Shown here piece after piece: positions 1 through 39,071 of a DNA stretch of 39,071 nt. This DNA comes from Candidatus Terrybacteria bacterium (lineage in GTDB: Bacteria; Patescibacteriota; Minisyncoccia; UBA9983): assembly GCA_016208535.1 (NCBI GenBank), contig JACQXW010000006.1, forward strand, positions 1 to 39,071. The letters run 5' to 3'. The position numbers and the translations under genes are program-made. Numbering within the stretch: the first letter of the stretch is position 1; each line of letters begins with the position of its first letter. Under the pieces are notes generated by a model. The model was not told the origin of the DNA. It saw only the letters and a program-made list of their open reading frames with translations, and searched no databases.

Positions 1-85
1 AGATTCTCATGTTTCGGGTATAATACTTGTTAAAGATTTCCTGACGTTGAACGGGTGTCAGGCGAGCCCTTTTGTGAATTGTCAT
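1..85 (-). CDS. IS481-family transposase, N-terminal fragment (partial)
   Basis: Manual translation MTIHKRARLTPVQRQEIFNKYYTRNMRI resembles the H-K-x-A-R-L-T-P N-terminus of IS481 transposases. Confidence 0.72.
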   Translation of the reverse strand, partial: MTIHKRARLTPVQRQEIFNKYYTRNMRI

Positions 86-135
86 AACATTGTTTACTTT
101 ACCAAAAAGTGTAAACAACGCTAGGAAATCTTACA
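1..135 (-). mobile_element. Left end of an IS481-family-like insertion sequence (continues off the window start)
   Basis: Minus strand from 135 reads TGTAAGATTTCCTAGCGTTGTTTACAC (TGT terminus typical of IS481), followed 50 nt later by a transposase-like ORF start. Confidence 0.72.
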
Positions 136-155
136 AATAACTATAACATATCTGT

Positions 156-1013
156 TTAGTCGTTCAAGTACTGAAATGAGGAGAAGCGACGAAATATTTC
201 TTTGAGCGGCTCTTCATCGGTCGTTATTATCAAATAATCCCGACCCATAAAAGAATAAAGCAAAAGCGGTTGGCTGTCTTTGTCATTTAAAACTCTGATA
301 TCGCGGTTTTGGATTTCCCTGTCCTCAAAAAAGGATCTTGCGTTTGAAAGTTCCAAAGAAAAAACATCTTTAAAATCATCTGCCATTGCTGTTTCCCATT
401 TCATCATGCCGGCAAAGGCGGAATCAAAGGCTGCCACTTTAAAAATCAAAATTGGGCAGTCTTTGGTAAAATAGAATTTTGAAAGCATAAACTCGTTCTC
501 CAGGGAATCAAGCAGTTCTTGGGGCGGGCTGGCTCCAGTAATCCTAAAAAACTCCCTTGAGCCCACGGCCACTTTTGATTCGCCCACCTGCCTTACCAGT
601 GAAACATAAAGCAGTTGGTTAATTCTGGTTTGACTCTGAATGGCCTTTTTGATTTCATTCAGGACTCTTGGATAATTTTCCGGATAAACATAGATTTCAA
701 CTTGATCTTCGCTGATAAGGATTGGTTTTAAAAAAGAGGTTGGCTGGCCTTCTTTTTGTCCTTTTGTAAAAAACCAGATTCCGGCAAAACTGATTCCGAT
801 TATTATAACGCTGGACGCAGAGATTATTATTATCTTTTTTAACGAGAATCTGTTTTCCTCCTCTATTTTTATACCTCTCCCCCTTGCCTCCTCAGCCGCA
901 ATCTCAATAAGCGACACTCCCCTCTTTTTCACATATTCCGAGGTGTCTGTCTTATAGGTCCTCAAGGCCGGAATTTTATCCTCTTCCTTTTTTATTTTCT
1001 CCTCGGAGGGCAT
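156..1013 (-). CDS. Hypothetical single-pass membrane protein
   Basis: 285-aa ORF with one hydrophobic segment (IIIISASSVIIIGISFAGIWFF) after a charged N-terminus. Confidence 0.75.
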   Translation of the reverse strand: MPSEEKIKKEEDKIPALRTYKTDTSEYVKKRGVSLIEIAAEEARGRGIKIEEENRFSLKKIIIISASSVIIIGISFAGIWFFTKGQKEGQPTSFLKPILISEDQVEIYVYPENYPRVLNEIKKAIQSQTRINQLLYVSLVRQVGESKVAVGSREFFRITGASPPQELLDSLENEFMLSKFYFTKDCPILIFKVAAFDSAFAGMMKWETAMADDFKDVFSLELSNARSFFEDREIQNRDIRVLNDKDSQPLLLYSFMGRDYLIITTDEEPLKEIFRRFSSFQYLND

Positions 1014-1092
1014 AATTTTATATTATACAATAAAAGTTTTAATTCTTATAAAAAGGTGTAACCAAAAACCTGTTTCTTTCTCTTACAAAATT

Positions 1093-1120
1093 AAAGGCGG
1101 GAAACATTCCCCGCCTTTTT
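1093..1120. terminator. Intrinsic terminator (likely bidirectional)
   Basis: AAAGGCGGG-aaacattc-CCCGCCTTTTT hairpin just downstream of the 1131-1529 ORF. Confidence 0.75.
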
Positions 1121-1130
1121 AAATCTTATT

Positions 1131-1529
1131 TTAGACTTTTTCTCCTTTGACTTCTTCATACACAGCATCTTCTATTTCTTCTTCTTTAATAACCTTCACT
1201 GTGTTAAGCGCAAAATTTCCCGAAAGGATTTTTATTAAATCATTCAGCAAATCTCTTTCTGTTCCGTGCTTTTTTTCTGCCATGTCTTTTAAAATCTCAT
1301 CAACTGTTTTGTAGTGGCTCTTTATATTTTTAACAGCTTCGTCAATAAGATTCTCTTTGGAAAGGTCCATAAATCTTTCAAACAAATCGCTGAAACTCTT
1401 TAAGTCGGAGTGGTATTTAAATCTGCTGCATTGCGCACAAAACGAAACGGGACTGGAGATAAATCTTCCATTCGGCTCTCCATAAGGACATTTTTCGCTA
1501 TCAAGCCAACATGCAGAAATTGTGTTCAT
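1131..1529 (-). CDS. Hypothetical protein with N-terminal 4-Cys cluster
   Basis: 132-aa ORF, AAGGAG RBS upstream, C-x6-C-x16-C-x2-C, own terminator. Confidence 0.7.
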   Translation of the reverse strand: MNTISACWLDSEKCPYGEPNGRFISSPVSFCAQCSRFKYHSDLKSFSDLFERFMDLSKENLIDEAVKNIKSHYKTVDEILKDMAEKKHGTERDLLNDLIKILSGNFALNTVKVIKEEEIEDAVYEEVKGEKV

Positions 1530-1554
1530 TTTTTCTCCTTTCTTTCAGTTAAAA

Positions 1555-3597
1555 TTATTCTAGAGACAATATAATAAAAACACCTTTAAAAGTCAAGGAA
1601 AGTGAAAAAATTAGAAAATTATCTCTTCCCTCTAAAATTATTGTTTCTGCGGGGCGGACGGTCGCCGTTTCTGTCCCTTCCATTGCCTCGCTGGTCAAGT
1701 TCTGGTTTGTAGTCCAGATTGGCTTGTTTGAGAGATAAATCGCCGCGCTTGTGTCCTTATGATTTTTGCCGGTGATGAAAACCGAACCGTCCTGCTCAAT
1801 GTCAATTTCTGCGCCGGTTTTTTCTGTAATGCTTTTTATCATTTTTCCTCCAGGGCCGATAACCGCTCCGATCTTGTCTGAATCAATCATAATTTTCACA
1901 ATTCTTGGAGCAAAAACGGAAAGCTCTTTGCGCGGTTCTGGAATTTCTTTGAGCATCGCCTCCATAATCTCCATTCTCGCCTTTTTGGCTTGCGCCAAAG
2001 TTTTTTCCAAAATCTCAACAGAAACACCATCAACTTTTACATCCATTTGAATGGCAGTGATGCCGTTTTTTGTGCCCGCGCATTTAAAATCCATATCGCC
2101 ATGATGATCCTCCGGCCCCTGAATATCAGTCAAAATCTTATACTGCTGTCGGCTGTCAGCTGTCAGCTGTTGGCTCATTATGAGTCCCATGGCAATGCCG
2201 GCCACTGGTTCTTTTATGGGCACGCCTGCGTCCATTAAGGCCAAAGTTGAGGCGCAAACCGAACCCTGCGAGGTGGAGCCGTTTGAAGCCATTGATTCTG
2301 AAACAATTCTGATGGTGTATGGAAACTCCTCGCGCGAAGGAATGACAGGAAGCAATGCCTTTTCCACCAAGGCGCCGTGGCCGATCTCGCGCCTGCCCGG
2401 ACCGCCCATCCTGCCTGTTTCGCCGGTGGAAAACGGAGGAAAATTATAATGGTGCATAAAATGCTTTTCTGTCTGCACCTCCATTCCCTCAATAAGCTGA
2501 ACATCTTTTGGTCCGCCAAGAGTCAAAATGGAAAGAACATGGGTTCCACCTCTGTAAAAAATTCCTGAGCCGTGCAAAACCGGCAATATTCCGGCCCTGG
2601 CGTATAAAGATCTGATCTCGTCAATTTTTCTTCCATCCGGCCTTTTTTCTTCGCCAGCCGGCGAATCCAAAATTTCTTTGTGAATTATGTCATTAATTCT
2701 GTTTTCAAAATGGTCGTCAGCCAAAAACGCGTTTTCCTCGCCGAATTTTTCCATGGCAATTTTCATCCAAAGCGTTTTTGCCTCGCCAATTTCCTCTTTT
2801 GCTCCTGAAAAAATCGCCCTTTCCGCGCTTTCCAGTGCATTCTTATCAAAAAAGCCCTTCATCTCAGCCGGCTCTTCTTTAATCTCAGGAATAATTTTTT
2901 TCTTGCCAATATCAGCAATTATTTCTTCCTGGAATTTTTGGATTTTTGCGATTTCATCAGCCGCTTTTTCCAGCGCCTTTACTACTGTGTCCTCTGGAAT
3001 TTCAAACGCGCCCGCTTCAATCATATTTATTTTTCCATCCTTTCCGCAAGCAACAATGTCCAATAAACTTTTCTTGCGTTCCTCAAAAGTCGGGTTGACG
3101 AGAAAATTATTTCCGCCAGCTGGCGGAACAAGTCCGATTCTCACTGCCCCAACCGGGCCACTCCAGGGAATATCGGAAATGGCGAGCGCCAAAGAACCTG
3201 CCAATATTGCCGGCACATCTGAATCGTTTTCTCTGTCAACAGCAAGAGCAAGAACCGTAACCTGTATCTCGTTGCGGATGCGGCTGTCAAACAAAGGCCG
3301 AATGGTGCGGTCAATCGCCCTGCCGGTCAAAATCGCCTCTTCCGACGGTCTGCCCTCCCTTCTCATAAAACGGCTGCCCAAAATCTGGCCAGCGGCGTAA
3401 AATTTTTCTTCATAATCAACAGTCAAAGGCAAATAATCTATGCCTTCGCGCCTGTTTTTTGACATAACAGATGTGGCAAAAACCGCTGTTTCGCCATAAC
3501 GGACAAGTACAGAGCCGTTGGCCTGGTCTGCCAAATCGGAGATTTCCACGGAAAGCTTCTTTCCGCCAAAATCAGTTTCATATGTTTTTGTTTGCAT
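1555..3597 (-). CDS. pnp: Polynucleotide phosphorylase; S1 domain deleted with frameshift near 1740
   Basis: PLTVDYEEK, RRE(G/I), SNGSTS, GDMDFK and KH IGPGGK motifs; likely start MQTKTYE at 3597; native C-terminal tail lies in another frame (1738-1619). Confidence 0.93.
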   Translation of the reverse strand: MQTKTYETDFGGKKLSVEISDLADQANGSVLVRYGETAVFATSVMSKNRREGIDYLPLTVDYEEKFYAAGQILGSRFMRREGRPSEEAILTGRAIDRTIRPLFDSRIRNEIQVTVLALAVDRENDSDVPAILAGSLALAISDIPWSGPVGAVRIGLVPPAGGNNFLVNPTFEERKKSLLDIVACGKDGKINMIEAGAFEIPEDTVVKALEKAADEIAKIQKFQEEIIADIGKKKIIPEIKEEPAEMKGFFDKNALESAERAIFSGAKEEIGEAKTLWMKIAMEKFGEENAFLADDHFENRINDIIHKEILDSPAGEEKRPDGRKIDEIRSLYARAGILPVLHGSGIFYRGGTHVLSILTLGGPKDVQLIEGMEVQTEKHFMHHYNFPPFSTGETGRMGGPGRREIGHGALVEKALLPVIPSREEFPYTIRIVSESMASNGSTSQGSVCASTLALMDAGVPIKEPVAGIAMGLIMSQQLTADSRQQYKILTDIQGPEDHHGDMDFKCAGTKNGITAIQMDVKVDGVSVEILEKTLAQAKKARMEIMEAMLKEIPEPRKELSVFAPRIVKIMIDSDKIGAVIGPGGKMIKSITEKTGAEIDIEQDGSVFITGKNHKDTSAAIYLSNKPIWTTNQNLTSEAMEGTETATVRPAETIILEGRDNFLIFSLSLTFKGVFIILSLE

Positions 3598-3732
3598 ATA
3601 AATAAAATGTAGAAAGTAGAATGTTGAAAGTAGAATCAATAAATCATATTCCACTCTCTGCGCTCCACTCTCTACTTAATTAAATTGGTAATGGTTTTAG
3701 TGTAGCAAAAGGCGGTAAAAAATCAACAATTT

Positions 3733-3972
3733 TTATATTATTAATTTAATTATTGCGACAATGGCGACAACTGCCCAAATTAAATTTAAGACCACTGGCT
3801 GATAATTTTTATCATTAAAAGCATCTGCCACAATTCCCACCGCACCTGTTCCGTTAAGAATCAGATACAAAAGATCAGTTGGTTTTATAAAAGAAAAAGT
3901 TACCATAATATAGGCCGCGACAATTGCCACAACTCCGTACCAACCTAAAATTTCAGTAATTTTATTTTTCAT
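3733..3972 (-). CDS. Small membrane protein (CBU_0592-like)
   Basis: 79 aa, three hydrophobic segments, GWYG..AY, Y..LN..GA, YQP..LN..W pattern. Confidence 0.7.
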   Translation of the reverse strand: MKNKITEILGWYGVVAIVAAYIMVTFSFIKPTDLLYLILNGTGAVGIVADAFNDKNYQPVVLNLIWAVVAIVAIIKLII

Positions 3973-3975
3973 ATC

Positions 3976-4494
3976 CTACCCCTTTATCAAAAACTTTTTC
4001 GGGTTTTCATCAAGGTCGGTGAAGTCGTCGGCTGTTTCCCGTAGTTTTGAGGAGGTGGATTTGCCAAAGGCAATCACCTCCACGCGCCTGCCTTGATTTT
4101 TCAGATATTCAACTAACGGCACATAATCTCCATCTCCGCTGGCCAAAATAATCACATCAACCAAAGATAATGTTTTGATGGCGTCAACCGCCAAGCCCAC
4201 GTCCCAATCTGCCTTTTTCATTCCGCCGTAGTATTCCTGCAATTCCTTGCTTTTTATTTCAATACCCAATTTTGTGAGCGCCTCAAGAAAAGGCTTTTCC
4301 TCTCCGGTTTTTGTGGTCACCACATAGGCAAAGGCGCGCACCAGCTGCCTGTCCCCTACCGCTGTATCCAAAAGTTCTTTAAAATTTACGCGCCTCTGGT
4401 AAATGGCTTTGGCAGAATGGTAAAGATTCTGCACGTCAATCAAAACCGCCACCCGCTGATTTTTATATTTTGATGAGGAGAAAATTGAAATCAT
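3976..4494 (-). CDS. NYN-domain (LabA/DUF88) protein
   Basis: IDVQN, KADWDVGLAVD, SGDGDY motifs. Confidence 0.92.
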   Translation of the reverse strand: MISIFSSSKYKNQRVAVLIDVQNLYHSAKAIYQRRVNFKELLDTAVGDRQLVRAFAYVVTTKTGEEKPFLEALTKLGIEIKSKELQEYYGGMKKADWDVGLAVDAIKTLSLVDVIILASGDGDYVPLVEYLKNQGRRVEVIAFGKSTSSKLRETADDFTDLDENPKKFLIKG

Positions 4495-4501
4495 AAATAA
4501 T

Positions 4502-4771
4502 TTATTTTTTTAATCCCAGTTTTTTCGCCAATGCCCCGTGCCTTTTGGCGCTCTTTTTTACTAGATAACCCATCAACGCCCTTCTCTTTGCCACCATCTT
4601 CAAAAGACCAAGGCGCGAATGAGTGTCTTTTTTATGTTTTTTGAGATGTTTTGCCAATTCGTCAATCTGCTTGGTCAAAACAGCAACCTGCACCTCAGGC
4701 GAGCCGGTATCTTTTTCATGCACCTTGTATTCTCCGATGATTTTCTGTTTTTTCTTTGTGGCTAATGCCAT
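4502..4771 (-). CDS. rpsO: 30S ribosomal protein S15
   Basis: DTGSPEVQVA, HKKDTHSRLGL; likely start MALATKK at 4771 (89 aa). Confidence 0.97.
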   Translation of the reverse strand: MALATKKKQKIIGEYKVHEKDTGSPEVQVAVLTKQIDELAKHLKKHKKDTHSRLGLLKMVAKRRALMGYLVKKSAKRHGALAKKLGLKK

Positions 4772-4833
4772 TATTTGGAATATACCAAAAATCCCAACTT
4801 TTTGCAAATTAAATATTTTGATATACTGAAATA

Positions 4834-5745
4834 ATGTTGTGCGACATAAAAACTTTACATAAGCAATTTCTTGAATATCTTGAAATTGAAAAAGGGAGGA
4901 GCTTGAAGACGGTTGAAAATTACGACCGCGATTTGCGAAAGTTTTTTGAATTTTCCAAAATTAAGACGCCTGATGAAATCACTGACGAATCTGTCCGTAA
5001 TTTTCGTCTTTGGCTCAACAGAAAGGAATTAAAGAAAAAAACGCAGAATTATTATTTGATAAGTTTGCGGGTATTCTTAAAATATCTTGCAAAAATGGGG
5101 ATAAAATCTCTGCCAGTTGAAAGGATTGAACTGGCTAAGATACCTCAAAGAGAACTTGACCTTATTACTGAGGAAGAACTTTCCAGATTATTAGACGCAC
5201 CAAAGGGCGGTCCGCCAGCTGGCGAATTAAAGACCTCGCGCGACAAAGCCATTCTGGAATTATTATTTTCCACTGGCTTGCGCGTTTCAGAATTATGCTC
5301 TCTGAATCGCGACCACATCACAGACGCTCGGGCTGGCGAGTTTTCCGTGCGCGGAAAAGGCGATAAAATAAGGGTAGTTTTTCTATCAGACAGCGCCCAA
5401 AAAGCCATTAAAGATTATTTAAATAAAAGGACGGATACTGAAGAGGCGCTTTTTGTGTCAATTTCCAATTCCCAATTTCCAATTTCCAATAATCGTCTCA
5501 CTCGGCGCTCAATCGAACGAATCGTAAAACATTATGCCCTTAAGGCCGGCATTGCCAAAAAAGTGACACCCCATGTCCTCCGCCACTGCTTTGCCACAGA
5601 TTTGCTTTCCAACGGCGCCGACCTGCGCTCTGTCCAATCCCTGCTCGGCCACGCCTCCATCACCACCACGCAGATATATACCCATATTACAGATAAACAA
5701 TTAAGAGAAGTGCATAAAACGTTCCATAATAAACGAAGAAAATAA
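4834..5745 (+). CDS. Tyrosine recombinase XerC/XerD family
   Basis: TGLRVSEL, GKGDK, TPHVLRH, LGHASITTTQIYTH catalytic residues. Confidence 0.93.
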   Translation: MLCDIKTLHKQFLEYLEIEKGRSLKTVENYDRDLRKFFEFSKIKTPDEITDESVRNFRLWLNRKELKKKTQNYYLISLRVFLKYLAKMGIKSLPVERIELAKIPQRELDLITEEELSRLLDAPKGGPPAGELKTSRDKAILELLFSTGLRVSELCSLNRDHITDARAGEFSVRGKGDKIRVVFLSDSAQKAIKDYLNKRTDTEEALFVSISNSQFPISNNRLTRRSIERIVKHYALKAGIAKKVTPHVLRHCFATDLLSNGADLRSVQSLLGHASITTTQIYTHITDKQLREVHKTFHNKRRK

Positions 5746-5746
5746 A

Positions 5747-7231
5747 TTACTTCACATACCACTTCTTTCTGATCTCTTCTATTTCCTTTTTCTCCACCTC
5801 CTCCTTTGTTTCCTTCGCTTTTTTACCTAATTTCTCCATTTCTTTTTCTGGCAAAGCATTGAGTTCTTTTGCCCTCTTTTCAAGCCATTCTTCGGTATTT
5901 CTTGCAGGTTCGTCCAGTACTTCCTCAAGCAAAATATGCAGAATCTGGCCGATTTTTGGCCCTGGTTTCACGTGCAACAATTCTATAATTTTATTGCCGT
6001 CAATTTTGAGCATGCCAACAGAAAGCGGCTGCCGCAATGCCTCATCTATCATTGATTCATATTTGCGCAACCGATAAGGCGTTTCCTTTGGTTTGCCCAT
6101 GCCGATTCTGTCGCTAAATCTTACCTTCATTAAATCCCAGACATTTTCCGGCCCCACATTGCGCACAGTCCGGCGCACAGCAGAAAGAGTAATTTTCTCT
6201 GTATCTGAGAAAAACATATGATAGCGGATAAGTTTTGCCACCAGTTCAATGGTTTTTTTAGAAAATTTAAGCCGAGACAAAGCTCTTATCGCCATTTTGG
6301 CGCCAATTATCTCGTGGCCATAAAAGGTATAATCTTTTTTTTCTTTGCTCCATTGCCGAGAGGCGGGCTTGCCAACATCATGCAAAAGCGAAGCAATCCT
6401 TACCTCCAGAGGCCAGTTCTTGTCAGCTGCATGATCCAAAGCCTTCAAATTATGCTCCCAAACCGGGTATAAATGATCTTTGTTCTGTTTGACGCCATAC
6501 CCCTCTTCTAATTCCGGCAGAATATATTTCAACACCCCAAATTCCCGCATCATTTCAAAACCAATACTTGGCCTATCGGACATTATAATTTTAATAAATT
6601 CGTCTCTAATCCTCTCTTTGGAAATCATTTCCAAAAGATGCGCCTGTTTTTTAATGGCCTCTTGTGTTTCACGTGCAACCTTCCAGCCCAATTCTGCGGC
6701 AAAACGAATAGCCCTTATAATCCGCAAGGCATCTTCATCAAATCTCTCCTTTGGATTACCTACTGTCCGAATGATTTTGTCCTTTATGTCCTTTTGGCCA
6801 TTAAATAAATCAATTAACTTATTATCCATCCCTTCGACTACGCTCAGGGCAAGAGCATTTATCGTAAAATCCCGCCTCTTTAAGTCATCTTCAATGTTTC
6901 TCGTGAAACGAACCTCGTCCGGGTGCCGCTTGTCAGAATATTTTGCCTCCAGACGATAAGGGGTTATTTCAATAATTTTTAAACTCGGGTCATCAGCATC
7001 AGTAATAACTGCCACTGTGCCGAATTTGTTTTCATAAACTGTTTTTGGAAATAATTTCTGGATTTCCTCTGGTTTGGCATTAGTGGTAATGTCCCAATCT
7101 TTGGGTCCGCCAGCTGGCGGATTTTCCATCAATAAATCGCGCACGCAACCGCCAACCAAATAGGTCTCAAAACCGGCGTCTTTTAAAACTTGCGCTGTTT
7201 TAGAAATTATTTCAGGAATTTTAAAATCCAT
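5747..7231 (-). CDS. cca: CCA-adding enzyme / tRNA nucleotidyltransferase with HD domain
   Basis: VGGCVRD, DWDITT, RRDFTINA, EDALRIIRAIRF, LLHDVGK. Confidence 0.9.
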   Translation of the reverse strand: MDFKIPEIISKTAQVLKDAGFETYLVGGCVRDLLMENPPAGGPKDWDITTNAKPEEIQKLFPKTVYENKFGTVAVITDADDPSLKIIEITPYRLEAKYSDKRHPDEVRFTRNIEDDLKRRDFTINALALSVVEGMDNKLIDLFNGQKDIKDKIIRTVGNPKERFDEDALRIIRAIRFAAELGWKVARETQEAIKKQAHLLEMISKERIRDEFIKIIMSDRPSIGFEMMREFGVLKYILPELEEGYGVKQNKDHLYPVWEHNLKALDHAADKNWPLEVRIASLLHDVGKPASRQWSKEKKDYTFYGHEIIGAKMAIRALSRLKFSKKTIELVAKLIRYHMFFSDTEKITLSAVRRTVRNVGPENVWDLMKVRFSDRIGMGKPKETPYRLRKYESMIDEALRQPLSVGMLKIDGNKIIELLHVKPGPKIGQILHILLEEVLDEPARNTEEWLEKRAKELNALPEKEMEKLGKKAKETKEEVEKKEIEEIRKKWYVK

Positions 7232-7257
7232 ATTATTTTTGCGCCCGGCAGGATTCG

Positions 7258-7368
7258 CCCCGCACTATTTTGCTTAAATTATACGTCCCCAGAGGGATTC
7301 GAACCCCCAACGACGGTTCCGAAGACCGTTGTGATATCCGTTTCACCATGGGGACAAAAAGTGCGGGG
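7258..7368. mobile_element. MITE-like element with CCCCGCACT...AGTGCGGGG ends carrying tRNA-Arg
   Basis: Terminal inverted repeats CCCCGCACTATTT / AAAAAGTGCGGGG flank the tRNA at 7284-7355. Confidence 0.7.
7284..7355 (-). tRNA. tRNA-Arg (UCG)
   Basis: GTCCCCA/TGGGGAC acceptor, anticodon arm ACGGT-CT TCG GA-ACCGT, GGTTCGAATCC T arm; no encoded CCA. Confidence 0.95.
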
Positions 7369-7391
7369 TAAAAACCCTAGCGTGATACTTG

Positions 7392-7425
7392 CCCCGTAGT
7401 TAAAACGAAGTTTTATACTATGGGG
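7392..7425. repeat. 34-bp CCCCG-ended hairpin insertion in D-loop of the broken tRNA
   Basis: CCCCGTAGT-TAAAAC-GAA-GTTTTA-T-ACTATGGGG. Confidence 0.75.
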
Positions 7426-7490
7426 TCCGTTTCACCACAGGCGCAATATATTTAATCTAACATAGAAATGTTAAGATATAAAATAAAAAT

Positions 7491-7718
7491 ATGCAGACTG
7501 ATAAACAGAAAATAGGGGAAATAGGTGAAAATACAGCCTGTAAGTTTCTCATGAAACAAGGATTTATAATAAAAGACCGCAATTATCGCAAAAAATGGGG
7601 AGAAATTGACATAATAGCCCAAGATGAAACCGAATGGCAAGTGGATATAATGGCTGTTTTTCTTGATTTTAACGCCAAAAAGGCTAAAATAAGAACGACA
7701 GAAAATGTAATTTTGTAA
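7491..7718 (+). pseudogene. yraN: YraN-family protein with in-frame internal deletion
   Basis: IGEIGE..AC..L, RNY..KWGEIDIIA N-half joined directly to WQVDIMAV C-terminal part; the LVFVEVK segment is absent; 75 aa. Confidence 0.8.
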
Positions 7719-7721
7719 TCC

Positions 7722-7792
7722 CGGGCCGTAGTATACCGGTAGTACGCATGCTTTGGGAGCATGTAGACTGGGTTCAATTCCCAGCGGCCCGA
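7722..7792 (+). tRNA. tRNA-Pro (UGG)
   Basis: CGGGCCG/CGGCCCG acceptor, CATGC-TT TGG GA-GCATG anticodon arm, GGTTCAATTCC. Confidence 0.95.
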
Positions 7793-7795
7793 ATT

Positions 7796-8089
7796 CTACT
7801 TCATCTCCTGCAAAAAGGTCATATTATAGAAGATGAAAATCATACCTGCGATTATCAGCGCCAAATGATGGATGCTGTTTAAATCCTCTCCTATCAAATA
7901 ACCAACCAAATCAAAGACAAAACCAAGGGTAAAAACAATGGCGCCAATGGTCATCCAGGTGAAATAACTCTTTGGCAGTTTACTGGATAAAGAAACTCTG
8001 TCTTTAATAATCAACACAGTAAACAAAAAACCGCTCACTATTCCCAGAAGATTAATGATAAAAGAATATGTTCCTGTTATTGCTATCAT
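7796..8089 (-). CDS. Hypothetical membrane protein
   Basis: 97 aa with three hydrophobic helices. Confidence 0.7.
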   Translation of the reverse strand: MIAITGTYSFIINLLGIVSGFLFTVLIIKDRVSLSSKLPKSYFTWMTIGAIVFTLGFVFDLVGYLIGEDLNSIHHLALIIAGMIFIFYNMTFLQEMK

Positions 8090-8133
8090 TGTTAATATTT
8101 TTATAATATGCTAAAATCGCAAACAATACAATT

Positions 8134-8592
8134 ATGGAATTATTCAGCAACATAGATTGGAATATTTTTTTGCGGCTGTTTGTGGCCATGATTCTGGGAG
8201 TGGCCATCGGGATTGAGAGAACAGTTGCTCACAAGACCGCGGGCATGAGGACTTACGGCCTGGTGAGTATGGGTGCGGCCTTGTTTGTAATAATTTCTTC
8301 TGTTATGACTCAGCAATATTCAGATACAGCCTCTCTTGATCCCCTGCGAATGGCCTCGCAGATTATTGTGGGAATCGGCTTTTTGGGCGCCGGGCTGATT
8401 ATATTCAGGGAGTCCACTCTCAGCGGGCTGACCACTGCAGCCGGTCTCTGGGTGGCAGGAGGAATCGGCACTGCCTGCGGATTCGGGCTTTACACCATTG
8501 CCATTTTTGCCACCATTCTCACTTTATTTATCTTCAGTATTCTTTGGATCATAGAAAATAAAATCAAAAAAATAACAGATGCCAATGAATAA
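8134..8592 (+). CDS. MgtC/SapB family membrane protein
   Basis: IGIER, AGMRT, GIGFLGAG, GLTTAAGLW motifs. Confidence 0.93.
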   Translation: MELFSNIDWNIFLRLFVAMILGVAIGIERTVAHKTAGMRTYGLVSMGAALFVIISSVMTQQYSDTASLDPLRMASQIIVGIGFLGAGLIIFRESTLSGLTTAAGLWVAGGIGTACGFGLYTIAIFATILTLFIFSILWIIENKIKKITDANE

Positions 8593-8633
8593 AAAATGGT
8601 CGTTATTATTATTAAAAACCAAACATAATTGAT

Positions 8634-8747
8634 ATGGATAAAATCATTTTAAACTGCGCCTGCGATTGCGGAACTTGCGATGAATGCGAGACAGAAAAAA
8701 AAGAGGAGGGGAGTGAGGATGATGGAAAAGGAGAAGAAGGGGAATAA
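8634..8747 (+). CDS. Cys-rich acidic microprotein (37 aa)
   Basis: Manual translation MDKIILNCACDCGTCDECETEKKEEGSEDDGKGEEGE; fills the gap between mgtC-like gene and tRNA-Gly. Confidence 0.65.
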   Translation: MDKIILNCACDCGTCDECETEKKEEGSEDDGKGEEGE

Positions 8748-8759
8748 AAATGGCAGAGT

Positions 8760-8830
8760 GCGGACGTAGTTTAGTGGCAGAATAATTGCCTTCCAAGCAG
8801 TGGGTGCGGGTTCGATTCCCGCCGTCCGCA
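8760..8830 (+). tRNA. tRNA-Gly (UCC)
   Basis: GCGGACG/CGTCCGC acceptor, ATTGC-CT TCC AA-GCAGT, GGTTCGATTCC. Confidence 0.95.
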
Positions 8831-8866
8831 ATTGAAAATCCGCCGATGAGGCGGATTTTCAATTTT
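8830..8866. terminator. Bidirectional intrinsic terminator between tRNA-Gly and hup
   Basis: AATTGAAAATCCGCC-gatga-GGCGGATTTTCAATT followed by T run. Confidence 0.85.
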
Positions 8867-8902
8867 TCTGGACCAGAAAAAAATTTACTGCTTGCAAAGA
8901 GT

Positions 8903-9175
8903 TTATCGAACTGCCTCTTTCAAGGCCTTGGCCGCTCTGAATTTCGGCACTTTTGTTGCAGGAACATTTACTGTGGCGCCTGTTTTTGGATTGCGCGCCT
9001 GCCGGGCCTTTCGCTGTTTAACCGCAAAAATACCAAGTCCGGCAATTGAAACATCCTCTCCTTTCTTAAGTGTTTTAATAATGCTGTCAATCACAGTATC
9101 AACCGCCTTTTCAGCATCCACCTTTGTGCCGCCCAAAACCTCCTGAACGGCATCAACAATTCCAGCTTTATTCAT
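8903..9175 (-). CDS. hup: DNA-binding protein HU
   Basis: MNKA, GLGIF, ARNPKTG, PKFRAAKALKEAV. Confidence 0.96.
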   Translation of the reverse strand: MNKAGIVDAVQEVLGGTKVDAEKAVDTVIDSIIKTLKKGEDVSIAGLGIFAVKQRKARQARNPKTGATVNVPATKVPKFRAAKALKEAVR

Positions 9176-9290
9176 AGTAATATAATACTAATCTACAATT
9201 TATAAATTTCGACCTATTTCTTAGACTTAAATAATTATATAATAAGCCATTTTTAAAGCAATAAGTTATCAACATCCTTATTTTATCTAA

Positions 9291-10820
9291 TTATCTGGCA
9301 TATTCCACTATTCGGTTTTCCCGAATCACATGCACCTTTATTTCTCCGGGATATTTCAATTCCTGTTCAATGCGGTCGGCAATATCCCGGGCCATTTTTT
9401 GGGCCTCCAAATCGGAAATTTTTTCAGGAGTGACAAAAATCCTGATCTCCCGGCCAGCCTGAATGGCAAAGGATTTTTCCACTCCCTCAAAAGAATTGGC
9501 GATGTTTTCCAAATCCTCAAGCCTTTTAAGATAATTTTCCAAGGTATCCCGTCTGGCTCCTGGCCTGGCTCCGGAAATGGCGTCAGCAGCCTGAACAATG
9601 ACTGATTCCACGGTTTCAAAAGGATATTCCTCATGATGAGCCTGCATGGCCTGGAGAATTTTTTCATCAGTATTAAATTTCTGCAAAATTCTTTTCCCGA
9701 TTTCCACATGGCTTCCTTGAATCTCATGGTCCATGGCCTTGCCGATGTCGTGAAGCAGGCTGGCTTTTTTTGCCACAGAAACATCTGCCCCTAGTTCAGC
9801 GGCCAACATACCCGCAAGATGAGCCACCTCAATGGAATGCTGAAGAACATTTTGGCCGTAGCTGGTTCTGAAATAGAGCCTGCCGAGAACAGAGAGCAAC
9901 CGGGGGTCAAGATCAATAACTCCTGTTTCATAGGCTGCGGCCTCGCCTTTTTGTTTGATTAATTTTTCAACCTCAATCTTTGCCTTTTCCACCATCTCCT
10001 CGATTCTGGCGGGCTGAATCCTGCCGTCAAGAATAAGATTTTCCAAGGCAATCTTGGCAATATGCCGGCGCACCGGATCAAAACTGGAAACCACAATCGA
10101 GCCGGGAGTATCATCAACAATTATTTCCACACCTGCAGCCCGTTCCAATGCTCTGATATTTCTTCCCTCTTTCCCGATAATCTTTCCCTTTATATCATCA
10201 GAGGGAATGGAAACAGTGGTGGTGGTGATTTCTGAGGAAGTGGGGGAGGCCAGGCGCTGGATGGCAGTGACAAGAATCTCCCGGGCCCTTTTTTCAAATT
10301 CCTCCCGGCCGGTCATCTCCAGTTTTTGAATGCGGCTGAGAAGGTCGTCCTCATGCCTTTTTTCAATTATCTTTAAGAGCTCGTTTTTTGCCTCCTCTTC
10401 TGTAAGGCCGGCAAGTTTTTCCAATTCATTCTTTTTCCGCTCCTCCATGGCCTCAATTTCCTCTTTTTTCTTTTTTAATCTCTCAATTTTTTCCTGAAAA
10501 TCATGTTTCTCTTTTTCCAATTCTGTTCTCTGTTTTTCCAGATTCTCCTCTTTTTGCAAAGACCTTTCCTCAAGTTTGCGCGCCTGCAAGACAGCGGTTT
10601 TTTCTTCCTGCTTGGCGTCCTCAAGAATTTTTTCCGCCTTTTTGGCAGCCTCCTCTATTGCCTTTTGGGTCTTGTCTTTGGCATCCAAAAGAAGCTGTTT
10701 GATTTTTAATTCAGCAGAGCTTTTTTGCCGAAGGGTGATGAGCTGATGAAGAAAATAGCCGATGACTATTCCTCCCAAGCCGGAAAACCCGGCCAAAAGC
10801 ACAATTTTGGTTAGATTCAT
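9291..10820 (-). CDS. rny: Ribonuclease Y
   Basis: N-terminal TM, coiled coil, KH GKIIGKEGRNIR, HD LHDIGK, AIQAGREIR. Confidence 0.97.
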   Translation of the reverse strand: MNLTKIVLLAGFSGLGGIVIGYFLHQLITLRQKSSAELKIKQLLLDAKDKTQKAIEEAAKKAEKILEDAKQEEKTAVLQARKLEERSLQKEENLEKQRTELEKEKHDFQEKIERLKKKKEEIEAMEERKKNELEKLAGLTEEEAKNELLKIIEKRHEDDLLSRIQKLEMTGREEFEKRAREILVTAIQRLASPTSSEITTTTVSIPSDDIKGKIIGKEGRNIRALERAAGVEIIVDDTPGSIVVSSFDPVRRHIAKIALENLILDGRIQPARIEEMVEKAKIEVEKLIKQKGEAAAYETGVIDLDPRLLSVLGRLYFRTSYGQNVLQHSIEVAHLAGMLAAELGADVSVAKKASLLHDIGKAMDHEIQGSHVEIGKRILQKFNTDEKILQAMQAHHEEYPFETVESVIVQAADAISGARPGARRDTLENYLKRLEDLENIANSFEGVEKSFAIQAGREIRIFVTPEKISDLEAQKMARDIADRIEQELKYPGEIKVHVIRENRIVEYAR

Positions 10821-10935
10821 GATAGTGAAGCATGTTGTCCGTTATCCTCATATTTTTATTTGATTTCGAACGAATGCGAAATTAAATGATAAAGTTAATG
10901 ATTTTATAATAAACCATATGCTAAAATAAAGCAAT

Positions 10936-12516
10936 ATGAAATACAAACCCGTGGTTTTAATCATCCTTGATGGATTCGGGATTTCGCCGGACAAAATTGG
11001 CTCGCCGTGGGAGATTGTTGAGAGAAAAACTTTTCATGATATAGAAAAATTTTATCCCTTTACCGCCATCCAGGCCTCAGGCATTGCCGTGGGCCTGCCC
11101 TGGGGCGAGGCAGGGAACAGCGAGGTTGGACACCTCACCATTGGCGCCGGCAAAATCATTTATAATTATCTGCCAAAAATTTCCACTGCCATTACCGACG
11201 GCTCGTTTTTTAAGAATGATGCTTTTCTCAGGGCGATTGAACACGTAAAAAAAAATAATAGTTCCCTCCATCTTTCCGGACTTTTTTCCTCAGGCACGGT
11301 TCACGCCTATTTCGAGCATCTTTACGCCCTCTTGGATCTGGCCAAACAAAATGAAGTAAAAAATGTCTATCTCCATCTCTACACTGACGGCAAAGACGCC
11401 TACAAAAAAGAGGGGATGAAATTCTATAAAGATTTTGAGCAAAATCTCAAAAAAAATTATCCCAACGCAAAAATCGCCTCCATCATCGGCAGGAATTTCA
11501 GTATGGACAGAGATAATAATTGGAATAAAACAGCCAGAGCTTACAATCTTTTTGTAAATGGAGAGGGAGAGGAATTTGAATGTGTTTCCGATTATATTGC
11601 CAGCCAGTATAAAAAAGAAATTTTTGACCCAAATATCGAGCCCGCCTTCGCTAAAGCTACTGCGGGCAAGCCCGGTATTATTAAAGACAATGATGCTCTA
11701 ATTTTTTTCAATTTCCGCGAGGATAGCATGAGGCAATTAACCAGGGCTTTTGTCAGCAAAGATTTTTCCCATTTTCCACGCAAGAGCATCAATAATCTCT
11801 TGGTTGTCACCATGACTGAATATGACAAAAATATTCCCTGTTTAACCGCCTTTAAATCAGCAGAAGTAGAAGAACCCTTAGCCAGAATTATTGCGGAAAA
11901 CGGCCTTAAACAGCTTCATATTGCTGAATCAGAAAAATACGCCCATGTCACTTATTTTTTGAATGGCGGCAGAGAAACTTCGTTTGAAGGTGAGGAAAGA
12001 ATCCTGGTGAAGTCCCCGGAAACTCCTTCCTATGCCTTAGTGCCGGAAATGTCTGCGGAAAAAGTGACTGAGGCTGTTTTGGACAATCTTGAAAAATACG
12101 ACTTCATTGTCGTTAATTTTGCCAATGCCGACATGGTGGGCCACACAGGGAAATTCGAGCCCACAGCCAAGGCCATTGAGACAATTGACAGATGTCTGGG
12201 AAAAATAATCCCTGCGGTTTTAAAGATAAACGGAGTGATGGTCATCACCGCTGACCATGGCAATGCCGAAGAAAAAATTTACAAAATCACGGGCGAGGAA
12301 AAATCAAAACACTCCATCAACCCTGTGCCCCTTTATCTCATTGCCACTGATTTTAAAAGAAAAAAGGAGGAAACAGAAAAGGAAATCATTGACGATTACA
12401 AAGACATCAAAGGAACCCTCTCTGACGTGGCTCCGACAATTTTGGAATTACTCGGCCTAAAAAAACCGGCCTCTATGACTGGTAAAAACCTGTTAGAAAA
12501 ATTACTTAGTTCTTAA
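10936..12516 (+). CDS. gpmI: 2,3-bisphosphoglycerate-independent phosphoglycerate mutase
   Basis: [39 protein letters not shown]. Confidence 0.96.
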
Positions 12517-13080
12517 AACAACATCTATGATGCCGTATTTTTTTGCCTCGTCGGCATCCATAAAAAAGTCGCGGTCTGTGTCTTTGGAAATTTTTTCCAC
12601 TGACTGACCTGCGTGTTTGGCGAGAATCTGGTTTAATTTGTCTTTTATTTTGATGATATGCCTGGCCTGAATATCCACGTCAACTGCCTGGCCCTCTGCG
12701 CCTCCCATCACCTGATGAATCATCACCTCTGAATTGGGCAGGGCAAATCTTTTTCCCTTCTTGCCCGTGGCCAAAAGAATGGCTCCGCCAGAGGCAGCCA
12801 GACCAACGCAATACGTGGCCACATCCGCCTTGATGTGATTCATGGTGTCGTAAATGGCCAAGGTGGCGGTCACTGACCCCCCGGGCGAATTGATGTACAA
12901 ATGAATGTCTTTTTTGGGGTCCTGAAGTTCTAAAAATAAAAGCTGGGCAATGATGGTGTTGGCCAAGGCGTCTGTAATCGGGCCGGCCAAAAAAACAATC
13001 CTGTCCTTTAGGAGTCGGGAATAGATATCGTAGGCACGTTCCCCAAATTGGCTCTTTTCAATTACTGTTGGTATTAACAT
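12502..13080 (-). CDS. clpP: ATP-dependent Clp protease proteolytic subunit
   Basis: [27 protein letters not shown]. Confidence 0.97.
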
Positions 13081-13892
13081 GATTCTAAAAATTGAAACAC
13101 TTTTTCGTTTCTAATTATGCCGTAAGTATAAATCCTCACCCTTTCTGGGTCAACTCCTTTATGTTGTGCCAATATTTTCTCAGCCTCTTTGTTTAATTCA
13201 TCTTGCGGCACCTCTATTTTTTCTCTTTCAGCAATTTCATTTAAGGCCAAACCGTATTTCACCCGCTTGAGAGCGTCTTTATCCCAGTCCCTTAAAAGTT
13301 CGTCTTCTGTTTTTTTAAGATGATTTAAATAATCCTCCCATTTTAGGCCGGATTGCTCTATGCTGAATTTAATCTCCTCCAGCATCTTGTTTTTTTCCGC
13401 CTCAATTAAAATTTTTGGAATTTCAACTCTCGCCGCATTTATTATTTTATCAAGGATTTCCAGCCGCCTCTGCTGTTGAACCTTTATATCTGCCGCATCT
13501 CCCGAGACAACAGTCTCTTTGGCAATCTTTTTATAATCCGGCAAATCAATTTCCGGAAGAACGGCTGTTTTAATTTTATATCCCAAGGGATTGCCTCTTG
13601 CCATCTTGGTAATTAAAATCTCCGGCTGGCCAATGGCCTTAATTTTATGAGTTTGAATAATTTTGGGATATTCCCCTTGGAGAGCAAAAATCGCCATCTT
13701 CTCCAGAATGACTGGCTCGCCGACTTTTTCTATTAAAATTTTTTCCGGCACACTGCCTGGCCGAAAGCCGTCTACTTTTATCTCCTGAGATAATTTTTTG
13801 ATAACCTGCTCTCTGTAAGATTCAAAATCGCCGGCTAAAATCTCTCCGGTAATTTCCACTTCAGAACCAGGCAATAATTTAATTTCTATCAT
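13074..13892 (-). CDS. tig: Trigger factor lacking the FKBP/PPIase domain
   Basis: GFRPG ribosome-binding motif, C-terminal domain, position upstream of clpP; only 272 aa. Confidence 0.9.
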
Positions 13893-14349
13893 AAGGCTTT
13901 ATGACCACCCGCCGGTCGGGATCCACGCCAACGCTTTCCGTAATAATATCGGGATATTCTGTGAGTACAGAATGAATGATTCTTCTTTCATAAGGATTCA
14001 TTGGCTCAAGCTCAATCTCCTTTTTAAGATAGCGTACCTTTTGAGCGTTCATTCGGGCCAAGTTTTTTAATTCCTCTGTTTTTTTTATCTGGTAATCATT
14101 AACATCCAAAAGAAACTGAATCTTCTCCAGATTATTTCTTTTAAACTCGCTCTCGGTGATTTTTTTGACCAAATGAGTTAAGGCAAGAAGATGCTGTCCA
14201 TTTTCTCCGATTAAAATCCCTGCCTCCTGGGTCCTGATGACAAACTGGAAACATTCGCTGCCCTCTCTCACATCAATTTCTCCTTTGACTGTCATTTTCT
14301 CCAGAACCGCCTCCACTGATGATTTGATTATTTTTATTTGCTGTTCCAT
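13879..14349 (-). CDS. jag: Jag/KhpB (KH + R3H) RNA-binding protein
   Basis: LIGENG, PMNPYERRIIH, SVGVDPDRRVVI; likely start MEQQ at 14349. Confidence 0.9.
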   Translation of the reverse strand: MEQQIKIIKSSVEAVLEKMTVKGEIDVREGSECFQFVIRTQEAGILIGENGQHLLALTHLVKKITESEFKRNNLEKIQFLLDVNDYQIKKTEELKNLARMNAQKVRYLKKEIELEPMNPYERRIIHSVLTEYPDIITESVGVDPDRRVVIKPYDRN

Positions 14350-15067
14350 AAATTTTCCCCGCCTTTTTCCTGACAATGGTTTCATGCACTATAGCAAAAA
14401 TATTCATGGTCGTCCAATAGAGACCGATGGCAGAGGAAAGCCGGGAAACGATAAAAAAAATAAAAACCGGCATAATGTATCTCATCTGGAGATTGAGGCT
14501 TCTGGCAAAATCGTTCTTAAAAGAGGCCTTGGCGATTGGCTCCTTTTTAACAGGCGGCAAGGCCAGCCTCATTTGAATGAATTGGGTGAGGCCGGTGAGA
14601 AAGGCAAGAACATAACTGTTTTTTGTCATATCAAAAAGGCCGAGAAATTTTAAATTAATATTTTCAGGCATGCTGATAAAAGAATACAAGTGACTGAAAT
14701 CAAAATTAAAACCAGCGGTAAAAATTTTATAAAGGGCGAAAAAAACGGGAATTTGGATTAAGAGAGTGAGAAAACCGGAAAAAGGGTTTATCCCGTGCCG
14801 GCGATAAAGCTCCATTGTTTTTTTTGCCTGCTCCTGACTGTTGCTCTTAAATTTTTCTTTAATGTTTTTGAGGTCAGGCTCTAATTGTTTTATTTTGATT
14901 TGAGTGACAGTAGCGCGATGGGTGAGAGGAAAGATGAGAAAACGGATGGCCAAAGTTAAAATGATGACGCTTAAACCCACATCATGAAAAGGCAAAACAT
15001 CTATCAGCCAAATCAAGCCGTTCAGAAACGGCTCGTAAAAAACGTTGTTAAAAATTAAGGATATCAT
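14273..15067 (-). CDS. yidC: Membrane protein insertase YidC/Oxa1
   Basis: LIFPL, YRRHGINP, LIQIP, GLYW. Confidence 0.95.
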   Translation of the reverse strand: MISLIFNNVFYEPFLNGLIWLIDVLPFHDVGLSVIILTLAIRFLIFPLTHRATVTQIKIKQLEPDLKNIKEKFKSNSQEQAKKTMELYRRHGINPFSGFLTLLIQIPVFFALYKIFTAGFNFDFSHLYSFISMPENINLKFLGLFDMTKNSYVLAFLTGLTQFIQMRLALPPVKKEPIAKASFKNDFARSLNLQMRYIMPVFIFFIVSRLSSAIGLYWTTMNIFAIVHETIVRKKAGKIYGTANKNNQIISGGGSGENDSQRRN

Positions 15068-15070
15068 ATC

Positions 15071-15475
15071 TTATAGTATTTTCGTCTTTTTTAATGATTC
15101 TTGCAATACCTTTCCCAATTCATGAAAGGTGAGTTTTTCACTGCCGGATTTAAAGAAAATTATCGCGCCAAGACCGGATTTGATTTTTGGAAGCAGTTTT
15201 TTAATAATATGTCTGGCTCTTTTTTTAAGTTTATTCCGAATAACCGATTTTTTTGAAACCTTTTGAGATGCCACAAAAGCAAACAAACTGATTGGTGTGG
15301 ACCCCGTTAGAGACAGGCTCTCTTTGAGAGCCGACGGATTTCGAAGAAATCCTGTCTCTAACGGGGTGGACAAAGAAGCAATCCTTAAAGAGAGATATTT
15401 AAAAGGAAAAGTTTTTCCTTTTTTAAAAATTTCTTCAAATAAAACCTTGTTAATTCTGTGTTTTTTAGGAAGCAT
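15071..15475 (-). CDS. rnpA: Ribonuclease P protein component with 23-aa insertion
   Basis: MLPKKHRI, SKKSVIRNKLKKR motif, position upstream of yidC; likely start 15475. Confidence 0.92.
   Translation of the reverse strand: MLPKKHRINKVLFEEIFKKGKTFPFKYLSLRIASLSTPLETGFLRNPSALKESLSLTGSTPISLFAFVASQKVSKKSVIRNKLKKRARHIIKKLLPKIKSGLGAIIFFKSGSEKLTFHELGKVLQESLKKTKIL
15302..15366. mobile_element. 65-bp MITE (CCCCGTTAGA...TCTAACGGGG) inside rnpA
   Basis: 16-bp perfect inverted ends CCCCGTTAGAGACAGG/CCTGTCTCTAACGGGG; TGGA duplicated on both sides (15298-15301, 15367-15370). Confidence 0.85.
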
Positions 15476-15568
15476 AAAGATTATCCTAATCATACAATAA
15501 AAAATTTCTTGGTCAATATTCACTTTCTATCCACAGATTATTAACATAAGTATAAAGGTTTTGTTAGT

Positions 15569-15601
15569 TTAGTAATTAGTAATTAGTAATTAGTAATTAG
15601 T
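15569..15601 (+). repeat. TTAGTAA heptamer tandem array upstream of dnaA
   Basis: Four perfect units plus a partial one, running into TATAAT at 15601-15606. Confidence 0.9.
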
Positions 15602-15612
15602 ATAATCAGGTT

Positions 15613-16977
15613 ATGGCACTGGATTATGAAAAAATGTGGCGAGATACTCTGACTGAAATAGAACTCAATGTTTCCAGAGCTAATTTTTCCACTTGGTTTA
15701 AAAATACCAGTATTTCCGGCATGGAAAACGGCAAAGTTCTTCTTAATGTTCCTAGTAATTTTGTAAAAGAATGGCTGACCAACAAATACCATAAGTTTAT
15801 TATCAAAGCTCTGCGCAATATTAATTCCACCATTAGAGATGTTGAATATTATATTATCTCTCCGTCCGCTTCCTTTGTTAAAGAAGAGGGAAAAATCAAA
15901 CCGCTCCAACCGGCTGTCGAGGAACAACTTGGTTTTAGCGAATTTTATATAGACAAAGAGGCTAATCTTAATCCAAGATACACTTTTGATTCCTTTATTG
16001 TCGGCTCGTTCAACGAAGTGGCTCATGCCGCTGCCTTGGCTATTACAAAAAATCCCGGCACGGCCTATAACCCGCTTTTTATCTACGGAGGAGCCGGTCT
16101 GGGAAAAACCCATTTACTCCAGGCGATTGGAAACAAAATCAAGGGAACAAATCACGGCAATAAAGTTTATTACCTAACCTCTGAAAAATTCGCCACTGAA
16201 TTTGTCAGCGCGATGCAGAACAAAGATATTAATTCTTTTAAAGAGAAGTACAGAAAATATAATCTTTTGATAGTTGACGATATTCAGTTTTTCGCCAACA
16301 AACTTAAAATTCAGGAAGAATTCTTCCATATTTTCAACACTCTCTATGAGAGAAACAATCAAATTGTCTTTTCCTCTGATAAGCCGCCCAAATATATTAC
16401 GGGCCTGGAGGAGAGACTGCGTTCGCGCTTTGAAGGAGGAATGATGGTGGATATCTCGCCGCCAGAATATGAGTCGCGCCTGGCAATTTTAAAAGCGAAG
16501 GTGCAGGCAAAAAACATTCCCATATCTGACGAATCTCTGGAATTAATCGCCTCAATTATTCAGGAAAATATCCGAGAATTGGAAGGCGCCCTAAATTCCG
16601 TCGTCTGCCAACAAAAAATAAAAGAGGGGGCGATGAGTCTTCAAGAGATTAAAGATATTCTCAAAAAAAATACCAAGCCTTTAAAAACCCTGACCATGAC
16701 CCAGGTTATAAAAACAATTGCGGAGTTTTACAATATTGAGGAAAAAAATTTATTCCAAAAAACAAGGAAAAAAGAGATTGTCAAACCAAGACAAATTGCC
16801 ATGTATTTACTGAGAGAAGATTTAAACACTTCCTATCCCTACATTGGTCAAAGATTCGGGCAAAGAGACCATACCACGGTCATCCATGCCTATAAAAAAA
16901 TAAATGAGATAATCAAAAAAGACGAGAGATTAAATCAAGAAATAATAAGTATTAGAAATATTCTTTATGAAAAATAA
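15613..16977 (+). CDS. dnaA: Chromosomal replication initiator DnaA
   Basis: LNPRYTFDSF, YGGAGLGKTHL, LIVDDIQF, RDHTTVIHA. Confidence 0.98.
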   Translation: MALDYEKMWRDTLTEIELNVSRANFSTWFKNTSISGMENGKVLLNVPSNFVKEWLTNKYHKFIIKALRNINSTIRDVEYYIISPSASFVKEEGKIKPLQPAVEEQLGFSEFYIDKEANLNPRYTFDSFIVGSFNEVAHAAALAITKNPGTAYNPLFIYGGAGLGKTHLLQAIGNKIKGTNHGNKVYYLTSEKFATEFVSAMQNKDINSFKEKYRKYNLLIVDDIQFFANKLKIQEEFFHIFNTLYERNNQIVFSSDKPPKYITGLEERLRSRFEGGMMVDISPPEYESRLAILKAKVQAKNIPISDESLELIASIIQENIRELEGALNSVVCQQKIKEGAMSLQEIKDILKKNTKPLKTLTMTQVIKTIAEFYNIEEKNLFQKTRKKEIVKPRQIAMYLLREDLNTSYPYIGQRFGQRDHTTVIHAYKKINEIIKKDERLNQEIISIRNILYEK

Positions 16978-17115
16978 CTAATTAATAAATAATCCATAAA
17001 TTATCCACATTACTAATTACTGATTACTAATTACTGATTACTTAAAATTAACTTATCAACATATTAACAGAGTAAATAATAAAAATAAAAAATTATTAAT
17101 TAATATATTATTATT
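16978..17115. promoter_or_regulatory. Probable oriC (dnaA-dnaN intergenic region)
   Basis: Perfect DnaA box TTATCCACA 17001-17009, TTATCAACA 17053-17061, very AT-rich stretch 17074-17115; another near-box CTATCCACA at 15527-15535. Confidence 0.8.
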
Positions 17116-18222
17116 ATGAAAGTAATTTGTTTAAAAAATCATCTTAAAGAGGCGATTAATTTATGTGAAAAAATTACCGGGAAAAATTTAAGTTTGCCGA
17201 TATTAAGTAATATTTTAATTTCCAATGAAAATAATAGAATTTTGAGATTTACAGCCACTAATTTGGAATTAGGGATTGAGGTGGAGATTCCGGCAAAAGT
17301 TGAAAAAAAGGGGAGAGTGGCGGTTCCCGGCGGAGTTATCAATAATTTTCTTGCGAATTTCCTTGTTGAAGAAAATATCACCTTTGAATCCCAAAATAAC
17401 AATCTTTTAATTTCATCGCTAAACAGCTCCACTTTAATAAAAGGTCAGTCTCCGGAAGATTTTCCCATTCTCCCTAAAATAAAGACCGATAACCAGGTTT
17501 TAATTCCTGTTGCTGATTTTGTATCCGGATTAAAGGCTGTTTGGTACGCCTCTTCTTTGTCAAATATCAAGCCCGAGATTGCCTCAATTTATCTTTTTTC
17601 AAGTAAAAACGAGCCATTAACCTTTGCGGCCACAGATTCCTTTAGATTGGCTGAGAAAAAAATCAATTATTCATTTCCCAATCTCGGCTCTCTTTTGATT
17701 CCTTTCAGAACAGCGGCGGAAATTTTAAGAATTTTTGAGGGGAGAGAAGGTAAAATCAAATTAATTTCTGATAAAAACCAGATAAGCCTTGAGTTGGATA
17801 ATATTAAATTTATTTTCCGGCCGACTGAGGGCGTTTTTCCCGATTATCAGCAGATTATCCCCAAAAAATTCGTCACCGATGCGATTGTTGATAAAAATAT
17901 TTTTATCAATTCCCTGAAGACAGCCGGGATTTTTTCCAGCAAACTAAATGAGTTGAATATAATTGTCGGGCCGGACAGCAATTCTGTCGCCATTAAAACA
18001 TCAAATGCGGATGTGGGAGAGCACACGGCGCAGATCCCGGCCAAGATAACCGGAGAGGAACTGAAGATGGGTTTTAATCATAAATATATTTTTGAATGCC
18101 TAGGGCACATATCGTCCCAAAAAATTCTTCTTCGCTTCAGCGGCCAGGGCAAACCCCTGCTCATCACCGGCGCCGACGATAATTCTTTTCAATACCTCGT
18201 CATGCCTATGAACACGATGTAA
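17116..18222 (+). CDS. dnaN: DNA polymerase III beta sliding clamp
   Basis: LPILSNIL, ATNLE, ATDSFRL, FPDY, YLVMPM; follows dnaA. Confidence 0.97.
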   Translation: MKVICLKNHLKEAINLCEKITGKNLSLPILSNILISNENNRILRFTATNLELGIEVEIPAKVEKKGRVAVPGGVINNFLANFLVEENITFESQNNNLLISSLNSSTLIKGQSPEDFPILPKIKTDNQVLIPVADFVSGLKAVWYASSLSNIKPEIASIYLFSSKNEPLTFAATDSFRLAEKKINYSFPNLGSLLIPFRTAAEILRIFEGREGKIKLISDKNQISLELDNIKFIFRPTEGVFPDYQQIIPKKFVTDAIVDKNIFINSLKTAGIFSSKLNELNIIVGPDSNSVAIKTSNADVGEHTAQIPAKITGEELKMGFNHKYIFECLGHISSQKILLRFSGQGKPLLITGADDNSFQYLVMPMNTM

Positions 18223-18223
18223 T

Positions 18224-18493
18224 ATGCCCTGGGAAAATATTGGGAAATTTTTAGAGAGGTTCAGTAGTTTTAAACCAACCAAGGGGTTTGTTCAGGATGA
18301 GGCGGCAATGGCTATTGAAAAAGTTTTGAACCTAAAAATTAGTCCTGACGACATTGAATGGCGGACCGGGGTGGTTTATATAAAAATCAAAAACTCTTCT
18401 CTCAAAAACGAAATTTTTCTCAATAAAGAAAAAATTTTAGAAATTCTTAAAGAAAGAGTCGGCACTAAGGCGCCAAAAGATTTGAGATTTTAA
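18224..18493 (+). CDS. DciA/DUF721-like small protein
   Basis: 89 aa directly after dnaN; LKNEIFL..EKIL..L...DLRF pattern. Confidence 0.65.
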   Translation: MPWENIGKFLERFSSFKPTKGFVQDEAAMAIEKVLNLKISPDDIEWRTGVVYIKIKNSSLKNEIFLNKEKILEILKERVGTKAPKDLRF

Positions 18494-20643
18494 TACCCAT
18501 TTTCTTTTGCCCATTTTGCGACCGGCCATTCCCAAAGCGAAAATTGGGAATCATGTTCCGGATTTTGCGGCTGGGGACCAAGAGGGTTATCTTTGTTCAG
18601 CCAATAGAGAATTTCGTGGATTTGAGGGGTGTCAGCCAAAGGCTGACCAGCCTCGGGCTGGGTGGTTGAAGTTGAGGTTGCCTGTGCCAGCCAGTCTCCT
18701 GCCAAAATCGGCTTTGGTTCAGGCAGGGGAATCGGCTTTTCAAAATTTTCAACTGGCAGTTTTTTAAAAACCTCTGTCAAAAAAGCATTCCATAAGGGAG
18801 CGGCGATAAAGCCAGCCACTTTTTTCTCCATTGGCGTGTTGTCATTATTCCCAGCCCACACCCCCACAGCCAGATTTGGCGTATAGCCCATTACCCAGGC
18901 GTCGCGGTAATTGTTGGTGGTGCCGGTTTTCACCGCCACTGGCCGGTCTGAAAAATAAAGCCAGGACATCTGCCCAAATGCCGGCGCCCTTGCCTCATTA
19001 TCAGTGAGAATATCGGAAATCAAAAGGCTGATGTTTTTATCAATAACCTGCTGGGGAGAGGAGGCAAATTTTTCCAAAGTTTTTCCGTTTCTGTCCTCAA
19101 TTTTTAAAATGCCGGTCACAGGATTTCTCGCCCCGTTATTGGCAAAGACCGCATAGGCGCCGGTTAATTCTAAAGGAGTGACTTCGCCTCCGCCCAAGAC
19201 TAAAGTGAGGCCGTACCTGTCAGGGTCGGTTAAAGAGGTGATGCCCATGTCTCTAGTGGTTTGTAGAGAATCTCTTAGCCCGGCCAGATAAAGAACTTTT
19301 ACTGAGGGGATGTTGATGGATTGGGCCAGGGCATTGCGCAAACTAACCGGGCCGCGAGTTAGGTTGTCATAATTCTCCGGCATATAGCAATCTTCCGGTT
19401 TTACGCCTGGTTGGGGAGTGCCGTCAGGATTGCAAGAGGCGTTGAATTCTGTCAGCAGATCAAAAACAACAGTATTGGGTGTGTATCCTTTTTTAAAGGC
19501 AGTGGCATAGACAAAGGGCTTGATACTGGAACCGGGCTGGCGGTGCGCCAAGGTGATATTAAAATTTCCCTCTTCCTCCACATTAAAATAATTTTTTGAG
19601 CCGACCATGGCAAGAATCTGGCCGGTTTTTGGGTCAATGGCCACCAAACCGGCGTTTGAGGCGTTGAATTTTTCCTTGTTCTCCTTGGCGAATTTTAGCA
19701 CCAGTTCTTCCGCTATTTGTTGGAGATTATAATCCAAGGAGGTGGCAACTCTAAGCCCGTCTTCCTCTATCGCGTCTTTGCCGTATTTTTTCTCCAGATA
19801 AGACCTGATAAAGATTGAGAAATGAGGGGCCTTGAGAGAATTGTCAGCCTTGCTGACAAATTTAACTTTTTCTTTTTTTGCCTTTTCTGCTTCTTCTTGC
19901 GCGACAAATCCCAATTCAGCCATTCTGCTTAAAACCAAATTTTTCCGCTCCTCAAGTTCGTTCCGATGTTCTCCATAGGGAGAGTAATAAGTCGGCGCCT
20001 TGGCTAGGCTGGCAAGATAGGCGGATTCTACCAAAGTCAGCTGACGGGCCGGTTTGTTGAAAAAATTCTGACTGGCCGCCTCAATGCCGTAACTGCTGCC
20101 GCCATAGGGGATTTCATTCAAGTAAAGATTTAAAATTTCCTCTTTGGGAAGCATTTTTTCTATTTTGACAGCCAAGATGAGTTCTTTTATTTTTCTTTCA
20201 ATACTTTTCTCTCTGGTGAAAAACGTGTTTTTGACCAATTGCTGGGTGATGGTGGAGCCGCCCTGTTTTGCGCTGCCGGTGATGAAATCAACAAAGAGGG
20301 CGCGCATTATTGCTCGCAGATCAACTCCCTTGTGCTGGTAAAAAGAGGAATCTTCAATGGCCACGGTGGCGTTTTTGATGTGCCTGGAGATTTGGTCAAA
20401 AGGCGCCACTGTGCGCTGGATGTTTTGATGGATGTCCCATAATAAAATTTTTCCGGTGCGGTCATAGATTTTCGTGGATTCAATCACCTTTCGCTCATTG
20501 AAAGATTGGAGGTCGGGAATTTTCAGATTGCTTGCCCATGTGGCAATAATAAGCGTTCCCAAAGCCACCCCTGCCACGCAAAGCGCCGTCAGGCTGTAAA
20601 AAATCCGAGCAGTCCGCCAACCGGCGGATTTTCTTTTTCTCAT
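18490..20643 (-). CDS. Class A penicillin-binding protein (transglycosylase/transpeptidase)
   Basis: EDSSF, GGSTITQQLVKN, RQPGSSIK, SIN, KTGT. Confidence 0.95.
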   Translation of the reverse strand: MRKRKSAGWRTARIFYSLTALCVAGVALGTLIIATWASNLKIPDLQSFNERKVIESTKIYDRTGKILLWDIHQNIQRTVAPFDQISRHIKNATVAIEDSSFYQHKGVDLRAIMRALFVDFITGSAKQGGSTITQQLVKNTFFTREKSIERKIKELILAVKIEKMLPKEEILNLYLNEIPYGGSSYGIEAASQNFFNKPARQLTLVESAYLASLAKAPTYYSPYGEHRNELEERKNLVLSRMAELGFVAQEEAEKAKKEKVKFVSKADNSLKAPHFSIFIRSYLEKKYGKDAIEEDGLRVATSLDYNLQQIAEELVLKFAKENKEKFNASNAGLVAIDPKTGQILAMVGSKNYFNVEEEGNFNITLAHRQPGSSIKPFVYATAFKKGYTPNTVVFDLLTEFNASCNPDGTPQPGVKPEDCYMPENYDNLTRGPVSLRNALAQSINIPSVKVLYLAGLRDSLQTTRDMGITSLTDPDRYGLTLVLGGGEVTPLELTGAYAVFANNGARNPVTGILKIEDRNGKTLEKFASSPQQVIDKNISLLISDILTDNEARAPAFGQMSWLYFSDRPVAVKTGTTNNYRDAWVMGYTPNLAVGVWAGNNDNTPMEKKVAGFIAAPLWNAFLTEVFKKLPVENFEKPIPLPEPKPILAGDWLAQATSTSTTQPEAGQPLADTPQIHEILYWLNKDNPLGPQPQNPEHDSQFSLWEWPVAKWAKENGY

Positions 20644-20669
20644 GCGTTAGATTATGCTATGATTTTATT

Positions 20670-21815
20670 ATGGATGCAATAGAAAAATTATTAACTCGCG
20701 GGGTAGAGGAGGTGATGGAGAGAGAGCATTTGGAGAGGCGGTTGCGGGCCGGCGAAAAATTAAGAATCAAGCATGGCGCTGACCCGACGGCGCCGGATTT
20801 GCATCTTGGCCACGCGGTGGTGATGCGCAAACTGAAGGAGCTTCAAGACCTCGGCCATAAAATAATTTTTATCATTGGCGATTTTACCGCCAAAATAGGC
20901 GACCCGTCCGGAAGAGCAATAACCCGGCCGGTTCTTTCCGATAAAGAAATAAAAAACAACGCCAAGACTTATTTCCAGCAGGTCGGAAAAATTTTAAACA
21001 TTAAAAAAACGGAAATACATTACAATGGCGAGTGGTTTGCCAAAGAGGGATGGAAAGAGGTTTTGGAACTGACGGAAAAGTTCTCCTTGCACAGGATTTT
21101 GGAGCGCGACGATTTTGAGAGGCGCATTGAATCAGGGACGGAGTTTTCCGTTTCGGAAATTTTATATCCCGTAATGCAGGCGTATGATTCCGTGAAAATA
21201 AAAGCGGACGTTGAAATCGGCGGCACAGACCAGAAGTTCAATATGCTGGCAGGCCGGGCGCTGCAGAGAAGAGTCGGCATGGCTGAGCAAGATATCATTA
21301 CGGTTCCGCTTCTAAGGGGTATTGATGGCGTTAAAAAAATGTCAAAATCAGTTGGCAATTACATCGGCATTACCGAGGCGCCAGATTCGCAATACGGCAA
21401 GATTATGTCCATTCCGGATAAATTGCTTCCGGAATATTTTGAACTGCTTACAGATTTGGTTTTTGATAAAAATGAAAATCCGCGCGATGCCAAAATGAGG
21501 TTGGCTTATGAAATCATAAAAATGTTTCATTCTGAAAAAGAGGCGAAAAGGGCGCAGGAGAATTTTATAAAAATTTTTCAAAAAAAAGAAATTCCCGAAG
21601 AAATTGAGGAGATAAGAGTGAGACAGGGAGAGGAACTGGGAGAGGTATTGGTAAAAAATAAAGTTGTTTCCTCAAAGAGCGAATTCCGCCGGCTGGTGGG
21701 AGAAAGGGCTATAGATGCAGATGCCAGAGTGATTAATGACCCCCGTTTTAAAATAGAAAAAGAAATCGTGGCAAAAATAGGCAAAAAGAAATTCATAAAA
21801 ATTGTTCCAAAATAA
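20670..21815 (+). CDS. tyrS: Tyrosine--tRNA ligase
   Basis: DPTAPDLHLGH, QAYD, GGTDQ, KMSKS. Confidence 0.97.
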   Translation: MDAIEKLLTRGVEEVMEREHLERRLRAGEKLRIKHGADPTAPDLHLGHAVVMRKLKELQDLGHKIIFIIGDFTAKIGDPSGRAITRPVLSDKEIKNNAKTYFQQVGKILNIKKTEIHYNGEWFAKEGWKEVLELTEKFSLHRILERDDFERRIESGTEFSVSEILYPVMQAYDSVKIKADVEIGGTDQKFNMLAGRALQRRVGMAEQDIITVPLLRGIDGVKKMSKSVGNYIGITEAPDSQYGKIMSIPDKLLPEYFELLTDLVFDKNENPRDAKMRLAYEIIKMFHSEKEAKRAQENFIKIFQKKEIPEEIEEIRVRQGEELGEVLVKNKVVSSKSEFRRLVGERAIDADARVINDPRFKIEKEIVAKIGKKKFIKIVPK

Positions 21816-21848
21816 AACCCCTTCGCTCGCGAGCGAAGGGGTTTTATT
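21811..21848. terminator. Perfect 38-bp palindrome, bidirectional terminator
   Basis: AATAAAACCCCTTCGCTCG|CGAGCGAAGGGGTTTTATT between convergent genes. Confidence 0.85.
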
Positions 21849-21850
21849 AA

Positions 21851-21991
21851 TCAATATTCTTCTGTTTCTTCTTTTTCGTCATCCTCATCAATTGGCGTTG
21901 GCGAAGGAATATCTGTGTCATCATCGCCTAAATCTAATTCCTCTTCTTTACTAAGATCATCGTCTTCGTATAAATAAAGATCGTCTTTCAT
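21851..21991 (-). CDS. Highly acidic microprotein (46 aa)
   Basis: Manual translation MKDDLYLYEDDDLSKEEELDLGDDDTDIPSPTPIDEDDEKEETEEY; 23 of 46 residues D/E. Confidence 0.65.
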   Translation of the reverse strand: MKDDLYLYEDDDLSKEEELDLGDDDTDIPSPTPIDEDDEKEETEEY

Positions 21992-22073
21992 ATTGGAAAT
22001 GGTTTTAATAAAAATACGACCGTTTTTTAATTAATTTACTTTTTATCAAGAAAAAAATGGTTTGTAAAGCGGA

Positions 22074-22577
22074 TTAAAAATTCCTGTGGATAACTGAGAT
22101 AGAGCAAGTTAGGGCGCAGGCAATGGCATCAATTTCGTCATCGTATTTAGGGGCTTTTTTAAGATTCAAGATGGCAATAGCCATTTTTTGCACCTGTGTT
22201 TTTTCTGCCCTGCCATACCCGGTCATTGCCATTTTTATCTCCAGGGGCGTGAATTCCAACACAGGAATTTTTGCCTTAGCCGCAAGATATAAAATCATGC
22301 CCTTGGCCTCTGCCACTCCGATGATAGTCTTCTGGTTTTTAAAGAAAAATAATTTTTCAACGGCAATTACATTTGGCTTGTGTTTTTTTATTATTTTTTC
22401 CAGTTTTTCTCCGAGCGCTAACAGCCGCTTTTCGTGCGCAAGTTTTTTGTCGGTTGTAACACAAGTAGAATATAGTAAGGTTTCTCGCCTCTTCGGCGAG
22501 TCAGCCGAAGAGGCTGATTTCTCCAAAACCGCGCATCCCATTCTTCCAAATCCAGGATCAATGCCCAATATAATCAT
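22074..22577 (-). CDS. ruvC: Holliday junction resolvase RuvC
   Basis: ILGIDPG, AVEKLFF, GYGRAEK, DDEIDAIA; likely start 22577. Confidence 0.95.
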   Translation of the reverse strand: MIILGIDPGFGRMGCAVLEKSASSADSPKRRETLLYSTCVTTDKKLAHEKRLLALGEKLEKIIKKHKPNVIAVEKLFFFKNQKTIIGVAEAKGMILYLAAKAKIPVLEFTPLEIKMAMTGYGRAEKTQVQKMAIAILNLKKAPKYDDEIDAIACALTCSISVIHRNF

Positions 22578-22580
22578 AAT

Positions 22581-22670
22581 TTTCAATTTTCAATTTACAA
22601 TTTTCAAACAATAATTGAAAATTGATTCATTGAAAATTCATTGTAAATTGATAATTGATCATTGGAAATT
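22581..22670. repeat. Inverted pair of degenerate heptamer arrays
   Basis: (TTTCAAT)n left arm, (ATTGAAA)n right arm between yebC and ruvC. Confidence 0.8.
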
Positions 22671-22671
22671 T

Positions 22672-23205
22672 TTATTCAGAATTTGTGTAAATTTCTTGTA
22701 TATCATCATGGTCATCAAGTTCATTTAAAAGTTTATCCAGCGCTTCGGCGTCTTGCTCACTTAATTCAATGGTGTGTTTTGGCAGCCATTTTTTATCTTT
22801 GTTTTCAAACGCCCAGAGAACAGACCCGCTTTCCGCCAGTTTGGAATTGTTTTTTAATAAGATATGTTTTATTTCCGCCACAGTGCGGTTTTTATTGTCT
22901 GTAATTCCCTCTATAATAATTGCCGTTCCGCCAGGTCCGTAAGCTTCAAAGCGAATACTTTCTAATTCTGTTCCCTTTTCCTTGCCAGCACCTTTTTTTA
23001 TTGCCCGCTCAATATTATCACTCGGCATACTGGCTTCTTTTGCCTTTTCAATGACAGCGCGAAGATCTGGATTTATTTCTGGATTTTCTCCCTTGCGCGC
23101 CGCAAGAGAAATTCTTCTGGAAATTTTTCCAAAAATCTGGCTTCGCTTGGCATCAGCCGCGCCTTTCTGCCTTTTGATTTGAGACCATTTAGAATGTCCG
23201 GCCAT
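22672..23205 (-). CDS. yebC: YebC/PmpR family protein (short form)
   Basis: MAGHSKW, EAYGPGG, TDNKNRT, DDHDDIQEIYTN. Confidence 0.95.
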   Translation of the reverse strand: MAGHSKWSQIKRQKGAADAKRSQIFGKISRRISLAARKGENPEINPDLRAVIEKAKEASMPSDNIERAIKKGAGKEKGTELESIRFEAYGPGGTAIIIEGITDNKNRTVAEIKHILLKNNSKLAESGSVLWAFENKDKKWLPKHTIELSEQDAEALDKLLNELDDHDDIQEIYTNSE

Positions 23206-23243
23206 TCCATTAGAATAAAGAATTAAGAATTAAGAAGCAAGAA

Positions 23244-24251
23244 TTACATCAGCGGTTTTTGCGGCGGTTTTTTGCCGAGGTGGGTGTAGGCGTGAGGGGT
23301 GGCCACGCGGCCGCGGGAAGTGCGCTCAATAAATCCGAGTTGGATGAGATACGGTTCATAAACTTCTTCAATGGTTGCCTCGTCCTCAGAGAGAGCGGCA
23401 GAAAGGGTCTGTAAACCCACTGGCCCACCGCTGAATTTTTCTATGATATTTTTCAGAAGCTGGCGGTCGTGGGCTGTTAGTCCGGCTTCGTCAATTTCTA
23501 AAAGCTCCATTGCCTTTACGGCAGCTTCAATATCAATCAGCGATTGGTTGTGAATCTGGGCGTAATCCCGGCTTCTCTTCAGAAGGTTATTGGCAATGCG
23601 CGGAGTGAATCTGCTTCTTTTGGCGATTTTCTCAGCCGCCTCGTTTTCAATTTCGGTGTTGAGAATTGCGGCAGAACGCAGAATTATTTTTTTAATTTCT
23701 TCATGATTGTAAAAATCCAAACGAAAGGTGCCGCCGGAAAATCTGGAGCGCAGGGGGGAGGAGAGCAGGGCGATTCTGGTGGTGGCGGCAATCAGGGTGA
23801 AACTAGGAAGTTCCAATTGAATGCTTCTTGCCGAAGGTCCCTTGCCGATGATAATATCAAGAGAGCGCGACTCCATTGCCGGATAAAGAATTTCCTCAAC
23901 CATCTTGTTCAAGCGGTGAGCCTCGTCAATAAAAAGAATGTCGCCCGGCGAGAGATTGGTTAAAATGGAAGCCAGGTCACCCACCCTTTCAATGGCCGGG
24001 CCAGAGGTGACCTTGATTTGCCTGTTCATCTCTTTTGCGATAAGATAGGCAAGTGTGGTTTTGCCCAAGCCAGCCGGACCGTAAAAAAGAAGATGCTCAA
24101 CCGGCTCGTTTCTTTCTGCAGCCGCATCAATCAGGATTTTTAAATTCCTTTTTATCAATTCCTGGCCGATATATTCGTCCCATTTTTGGGGCCGCAGGGT
24201 CTGGTCAAGAATTTTATCCTCCCTTATAAGATTATTTTTAGGTCTTGACAT
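23244..24251 (-). CDS. ruvB: Holliday junction branch migration ATPase RuvB
   Basis: LRPQ..EYIGQ, GPAGLGKTT, FIDEAHRL, ERTSRGR. Confidence 0.97.
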   Translation of the reverse strand: MSRPKNNLIREDKILDQTLRPQKWDEYIGQELIKRNLKILIDAAAERNEPVEHLLFYGPAGLGKTTLAYLIAKEMNRQIKVTSGPAIERVGDLASILTNLSPGDILFIDEAHRLNKMVEEILYPAMESRSLDIIIGKGPSARSIQLELPSFTLIAATTRIALLSSPLRSRFSGGTFRLDFYNHEEIKKIILRSAAILNTEIENEAAEKIAKRSRFTPRIANNLLKRSRDYAQIHNQSLIDIEAAVKAMELLEIDEAGLTAHDRQLLKNIIEKFSGGPVGLQTLSAALSEDEATIEEVYEPYLIQLGFIERTSRGRVATPHAYTHLGKKPPQKPLM

Positions 24252-24287
24252 TTTTATTAAAATTTGTTATTTTTAGATTGAATTCTA

Positions 24288-24450
24288 TCCGGTTCATAAA
24301 TTTCCAAACAACAGAGCTAATCGCTTAATCAGATTTCTTTAAAGGACGTTTTGGTCCCGAGCTTGTCGAGGGAACTGAAACTATCCTAAAAAGAAATTCA
24401 AACTTTTGGCACCCCTGTCAAAAGTGTTGTTTGGAAATTTCTGCACCGGA
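24288..24450. mobile_element. 163-bp MITE-like element with 26-bp imperfect terminal inverted repeats
   Basis: TCCGGTTCATAAATTTCCAAACAACA ... TGTTGTTTGGAAATTTCTGCACCGGA (2 mismatches). Confidence 0.7.
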
Positions 24451-24486
24451 AAACTAATTTTCAATTTTTAAATTACTAGCCACTAA

Positions 24487-26151
24487 TTACAACTCTACCA
24501 CTCTCCTTAATTCATCAAGACTGGTTACTCCATTCAGGGCTTTTAAAATCCCGTCCTGCTGCATATTTAAAATATTTTGGCCCTTGCTGGCCCCCCAAAT
24601 TTTGCTCTCAGTGGGTTTTTCCATGGCAACTTTCTCAATATTTTCATCCATTAGAATGGCCTCATAGATGCCGATTCTGCCTTTGTAGCCGATGTTGTTG
24701 CATTCTGAACATCCTTTTGCCTTCCACAAAAAAGAAACTGTTGGCTGTTCGTAATCCAACGGCAGTGTTTTGATAATTTTTTCAACAGTTTCTTTCTCTT
24801 CAGAAACGGGTTCGTATTTTTCTTTGCACTTGTTGCATAATTTTCTCACCAGACGCTGGGCCATGGAAACATTCAGGGCTGAGACAAGATTGCCTGTTGT
24901 CACTCCCAGATCAAGGAACCGGGGGATGGTGCCAGCCGCATTATTGGTATGAAGAGTGGAGAGAACCAGGTGGCCGGTGAGGGCGGCGTTGATGGCGATT
25001 TGCGCGGTTTCCAAATCCCTGATCTCGCCTACCATGATGACATCGGGGTCCTGCCGGAGGATGGCCCTCAATCCATTGGCAAAGGTGTATCCCTTTTCCG
25101 GCTCAATCTGAGTTTGGATTATTCCTGTGAGATGGTATTCCACGGGATTTTCCAGAGTGATGATTTTTATTTCCGGATTGTAAATTTTTTTGAGAAAGGC
25201 GTAGAGAGTGGTGGTTTTTCCGGAGCCAGTGGGCCCGGTGGTGAGAATCATGCCGTTCGGCTTCCCGATTTCCTTTGCCAGTTTTTCAAAAAGATTTTTT
25301 TCAATGCCAAGTTCTTCAAAGGACACTGAGATCGATTTCGGGTTAAGAATTCTCATGACAATCGATTCTCCGTAATTTTCAGGAATGACAGAAACGCGCA
25401 CCTCCACTTCTGTCTCCTTGATATGGATGCTGAAGCGGCCGTCCTGAGCCTGGTCATGAATATTGAGTTTTAGACCGGAAACAAGTTTTATCCGCGAGAG
25501 AAAAAGATTGTACATTTTTTTGTCAAAAAAGGTAATGTCATGGAGAACTCCGTCTAGGCGGAAACGCAGACGAACCTCGTTTTCCTGAGGTTCAATATGG
25601 ATGTCCGAGGCGTCAGCGCTCACTGCTCCGGCCAAGACAATTTCCAAAATTTCGGATATTTTTCTGGTTTTTTGGGTGCTGATGGCGGTGGAAAAGAGAT
25701 TTTTCAAATCCTCAATGGTTTTAATCTGGGCTATAAACTCCTCCATTTTTTGGGCAGAGACATCAATGATACCTTTGGAAATTTCAACATACTCAGGCAC
25801 CTCGGCATATCTTTTCCATGCCCGTTGGAGACTTGTTTCTGAAACTAAATAAATCTCCATTTTAAAATTCCTACTCTCAAGGTCTTTGAGGAGATTGCGG
25901 GTGGTTTCGAGATTCGGGCTCTGGATGGCTATCAGGAGTTTTTTGCCGGTTTTTTGGAAGGCAACCAATTTTGCCTCTCTGGCTTTTTCTTCCGGCACCA
26001 GTCTCAGGGTATCAAGATCAATGGTTACTCTGGAGAGATCAAGATAAGGCAGGTTATATTTTTGAGCGAGAATCTGCGTCAGGTCCTCCGCCTCTTTTTC
26101 GCGCATCTCTTTTATTTTTCCTGAATCTTTTTCACTAGCGAATTTGATCAT
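24487..26151 (-). CDS. Type IV pilus assembly ATPase PilB/GspE family
   Basis: ASDIHIEP, GPTGSGKTT, LRQDPD, TGHLVLSTLH, CxxC pairs. Confidence 0.95.
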   Translation of the reverse strand: MIKFASEKDSGKIKEMREKEAEDLTQILAQKYNLPYLDLSRVTIDLDTLRLVPEEKAREAKLVAFQKTGKKLLIAIQSPNLETTRNLLKDLESRNFKMEIYLVSETSLQRAWKRYAEVPEYVEISKGIIDVSAQKMEEFIAQIKTIEDLKNLFSTAISTQKTRKISEILEIVLAGAVSADASDIHIEPQENEVRLRFRLDGVLHDITFFDKKMYNLFLSRIKLVSGLKLNIHDQAQDGRFSIHIKETEVEVRVSVIPENYGESIVMRILNPKSISVSFEELGIEKNLFEKLAKEIGKPNGMILTTGPTGSGKTTTLYAFLKKIYNPEIKIITLENPVEYHLTGIIQTQIEPEKGYTFANGLRAILRQDPDVIMVGEIRDLETAQIAINAALTGHLVLSTLHTNNAAGTIPRFLDLGVTTGNLVSALNVSMAQRLVRKLCNKCKEKYEPVSEEKETVEKIIKTLPLDYEQPTVSFLWKAKGCSECNNIGYKGRIGIYEAILMDENIEKVAMEKPTESKIWGASKGQNILNMQQDGILKALNGVTSLDELRRVVEL

Positions 26152-26168
26152 TGATTTATATTTATTTT

Positions 26169-26231
26169 ATCCCGTTAGAAATTTTTTGTAAACATCTTTA
26201 ATCTAAAATAATCACATATTTCTAACGGGAT
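26169..26231. repeat. Second CCCGTTAGA...TCTAACGGG mini-element (intergenic)
   Basis: ATCCCGTTAGAAAT ... ATTTCTAACGGGAT, 14-bp perfect inverted ends, unrelated AT-rich interior. Confidence 0.8.
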
Positions 26232-26238
26232 TACATAA

Positions 26239-26751
26239 TTAAAGCGCTTCTTTCAAGATTTGCTGGATTTTTATTTCCGCCTCAGTAAAATTTTTGTAAG
26301 GGCCCGAGGTTTTAATTTCATCGTCTTTGAGCACGGCTCCGAATACGACATCGTTTTTTTGCCACAGAATTACGGCGATTGGCTGGGAGAGAATAATATT
26401 TTTTATGTTTCTGATTATTTGAAAAAAAAGAGAATCGCCAGCGTCTTTATTGTTTGTTTTTTCAAGGTCTTCTTTGGAGATGAATGTCCAGATGCTTTGC
26501 AGGGGCTTGTTGACGCGGGTGCGGGCAAGGGCCCTTCCAAAGAGCTGGCTGAAAGAGAGATTTTGGCCTGTTTTAATAATTTCAAAAAGGTCGTGGTAAT
26601 CAATGTTGATGATAAAAAAATCCTCTTCGTCTTCATAGTTGATTTCTTTGATTTTAAAACGGTCCTTGGGAATGCGGATGGAGGCGCGATGCAGAATGAT
26701 GAATTCCTCAAAGTTTTTGTCAGAATCTTCCATTACCTTTATTCCTCGCAT
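26239..26751 (-). CDS. Hypothetical protein, possibly a degenerate DHH-family remnant
   Basis: 170-aa ORF co-oriented with pilB; INIDYH and LFGRALAR segments recall DHH/NrnA-like proteins but the catalytic core is not visible. Confidence 0.6.
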   Translation of the reverse strand: MRGIKVMEDSDKNFEEFIILHRASIRIPKDRFKIKEINYEDEEDFFIINIDYHDLFEIIKTGQNLSFSQLFGRALARTRVNKPLQSIWTFISKEDLEKTNNKDAGDSLFFQIIRNIKNIILSQPIAVILWQKNDVVFGAVLKDDEIKTSGPYKNFTEAEIKIQQILKEAL

Positions 26752-26772
26752 TTTTAGAGGACAGCCGCAATA

Positions 26773-26800
26773 TTGACAATTATTTTGTTAGTGATATAAT
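26773..26800 (+). promoter_or_regulatory. Sigma70-type promoter
   Basis: TTGACA-16 nt-TATAAT with TGn extension; AGGAGG RBS at 26821. Confidence 0.75.
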
Positions 26801-26830
26801 TTAGATAGATTATCTAAAAAAGGAGGGAGT

Positions 26831-26965
26831 ATGTTGAAAGAATACTTTGAGTTCGTTGATAAATTGCCGCCTGAATACGATTTGGCGGTAATAGGTGTAG
26901 GAACTTTAGTTTTGATAATTTTGTACATAATAAATAAAAAACTAGAAAAAAGAAAAAGGAGATGA
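26831..26965 (+). CDS. Single-TM microprotein (44 aa)
   Basis: MLKEYFEFVDKLPPEYDLAVIGVGTLVLIILYIINKKLEKRKRR with consensus promoter and RBS. Confidence 0.75.
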   Translation: MLKEYFEFVDKLPPEYDLAVIGVGTLVLIILYIINKKLEKRKRR

Positions 26966-27035
26966 GATTGTAATGGGTGACAGTAGAAATAATGTCGCCC
27001 TTTTTCTTTACAGGCGCAAATGCTATCTTTAGGTA

Positions 27036-27557
27036 ATGAAAAAAATTTCAATTTCAATCAAGCAGACAAAAGAAATTGCCGGAATTCTGGCGAGAAAAAT
27101 CCTTCGACTGCGCTCAGGACGAGGGGCGGTTATTGTCGGCTTGTCCGGGGAATTGGGAAGCGGGAAGACGACCTTTAGCCAATGCTTTGCCAGGGCGCTG
27201 GGTATTAAAGAAAAAATTCACAGCCCGACGTTTGTAATATTTCGGAAGCACGAAATCCGAAATCCGAAATCCCTGCCCGCAGATGCTTCACATCAAGCGA
27301 TGCAGGCGGGCGAAACAAATTCAAAATCAAAAAATCAAAAATTCAAAACCCTTTATCATTTTGATGTCTATAGAATAAAAAAACCTAAAGAAATAATTGA
27401 TTTGGGTTGGAGAAAAATAATTTCCGACTCAAAGAACATAATTTTGGTGGAATGGCCGGAGAAAATCAAAAAAATTTTCCCAAAAAAACATTTTTGGATA
27501 AATTTTACCCACCTTGCCCCAAAAAAGAGAGGTATTGACATTTATTTGCATAAATAG
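27036..27557 (+). CDS. tsaE: tRNA t6A biosynthesis ATPase TsaE with repeat-derived insertions
   Basis: GELGSGKTT, SPTF, HFDVYR, VEWPE. Confidence 0.95.
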   Translation: MKKISISIKQTKEIAGILARKILRLRSGRGAVIVGLSGELGSGKTTFSQCFARALGIKEKIHSPTFVIFRKHEIRNPKSLPADASHQAMQAGETNSKSKNQKFKTLYHFDVYRIKKPKEIIDLGWRKIISDSKNIILVEWPEKIKKIFPKKHFWINFTHLAPKKRGIDIYLHK

Positions 27558-27563
27558 TATACT
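27535..27563 (+). promoter_or_regulatory. Sigma70-type promoter
   Basis: TTGACA-17 nt-TATACT; AAGGAGGT RBS before 27625. Confidence 0.7.
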
Positions 27564-27624
27564 CTAAAATTAGAAAATAGGTAAGGACTTTGATTATAAA
27601 TGAATATAAAAAGGAGGTGTGGCA

Positions 27625-28296
27625 ATGAAAACAGTTGCCAAAATAGTCTTAGTTTTCTTTATTATTTTTTCTCTTGTCCCAACCCAAGGCTGGGCAGAAA
27701 AGGGAAAGAAGAAGACAGGTAAAGGAAAACCAGTGGTGGAAGAAAAAAAAGAGGAGAGGCACTATCTCCCAATTAAGAATGCGATTTATCCTCTGCCGCC
27801 AATGGCTGAGGGCGAAGGTTTGGTTATCTTAAGAGAAGACGTGAGTGTCATCGTGCGTGATGGCGCAGGTGATATTTACGAAGGTTGGGTTCCTTCCGGA
27901 ACCGTAGTAGTGGTTCAGGAAGGGGAAATAGTGAGACTTTATAAGACAGGAGTTCCTGTGCTTAATAAAGTTTTACTAAAAGATCTTCAGAAACCTCTTC
28001 AAGCGATTGAGGGTGAGAAGCTTAAATTGTTGTTTCTTGAACAAAACCTTTCTTCAAAAGAAAAAAAGAAGGTAACACCTTCAAAAGATCAAAAGACCTC
28101 TTTTTTTTCCTCTCTTGGTCTTGGCAATGGAAAAACAGAGTCACTACCCCAGTCAGAGGTGAAAAAGAAAAAAAAGAAAACATTACTTGTTGTGCTGGCA
28201 GTAGTTGTAGTTAGTGGAATCGTTCTGGTTTTAACGCAGAAAAAAGACGATAAACCAGGCGGTCCAGGCGGAGGAGGTCACCCTGCACCTCCTTAA
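27625..28296 (+). CDS. Hypothetical exported protein with C-terminal membrane anchor
   Basis: Signal peptide-like N-terminus (..QGWA), poly-Lys then TM helix and Gly/Pro tail. Confidence 0.8.
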   Translation: MKTVAKIVLVFFIIFSLVPTQGWAEKGKKKTGKGKPVVEEKKEERHYLPIKNAIYPLPPMAEGEGLVILREDVSVIVRDGAGDIYEGWVPSGTVVVVQEGEIVRLYKTGVPVLNKVLLKDLQKPLQAIEGEKLKLLFLEQNLSSKEKKKVTPSKDQKTSFFSSLGLGNGKTESLPQSEVKKKKKKTLLVVLAVVVVSGIVLVLTQKKDDKPGGPGGGGHPAPP

Positions 28297-28299
28297 AAA

Positions 28300-28332
28300 A
28301 GAAGGAGAGAAATCAAAAATTTCTCTCCTTCT
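28300..28332 (+). terminator. Hairpin after the 27625-28296 gene
   Basis: AGAAGGAGAGAAAT-caaaa-ATTTCTCTCCTTCT. Confidence 0.65.
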
Positions 28333-28398
28333 ATCCATTCTTAAGTTCTTAATTTTTTTTAAGAATTTAATAATGGAGTTAGATTAAAAAATAAATTT

Positions 28399-30516
28399 AT
28401 GAACAATAAAATAAAAAATTTAATATACGGATTTTCATTAATAACTTTAATGGTTGTGATTTTCGCGCCTGCTGGTTTTCTCTATGCCGCTGACCTTGAT
28501 TCCTGGAGAAACGAGAGCATCAAACTTTTGCAGATAAAGAATTACAGCACGACTCCCGGCTCAGGAAACTGGCAGAATTATTCTGTGAGCGCCAGTCCGG
28601 GCGAAATTATTTCCTTACTTGTTCATTATCATAATTTCACCTCAACAGAGGTGGCTCAAAATGTGAGGATACGGGTGGATGTCCCTACTGGAAATTCAAA
28701 CAGCCACATGCTCCGCCTTTATTTTTGGGCTGACAATTCTCCCACTCTCTATGACTCTGTGACAGTCAATGTTTCCAACAGCCAATACATTTCCTTTGTT
28801 ACCGGATCGGTTCTCCAATACCAGGGAGGCGGATCTGCAACCGTGCCCTCTGGCGGAGACAATATTGTCACTGCCTCGGGATTGAATATCGGCAATGTTT
28901 CTTATGGCAACAGCGAATCCGGATATATCACCTTAAGGCTTCAACTGAGCAACAATTCGACAACAGGCGGCATTCCAACAGCCACCACCACCTCAGCCAC
29001 CAATATTACCCAGACATCGGCAATCTTAAACGGGACAGTCAATCCCAACAGCAATAGCACCAGCGCCTGGTTTGAATGGGGAACCACTTCCTCTCTGGGT
29101 AACACGCTTTCCTCAATTAATGCGGGCAATGGCTCGTCAAATGTTGATGTTGCCATAACCCTTTCCGGCCTTTCAGAAAATACTGTTTATTATTACCGGG
29201 CCGTTGCCCAGAATTCCTATGGCATTGCCTATGGTTCTATAATGAATTTTGTCACCTTGGGCGGAAGCGGCGGAGGCAGTTGCAATCCCACGGTTTCCAC
29301 CCAGGCGGCAAGTTTTATCACGGCAAATTCGGCGACTGTCAGGGGCATAATAAATCCGCAGGGCAGAACCACCAGCGGCTGGTTTGAATATGACACCGCT
29401 TACAGTCTTAGCTATAGGACTTCTACTCAGGATATGGGAAGCGGCACCATGGATGCCGACCTTTTAAGATATTTATCAACTCTTGCCACCAACACCACTT
29501 ATTACTACCGGGCAGTGGCGCAGAACAGCTGCGGCACAACCTACGGCAGTATTTTGAGTTTTAGCACTGGAACAGAATATGCTCAGGGAACCGCGCCTCA
29601 GGTGAATGCTATTTCTCCAGCAACAGAAATCACCCAGACCTCAGCCCTATTCAGCGCCAGCGTCAATCCCAAAAATTCCGAAACAACAGCCTGGTTTGAA
29701 TGGGGGCTTGGTTCAACTTTTGTTTCCTACAACAGTTCCTCGCCATTAAATATTGGCACAGGCGATCTTGATAAATTAGCCAATGCCCGGCCATTGACGC
29801 TTTCCCCGAACACAACATATTATTTCCGAGCCGCGGCTAAAAATTATTTTGGAACCACTTACAGCGCTGTTTTGAATTTTCAAACTTTGAGTCCAACAAT
29901 AGTCAGCCAGCCAACACAACCAACTCAGCCCAGCCAGCCAACTTCTCAGCCCTCAGCGCCTGCGCCATCTTCAAGCGTTTCAGTATCTCCGACAACCACA
30001 ATTTTAGGCCTTAGTCTGATGGCTCTGGAGATGAGCGCGGACAGAGATACAGTTGGTATTGGCAAAACTTTTACCTACAGCGTCATATACAGAAATACCG
30101 GTATTGCCGATGCTGACAACAATCTCTTGAAAGTTGTTCTTCCTAAAAACGTTGTTCTGATGGATGCTGGTTTGCCAAATTATTCTTTAGAGGAAAATGT
30201 TTTATTTTTTAAATTGGGCAAAATAAACAAAGATGAGTTTGGTTCTCTTGATATCAAAGTAAAAGTCGGCGATTCGGCAGAAAACGGGGAAAAATTGACA
30301 GCCACTGGCATTCTTGATTTTACCGATGCCAAGGCTAATGGCCAACCAAATATCTCTGCCTCGGCTGCGAGTGAGGTCGGCAGCACCGGTTTTTTAGGAA
30401 CTGCGGCCACAGGGTTTTCTCTTGCAGAGTTGCCGTGGTGGTTTTATCTGGTGGTAATTATGGGAGCTGTCATCTTTTTCGCCCGCTATAAAATTTCTAA
30501 AATCCTCAAAATCTGA
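28399..30516 (+). CDS. Cell-surface protein: signal peptide, three Fn3-like repeats, Pro/Gln/Ser linker, DUF11-like domain, C-terminal TM
   Basis: Three repeats of IT..SA...VNP...T..WFE(W/Y)..T.YY(Y/F)RA.A.N..G..YG; SQPTQPTQPSQP linker; FTYSVIYRNTG. Confidence 0.85.
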   Translation: MNNKIKNLIYGFSLITLMVVIFAPAGFLYAADLDSWRNESIKLLQIKNYSTTPGSGNWQNYSVSASPGEIISLLVHYHNFTSTEVAQNVRIRVDVPTGNSNSHMLRLYFWADNSPTLYDSVTVNVSNSQYISFVTGSVLQYQGGGSATVPSGGDNIVTASGLNIGNVSYGNSESGYITLRLQLSNNSTTGGIPTATTTSATNITQTSAILNGTVNPNSNSTSAWFEWGTTSSLGNTLSSINAGNGSSNVDVAITLSGLSENTVYYYRAVAQNSYGIAYGSIMNFVTLGGSGGGSCNPTVSTQAASFITANSATVRGIINPQGRTTSGWFEYDTAYSLSYRTSTQDMGSGTMDADLLRYLSTLATNTTYYYRAVAQNSCGTTYGSILSFSTGTEYAQGTAPQVNAISPATEITQTSALFSASVNPKNSETTAWFEWGLGSTFVSYNSSSPLNIGTGDLDKLANARPLTLSPNTTYYFRAAAKNYFGTTYSAVLNFQTLSPTIVSQPTQPTQPSQPTSQPSAPAPSSSVSVSPTTTILGLSLMALEMSADRDTVGIGKTFTYSVIYRNTGIADADNNLLKVVLPKNVVLMDAGLPNYSLEENVLFFKLGKINKDEFGSLDIKVKVGDSAENGEKLTATGILDFTDAKANGQPNISASAASEVGSTGFLGTAATGFSLAELPWWFYLVVIMGAVIFFARYKISKILKI

Positions 30517-30528
30517 TATATTTGAGAC

Positions 30529-31419
30529 ATGAAGACTTTGGTTCTGATTGACAGCCATGCGGTTTTGCATCGCGCCTTTCACGCCCTGCCGAATTTTACC
30601 TCTCCGCTTGGCGAGCCCACTGGCGCTCTTTATGGTTTTTCTTCCTTTCTTTTGAAAATCATCAATGAACTCAAGCCGGATTATATTGCCGCCTGCTACG
30701 ATCTGCCGGAACCGACTTTCAGGCATATTGCCTACGAGCATTATAAGGCAAAGAGGCCGAAAATGGATGACGAACTTGCCGCTCAAATTAATCGCTCGCG
30801 CGACATCCTTAAGGTATTTAATATTCCTGTTTACGATTCACCGGGATTTGAAGCAGATGATATTCTTGGCACAATCGTAGAACAATTGAAAATTGAAAAT
30901 TGTAAATTGAAAATTATTATTGCCTCTGGCGATCTTGATACCTTGCAATTGGTGAAAGATGACGATGTGGTTGTTTACACCTTGTCCAAGGGGATTAAGG
31001 AGGCGGTGATTTATAATGAAGATAAAGTGAGGGAGCGCTACGGTTTTGGCCCGGAATTAATTCCTGATTTTAAGGGGTTGAAGGGCGATCCCTCGGACAA
31101 TATCATTGGCGTTGCCGGCATAGGCGAAAAGACAGCCAGGGAATTGATTGAGAAATTCGGCTCTCTTGAAAATTTATATAATTTATATAAGAAGAAGGGG
31201 GAATTAAAACCAAGGATATCAAAGCTTTTGGAGGAGAATGAGGAGGAGGCGAGATTTAGCAAGGTTTTAGCTGAAATAAGAAAGGATGCGCCGATTAATT
31301 TTTCTCTGGAGGAAAGCGCCTGGAAAAAAACGACTGATTTGGGAAAAGTCAAATCTCTTTTCAGGGAATTCGGCTTCAAGAGTTTGGTTGATAGATTGGA
31401 GCAATATGTTAAAATTTAA
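30529..31419 (+). CDS. Stand-alone 5'-3' exonuclease (Pol I N-terminal/FEN domain)
   Basis: LID, YKAKR, FEADD, SGDLD, GDPSDNI.GV.GIGEKTA; ends at 296 aa without polymerase domain. Confidence 0.92.
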   Translation: MKTLVLIDSHAVLHRAFHALPNFTSPLGEPTGALYGFSSFLLKIINELKPDYIAACYDLPEPTFRHIAYEHYKAKRPKMDDELAAQINRSRDILKVFNIPVYDSPGFEADDILGTIVEQLKIENCKLKIIIASGDLDTLQLVKDDDVVVYTLSKGIKEAVIYNEDKVRERYGFGPELIPDFKGLKGDPSDNIIGVAGIGEKTARELIEKFGSLENLYNLYKKKGELKPRISKLLEENEEEARFSKVLAEIRKDAPINFSLEESAWKKTTDLGKVKSLFREFGFKSLVDRLEQYVKI

Positions 31420-31427
31420 AACAAAGT

Positions 31428-31808
31428 ATGGATAAAAAGAAAATCCTTATTATAGAAGACGACGACTTTTTCCGGCAGATGATTTCAAAGAAACTTCAGA
31501 AAGATTTTGAGGCCGGTTCTGCCAGGGACAGTAAAGAAGCCTTTGCCTATCTGGAAACCAGCCTTCCTGACTTAATAATCCTTGATCTTATTTTGCCGGG
31601 TTTGGACGGCTTTGAAATTCTTTCCATTATTAAGAAAGACAAAAAAACAGCCGGAATTCCGGTGATTGTTTTAAGCAATCTCGGTCAGGCAGAGGAGATT
31701 GAGCGGGCAAAATCTTTGGGTGCTTCTGACTTTCTTGTAAAGATTAATTTCACCGTTGAAGAAATCTTGGCGAAAATCAAGGGAATTTTCAAAGAAAGAT
31801 ATCTTTAA
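31428..31808 (+). CDS. Single-domain response regulator (CheY-like)
   Basis: IIEDD, LDLILPGLDG, LSN, FLVK. Confidence 0.93.
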   Translation: MDKKKILIIEDDDFFRQMISKKLQKDFEAGSARDSKEAFAYLETSLPDLIILDLILPGLDGFEILSIIKKDKKTAGIPVIVLSNLGQAEEIERAKSLGASDFLVKINFTVEEILAKIKGIFKERYL

Positions 31809-31821
31809 TTTGGAAATCACC

Positions 31822-32613
31822 ATGCTCTATCTTCTTTATGGCAAAGATATATTAAGAAGCAGAAAGAAACTCAATGAGATTCTGGATTTTTTTCGTTCTA
31901 AAAATAAAGATGTTTCAATTTTCAAGATTGATGAATATGATTTTGAAAAAGAAAAATTAGAGGAACTACTTGGCGCCAACACCCTTTTTGGCGGAAAGGT
32001 GGTTGTTGTTTTTAACAGGATTTTAGGCGAGGAAAGTGTTTCCCGGATGATTATGGAAAAAATTGACCGTTACGCGGCGTCAAAAAATATTTTCATTTTT
32101 TACGAAGAAGAAGTGGATAAGGATATTCTTGGTTTGTTTAAGGAAAACTCAGCGAAGATTCAGAGATTTGATAAAGGACCGTCCTTCGCCAAAGGCGAAG
32201 GACGGTCCTTTAAAGGCGAGGGTCGGGTTTTTTTTGCTATTTGCGACGCTGTGGCTGAGAAAAATAATATCCGGGCGTGGATATTGTTCCAGCAGGCGCT
32301 GATGGATGGCATTGACGCGGAGGAAATTTTCTGGAAAATCTGGTGGCAGATTAAAAGCTTGCTGATGGTTAAAAATTTATTTGAATTATCCCAAGGACCG
32401 ACCTTCGCGGGACGCGAAGGTCGGTCCTTCAGTTTAGAAAAAGAAACCGGCCTGCATCCTTATGTGGTAAAAAAGAATTTATCAGCCATTCATAATTTTG
32501 ACAAGAGCGAACTCCAAAATTATTCGTTTCATCTCGTGAAACTCTATCATGACGCCCGCCGTGGTATGGCTGATTTTGAAATCGGCCTTGAAAAAATTCT
32601 AATAAGCATATAA
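31822..32613 (+). CDS. holA: DNA polymerase III delta subunit-like
   Basis: MLYLLYG start, TLFG, F.ICDA, LHPYVVKK, LEKIL. Confidence 0.85.
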   Translation: MLYLLYGKDILRSRKKLNEILDFFRSKNKDVSIFKIDEYDFEKEKLEELLGANTLFGGKVVVVFNRILGEESVSRMIMEKIDRYAASKNIFIFYEEEVDKDILGLFKENSAKIQRFDKGPSFAKGEGRSFKGEGRVFFAICDAVAEKNNIRAWILFQQALMDGIDAEEIFWKIWWQIKSLLMVKNLFELSQGPTFAGREGRSFSLEKETGLHPYVVKKNLSAIHNFDKSELQNYSFHLVKLYHDARRGMADFEIGLEKILISI

Positions 32614-32625
32614 TATTTATTTTAT

Positions 32626-32698
32626 CCGCCCATAGCTCAATTGGCAGAGCAGCTCCCTTTTAAGGAGAAGGTTCTAGGTTCGATTCCTAGTGGGCGGA
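32626..32698 (+). tRNA. tRNA-Lys (UUU)
   Basis: CCGCCCA/TGGGCGG acceptor, CTCC-CT TTT AA-GGAG, GGTTCGATTCC. Confidence 0.93.
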
Positions 32699-32701
32699 TT
32701 T

Positions 32702-33220
32702 TTATGTGTGGCGGTCGGCTAAGACGAAAGCGCAGAAAGAATCAGGTTTGATAATCGCCTCAAAGCCGTATCCCTTAACCATTCCCACCACATTTTCAAT
32801 GAAATCTTTTGTGGGGCCGTTTTTGCCCACATCCAGATGAACTGTAATCTTATTATCCCCGCCTGCCATCTGGCGGGCAGGCCAGAAAAATTCCTCTCCC
32901 AGTCTATCTTTTAACTGGCTTTTTAATTCCTGAACAAACATTATGGAATGCATGGTTTCTTTGTAAATTCTGTCGCGGAGGGTTGGGCAGAAAGTTTTTT
33001 CCGATTTTGTCCAGAAATATTTCCCGCCGTTGCCCACGCGCAAGACAGCAATGGCTGTCACAAAATGGGTTTCATTGCTACCCTCAGAATCCGTTCCCAC
33101 GGTAATTTTATACCGGCCTCCAGATTCATTATTCACATATTTTACGATTTCCTCAACAACTTCCTCAAAACTAATGTGTCTTTTTAAGGTTTCGTTGTAA
33201 AATTGTATGTTATCCGACAT
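32702..33220 (-). CDS. RNase H-like YkuK (DUF458) family protein
   Basis: VGTDS, FVTAI, GNGG, VHLDVG.NG.T, IKPDS..A...AD. Confidence 0.88.
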   Translation of the reverse strand: MSDNIQFYNETLKRHISFEEVVEEIVKYVNNESGGRYKITVGTDSEGSNETHFVTAIAVLRVGNGGKYFWTKSEKTFCPTLRDRIYKETMHSIMFVQELKSQLKDRLGEEFFWPARQMAGGDNKITVHLDVGKNGPTKDFIENVVGMVKGYGFEAIIKPDSFCAFVLADRHT

Positions 33221-33229
33221 AAACTAATT

Positions 33230-33352
33230 AAATTCGAAATTCTAAATCCGAAATTCGAAACAATATCTAAATTCTAAATTTTTAATGTTTTAAACTTTTG
33301 AATTTCTGTCATTTGAATTTGTTTCGGATTTTGTGCTTCGTGCTTCGGATTT
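33230..33352. repeat. Inverted pair of degenerate heptamer arrays
   Basis: (AAATTCG/AAATTCT/AAATCCG)n left arm; (TTGAATT/TCGGATT/TCGTGCT)n right arm. Confidence 0.8.
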
Positions 33353-33353
33353 G

Positions 33354-33707
33354 TTAAAGTGGTAGATCAAAAGAAAACAATCCCGAACCCAGAAGTATTA
33401 AGGAGAGGGCAACACCCAAAATTAAAAACTTCAATGCCTTTTCATCTATGGGAAGATTTTTAATCTTTGACCTCAATGCTCCGGCAATTACGACAATGAT
33501 TGTCAAAAGAGCAGCCGCCTGAGTGAGAAATCCAACCAGGAGAAGGCCCGCGCTCAACGCCTGGATTGCCGTGCATATCTTTGGGCATTTTTCCTGTTTT
33601 TTAAAATTCAAATAAACCATTCGCAATAAGACGATTGCCAAGGAAACGCGCAGGATAAAAGGCGCCAGATGAGAATAATTAAGGAGTTCTGGAAAAATAC
33701 TGGGCAT
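33354..33707 (-). CDS. DoxX-like membrane protein
   Basis: ILRVSL, LLVGFLTQAAA, GSGLFSFD. Confidence 0.8.
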   Translation of the reverse strand: MPSIFPELLNYSHLAPFILRVSLAIVLLRMVYLNFKKQEKCPKICTAIQALSAGLLLVGFLTQAAALLTIIVVIAGALRSKIKNLPIDEKALKFLILGVALSLILLGSGLFSFDLPL

Positions 33708-33722
33708 ATCTAATATTATACC

Positions 33723-34556
33723 TTAGTACGAGCGCTGGTCAATAATTTTCCCGTTTTCATCGCGGAGAGTTACAGTGTCATGATTGTTATCCCAAAGTTC
33801 GCTAGCGTTGTTCAGATAGACTCGCCATTCATTGTCGTAAAAATCAGAATCATTTTTATGCCAATCTGCGCAGCCATTGTAGGTGGTTCGATAATTTGCA
33901 TAATCTTTACAAGTAGTGGATAGATTAGAGGGCAGATTAAAAATGGCTATGCAGGTTTTATAATTTTGGTTGAGGTAATCAATACAGGCATTATCTAGAG
34001 CTGCAGGTAAAAGTTCGTCTTTTATAAGATGCGGACACCTAAGAGATAATTCAGGAATAAAAGTTTGCATTTGGGCCAGATAGCCGGTGCATTTATTCAA
34101 TCTAAAATTCATCCCAATGGGGCTTTGGCCGCTGGTTACATAAATTGTTTCATTGGCTGAGGGAGAGAGGAGACCTGTGGCGCCGATTCCCGGCAGAAGA
34201 AGCAGATTTGCCGCTGCGCCTAATTTAATCCTGATTCCGTTTTTATTCTCCAGGGTCCAATCGGAGATGTTGGTGGAGCTTTTAATGTCCCAGTCTGTTT
34301 TGATTTTTATATATTCTTTTTGAGGGTCGGATTGTTTGATGGCATCAAAATCAATTTCCAGAGATATTCCTGCAGCAGTCCCAATAATTTTTTCTGTGGT
34401 GCTTTTGACCTCTTCGCTATATCTTTCTTGGGGCTTGTATAAAAACAGGCCTTCTTGGGAGGTGGGCCGGTTTGGGCCGCCGGTATAATACCAGACAAGC
34501 GCAATAATAATAAGGAAAAATATTACCCAAAATAAATCTTTTTTCGCGTCATCCAT
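33723..34556 (-). CDS. Membrane-anchored protein with lamin-tail-like domain and Cys-rich insert
   Basis: N-terminal TM, EYIKI, NISDWTL, LWDN..DTVTLRD..GKIID; six Cys. Confidence 0.75.
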   Translation of the reverse strand: MDDAKKDLFWVIFFLIIIALVWYYTGGPNRPTSQEGLFLYKPQERYSEEVKSTTEKIIGTAAGISLEIDFDAIKQSDPQKEYIKIKTDWDIKSSTNISDWTLENKNGIRIKLGAAANLLLLPGIGATGLLSPSANETIYVTSGQSPIGMNFRLNKCTGYLAQMQTFIPELSLRCPHLIKDELLPAALDNACIDYLNQNYKTCIAIFNLPSNLSTTCKDYANYRTTYNGCADWHKNDSDFYDNEWRVYLNNASELWDNNHDTVTLRDENGKIIDQRSY

Positions 34557-34595
34557 GATATAAGAATAAAGAATTATGAATTATGAATCAAGGAT

Positions 34596-35450
34596 TTAAA
34601 GTTTTTGGTGAGTGGGGCAAAAGTGTGCCGAGCGGCCGGCGATTCTTATTTTTTTAATAATTCCGTTGTCTTTCTTTTTGCATTTTTTGCCGGTTTGCTG
34701 GTAGGCATAATGCATTTTTTGGTAATTTCCTTTGCGGCCAAAGGCATCGCGGTAATCAATATAAGAGCTGCCGCGCGCTTTAATTGCTTTATTGAGAATT
34801 TGTTTAATGGCTTTGTAAATATTTTTAATTTCCTCTTCTTTGAGTTTTTGCGCCGGTTTTAAGGGATGCACGCCAGCCAGCCAGAGAATTTCGTCGCTGT
34901 AGATATTGCCGATGCCAGCGATTACACTTTGATCCATCAAAACGATTTTTATCTTGCCGGATTTTCCCCTCACTATTTTTTTAAACTCAACAAAGGATAA
35001 TCCTTTGTCAAACGGGTCGGGACCAATATTCCTGAATTCTTCGGGGATTTTTTCCGTTGCCAAAATAACCACCTTGGCGAACTTGCGCATGTCGCAGAGC
35101 GCGAGCTGCCAGCCGTTAGATAAAAAGAAAATAAGATGAATGAAGCGGTTTTCCGGGTCGCGCAAGGGGCCGGGGATGGCGCTTTGCCACGCGCCGTTTT
35201 TCTTTTGCCATTTGCCGTAAAGTAAATGGCCGGTCATTTTTTGGTGCACCAGAAGAGTGAGGCTTTTATCAAGATGAATCAAAATATTTTTCCCCCGGCG
35301 TTCAACTTTTAAAATTTTTCTGCCAACAACTTCTTTCTTGATATTCTTTGGCAATTTTTTCAGATCAGTCCAAACATCCCGGATTTTCAACCCCGGCAAA
35401 ACTTTTTTCAAATCATTGACAATTGTTTCTACCTCAGGTAATTCTGGCAT
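34596..35450 (-). CDS. mutM: Formamidopyrimidine-DNA glycosylase
   Basis: MPELPEVE, RRGK, GIGNIYSDE, C-terminal zinc finger-like region. Confidence 0.96.
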   Translation of the reverse strand: MPELPEVETIVNDLKKVLPGLKIRDVWTDLKKLPKNIKKEVVGRKILKVERRGKNILIHLDKSLTLLVHQKMTGHLLYGKWQKKNGAWQSAIPGPLRDPENRFIHLIFFLSNGWQLALCDMRKFAKVVILATEKIPEEFRNIGPDPFDKGLSFVEFKKIVRGKSGKIKIVLMDQSVIAGIGNIYSDEILWLAGVHPLKPAQKLKEEEIKNIYKAIKQILNKAIKARGSSYIDYRDAFGRKGNYQKMHYAYQQTGKKCKKKDNGIIKKIRIAGRSAHFCPTHQKL

Positions 35451-35974
35451 AAAAGTTCATATTTTGGGCCCTTTGGCGATAAATGGCTTTCCATTATATT
35501 TATTGATTTTACCATAAATGACTTGGTCTCGTTTTTTAGATCAATGCCATCTTGCGGTAAAAGCGGTTTGAGGTTTGAATAATGTTTTTCCTCAAAACGT
35601 GCAAGAGTAAGATGGAGGAGGGGTTCGCGGGCTTCCTGATTGAATTTAGAAAATAATTTTGATATTTTTGAAAATTCCGGAGAGTTTTTAAAAGTTAACC
35701 AAACCATTCGGGGTGTTCTTTTTGGTGGAGCAAAGATTATTTTATCCGGAATTAATTCAAAAGATTTTGTTTCTTTCGTAATTTTACGCGCAATTTCTTT
35801 TAGTTTATTCAATTTTTCATCGTCTAAATATCCGCAAAAAGCAACCGTGATGTGCCAATTTTCTCTTTCTACCACCCGCACTAATTTATTTTTATAAAAT
35901 TCGCCGATATGCGCCTCAGCGGCGTTTTTTAATTCCTCTGGTATATCTATGGCAACAAAAATTCTATGTTTCAT
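35429..35974 (-). CDS. thpR: RNA 2',3'-cyclic phosphodiesterase (2H family)
   Basis: RIFVAI, HITV and HLTL 2H motifs, S.L...GPKY. Confidence 0.9.
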   Translation of the reverse strand: MKHRIFVAIDIPEELKNAAEAHIGEFYKNKLVRVVERENWHITVAFCGYLDDEKLNKLKEIARKITKETKSFELIPDKIIFAPPKRTPRMVWLTFKNSPEFSKISKLFSKFNQEAREPLLHLTLARFEEKHYSNLKPLLPQDGIDLKNETKSFMVKSINIMESHLSPKGPKYELLCQNYLR

Positions 35975-36006
35975 GTTTTATAAAGTTTTACATAATTTAC
36001 ATAATT

Positions 36007-36038
36007 TAGCACTTACTAGCTATGGCCAGTAAGTGCTA
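36007..36038. repeat. Palindrome copy 1 flanking PaaX-like gene
   Basis: TAGCACTTACT-AGCTATGGCC-AGTAAGTGCTA. Confidence 0.85.
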
Positions 36039-36052
36039 GTTTTTATAATTAA

Positions 36053-36607
36053 TTATTCCAATTCAAAGTGATGCTTAAGGTGTAGTTCGTTGTCTATTGA
36101 TTCGGCCACCATAAATCTCACAAATTTTCTGATGTCATAAACTTCTATTATGTATTCTATCTCATCTTGGCAGTCATAGGGATGGGCGAACACGCTTTTC
36201 TGAAATTGATAAAATCCGAGATTATTCAGATGATTTCTAAGAGCCTCTCTGATTTTCTTTCCATTTTTTGGAATATCAAATAAAACAATTCGCCACTTGC
36301 CATCCCATTGTTCCGGTTTTTTTATTTTCATCTCGTCAAGATTATAAGTGAGTGCCTTTTGTTTTCCTTTGTCGGTGAGAAATAAGGTGACAGTGCCGTC
36401 GGAATTTTCTTTTTCTTTGACAAGTTTTGATTCGTATAATTTTTTGATGGCGCGCCGCAAGGCCTGACGGTCGATATTTTTCCATTCTTCTTTTAATCCC
36501 TTGATAACCCTGAAGCTGGTTTTAGGGGAGTGGGAAAGACCGAGGGCCAACCCGGCCATTAAGAGAAGCAATATTTTCTTTTGAGTATCTCCAAGCCCAC
36601 GCGACAT
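36053..36607 (-). CDS. PaaX-like protein (winged HTH + Cas2-like central domain)
   Basis: A..KL...KLV...LTDKG wHTH; WDGKWRIVLFDIP and LGF..FQKSVF..P. Confidence 0.85.
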   Translation of the reverse strand: MSRGLGDTQKKILLLLMAGLALGLSHSPKTSFRVIKGLKEEWKNIDRQALRRAIKKLYESKLVKEKENSDGTVTLFLTDKGKQKALTYNLDEMKIKKPEQWDGKWRIVLFDIPKNGKKIREALRNHLNNLGFYQFQKSVFAHPYDCQDEIEYIIEVYDIRKFVRFMVAESIDNELHLKHHFELE

Positions 36608-36672
36608 AAATTTATTATCAGTTTTATAATTTTATCGTTGATTCCATTTTAAAACAGCTAAATAGTAAATCA

Positions 36673-36702
36673 AGCACTTATAAGCCATGACTGGTAAGTG
36701 CT
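36673..36702. repeat. Palindrome copy 2 flanking PaaX-like gene
   Basis: AGCACTTA-TAAGCCATGACTGG-TAAGTGCT. Confidence 0.85.
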
Positions 36703-36733
36703 AATTTGTACAGTATCGTTAAATTTTTTAGTG

Positions 36734-36761
36734 TTGACAAAATATTTTTTAAGAATATCAT
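36734..36761 (+). promoter_or_regulatory. Sigma70-type promoter
   Basis: TTGACA-16 nt-TATCAT. Confidence 0.6.
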
Positions 36762-36767
36762 GAGTAT

Positions 36768-37039
36768 TAATGGCACCTATCGGAGGATAGTGATTTGTCG
36801 GCAGTAAGCTGATGATCTGTCGTAGAGGCAGGGGCCGGTGATCTCGGAAAAGGTTTCATTCCAAAAGAGGATTGATTCCTTTCCCCATAAGATCCTAGAT
36901 TCAGCGAAAGTATTGGATAGAATACTTGGCGCTCATCCGGAGAGCAAAAAGGAGATATTTTCTCAAGCTCCATCTATCCCACGCAATTATAGTATAGTTC
37001 TTTTTAAAAAGCCCAAGGGTTAAACCTGAGGGTTTTTTT
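36768..37039 (+). ncRNA. Candidate structured non-coding RNA
   Basis: Promoter upstream, terminator downstream, no credible ORF, series of hairpins with G-U pairs on the + strand. Confidence 0.45.
37006..37039. terminator. Bidirectional intrinsic terminator
   Basis: AAAAAGCCC-A-AGG-gttaaa-CCT-GA-GGGTTTTTTT, just past the murE stop. Confidence 0.7.
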
Positions 37040-37046
37040 ATTTTGT

Positions 37047-38330
37047 TTATTTTGTGCTTAAAATTTTTCGCAGTTCTTCGCGGGCGGTTTCTCTGTCGTC
37101 CCATTTTATTTTTGTTCCCTTTGGGCCCATGAGCCATGGTTCGCTGCCCTTGCCGGTGATTATCACTGCGTCGCCGGTTTGGGCATAAGAGAGCGCCTTG
37201 GCTATTGCCTCGTGTCTGCCCAAAATGATTTCAAAATTGGAATTTGGAAATTGGTCATTGGAAATTCCAGATTTTATATCTAATAAAATCTGGTTGGGGT
37301 CTTCGTCATAAGGATCTTCATTTGTGAGAATTATTTGGTCGCAGTGTTTGGAGGCGATTTTTCCCATTTCTGGCCGCTTCCATTTATCCCTTCCTCCGCC
37401 AGCAGAACCGAGCACACAAACTTTGCGCGAGGTCTGGAAAGTTTCATAAACTTTTTCCAAGGAATCGGGCGTGTGGGCATAATCGACTATTACAGAGAAA
37501 TTTTGCCCCTCATCAATTTTTTCCAGCCGGCCTTCTATCCCCTGAAATTTTTCTATCGCTTTTTTTATCGTTTCATTTCCGATATTTTGCGTTTTGCAAA
37601 AGGCGACGGCTGCCAAAATATTATAAAGATTGAACAAGCCGGAAAGTTTTGACTTTATTTCTATGTTGTCAAGAATGAAACTTAATCCGTCTTTTTGCAG
37701 ATTGTAATTTGAAACGTCTTTTAATCCGTATTTTATTTTCTGCGGAATATCAAATTTTAAAAAATACGGAGCAGCCGAGTCATCTTCATTAACTACCGCT
37801 AGCCTTCGTTTCTCTCTTGATTTTTCCAAATCCCTGAAATATCTCAATTTGGCGTCGCGGTATGCCTCAAACGAGCCGTGCGACTCAATGTGCTCGGGCG
37901 CGAGATTGGTGAAAATAAGCGCGTTTGTTTTTATGAATTTGTTTCTGTGCTGGACGGCGCCCTCAGAGGTCATTTCCAAAACAGCGTATTGGCATTTTTC
38001 TTTTACCGCCCTGCGCAAAAATTTTTGCAGAAAAAATCGGCCGGGCATTGTCATTTTGTATTCGTTTTTCCATGATTCTCTGCCGACCTTGAAGTGGAGA
38101 GAGGAGGTAAGGCTGGTTTTAAATCTCGCCTCTTCCAAAATGGCGCTGATAATTTCAATTGTGCTGGTTTTACCTTTGGTGCCGGTGACGCCAATCACAA
38201 AAATTTTCCGCGAGGGAAAGCGATAAATCACGGCCGCCAAAAAAGCCATCAGCCAGTGGTAAACCGGCTGCAGCGCCTTAAAAATCTTTTTCGGAATTAT
38301 TTTCCGTGCCAATCTTAAAATTTTTTCCAT
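37047..38330 (-). CDS. murE: UDP-N-acetylmuramyl-tripeptide synthetase MurE
   Basis: GVTGTKGKT, EMTS, DYAHTPD, GGGRDKWKRP.MG, EDP, GKG.E. Confidence 0.92.
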   Translation of the reverse strand: MEKILRLARKIIPKKIFKALQPVYHWLMAFLAAVIYRFPSRKIFVIGVTGTKGKTSTIEIISAILEEARFKTSLTSSLHFKVGRESWKNEYKMTMPGRFFLQKFLRRAVKEKCQYAVLEMTSEGAVQHRNKFIKTNALIFTNLAPEHIESHGSFEAYRDAKLRYFRDLEKSREKRRLAVVNEDDSAAPYFLKFDIPQKIKYGLKDVSNYNLQKDGLSFILDNIEIKSKLSGLFNLYNILAAVAFCKTQNIGNETIKKAIEKFQGIEGRLEKIDEGQNFSVIVDYAHTPDSLEKVYETFQTSRKVCVLGSAGGGRDKWKRPEMGKIASKHCDQIILTNEDPYDEDPNQILLDIKSGISNDQFPNSNFEIILGRHEAIAKALSYAQTGDAVIITGKGSEPWLMGPKGTKIKWDDRETAREELRKILSTK

Positions 38331-38339
38331 TTTTATATT

Positions 38340-38903
38340 TTATTGTTTAGATGGCATCCAATTTTTATCAAGACCAACTTGTTTAAAGAAATCAAAAATA
38401 TCATCAGTTAGAAAAATAAATCTATCTTCCTCTTGAAAAAATAATCTTTCTTTTGAACCAGCTTTTTCTAAAAGATTGTTAATTAAATTATAAAAATTTT
38501 CAAGAGTTTTGTTGTATGGATCCTTTGGATTACTCATTATGTATTTTTGTCCATTTAATATTATGTAATAATTATCTTCTTTATCGTATTCATCTGCACT
38601 CAATTCATTTATAATCACACCTTCTTTTTTTAAAATATTTTCAAATTTACCAATTGCACCACTTACACCACCTTCCATTAAATCCTCGTAGTCAGTCAAG
38701 AAAATTCTTCCATCTAGAGAGACGTAATCTTCTATTTCCGTGTCAAGAGTTTTATTTTTTATAAAGTTTGATTTTATTTGCTTCCTTGCCTCATTTAAGT
38801 TTTCGGGTAGTGTAAATTTAAAATAATTTAAATCTTCTAATTTTTTTAAAATTTTATCTGCGTTCATAAAAATTGAAAATATTTTGTTTTTTAAAAATTT
38901 CAT
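38340..38903 (-). CDS. Hypothetical protein, low GC
   Basis: 187-aa ORF, visibly more AT-rich than flanks, co-oriented between ruvA and murE. Confidence 0.75.
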   Translation of the reverse strand: MKFLKNKIFSIFMNADKILKKLEDLNYFKFTLPENLNEARKQIKSNFIKNKTLDTEIEDYVSLDGRIFLTDYEDLMEGGVSGAIGKFENILKKEGVIINELSADEYDKEDNYYIILNGQKYIMSNPKDPYNKTLENFYNLINNLLEKAGSKERLFFQEEDRFIFLTDDIFDFFKQVGLDKNWMPSKQ

Positions 38904-38908
38904 GATTT

Positions 38909-39071
38909 TTATTTCCCTCCTAAATTTTTTAACGCCTCTTTGATGCGTTGACTGGCGCCTTCTATGCCATCTGGAATTTGTTTCATGGCCTCGCGGGCTT
39001 CGGAGAGCGAATAACCGAGCGATTGAAGCGCGCTCAAAACATCTTGGTCTTCTTTTAAAATTCCTCCGCTT
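38909..39071 (-). CDS. ruvA: RuvA C-terminal domain (partial)
   Basis: Manual translation ..DVLSALQSLGYSLSEAREAMKQIP...RIKEALKNLGGK. Confidence 0.85.
   Translation of the reverse strand, partial: SGGILKEDQDVLSALQSLGYSLSEAREAMKQIPDGIEGASQRIKEALKNLGGK

Follow-up and report, generated by a model that had tools for sequence, protein, structure and literature searches.

The window analysed here, a 39,071-nucleotide stretch of contig JACQXW010000006.1 from a Candidatus Terrybacteria genome, poses the question of what the short repeated sequences are that lie in frame within many of its core genes. The host is an ultra-small member of the Patescibacteria from groundwater, with a Paceibacteria-type genome of approximately 0.5 Mb which is about 90% coding. 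Pfam matches confirmed all gene identities named in an earlier note on this DNA, namely pnp, xer, cca, gpmI, rnpA, PBP1A, ruvC, tsaE, the 5'-3' exonuclease and holA, as well as ykuK (RNaseH-like) and murE (Mur ligase). Contigs from four runs of one study (probably the source), which give the consensus only and hide rare variants, showed 0 differences from window positions 1500-21000 and no indel at any insert, so the inserts in this region are not an assembly artefact.

Elements of the window and their counterparts in relatives

The elements are listed by window coordinates, with strand where one was assigned; G006, G007 and G013 are relatives.

2145..2170, minus strand: pnp heptamer array GCTGTCA x3.7, read as LTADSR, +18 nt
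3112..3127: pnp 16-nt palindrome TCCGCCAGCTGGCGGA, read as PPAGG, +15 nt vs G007
5211..5226: xer palindrome variant, PPAGE, +12 nt
5459..5490, plus strand: xer heptamer array CAATTTC x4.6, SISNSQFPISN
7106..7121: cca palindrome, PPAGG, +12 nt, missing in G006, G013 and G007
11638..11670, plus strand: gpmI element with two more genome copies
15300..15368: rnpA Y-shaped (three-way-junction) element, 69 nt, in frame, +23 residues TPLETGFLRNPSALKESLSLTGS
15569..15602: heptamer array TTAGTAA x4.9 in intergenic DNA, 10 nt upstream of dnaA
17009..17042: heptamer array ATTACTA x4.9 in the dnaA-dnaN intergenic region
18631..18660, minus strand: PBP1A C-terminal element, QPEAGQPLAD, of a four-copy family (95% over 21-22 nt)
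20613..20628: PBP1A N-terminal-tail palindrome variant TCCGCCAACCGGCGGA, SAGWR, in a poorly aligning region
22487..22514: ruvC hairpin (stem 11, loop 6), SSADSPK, +21 nt, single copy in the genome
26172..26228: intergenic CCGTTAGAAAT...ATTTCTAACGG pair, termini of the rnpA-element type, AT-rich interior
27236..27350, plus strand: tsaE composite, +24 residues, a 7-nt-periodic element split by a 39-nt hairpin
30884..30915, plus strand: 5'-3' exonuclease heptamer array AATTGAA x4.6, KIENCKLKI
32172..32212: holA long hairpin of the GCGAAGGAC family, GPSFAKGEGRS
32393..32429: holA second hairpin, GCGAAGG family, PTFAGREGRSF, +33 nt
32858..32881: ykuK 24-nt element of the CCTGCCCGC...GCAGGCGGG family, PARQMAGG, +24 nt
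34990..35008: fpg palindrome ACAAAGGATAATCCTTTGT, of a family flanking a RAYT-like gene on contig C22
37234..37266, minus strand: Mur ligase heptamer array AAATTGG x4.7, +15 nt vs one relative, G013

These sites were compared with syntenic DNA of three relatives from other genera, with Xer from 19 relatives and with RnpA homologues. Approximately 13 proved to be lineage-specific, frame-preserving insertions without counterpart in the relatives compared, while four were members of repeat families with no change in length and two or three were not inserts, so that the earlier description of in-frame inserts in core genes stands for the majority of sites only. The relatives compared lacked the pnp heptamer array, the xer heptamer loop, the ruvC hairpin, the second holA hairpin and the ykuK element, the last being a clean insertion, and also both of the nested elements which lengthen tsaE by 72 nt. 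The tsaE hairpin (CCTGCCCGC...GCAGGCGGG, 27272-27310) lies exactly within the heptamer-periodic element, and removal of its 39 nt leaves GAAATCCGAAACAAATTC, which was found in four of the six other copies shown, the remaining two differing by one or two bases. The long holA hairpin occupies the place of about 44 residues that are absent relative to orthologues.

Most inserts were thus absent from relatives, as the earlier note had expected; the exceptions were the gpmI element, which is common to G006 and equal in length to G007, and the exonuclease array, which occupies the same site with the same length in G013 and is decayed in G007. The PBP C-terminal element brought no gain in length, nor did an extra palindrome in fpg when compared with G013. 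Since at gpmI, the exonuclease and fpg the resident sequence was replaced and its length kept, conversion or old ancestry is likelier there than fresh insertion. Two proposed inserts, ALSVVEG in cca and LRLRSG in tsaE, were rejected, since neither alters the length of its gene and the two match each other over 18 nt only, and the PBP N-terminal copy is not supported as an insert because the tail is unalignable. G006 has unique inserts of its own: a heptamer array in cca, a stem-11 hairpin in an MgtC gene and a 36-nt CCTGCCCGC...GCAGGCGGG element in ruvB.

As previously reported, no listed element breaks a frame. At position 1740 the window pnp goes out of frame and loses its S1 domain, from a cause unrelated to the repeats.

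Repeat classes and candidate enzymes across the genome

Dispersed short repeats in coding DNA are a genuine, genome-wide feature, and at least one period-7 array or GC-rich hairpin was present in 144 of 555 crude genes (about one quarter, essential genes included). Period 7 accounted for 210 of 644 TRF rows in the whole genome and for 23 in a third-order Markov shuffle. The enrichment over a codon-shuffled background suggested as a check was borne out: coding DNA contained 83 period-7 arrays (0-2 per shuffle, n=10) and 138 hairpin loci of GC>=0.5 (34-48, n=10), and the exact 14-mer CCGCCAGCTGGCGG occurred 16 times in the whole genome and 0 times in codon-shuffled coding DNA. Some hairpins, such as that of ruvC, are unique in the genome and hence do not form families.

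A single insertion system had been proposed; we distinguish instead at least four classes, some having a partner of their own and others lacking one, namely a GIY-YIG-linked Y element, an orphan 16-nt palindrome, 7-nt-periodic elements and hairpins flanking RAYT-like genes. The window contains no mobilising enzyme, as claimed, but elsewhere in the genome there are eight small GIY-YIG genes, five Y1-transposase-like genes and five four-helix-bundle genes. A search for genes flanked by the same repeats linked the rnpA termini to GIY-YIG genes and the fpg family to a RAYT-like gene, and yielded nothing for the 16-nt palindrome, which flanks no GIY-YIG, Y1 or four-helix-bundle gene in its own genome.

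Four of the five Y1-transposase-like genes are each flanked by their own hairpin, in low-copy families (2-16) with one window site, fpg. This arrangement resembles REP/REPIN sequences and the RAYT transposases that accompany them (PMC3116915, Bertels and Rainey 2011; see also PMC3733652), and short GC-rich palindromes and inverted doublets occur here too. The Y1 proteins, however, scored 33 bits against the RAYT model, under its cut-off of 80, and whereas REPs are by definition extragenic, 136 of the 174 GC-rich hairpin loci here lie inside coding DNA.

The Y-shaped element and GIY-YIG cassettes

The rnpA element was lacking in RnpA homologues at 73-79% identity and in G006 and G007. In the AF2 model of RnpA, residues 37-46 and 48-59, which belong to the insert (37-59), had pLDDT values under 50. 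The pattern CCGTTAGA N36-60 TCTAACGG gave 16 genome matches (reversed control, 0). The core length was 1 mod 3 in all six copies within crude coding regions and in 3/10 outside (binomial p = 0.0014 for the coding copies), the length-mod-3 bias that the earlier note had proposed to look for, and the six coding copies are accordingly whole elements of 69 or 72 nt. Five of the six coding copies are read in one frame (PVRS...TSNG).

The element spans 61-73 nt (the core plus 4 nt on each side) and has an outer stem of 14-17 bp and two inner hairpins. We aligned 21 copies from six genomes, made up of ten own copies picked as structured-looking, with six AT-rich own copies omitted, and 11 copies taken from those listed for relatives; the search pattern had already set the core of the outer stem. 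In this alignment 98% of cells pair and compensatory change is present in 16 of 26 pairs. The covariation score was 0.535, compared with 0.183 in shuffles (0/500 reached 0.535) and 0.05-0.10 when partners were slid. G-U pairs are few in the stems, which fits a structure at the DNA level.

The rnpA insert shares its termini with a cassette of approximately 290 nt that consists of an 86-residue GIY-YIG nuclease gene placed between inverted Y-element termini. In 7/7 cassettes examined (own genome and six others, proteins at least 66% identical) the gene was enclosed by an upstream CCCGTTAGAG... and a 3'-terminal ...CTCTAACGGG; more distant GIY-YIG homologues carry other inverted termini. One genome, G026, has 28 matches to the Y pattern, yet only one weak GIY-YIG match. 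Two GIY-YIG genes, both dispensable, are frame-broken by a palindrome adding a net 34 nt.

Our favoured explanation, which we consider probable, is that several very small selfish or dispersed repeat families colonise core genes, that the Y element is a miniature of the GIY-YIG cassette and that selection filters the copies. The Y element would have arisen as a derivative of the cassette, with the GIY-YIG enzyme as its putative mobiliser; by analogy with Ssn nucleases, this enzyme most likely recognises or cuts the termini as structured, probably single-stranded, DNA, and copies could then multiply through repair or copying at the break. Copies persisting in essential genes would be those with a 3n length, a stop-free frame and a position in a tolerant surface loop, GC-rich hairpins being stop-free by composition, and purifying selection would purge all others. 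The surviving inserts are presumably translated and near-neutral.

The Ssn GIY-YIG single-strand nucleases with NTS/SRM hairpin repeats (Chenal et al. 2025, PMC11893778) are, as described there, likewise small single-domain genes between their own repeated hairpin-forming motifs, which are scattered genome-wide and differ between nuclease subfamilies. The Ssn repeat described is a single hairpin, in contrast to the three-way junction or inverted terminus seen here, the dRS3/NTS core of Ssn systems gave 0 matches in our searches, and the present copies lie in frame inside essential genes.

The 7-nt-periodic elements and the 16-nt palindrome

The 7-nt-periodic elements are dispersed, about 30-35 nt long (approximately 4.5 units) and of 72 unit types; 79/144 arrays lie within coding regions, in frame. 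The STRR repeats of cyanobacteria are a system of the same 7-nt type. TAACTGA heptanucleotide repeats of Beggiatoaceae and cyanobacteria (PMC4679880) are also described as over-represented tandem units (2-6 copies per set) with a patchy phylogeny, often directly upstream of start codons, but they comprise a single unit type, and the fixed length, the in-frame coding copies and the dispersed composites distinguish the present elements.

The arrays might be ordinary simple-sequence repeats formed in place by polymerase slippage, with survival within genes limited to three-unit changes, and not mobile units at all. In many bacteria heptanucleotide repeats are described as the most frequent type of long SSR, and slippage has been put forward to explain them (Mrazek et al. 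2007, via PMC4679880). The number of unit types is in keeping with this, and so is concerted change at orthologous sites, where different, internally uniform units were found across genera (AATCTCA and AATCTCC at the xer site in two other genera, AAACTAC at the exonuclease site in G013). These orthologous arrays are, however, equal in length, array length is narrow in coding and non-coding DNA alike (30-34 nt in 40/79 and 27/65, respectively), and the four runs' contigs held no length variants. Moreover, the composite non-uniform sequence GAAGCACGAAATCCGAAACAAATTC and its variants recur at seven dispersed loci, and a 52-nt AT-rich version at six. We therefore regard slippage as an unlikely, if not negligible, origin.

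The palindrome occurs in 36 copies, 33 coding and 3 intergenic, and depletion from coding DNA was not found, since these 33 lie in the 90% of the genome that is coding, a result not expected from insertion and selection alone. We weighed whether the palindrome, and perhaps other hairpins, are sites used by the host and kept under selection (for chromosome-organising or regulatory dimers, or as an uptake or recognition sequence), placed in tolerant loops since hardly any of the genome is non-coding. Conservation is confined to the two halves of the stem, the central 4 nt and the length of the loop being variable, the pnp site of G006 retains a doubly compensated palindrome (CCGTCAGCTGACGG), the identical 14-mer is found patchily in 54/301 genomes of the phylum, in many families (reversed controls, 0-1), and no mobile partner was found: solo half-sites were near background, and copy number did not track GIY-YIG, Y1 or four-helix-bundle gene counts among 31 relatives. 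Against such a role, copy number ranges from 0 to 36 between genera of one family, G006 (27 copies) has only 1/4 window sites in common, and 6/17 copies in four other genomes lie outside long open frames, some within larger repeats. A loop of variable length (3-4 nt) is more readily explained by a hairpin than by a dimer site of fixed spacing, and no candidate binding protein was identified. On balance a host function appears quite improbable.

At the protein level, all modelled inserts lie in loops, in agreement with the earlier proposal of loop peptides added to essential proteins: the RnpA insert and the xer array (a beta-hairpin loop with a pLDDT dip) form low-confidence loops in the two AF2 models, and the xer palindrome, present at this site in 3/20 Xer genes and missing from the closest relative (88-89% identity), is also in a loop. 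That the inserts are adaptive linkers or interaction loops with secondary DNA similarity is very hard to credit, despite a Pro-Pro-Ala-Gly-Gly (PPAGG) reading in 28/43 coding palindromes, because one DNA gives unrelated peptides in three frames and on both strands (PPAGG, SASWR, RQLAD), as first remarked for the repeats in general, the same families occupy intergenic DNA and other repeats, and base-pairing rather than peptide sequence is conserved.

We thus retain colonisation by several small repeat families, in which the palindrome and the 7-nt-periodic elements would behave within genes as the Y element does, no spreading agent having been identified for either. Turnover over evolutionary time is evident from presence and absence between genera, from nesting and from the range of palindrome copy number. 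The label "active" given earlier could not be upheld, as the four runs' contigs showed no insertion polymorphism (window 1500-21000).

Fungal mitochondrial GC clusters, double-hairpin elements and "byp" translational-bypass elements may be comparable, being GC-rich hairpin mini-elements which invade genes of an AT-rich, gene-dense genome. The present inserts reside in a bacterial chromosome and are all 3n and stop-free, and so, unlike "byp" elements, give no hint of bypassing or removal. The analogy drawn earlier with Rickettsia palindromic elements (Ogata et al. 2000, 2002; PMC10969869) holds for at least one family: those are described as dispersed palindromic repeats of a small genome, placed in frame in housekeeping genes unrelated to one another, that encode a conserved peptide at fold-compatible positions. 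By the same description they are about 150 bp, whereas our elements are 16-72 nt, belong to another phylum and to many unrelated families, some of them non-palindromic and 7-nt-periodic, and in one family have a candidate partner gene (GIY-YIG). The two intergenic arrays on either side of dnaA are inverted partners.

Repeat excess and inserts in the core genes of the window

A crude gene call on the genome of the window (518,588 bp in 28 contigs, approximately 40% G+C, with the window as contig C19) gave 555 genes and 90% coding DNA, and a DnaA comparison placed metagenome-assembled genomes labelled Candidatus Paceibacterota, Parcubacteria or Patescibacteria as its nearest named relatives. Tandem Repeats Finder returned 644 rows for the whole genome, of which 210 had a period of 7, 30 a period of 6 and 42 a period of 8, while a third-order Markov shuffle contained 23 rows of period 7. 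The corresponding counts for perfect hairpins with a G+C content of at least 0.6 were 171 and 31. Ten codon shuffles, the background that the earlier note had proposed, were used as the null for coding DNA, and the enrichment persisted: 83 period-7 arrays versus 0–2 in each of the ten shuffles, 138 GC-rich hairpin loci versus 34–48, and no occurrence of the exact 14-mer CCGCCAGCTGGCGG in codon-shuffled coding DNA (16 in the real whole genome). Period-7 arrays were present in 56 genes and GC-rich hairpins in 109, so that 144 of the 555 genes carried one or the other. Single-linkage clustering of the hairpins merged unrelated families and the family sizes obtained in this way were therefore not used.

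Proteins of the window, whose identities as named in the earlier note were all confirmed by Pfam, were aligned codon by codon with syntenic DNA from three relatives of other genera (G006, G007 and G013), together with Xer from 19 relatives and protein-database homologues of RnpA. The proposal that the inserts are lineage-specific and frame-preserving held at nine genes, where they were clean and private to this genome (Table), but not at gpmI, the 5'-3' exonuclease or the C-terminus of the penicillin-binding protein (PBP). These three sites, along with one in fpg, are members of the repeat families with no change in length relative to orthologues. Two further peptides, ALSVVEG (cca) and LRLRSG (tsaE), also showed no length change and shared just an 18-nt match with each other, and so were not counted as inserts.

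Table. Length of inserts relative to syntenic orthologues
pnp, heptamer insert: +18 nt
pnp, palindrome insert: +15 nt, relative to G007
xer: +12 nt, plus a heptamer loop
cca: +12 nt
rnpA: +69 nt
ruvC: +21 nt
tsaE: +72 nt
holA: +33 nt
ykuK: +24 nt
murE: +15 nt, compared with a single relative

The relatives also carry inserts of such kinds that are private to them, indicating that the process extends through the family. In tsaE and ykuK the boundaries of the inserts were ambiguous by 1–3 nt, and no longer target-site duplication was seen at the few clean empty sites. A fold-back origin for genome-unique hairpins was plausible at ruvC and was excluded at ykuK, where both arms are new. These inserts are of 3n length and free of stop codons, a form which argues against their being skipped in translation.

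RnpA and Xer were modelled with AlphaFold2 on small alignments (9 and 20 sequences, respectively). The RnpA model (mean pLDDT 80.8) had the insert, residues 37–59, between two strands, with values below 50 at residues 37–46 and 48–59. In the Xer model (mean pLDDT 81.6) the palindrome peptide was at a loop between two helices and the heptamer peptide in that of a beta-hairpin, with pLDDT of 72 and 62 for the ten-residue insert blocks versus 85–91 for their neighbours. The suggested mapping to surface loops was thus borne out as loop placement, at pLDDT dips, in these two models. Insert polymorphism was looked for in Logan contigs of four groundwater-metagenome runs belonging to one study, which is probably the source of the window. 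Over window positions 1500–21000 these agreed base for base with no indel at any insert, which rules out an assembly artefact for the inserts there; contigs are a form of data that hides rare variants.

A Y-shaped element and small GIY-YIG nuclease cassettes

When the rnpA insert was compared with the genome by blastn, matches were found at the edges of small GIY-YIG genes. These genes lie in cassettes of approximately 290 nt in which CCCGTTAGAGA stands about 20 nt ahead of the start codon and TCTCTAACGGG overlaps an 86-residue GIY-YIG frame at its 3' end. The insert of rnpA has these termini too, with two small hairpins where the gene would be. The single-domain frame, of 86–88 residues, matched PF01541 at 65 bits, had UPF0213 protein 1zg2 as its best solved relative, and was present as eight genes in this genome. 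The same termini flanked the nuclease gene in 7 of 7 cassettes, from this genome and six others, when the nuclease was at least 66% identical; different inverted termini were present at homologues with identities of no more than 57% and at another subfamily in this genome.

The pattern CCGTTAGA N36-60 TCTAACGG occurred 16 times in the genome, was absent from the reversed control, and was present in 13 of 31 relatives. An outer stem of 14–17 bp could be formed by all 16 copies, and ten also had the two inner hairpins. Six of the 16 lay within crude coding regions, five of them read as PVRS...TSNG. The length bias anticipated for coding copies was observed in this family, with all six having a core of either 61 or 64 nt, so that the complete element measures 69 or 72 nt, while the same residue class was found in 3 of 10 copies elsewhere (p = 0.0014).

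Covariation was assessed on 21 copies from six genomes, comprising the ten structured copies of this genome (its six AT-rich copies were omitted) and 11 chosen from the listed copies of relatives, the core of the outer stem being fixed by the search pattern. Pairing was retained in 98% of cells and both-sided changes were found in 16 of 26 pairs. The covariation score was 0.535 compared with 0.183 for shuffles, none of 500 reaching the observed value, and slid partners scored 0.05–0.10; most of the signal came from the inner helices, which the search pattern had not selected. G-U pairs were rare, which points to a structure formed at the level of DNA. A search of Rfam with the rnpA element returned no family at threshold.

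Two GIY-YIG genes were split by the same 31-nt palindrome (C28:4149-4179 and C3:13772-13802), with a net gain of 34 nt and a frameshift, so inserts of other than 3n length are found in places that can tolerate them. The arms of this palindrome resemble the cassette termini. At C4:32571-33000 a GIY-YIG gene is flanked on one side by a partial tRNA-Leu-like copy laden with hairpins and on the other by a tRNA-like sequence that looks intact.

The 16-nt palindrome, 7-nt-periodic elements and other hairpins

The palindrome TCCGCCAGCTGGCGGA was found in 36 copies with up to two mismatches, versus 2 in the shuffle, and 33 of these were in coding DNA. Among 43 coding copies of the 14-nt core the PPAGG frame was used 28 times and the other two frames 7 and 8 times (p = 3e-5). 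In four other genomes 17 copies at 16 loci showed no such preference (11 in long frames, with PPAGG in 3, and 6 with no long frame), and the bias is therefore either specific to this genome or the four-genome sample was too small. Variants mostly differ in the central four bases and the loop length varies; the pnp site of G006 retains the palindrome as a doubly compensated version. The exact 14-mer was present in 54 of 301 genomes sampled phylum-wide, in up to 35 copies (reversed controls 0–1), and copy number within the family ranged from 0 to 36.

We looked for genes flanked by the same repeats as the inserts. While GIY-YIG genes with the rnpA-insert termini provided such a case (7/7 cassettes), no copy of the palindrome was found at the flanks of the GIY-YIG, Y1 or four-helix-bundle genes of this genome. 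Solo half-sites (91 and 107, versus 59 and 77 in the shuffle) pointed to no partner, the neighbours of the two clear intergenic copies were ordinary genes, and across 31 relatives palindrome counts did not track those of Y1_Tnp, PF05635 or GIY-YIG homologues; G030 had 13 copies and no Y1 match, and G010 had 22 and no PF05635 match. In the distant genome G257, locus L063 (contig C15, 1490-2810) carries extended, inverted versions of the palindrome around a 1.27-kb GC-rich segment, adjoined by an AbiEii toxin gene. This locus was rejected as a source of a partner, its 343-residue frame matching no family above cut-off. For this palindrome a function in the host may also be considered.

Merging of the heptamer arrays gave 144 in the genome, of 72 unit types, with 79 inside coding DNA, 33 between genes and 32 at the edges of genes, a density per base that is several times higher outside genes. 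Arrays of the window frequently abut start codons on the 5' side, as at dnaA, ruvC, yebC, ykuK and the gene at 33723-34556. The arrays appear not to be plain microsatellites, since their lengths cluster at 30–34 nt both in genes and outside and the same composites are found again at scattered loci. Between genera, arrays at orthologous sites differed in unit and were equal in length, which implies concerted change or rewriting in place. No unit-number variants were observed in the contigs of the four runs, which hide rare variants. Period-7 arrays were present at the borders of 4 of 5 four-helix-bundle genes (PF05635/TIGR02436, with weak resemblance to Avd), and we regard these genes as a lead only to a candidate partner.

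Other arrays in the window were noted. The dnaA gene is bracketed by inverted TTAGTAA arrays of 4.9 copies each (15569-15602 and 17009-17042), the second of which is abutted by the DnaA-box-like TTATCCACA. The pnp open frame is extended at its N-terminus by a stretch that contains a GTAGAAA array (3606-3636); homology starts at residue 19–20, and the array probably lies in the 5' leader, outside the protein. Heptamer arrays also lie directly downstream of a conserved 117-residue frame (33354-33707), orthologous to frames of G013 and G007 and without a Pfam or NCBIfam match.

In tsaE a heptamer-periodic element is interrupted by a 39-nt hairpin element, with GAAATC on one side of it and CGAAAC on the other. 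The uninterrupted form of the heptamer-periodic element was found at six other loci, the restored 18-mer being exact in four and one or two bases different in two. The heptamer-periodic element is itself missing from orthologues. This nesting orders two insertion events and bounds the 39-nt element to within one base.

Four of five Y1-transposase-like genes had their own flanking hairpin, and the Y1 protein scored 33.4 bits against the RAYT model (cut-off 80). The RAYT-like hairpin families have 2–16 copies each, with one copy in fpg, and are not the main inserts of the window. A 184-residue protein at window 36053-36607, with a PaaX-like central domain of Cas2-like type, lies in a cassette-like architecture between hairpin repeats of 43–49 nt (36003-36051 and 36659-36707) which are 76–77% alike.

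Comparison with known systems and possible meaning

The earlier note had likened these inserts to Rickettsia palindromic elements (RPE) and REP sequences. The former analogy is upheld in behaviour, although the scale here is smaller and the families are many: dispersed palindromic families are found in one genome (Y family 16 versus 0 in the control; 16-nt palindrome 36 versus 2 in the shuffle) and are read in frame within unrelated protein genes as a conserved peptide (PVRS...TSNG in 5/6; PPAGG in 28/43). The elements here, at 16–72 nt, are shorter than RPE, which are approximately 100–150 bp. The REP analogy failed on location, as REPs are extragenic whereas 136 of 174 GC-rich hairpin loci and 33 of 36 palindrome copies were in coding DNA.

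In the Ssn/SRM system, as described in PMC11893778, a small single-domain GIY-YIG gene is flanked on both sides by its own repeat, which is also scattered in the genome. The GIY-YIG proteins found here may be considered Ssn-like candidates by this layout of gene and repeat, although ATTCCC-N8-GGGAAT and the NTS core (the Neisseria dRS3/NTS motif) had no match in the genome. As with MITEs, inverted termini are common to a miniature and a longer, gene-carrying element, but the partner here encodes a GIY-YIG nuclease and not a transposase. Long heptanucleotide simple-sequence repeats share the excess of tandem 7-nt units (210 versus 23; coding 83 versus 0–2), and that literature (PMC4679880) deals with the 7-nt excess and not with in-frame residence in essential genes or with dispersed composites. 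No published description of in-frame mini-repeats in Patescibacteria core genes was found among the open-access papers searched.

A broader reading, which we put forward tentatively and consider somewhat doubtful, is that nuclease-linked structured DNA elements are present throughout Patescibacteria. GIY-YIG cassettes and their miniatures would be selected, as elements, to be 3n and stop-free, and so would invade essential genes of genomes almost free of intergenic DNA and be translated as loop peptides, with the orphan palindrome and the 7-nt elements as further layers. The palindrome layer would have an as yet unrecognised partner, and the 7-nt-periodic layer might have one in the four-helix-bundle (Avd-like) genes. 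If this phylum-wide reading is true, a large part of the lineage-specific inserts in CPR proteins would be selfish DNA and not adaptation.

The findings in this genome suggest that selfish DNA can thrive inside essential genes even where a cellular genome is among the smallest and densest in genes, under a concrete rule for residence there (3n length, no stops, loop targets). They explain breaks and differences at short repeats in assemblies of such genomes, and they are a warning to annotators and structural biologists that repeat DNA may be the source of many "CPR-specific insertions" in conserved proteins. The 86-residue GIY-YIG protein, encoded at C1:16492-16752, and the strongly covarying 61–73-nt DNA junction offer a candidate pair of enzyme and substrate.

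Relative to the window, the contigs of the four runs contained 232 extra bases between positions 1740 and 1741 and approximately 158 at 7622. Because these are missing, pnp in the window is without its S1 domain and changed in frame, its true C-terminus being readable downstream in another frame, and the UPF0102 (YraN) gene is without about 47 residues. In holA (31756-32613), at about 32.1 kb, approximately 44 residues of both orthologues are missing exactly at the first GCGAAGG hairpin, which could be a real replacement or an assembly gap.

Follow-up and report, generated by a model that had tools for sequence, protein, structure and literature searches.

Apparent in-place overwriting of tRNA genes by small hairpin-ended cassettes: a tRNA-Arg(UCG) gene nested in the remains of another

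A tRNA-Arg gene inside a broken tRNA-Arg gene

The window, that is, the whole stretch of 39,071 nucleotides analyzed here, belongs to a metagenome bin of Candidatus Terrybacteria (28 contigs, 97.26% complete), referred to below as the source genome (G000). On its minus strand, from 7444 to 7240, fragments of an outer tRNA-Arg gene surround a hairpin of 34 nt and an insert of 111 nt that terminates in 9-nt inverted repeats (Table 1). The insert (7368-7258, minus strand) gives 72 of its nucleotides to an inner tRNA and is without room for a protein gene. What is left of the outer gene lacks the 3' strand of the anticodon stem, the variable loop, and the 5' strand of the T stem; upon excision of 7388-7425, its D arm is identical to that of the inner tRNA. 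The outer and inner 5' ends were returned by the repeat search as a 21-nt direct repeat (D2, 81%), and the 12-mer TGGTGAAACGGA, which is present in both, has no further occurrence in the 518,588-nt genome. The repeat search also returned the two arms of the insert as a 13-nt pair with 92% complementarity (I6), the exact inverted ends being 9 nt long. No target-site duplication was seen at the insert joints of the window.

Table 1. Features of the nested tRNA-Arg locus in the window, followed by further nests and remnants in the source genome (G006, G029, and L135 are the other genomes with the nested Arg locus)
Feature	Position	Strand	Basis or remark
Promoter-like site TTAACA-18-TATATT	7445..7474	-	10/12 matches; terminates 1 base ahead of outer tRNA base 1
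Outer tRNA-Arg, piece 1: acceptor 5' strand GCGCCTG, TG (positions 8-9), GTGAAACGGA (D-stem 5' strand, D loop to GGA)	7426..7444	-	Direct repeat D2; collinear in G006 and G029
D-loop hairpin insert, family F1: 34-nt stem-loop CCCC...GGGG (7425-7392), CAAG tail (7391-7388)	7388..7425	-	Model R1, 49 bits, E 6.4e-8
Outer tRNA-Arg, piece 2: remaining D loop, D-stem 3' strand TATCAC, position 26, anticodon-stem 5' strand, initial loop bases to U34	7373..7387	-	Homologous pieces in G006 and G029
tRNA cassette: head TTTA (7372-7369), 5' arm CCCCGCACT (7368-7360), spacer, inner tRNA, 17-nt spacer, 3' arm AGTGCGGGG (7266-7258)	7258..7372	-	Repeat I6, predicted arm helix; layout common to G006, G029, and L135
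Inner intact tRNA-Arg(UCG), the functional gene	7284..7355	-	ARAGORN; Rfam RF00005, 62 bits, E 3e-11
Outer tRNA-Arg, piece 3: T-loop second half, T-stem 3' strand, acceptor 3' strand CGGGCGC, discriminator A	7240..7257	-	By comparison with the complete 3' half in G029
CCA-adding enzyme gene	5747..7231	-	PolyA_pol head (5e-37), RNA-binding domain, HD, tRNA_NucTran2_2; begins 9 nt past the outer 3' end
Nested tRNA-Cys(GCA), outer gene intact	Contig C5, source genome		117 nt excised gives a 72-nt tRNA-Cys (ARAGORN)
Nested tRNA-Pro(GGG), outer gene intact	Contig C7, source genome		ARAGORN after excision
Val(CAC) with arms and 3' remnant, hairpin in T loop of remnant	Contig C24, source genome		
Orphan T arm beside Ala(UGC)	Contig C11, source genome		

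The inner tRNA-Arg(UCG) is placed by ARAGORN at 7283-7356 and by the Rfam tRNA model at 7284-7355, with a score of 62 bits against a cut-off of 29, which bears out the preliminary description of the 111-nt insert as a hairpin-ended unit with a complete tRNA. It is the sole tRNA-Arg(UCG) that ARAGORN calls in the source genome. In an Rfam scan of 7150-7550 with E values of up to 10, the inner tRNA was the only real match, the rest being subthreshold hits to unrelated families, and an ARAGORN intron search of the source genome returned the identical 40 genes and called no outer gene.

The promoter-like site at 7445-7474 (minus strand) is likely, as a prediction from its sequence, to be the promoter of the entire unit. 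A TATATT or TATAAT box also precedes the outer 5' end in G006 and G029, and the minus strand between 7445 and the inner tRNA holds no further promoter-like site. In the RNA fold computed for 7236-7448 (minus strand), the outer acceptor strands, the hairpin, and the arms are all paired; its energy is -88.1 kcal/mol compared with -63 +/- 4.5 for shuffled sequences (z = -5.63), and none of 200 shuffles was as stable. Downstream, the gene for the CCA-adding enzyme adjoins the Arg locus not only in the window but also in G006, L135, G003, and G076.

Contigs in Logan from four DNA runs of one study span 6900-7622 with no differing letter and no gap; the runs listed with this locus include no RNA run. 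Since these contigs agree base for base, the misassembly that the preliminary description had named as a possible undoing of its account can be set aside, and the arrangement that it reported (outer pieces, hairpin, insert, and inner tRNA) is confirmed in every detail.

A DNA search among 60 relatives, supplemented with L135 from a public genome collection, placed the nested Arg locus in three other genomes: G006, of the same family (76% identity over 205 nt); G029, of a different family of the class; and L135. At the collinear locus of G029 (L003), the outer gene is complete, and excision of the hairpin with its tail and of the segment running from TTTA through the last G of the 3' arm yields a 73-nt tRNA-Arg(UCG) according to ARAGORN. 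An uninterrupted GCGCC-type tRNA-Arg(UCG), for which a comparison with related genomes had been suggested, was present in G038. The outer gene of the window retains U at position 34. Judged by these relatives, it was once a true tRNA-Arg(UCG) with the same anticodon as its cargo, and the outer pieces are those of a real broken tRNA-Arg paralog, as had been proposed. The further proposal that such a locus provides a route to replacement of an anticodon or isoacceptor found no support, with UCG also in the outer gene of G029 and matching anticodons in all 13 readable pairs discussed below. The locus is not an anticodon change.

The outer tRNA gene of the window is dead. About 20 nt are missing from its 3' half, and none of 44,400 in-silico excision variants of the window, by which the outer pieces were rejoined as had been recommended, yielded an ARAGORN tRNA across the joint. 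Past the insert, the outer gene keeps six bases in G006 and nothing in L135. The window, G006, and L135 have thus lost different 3' parts, which points to independent decay of one arrangement.

Recurrence of nests, rules of insertion, and the D-loop hairpin family

Nesting recurs well beyond the Arg locus. Inspection of the flanks of all 40 tRNAs called by ARAGORN in the source genome revealed nests or remnants at five of these loci, among them units with other cargo (Cys, Pro, and Val), which the preliminary description had proposed to look for. Outside the Cys nest on C5 lies an older hairpin-bearing 5' fragment, and a comparable extra layer is found in L112. Across the whole genome of G006 (650,844 nt), about 11 of 48 tRNA loci carry nests or remnants, as judged by eye. 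This genome holds an intact outer tRNA-Met with two inserts on C8, which ARAGORN accepts after excision, as well as 3' remnants with a T-loop hairpin after Ala(GGC), Ala(CGC), Gly(UCC), and Val(GAC). It also combines an uninterrupted Arg(CCU)-Ala(GGC) locus with a second copy that has a different Ala(GGC) and an old 3' third split by a hairpin. In both of the genomes examined completely, G000 and G006, every interrupted tRNA has an intact twin inside or beside it.

ARAGORN called no Met, Asp, Thr-GGU, or Thr-CGU tRNA in the source genome. A scan of this genome for orphan T arms returned the known outer genes, one tmRNA, and the piece beside Ala(UGC), and no missing tRNA. The missing tRNAs form one cluster in G006 and hence probably were left unassembled in the source genome.

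For tRNA-Cys, nests or remnants were found in 10 of the 30 genomes listed (five anticodon-loop nests and five 5' remnants). In the five nests, the insert always lies between positions 34 and 35, and the arms belong to at least three unrelated families; in G009, either of the tRNA-Cys sequence types can serve as resident or as cargo. The varied arm families and the exchangeable roles of the two types indicate that the events are recurrent and do not go back to one old accident.

About half of the outer genes at the loci examined are fully intact. Those for tRNA-Cys in G000 and G010, which share their upstream gene, show compensatory differences throughout all stems, as do those for tRNA-Pro in G000 and G005 within the acceptor and T stems. 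Intact outer genes with such changes are what one would expect of purifying selection on functional genes, an observation that stands against an overwriting of the outer gene.

Outer and inner anticodons are identical in all 13 readable pairs, which cover six tRNA identities (Arg-UCG, 2; Cys, 5; Pro-GGG, 2; Leu-CAA, 2; Arg-CCG, 1; and Met, 1); these pairs, seven of them verified with ARAGORN and six read by eye, are not independent, as orthologous loci and pairs found with nested queries are included. Some 40 inserts, parsed by eye and without a formal count, all lie in unpaired parts of the cloverleaf: the D and T loops, position 26, and the anticodon loop, in which the site varies with the tRNA from 33/34 to 38/39. 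The helix of an insert starts with CCCC or CCCG and finishes with GGGG or CGGG. Ahead of it stands a 4-nt head (TTTA, TTTG, or CCTG) or, in the opposite orientation, CAAG, CAGG, or TAAA follows it; head and tail words are one signal on opposite strands. Arms can be shared by different cargo: the family that pairs CCTGCCCGCC... with ...GGCAGGCGGG encloses Cys in G010, Pro in G000 and G005, and Met in G006. The arm word of the window was also considered as a repeat family within its own genome, where a search for further copies of the ends had been advised, and was rejected, the arms CCCCGCAC / GTGCGGGG giving 12 8-mer matches over both strands, about the level that we estimate for a random 8-mer.

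The D-loop hairpin is, as the preliminary description had it, an insert separate from the tRNA unit, and it is a member of a conserved family, F1. Its members follow the pattern CCCC, a conserved AGTATAAA-type segment, a variable apex, TTTAACTAC, GGGG, and a CARG tail. In an alignment of 38 members, the CCC/GGG feet and the flanks are invariant, the tail is conserved, and the apex is variable yet paired; double changes are present at 7 of the 11 predicted pairs, in up to 18 sequences at one pair. The F1 covariance model gave 66 matches in 35 of 151 genomes of the class, with one to seven matches per genome and a single copy in the source genome. Such a low copy number is unlike that of typical miniature transposons and, in this respect, speaks against the overwriting of tRNA genes by cassettes. 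At the collinear Arg loci, pairing of the hairpin is maintained via double changes, which is odd for a dead relic.

Among 28 new F1 sites that were inspected, four or five lie in tRNA remnants beside an intact tRNA, one lies in a 16S leader, and the remainder are intergenic, often adjoining other GC-rich hairpins. One of the sites in tRNA remnants, in G076, is again at the Arg locus ahead of the gene for the CCA-adding enzyme. The family thus occurs in intergenic DNA and, with respect to the tRNA, in both orientations. The D-loop site of this tRNA-Arg type, between GGA and TATCAC, carries a hairpin insert in five genomes and a cargo unit in G009, a recurrence that may reflect either a hotspot or shared ancestry. 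A 16-mer of the hairpin matched at least 120 stretches in public genome contigs, mostly by chance in unrelated phyla; about 35 real hairpins were recognized by eye among the matches listed, nearly all in bins of Patescibacteria, Parcubacteria, or Saccharibacteria. In viral contigs, the same 16-mer had 11 matches, none of them a real hairpin, and hence there is no sign of a phage vehicle.

Overwriting by a tRNA cassette and competing explanations

The reading that we favor, and consider rather probable, is that a hairpin-armed tRNA cassette landed in a resident tRNA gene with the same anticodon and replaced it, whereupon the outer gene decayed except for its 5' part, which was kept as promoter and leader. 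The locus would then be best read as the work of a type of mobile element that repairs the tRNA gene it enters. In such a scheme, a cassette composed of head, arm, tRNA, and arm would enter an exposed loop of a tRNA gene; at the window, a resident tRNA-Arg(UCG) would have received the cassette in its anticodon loop, and the cargo would have taken over. Insertion would be lethal unless the cargo restored function, and only same-anticodon cases would survive. A cargo that decodes the same codons makes the insertion survivable and, given that the tRNAs are single copy and that survival depends on complementation, only same-anticodon pairs should be left. The split outer gene would subsequently be free to decay and might gather further hairpins, and renewed rounds would add layers.

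In this scheme, the inner pre-tRNA would still be transcribed from the old promoter and have the outer 5' part as its leader. As the promoter-like site abuts the outer 5' end, a leader role would explain why the 5' part and the hairpin survive at each of the four Arg loci whereas the 3' part decays. Conceivably, the cassette moves as a unit and is directed to tRNA loops that are unpaired, perhaps while the DNA is single stranded; the bias toward loops hints at a target folded as a single strand. With respect to the compensatory changes in intact outer genes, overwriting needs independent insertions into residents that had already diverged, and the different arm families at the Cys locus suggest that insertions of this kind are sufficient for the observed pattern.

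A transposase, a target duplication, or a pair of empty and filled sites was not found for this exact cassette. G000 has five Y1_Tnp open reading frames and G006 has four. Each of the five Y1 transposase-like genes of G000 is flanked by its own, different palindrome, and no Y1 gene lies near an F1 hairpin within the 120 pattern loci listed; on both counts, Y1 transposases were rejected as the partner enzyme. Neither the Y1 gene flanks nor the pattern loci that were checked revealed an enzyme tied to the arms or the hairpin. That the element is transposase-less and that it captured its tRNA, as put forward in the preliminary description, are conjectural.

Alternatively, the inserts might be true intervening sequences that are removed at the RNA level, which we regard as unlikely. 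An endonuclease would cut at the feet of the CCCC...GGGG helix, RtcB and archease would join the exons, and the intact outer genes would be functional; RNase P and RNase Z would free the inner tRNA from the intron, and the copy in the window would be a decayed former member. Exact excision gives canonical tRNAs of 72-75 nt, and the inserts are confined to unpaired regions and have common boundary words (by eye, YYTR as the head or, on the opposite strand, CARG as the tail). However, in the intact homologues, the two junctions lie opposite each other, again as judged by eye, on an internal loop at the base of the arm helix and not in a bulge-helix-bulge. Same-locus outer genes across genera retain all stems through compensatory changes, and the hairpins covary, as would befit functional introns; yet the same hairpin family occurs in both orientations and in intergenic DNA, many outer genes are plainly broken, and splicing leaves unexplained both the 13 of 13 identical anticodons and the absence of stand-alone interrupted tRNAs.

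The enzymes tell a similarly mixed story. RNase P and RNase Z leave ends that RtcB is not known to join. A tRNA-splicing endonuclease of the EndA family (PF01974) had no match at E <= 0.1 in the source genome, which is 97.26% complete, with a control that was positive in four archaea. The 518-kb genome has kept an archease-RtcB pair, located between secA and gatB (RtcB, E 1.8e-166; archease directly upstream, E 1.1e-28), but archease-RtcB operons are present in diverse bacteria anyway, according to PMC3973293.

In its widest form, to which we assign a still lower probability, the splicing reading would give CPR bacteria their own protein-dependent tRNA splicing, with mobile CCCC...GGGG hairpin introns that have a 4-nt head or tail, an undiscovered endonuclease, and sealing by archease-RtcB. 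The introns would house a second tRNA, so that one transcript would give two tRNAs, and the window would be a decayed example. To the broken outer copy of the window itself, splicing cannot apply. Removable intervening sequences had been offered as the alternative in the preliminary description and, for the window, do not stand up to the deletion of the outer 3' half.

Recombination without a dedicated cassette is likewise a doubtful explanation. Incoming or duplicated tRNA DNA would have been joined into the resident gene at short shared stretches in the D, anticodon, or T loop, and the hairpins would be separate colonizers of dead pieces. Some loci do have this appearance. The second Arg(CCU)-Ala(GGC) copy of G006 resembles a one-sided replacement, being identical on the left and having its right joint after the anticodon arm; the 5' remnants in G017 and G008 are in tandem and not nested, with 8 nt of the upstream flank repeated; and in L125 and at the Gln locus of G006, the remnant and the intact gene have identical first 12-13 nt. 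In contrast, nested cargo is bounded by inverted arms of conserved families that are common to different cargo tRNAs, and plain recombination does not create such arms. Furthermore, the insert in tRNA-Cys is always at 34/35 despite the differing arms.

Finally, an assembly artifact or a chance resemblance, as might be feared with a metagenome bin of 28 contigs, is so improbable that it can be dismissed in view of the identical contigs from four runs, the preservation of the arrangement in three other genomes, and the z-score of the fold (-5.6).

Relation to known systems and implications

None of the nearest known systems with which we compared the unit unites its features, namely, a length of about 110 nt without a protein gene, inverted arms, a complete tRNA as the cargo, and a target that has the same anticodon; in the open-access literature, no paper was found that deals with nested tRNA genes or with introns in the tRNAs of these bacteria. 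Archaeal tRNA introns, which in Thermoproteales occupy noncanonical positions, and split or tri-split tRNAs have structured inserts in the D, anticodon, and T loops with sequence families that have spread between tRNAs, and complementary leaders hold the split tRNA halves together, as stated in PMC10714607 (citing Fujishima 2009, 2010). Short structured inserts in tRNA loops that fall into sequence families are the point of likeness to these mobile introns, which EndA cuts at a bulge-helix-bulge and which interrupt genes that are the only copies. The present case, in contrast, concerns a bacterium in which no EndA was found, with no bulge-helix-bulge, with an intact twin for each interrupted gene, and with a whole tRNA in the insert.

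Integrases are said, with reference to work of Williams in 2002, to prefer the anticodon-loop and T-loop sublocations of tRNA genes. Elements that encode them target tRNA genes, supply a working tRNA, and leave fragments, as PMC9897764 relates; the words nested and hairpin are absent from that paper. The likeness thus comprises a tRNA target, an incomer that maintains a working tRNA, and debris that is left behind. The integrase elements described there measure kilobases, encode an integrase, and generate a direct repeat of part of the tRNA. Here, by contrast, the units are 111-120 nt long, have no protein gene and no terminal direct repeat, and show inverted arms with a whole tRNA nested.

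REP and REPIN sequences are a further point of comparison. A REP is a short, GC-rich, imperfectly palindromic sequence, one side of which bears a conserved 4-nt head; it occurs in either orientation, inverted pairs can form a longer hairpin, and the associated transposases are of the RAYT (Y1) type. The F1 hairpins resemble them in being palindromes with a conserved tetranucleotide on one side, as evident from the 38-member alignment, and Y1-type genes are present in the genome. REP sequences number tens to hundreds of copies, whereas F1 has one to seven per genome and one in the source genome, and the Y1 genes are flanked by other palindromes. To our knowledge, REP sequences are not found inside tRNA genes and do not carry one.

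A group I intron also comes to mind, given an insert in the anticodon loop of a tRNA gene from a bacterial lineage in which interrupted RNA genes are known. Such introns have a conserved catalytic core and a length of about 200 nt or more; here the insert, at 111 nt, is too short and has no such core, and no Rfam intron family matched with E values of up to 10. Likewise, the terminal inverted repeats (9 nt exact, or 13 nt at 92%) are reminiscent of a miniature inverted-repeat transposable element, from which the unit differs in having no target-site duplication and no large number of near-identical copies.

In conclusion, nesting apparently reflects a frequent and hitherto undescribed in-place overwriting of tRNA genes by small hairpin-ended cassettes in tiny groundwater bacteria. 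tRNA genes are among the most stable genes. The genomes considered here measure about 0.5-1 Mb and have mostly single-copy tRNAs, yet a tenth to a quarter of their tRNA loci carry the debris of older tRNAs. Nested or layered and marked by conserved hairpins, this debris suggests that tRNA genes are turned over quickly and in a site-directed manner by tiny self-compensating cassettes. The strategy would be selfish but safe, resembling that of integrating elements that rebuild their target tRNA, at a miniature scale and without a visible enzyme. Should the intact outer genes be spliced instead, they would represent the first known protein-spliced tRNA intron system in bacteria.

The arrangement also has consequences for annotation. 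Outer genes are skipped by tRNA finders, and their fragments may be miscalled. In addition, assemblies may be broken by nested repeats; this bin lacks the Met-Asp-Thr cluster, which in a relative includes a nest. The remnants themselves appear to be reused as promoter-leader or trailer structures.

Nested and flanked tRNA loci

Besides the Arg locus of the window, the same genome carries two nested pairs, in which an intact tRNA lies within an outer tRNA gene of the same anticodon, and a tRNA-Ala(UGC) locus flanked by a 9-nt inverted repeat (see table). The Cys locus holds an older, third 5' fragment containing a hairpin of the CCCGCC...GGCGGG type followed by CAAG, and the word that forms this hairpin was found again in nine other genomes at 91-97% identity. 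At the tRNA-Ala(UGC) locus, an orphan T arm and an acceptor strand with an ACCA end come after the gene.

Features located in the window and elsewhere in its genome
Feature	Location	Strand	Remarks
UPF0102 (YraN-like) ORF	window 7491-7718	+	75 aa; profile positions 1-42 of 80 matched
tRNA-Cys(GCA) inside tRNA-Cys(GCA)	C5:10199-10449 (L154)		nested pair intact
tRNA-Pro(GGG) inside tRNA-Pro(GGG)	C7:15109-15319 (L155)		nested pair intact
tRNA-Ala(UGC) locus	C11:3078-3300	minus	9-nt inverted repeat GGATCCCGT / ACGGGATCC on flanks
archease and RtcB, overlapping genes	C22:10831-12629 (L217:947-2745)		secA and gatB on either side

The bin of the same-family relative G006 contains an Arg(CCU)-Ala(GGC) locus twice (C7:985-1132 versus C9:28430-28580). 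One copy is plain; in the other, a different Ala(GGC) precedes the 3' third of the old Ala, which is interrupted by a hairpin in the T loop. The two copies may represent strains or paralogs.

Assembly and the tRNA complement

Position 7622 of the window lies within the UPF0102 (YraN-like) gene beside the Arg locus. Exactly there, contigs from three of four DNA runs of a single study (X2-X4) have approximately 158 additional letters compared with the window, and contigs from the remaining run (X1) have loose ends. The gene in the window seems to be a deletion allele.

ARAGORN detected no tRNA-Met, initiator, Asp, Thr(GGU), or Thr(CGU) in the whole of the window's genome, a bin that is 97% complete. 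Since these same genes are clustered on contig C8 of G006, a nested Met included, the corresponding region may have failed to assemble. Among its calls, which include G006 C3:31707-31780 and C20:11294-11369 of the window's genome, ARAGORN also reported a tRNA with the amber-reading anticodon CUA in G006, as well as a tRNA-Ile(UAU) in both genomes.

Y1 transposase and archease-RtcB genes

Five Y1_Tnp (IS200/RAYT-like) ORFs of 214-250 aa are present in the 518-kb genome (C28, C16, C4, C22, and C17; L149-L153), each flanked by a perfect palindrome that differs from one ORF to the next; G006 has four such ORFs. The archease-RtcB pair has been kept in this strongly reduced genome.

Hairpin copies outside tRNA genes

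At intergenic copies of the F1 hairpin, the conserved CCCC...GGGG stem-loop with its CARG tail (L034, L277, L279, L280, L284, L292, L293, and L295), other hairpins rich in GC often follow within 100-250 nt, as does a recurring AT-rich motif of the type GTTCGGACTAATTCAAGAATAC. Together, these elements look like a larger composite unit. A further copy, in reverse orientation and beside a short masked stretch of N, closely follows tRNA-Ile(GAU) in the 16S-23S rRNA spacer of another genome (G004:C2; L019 / L275).
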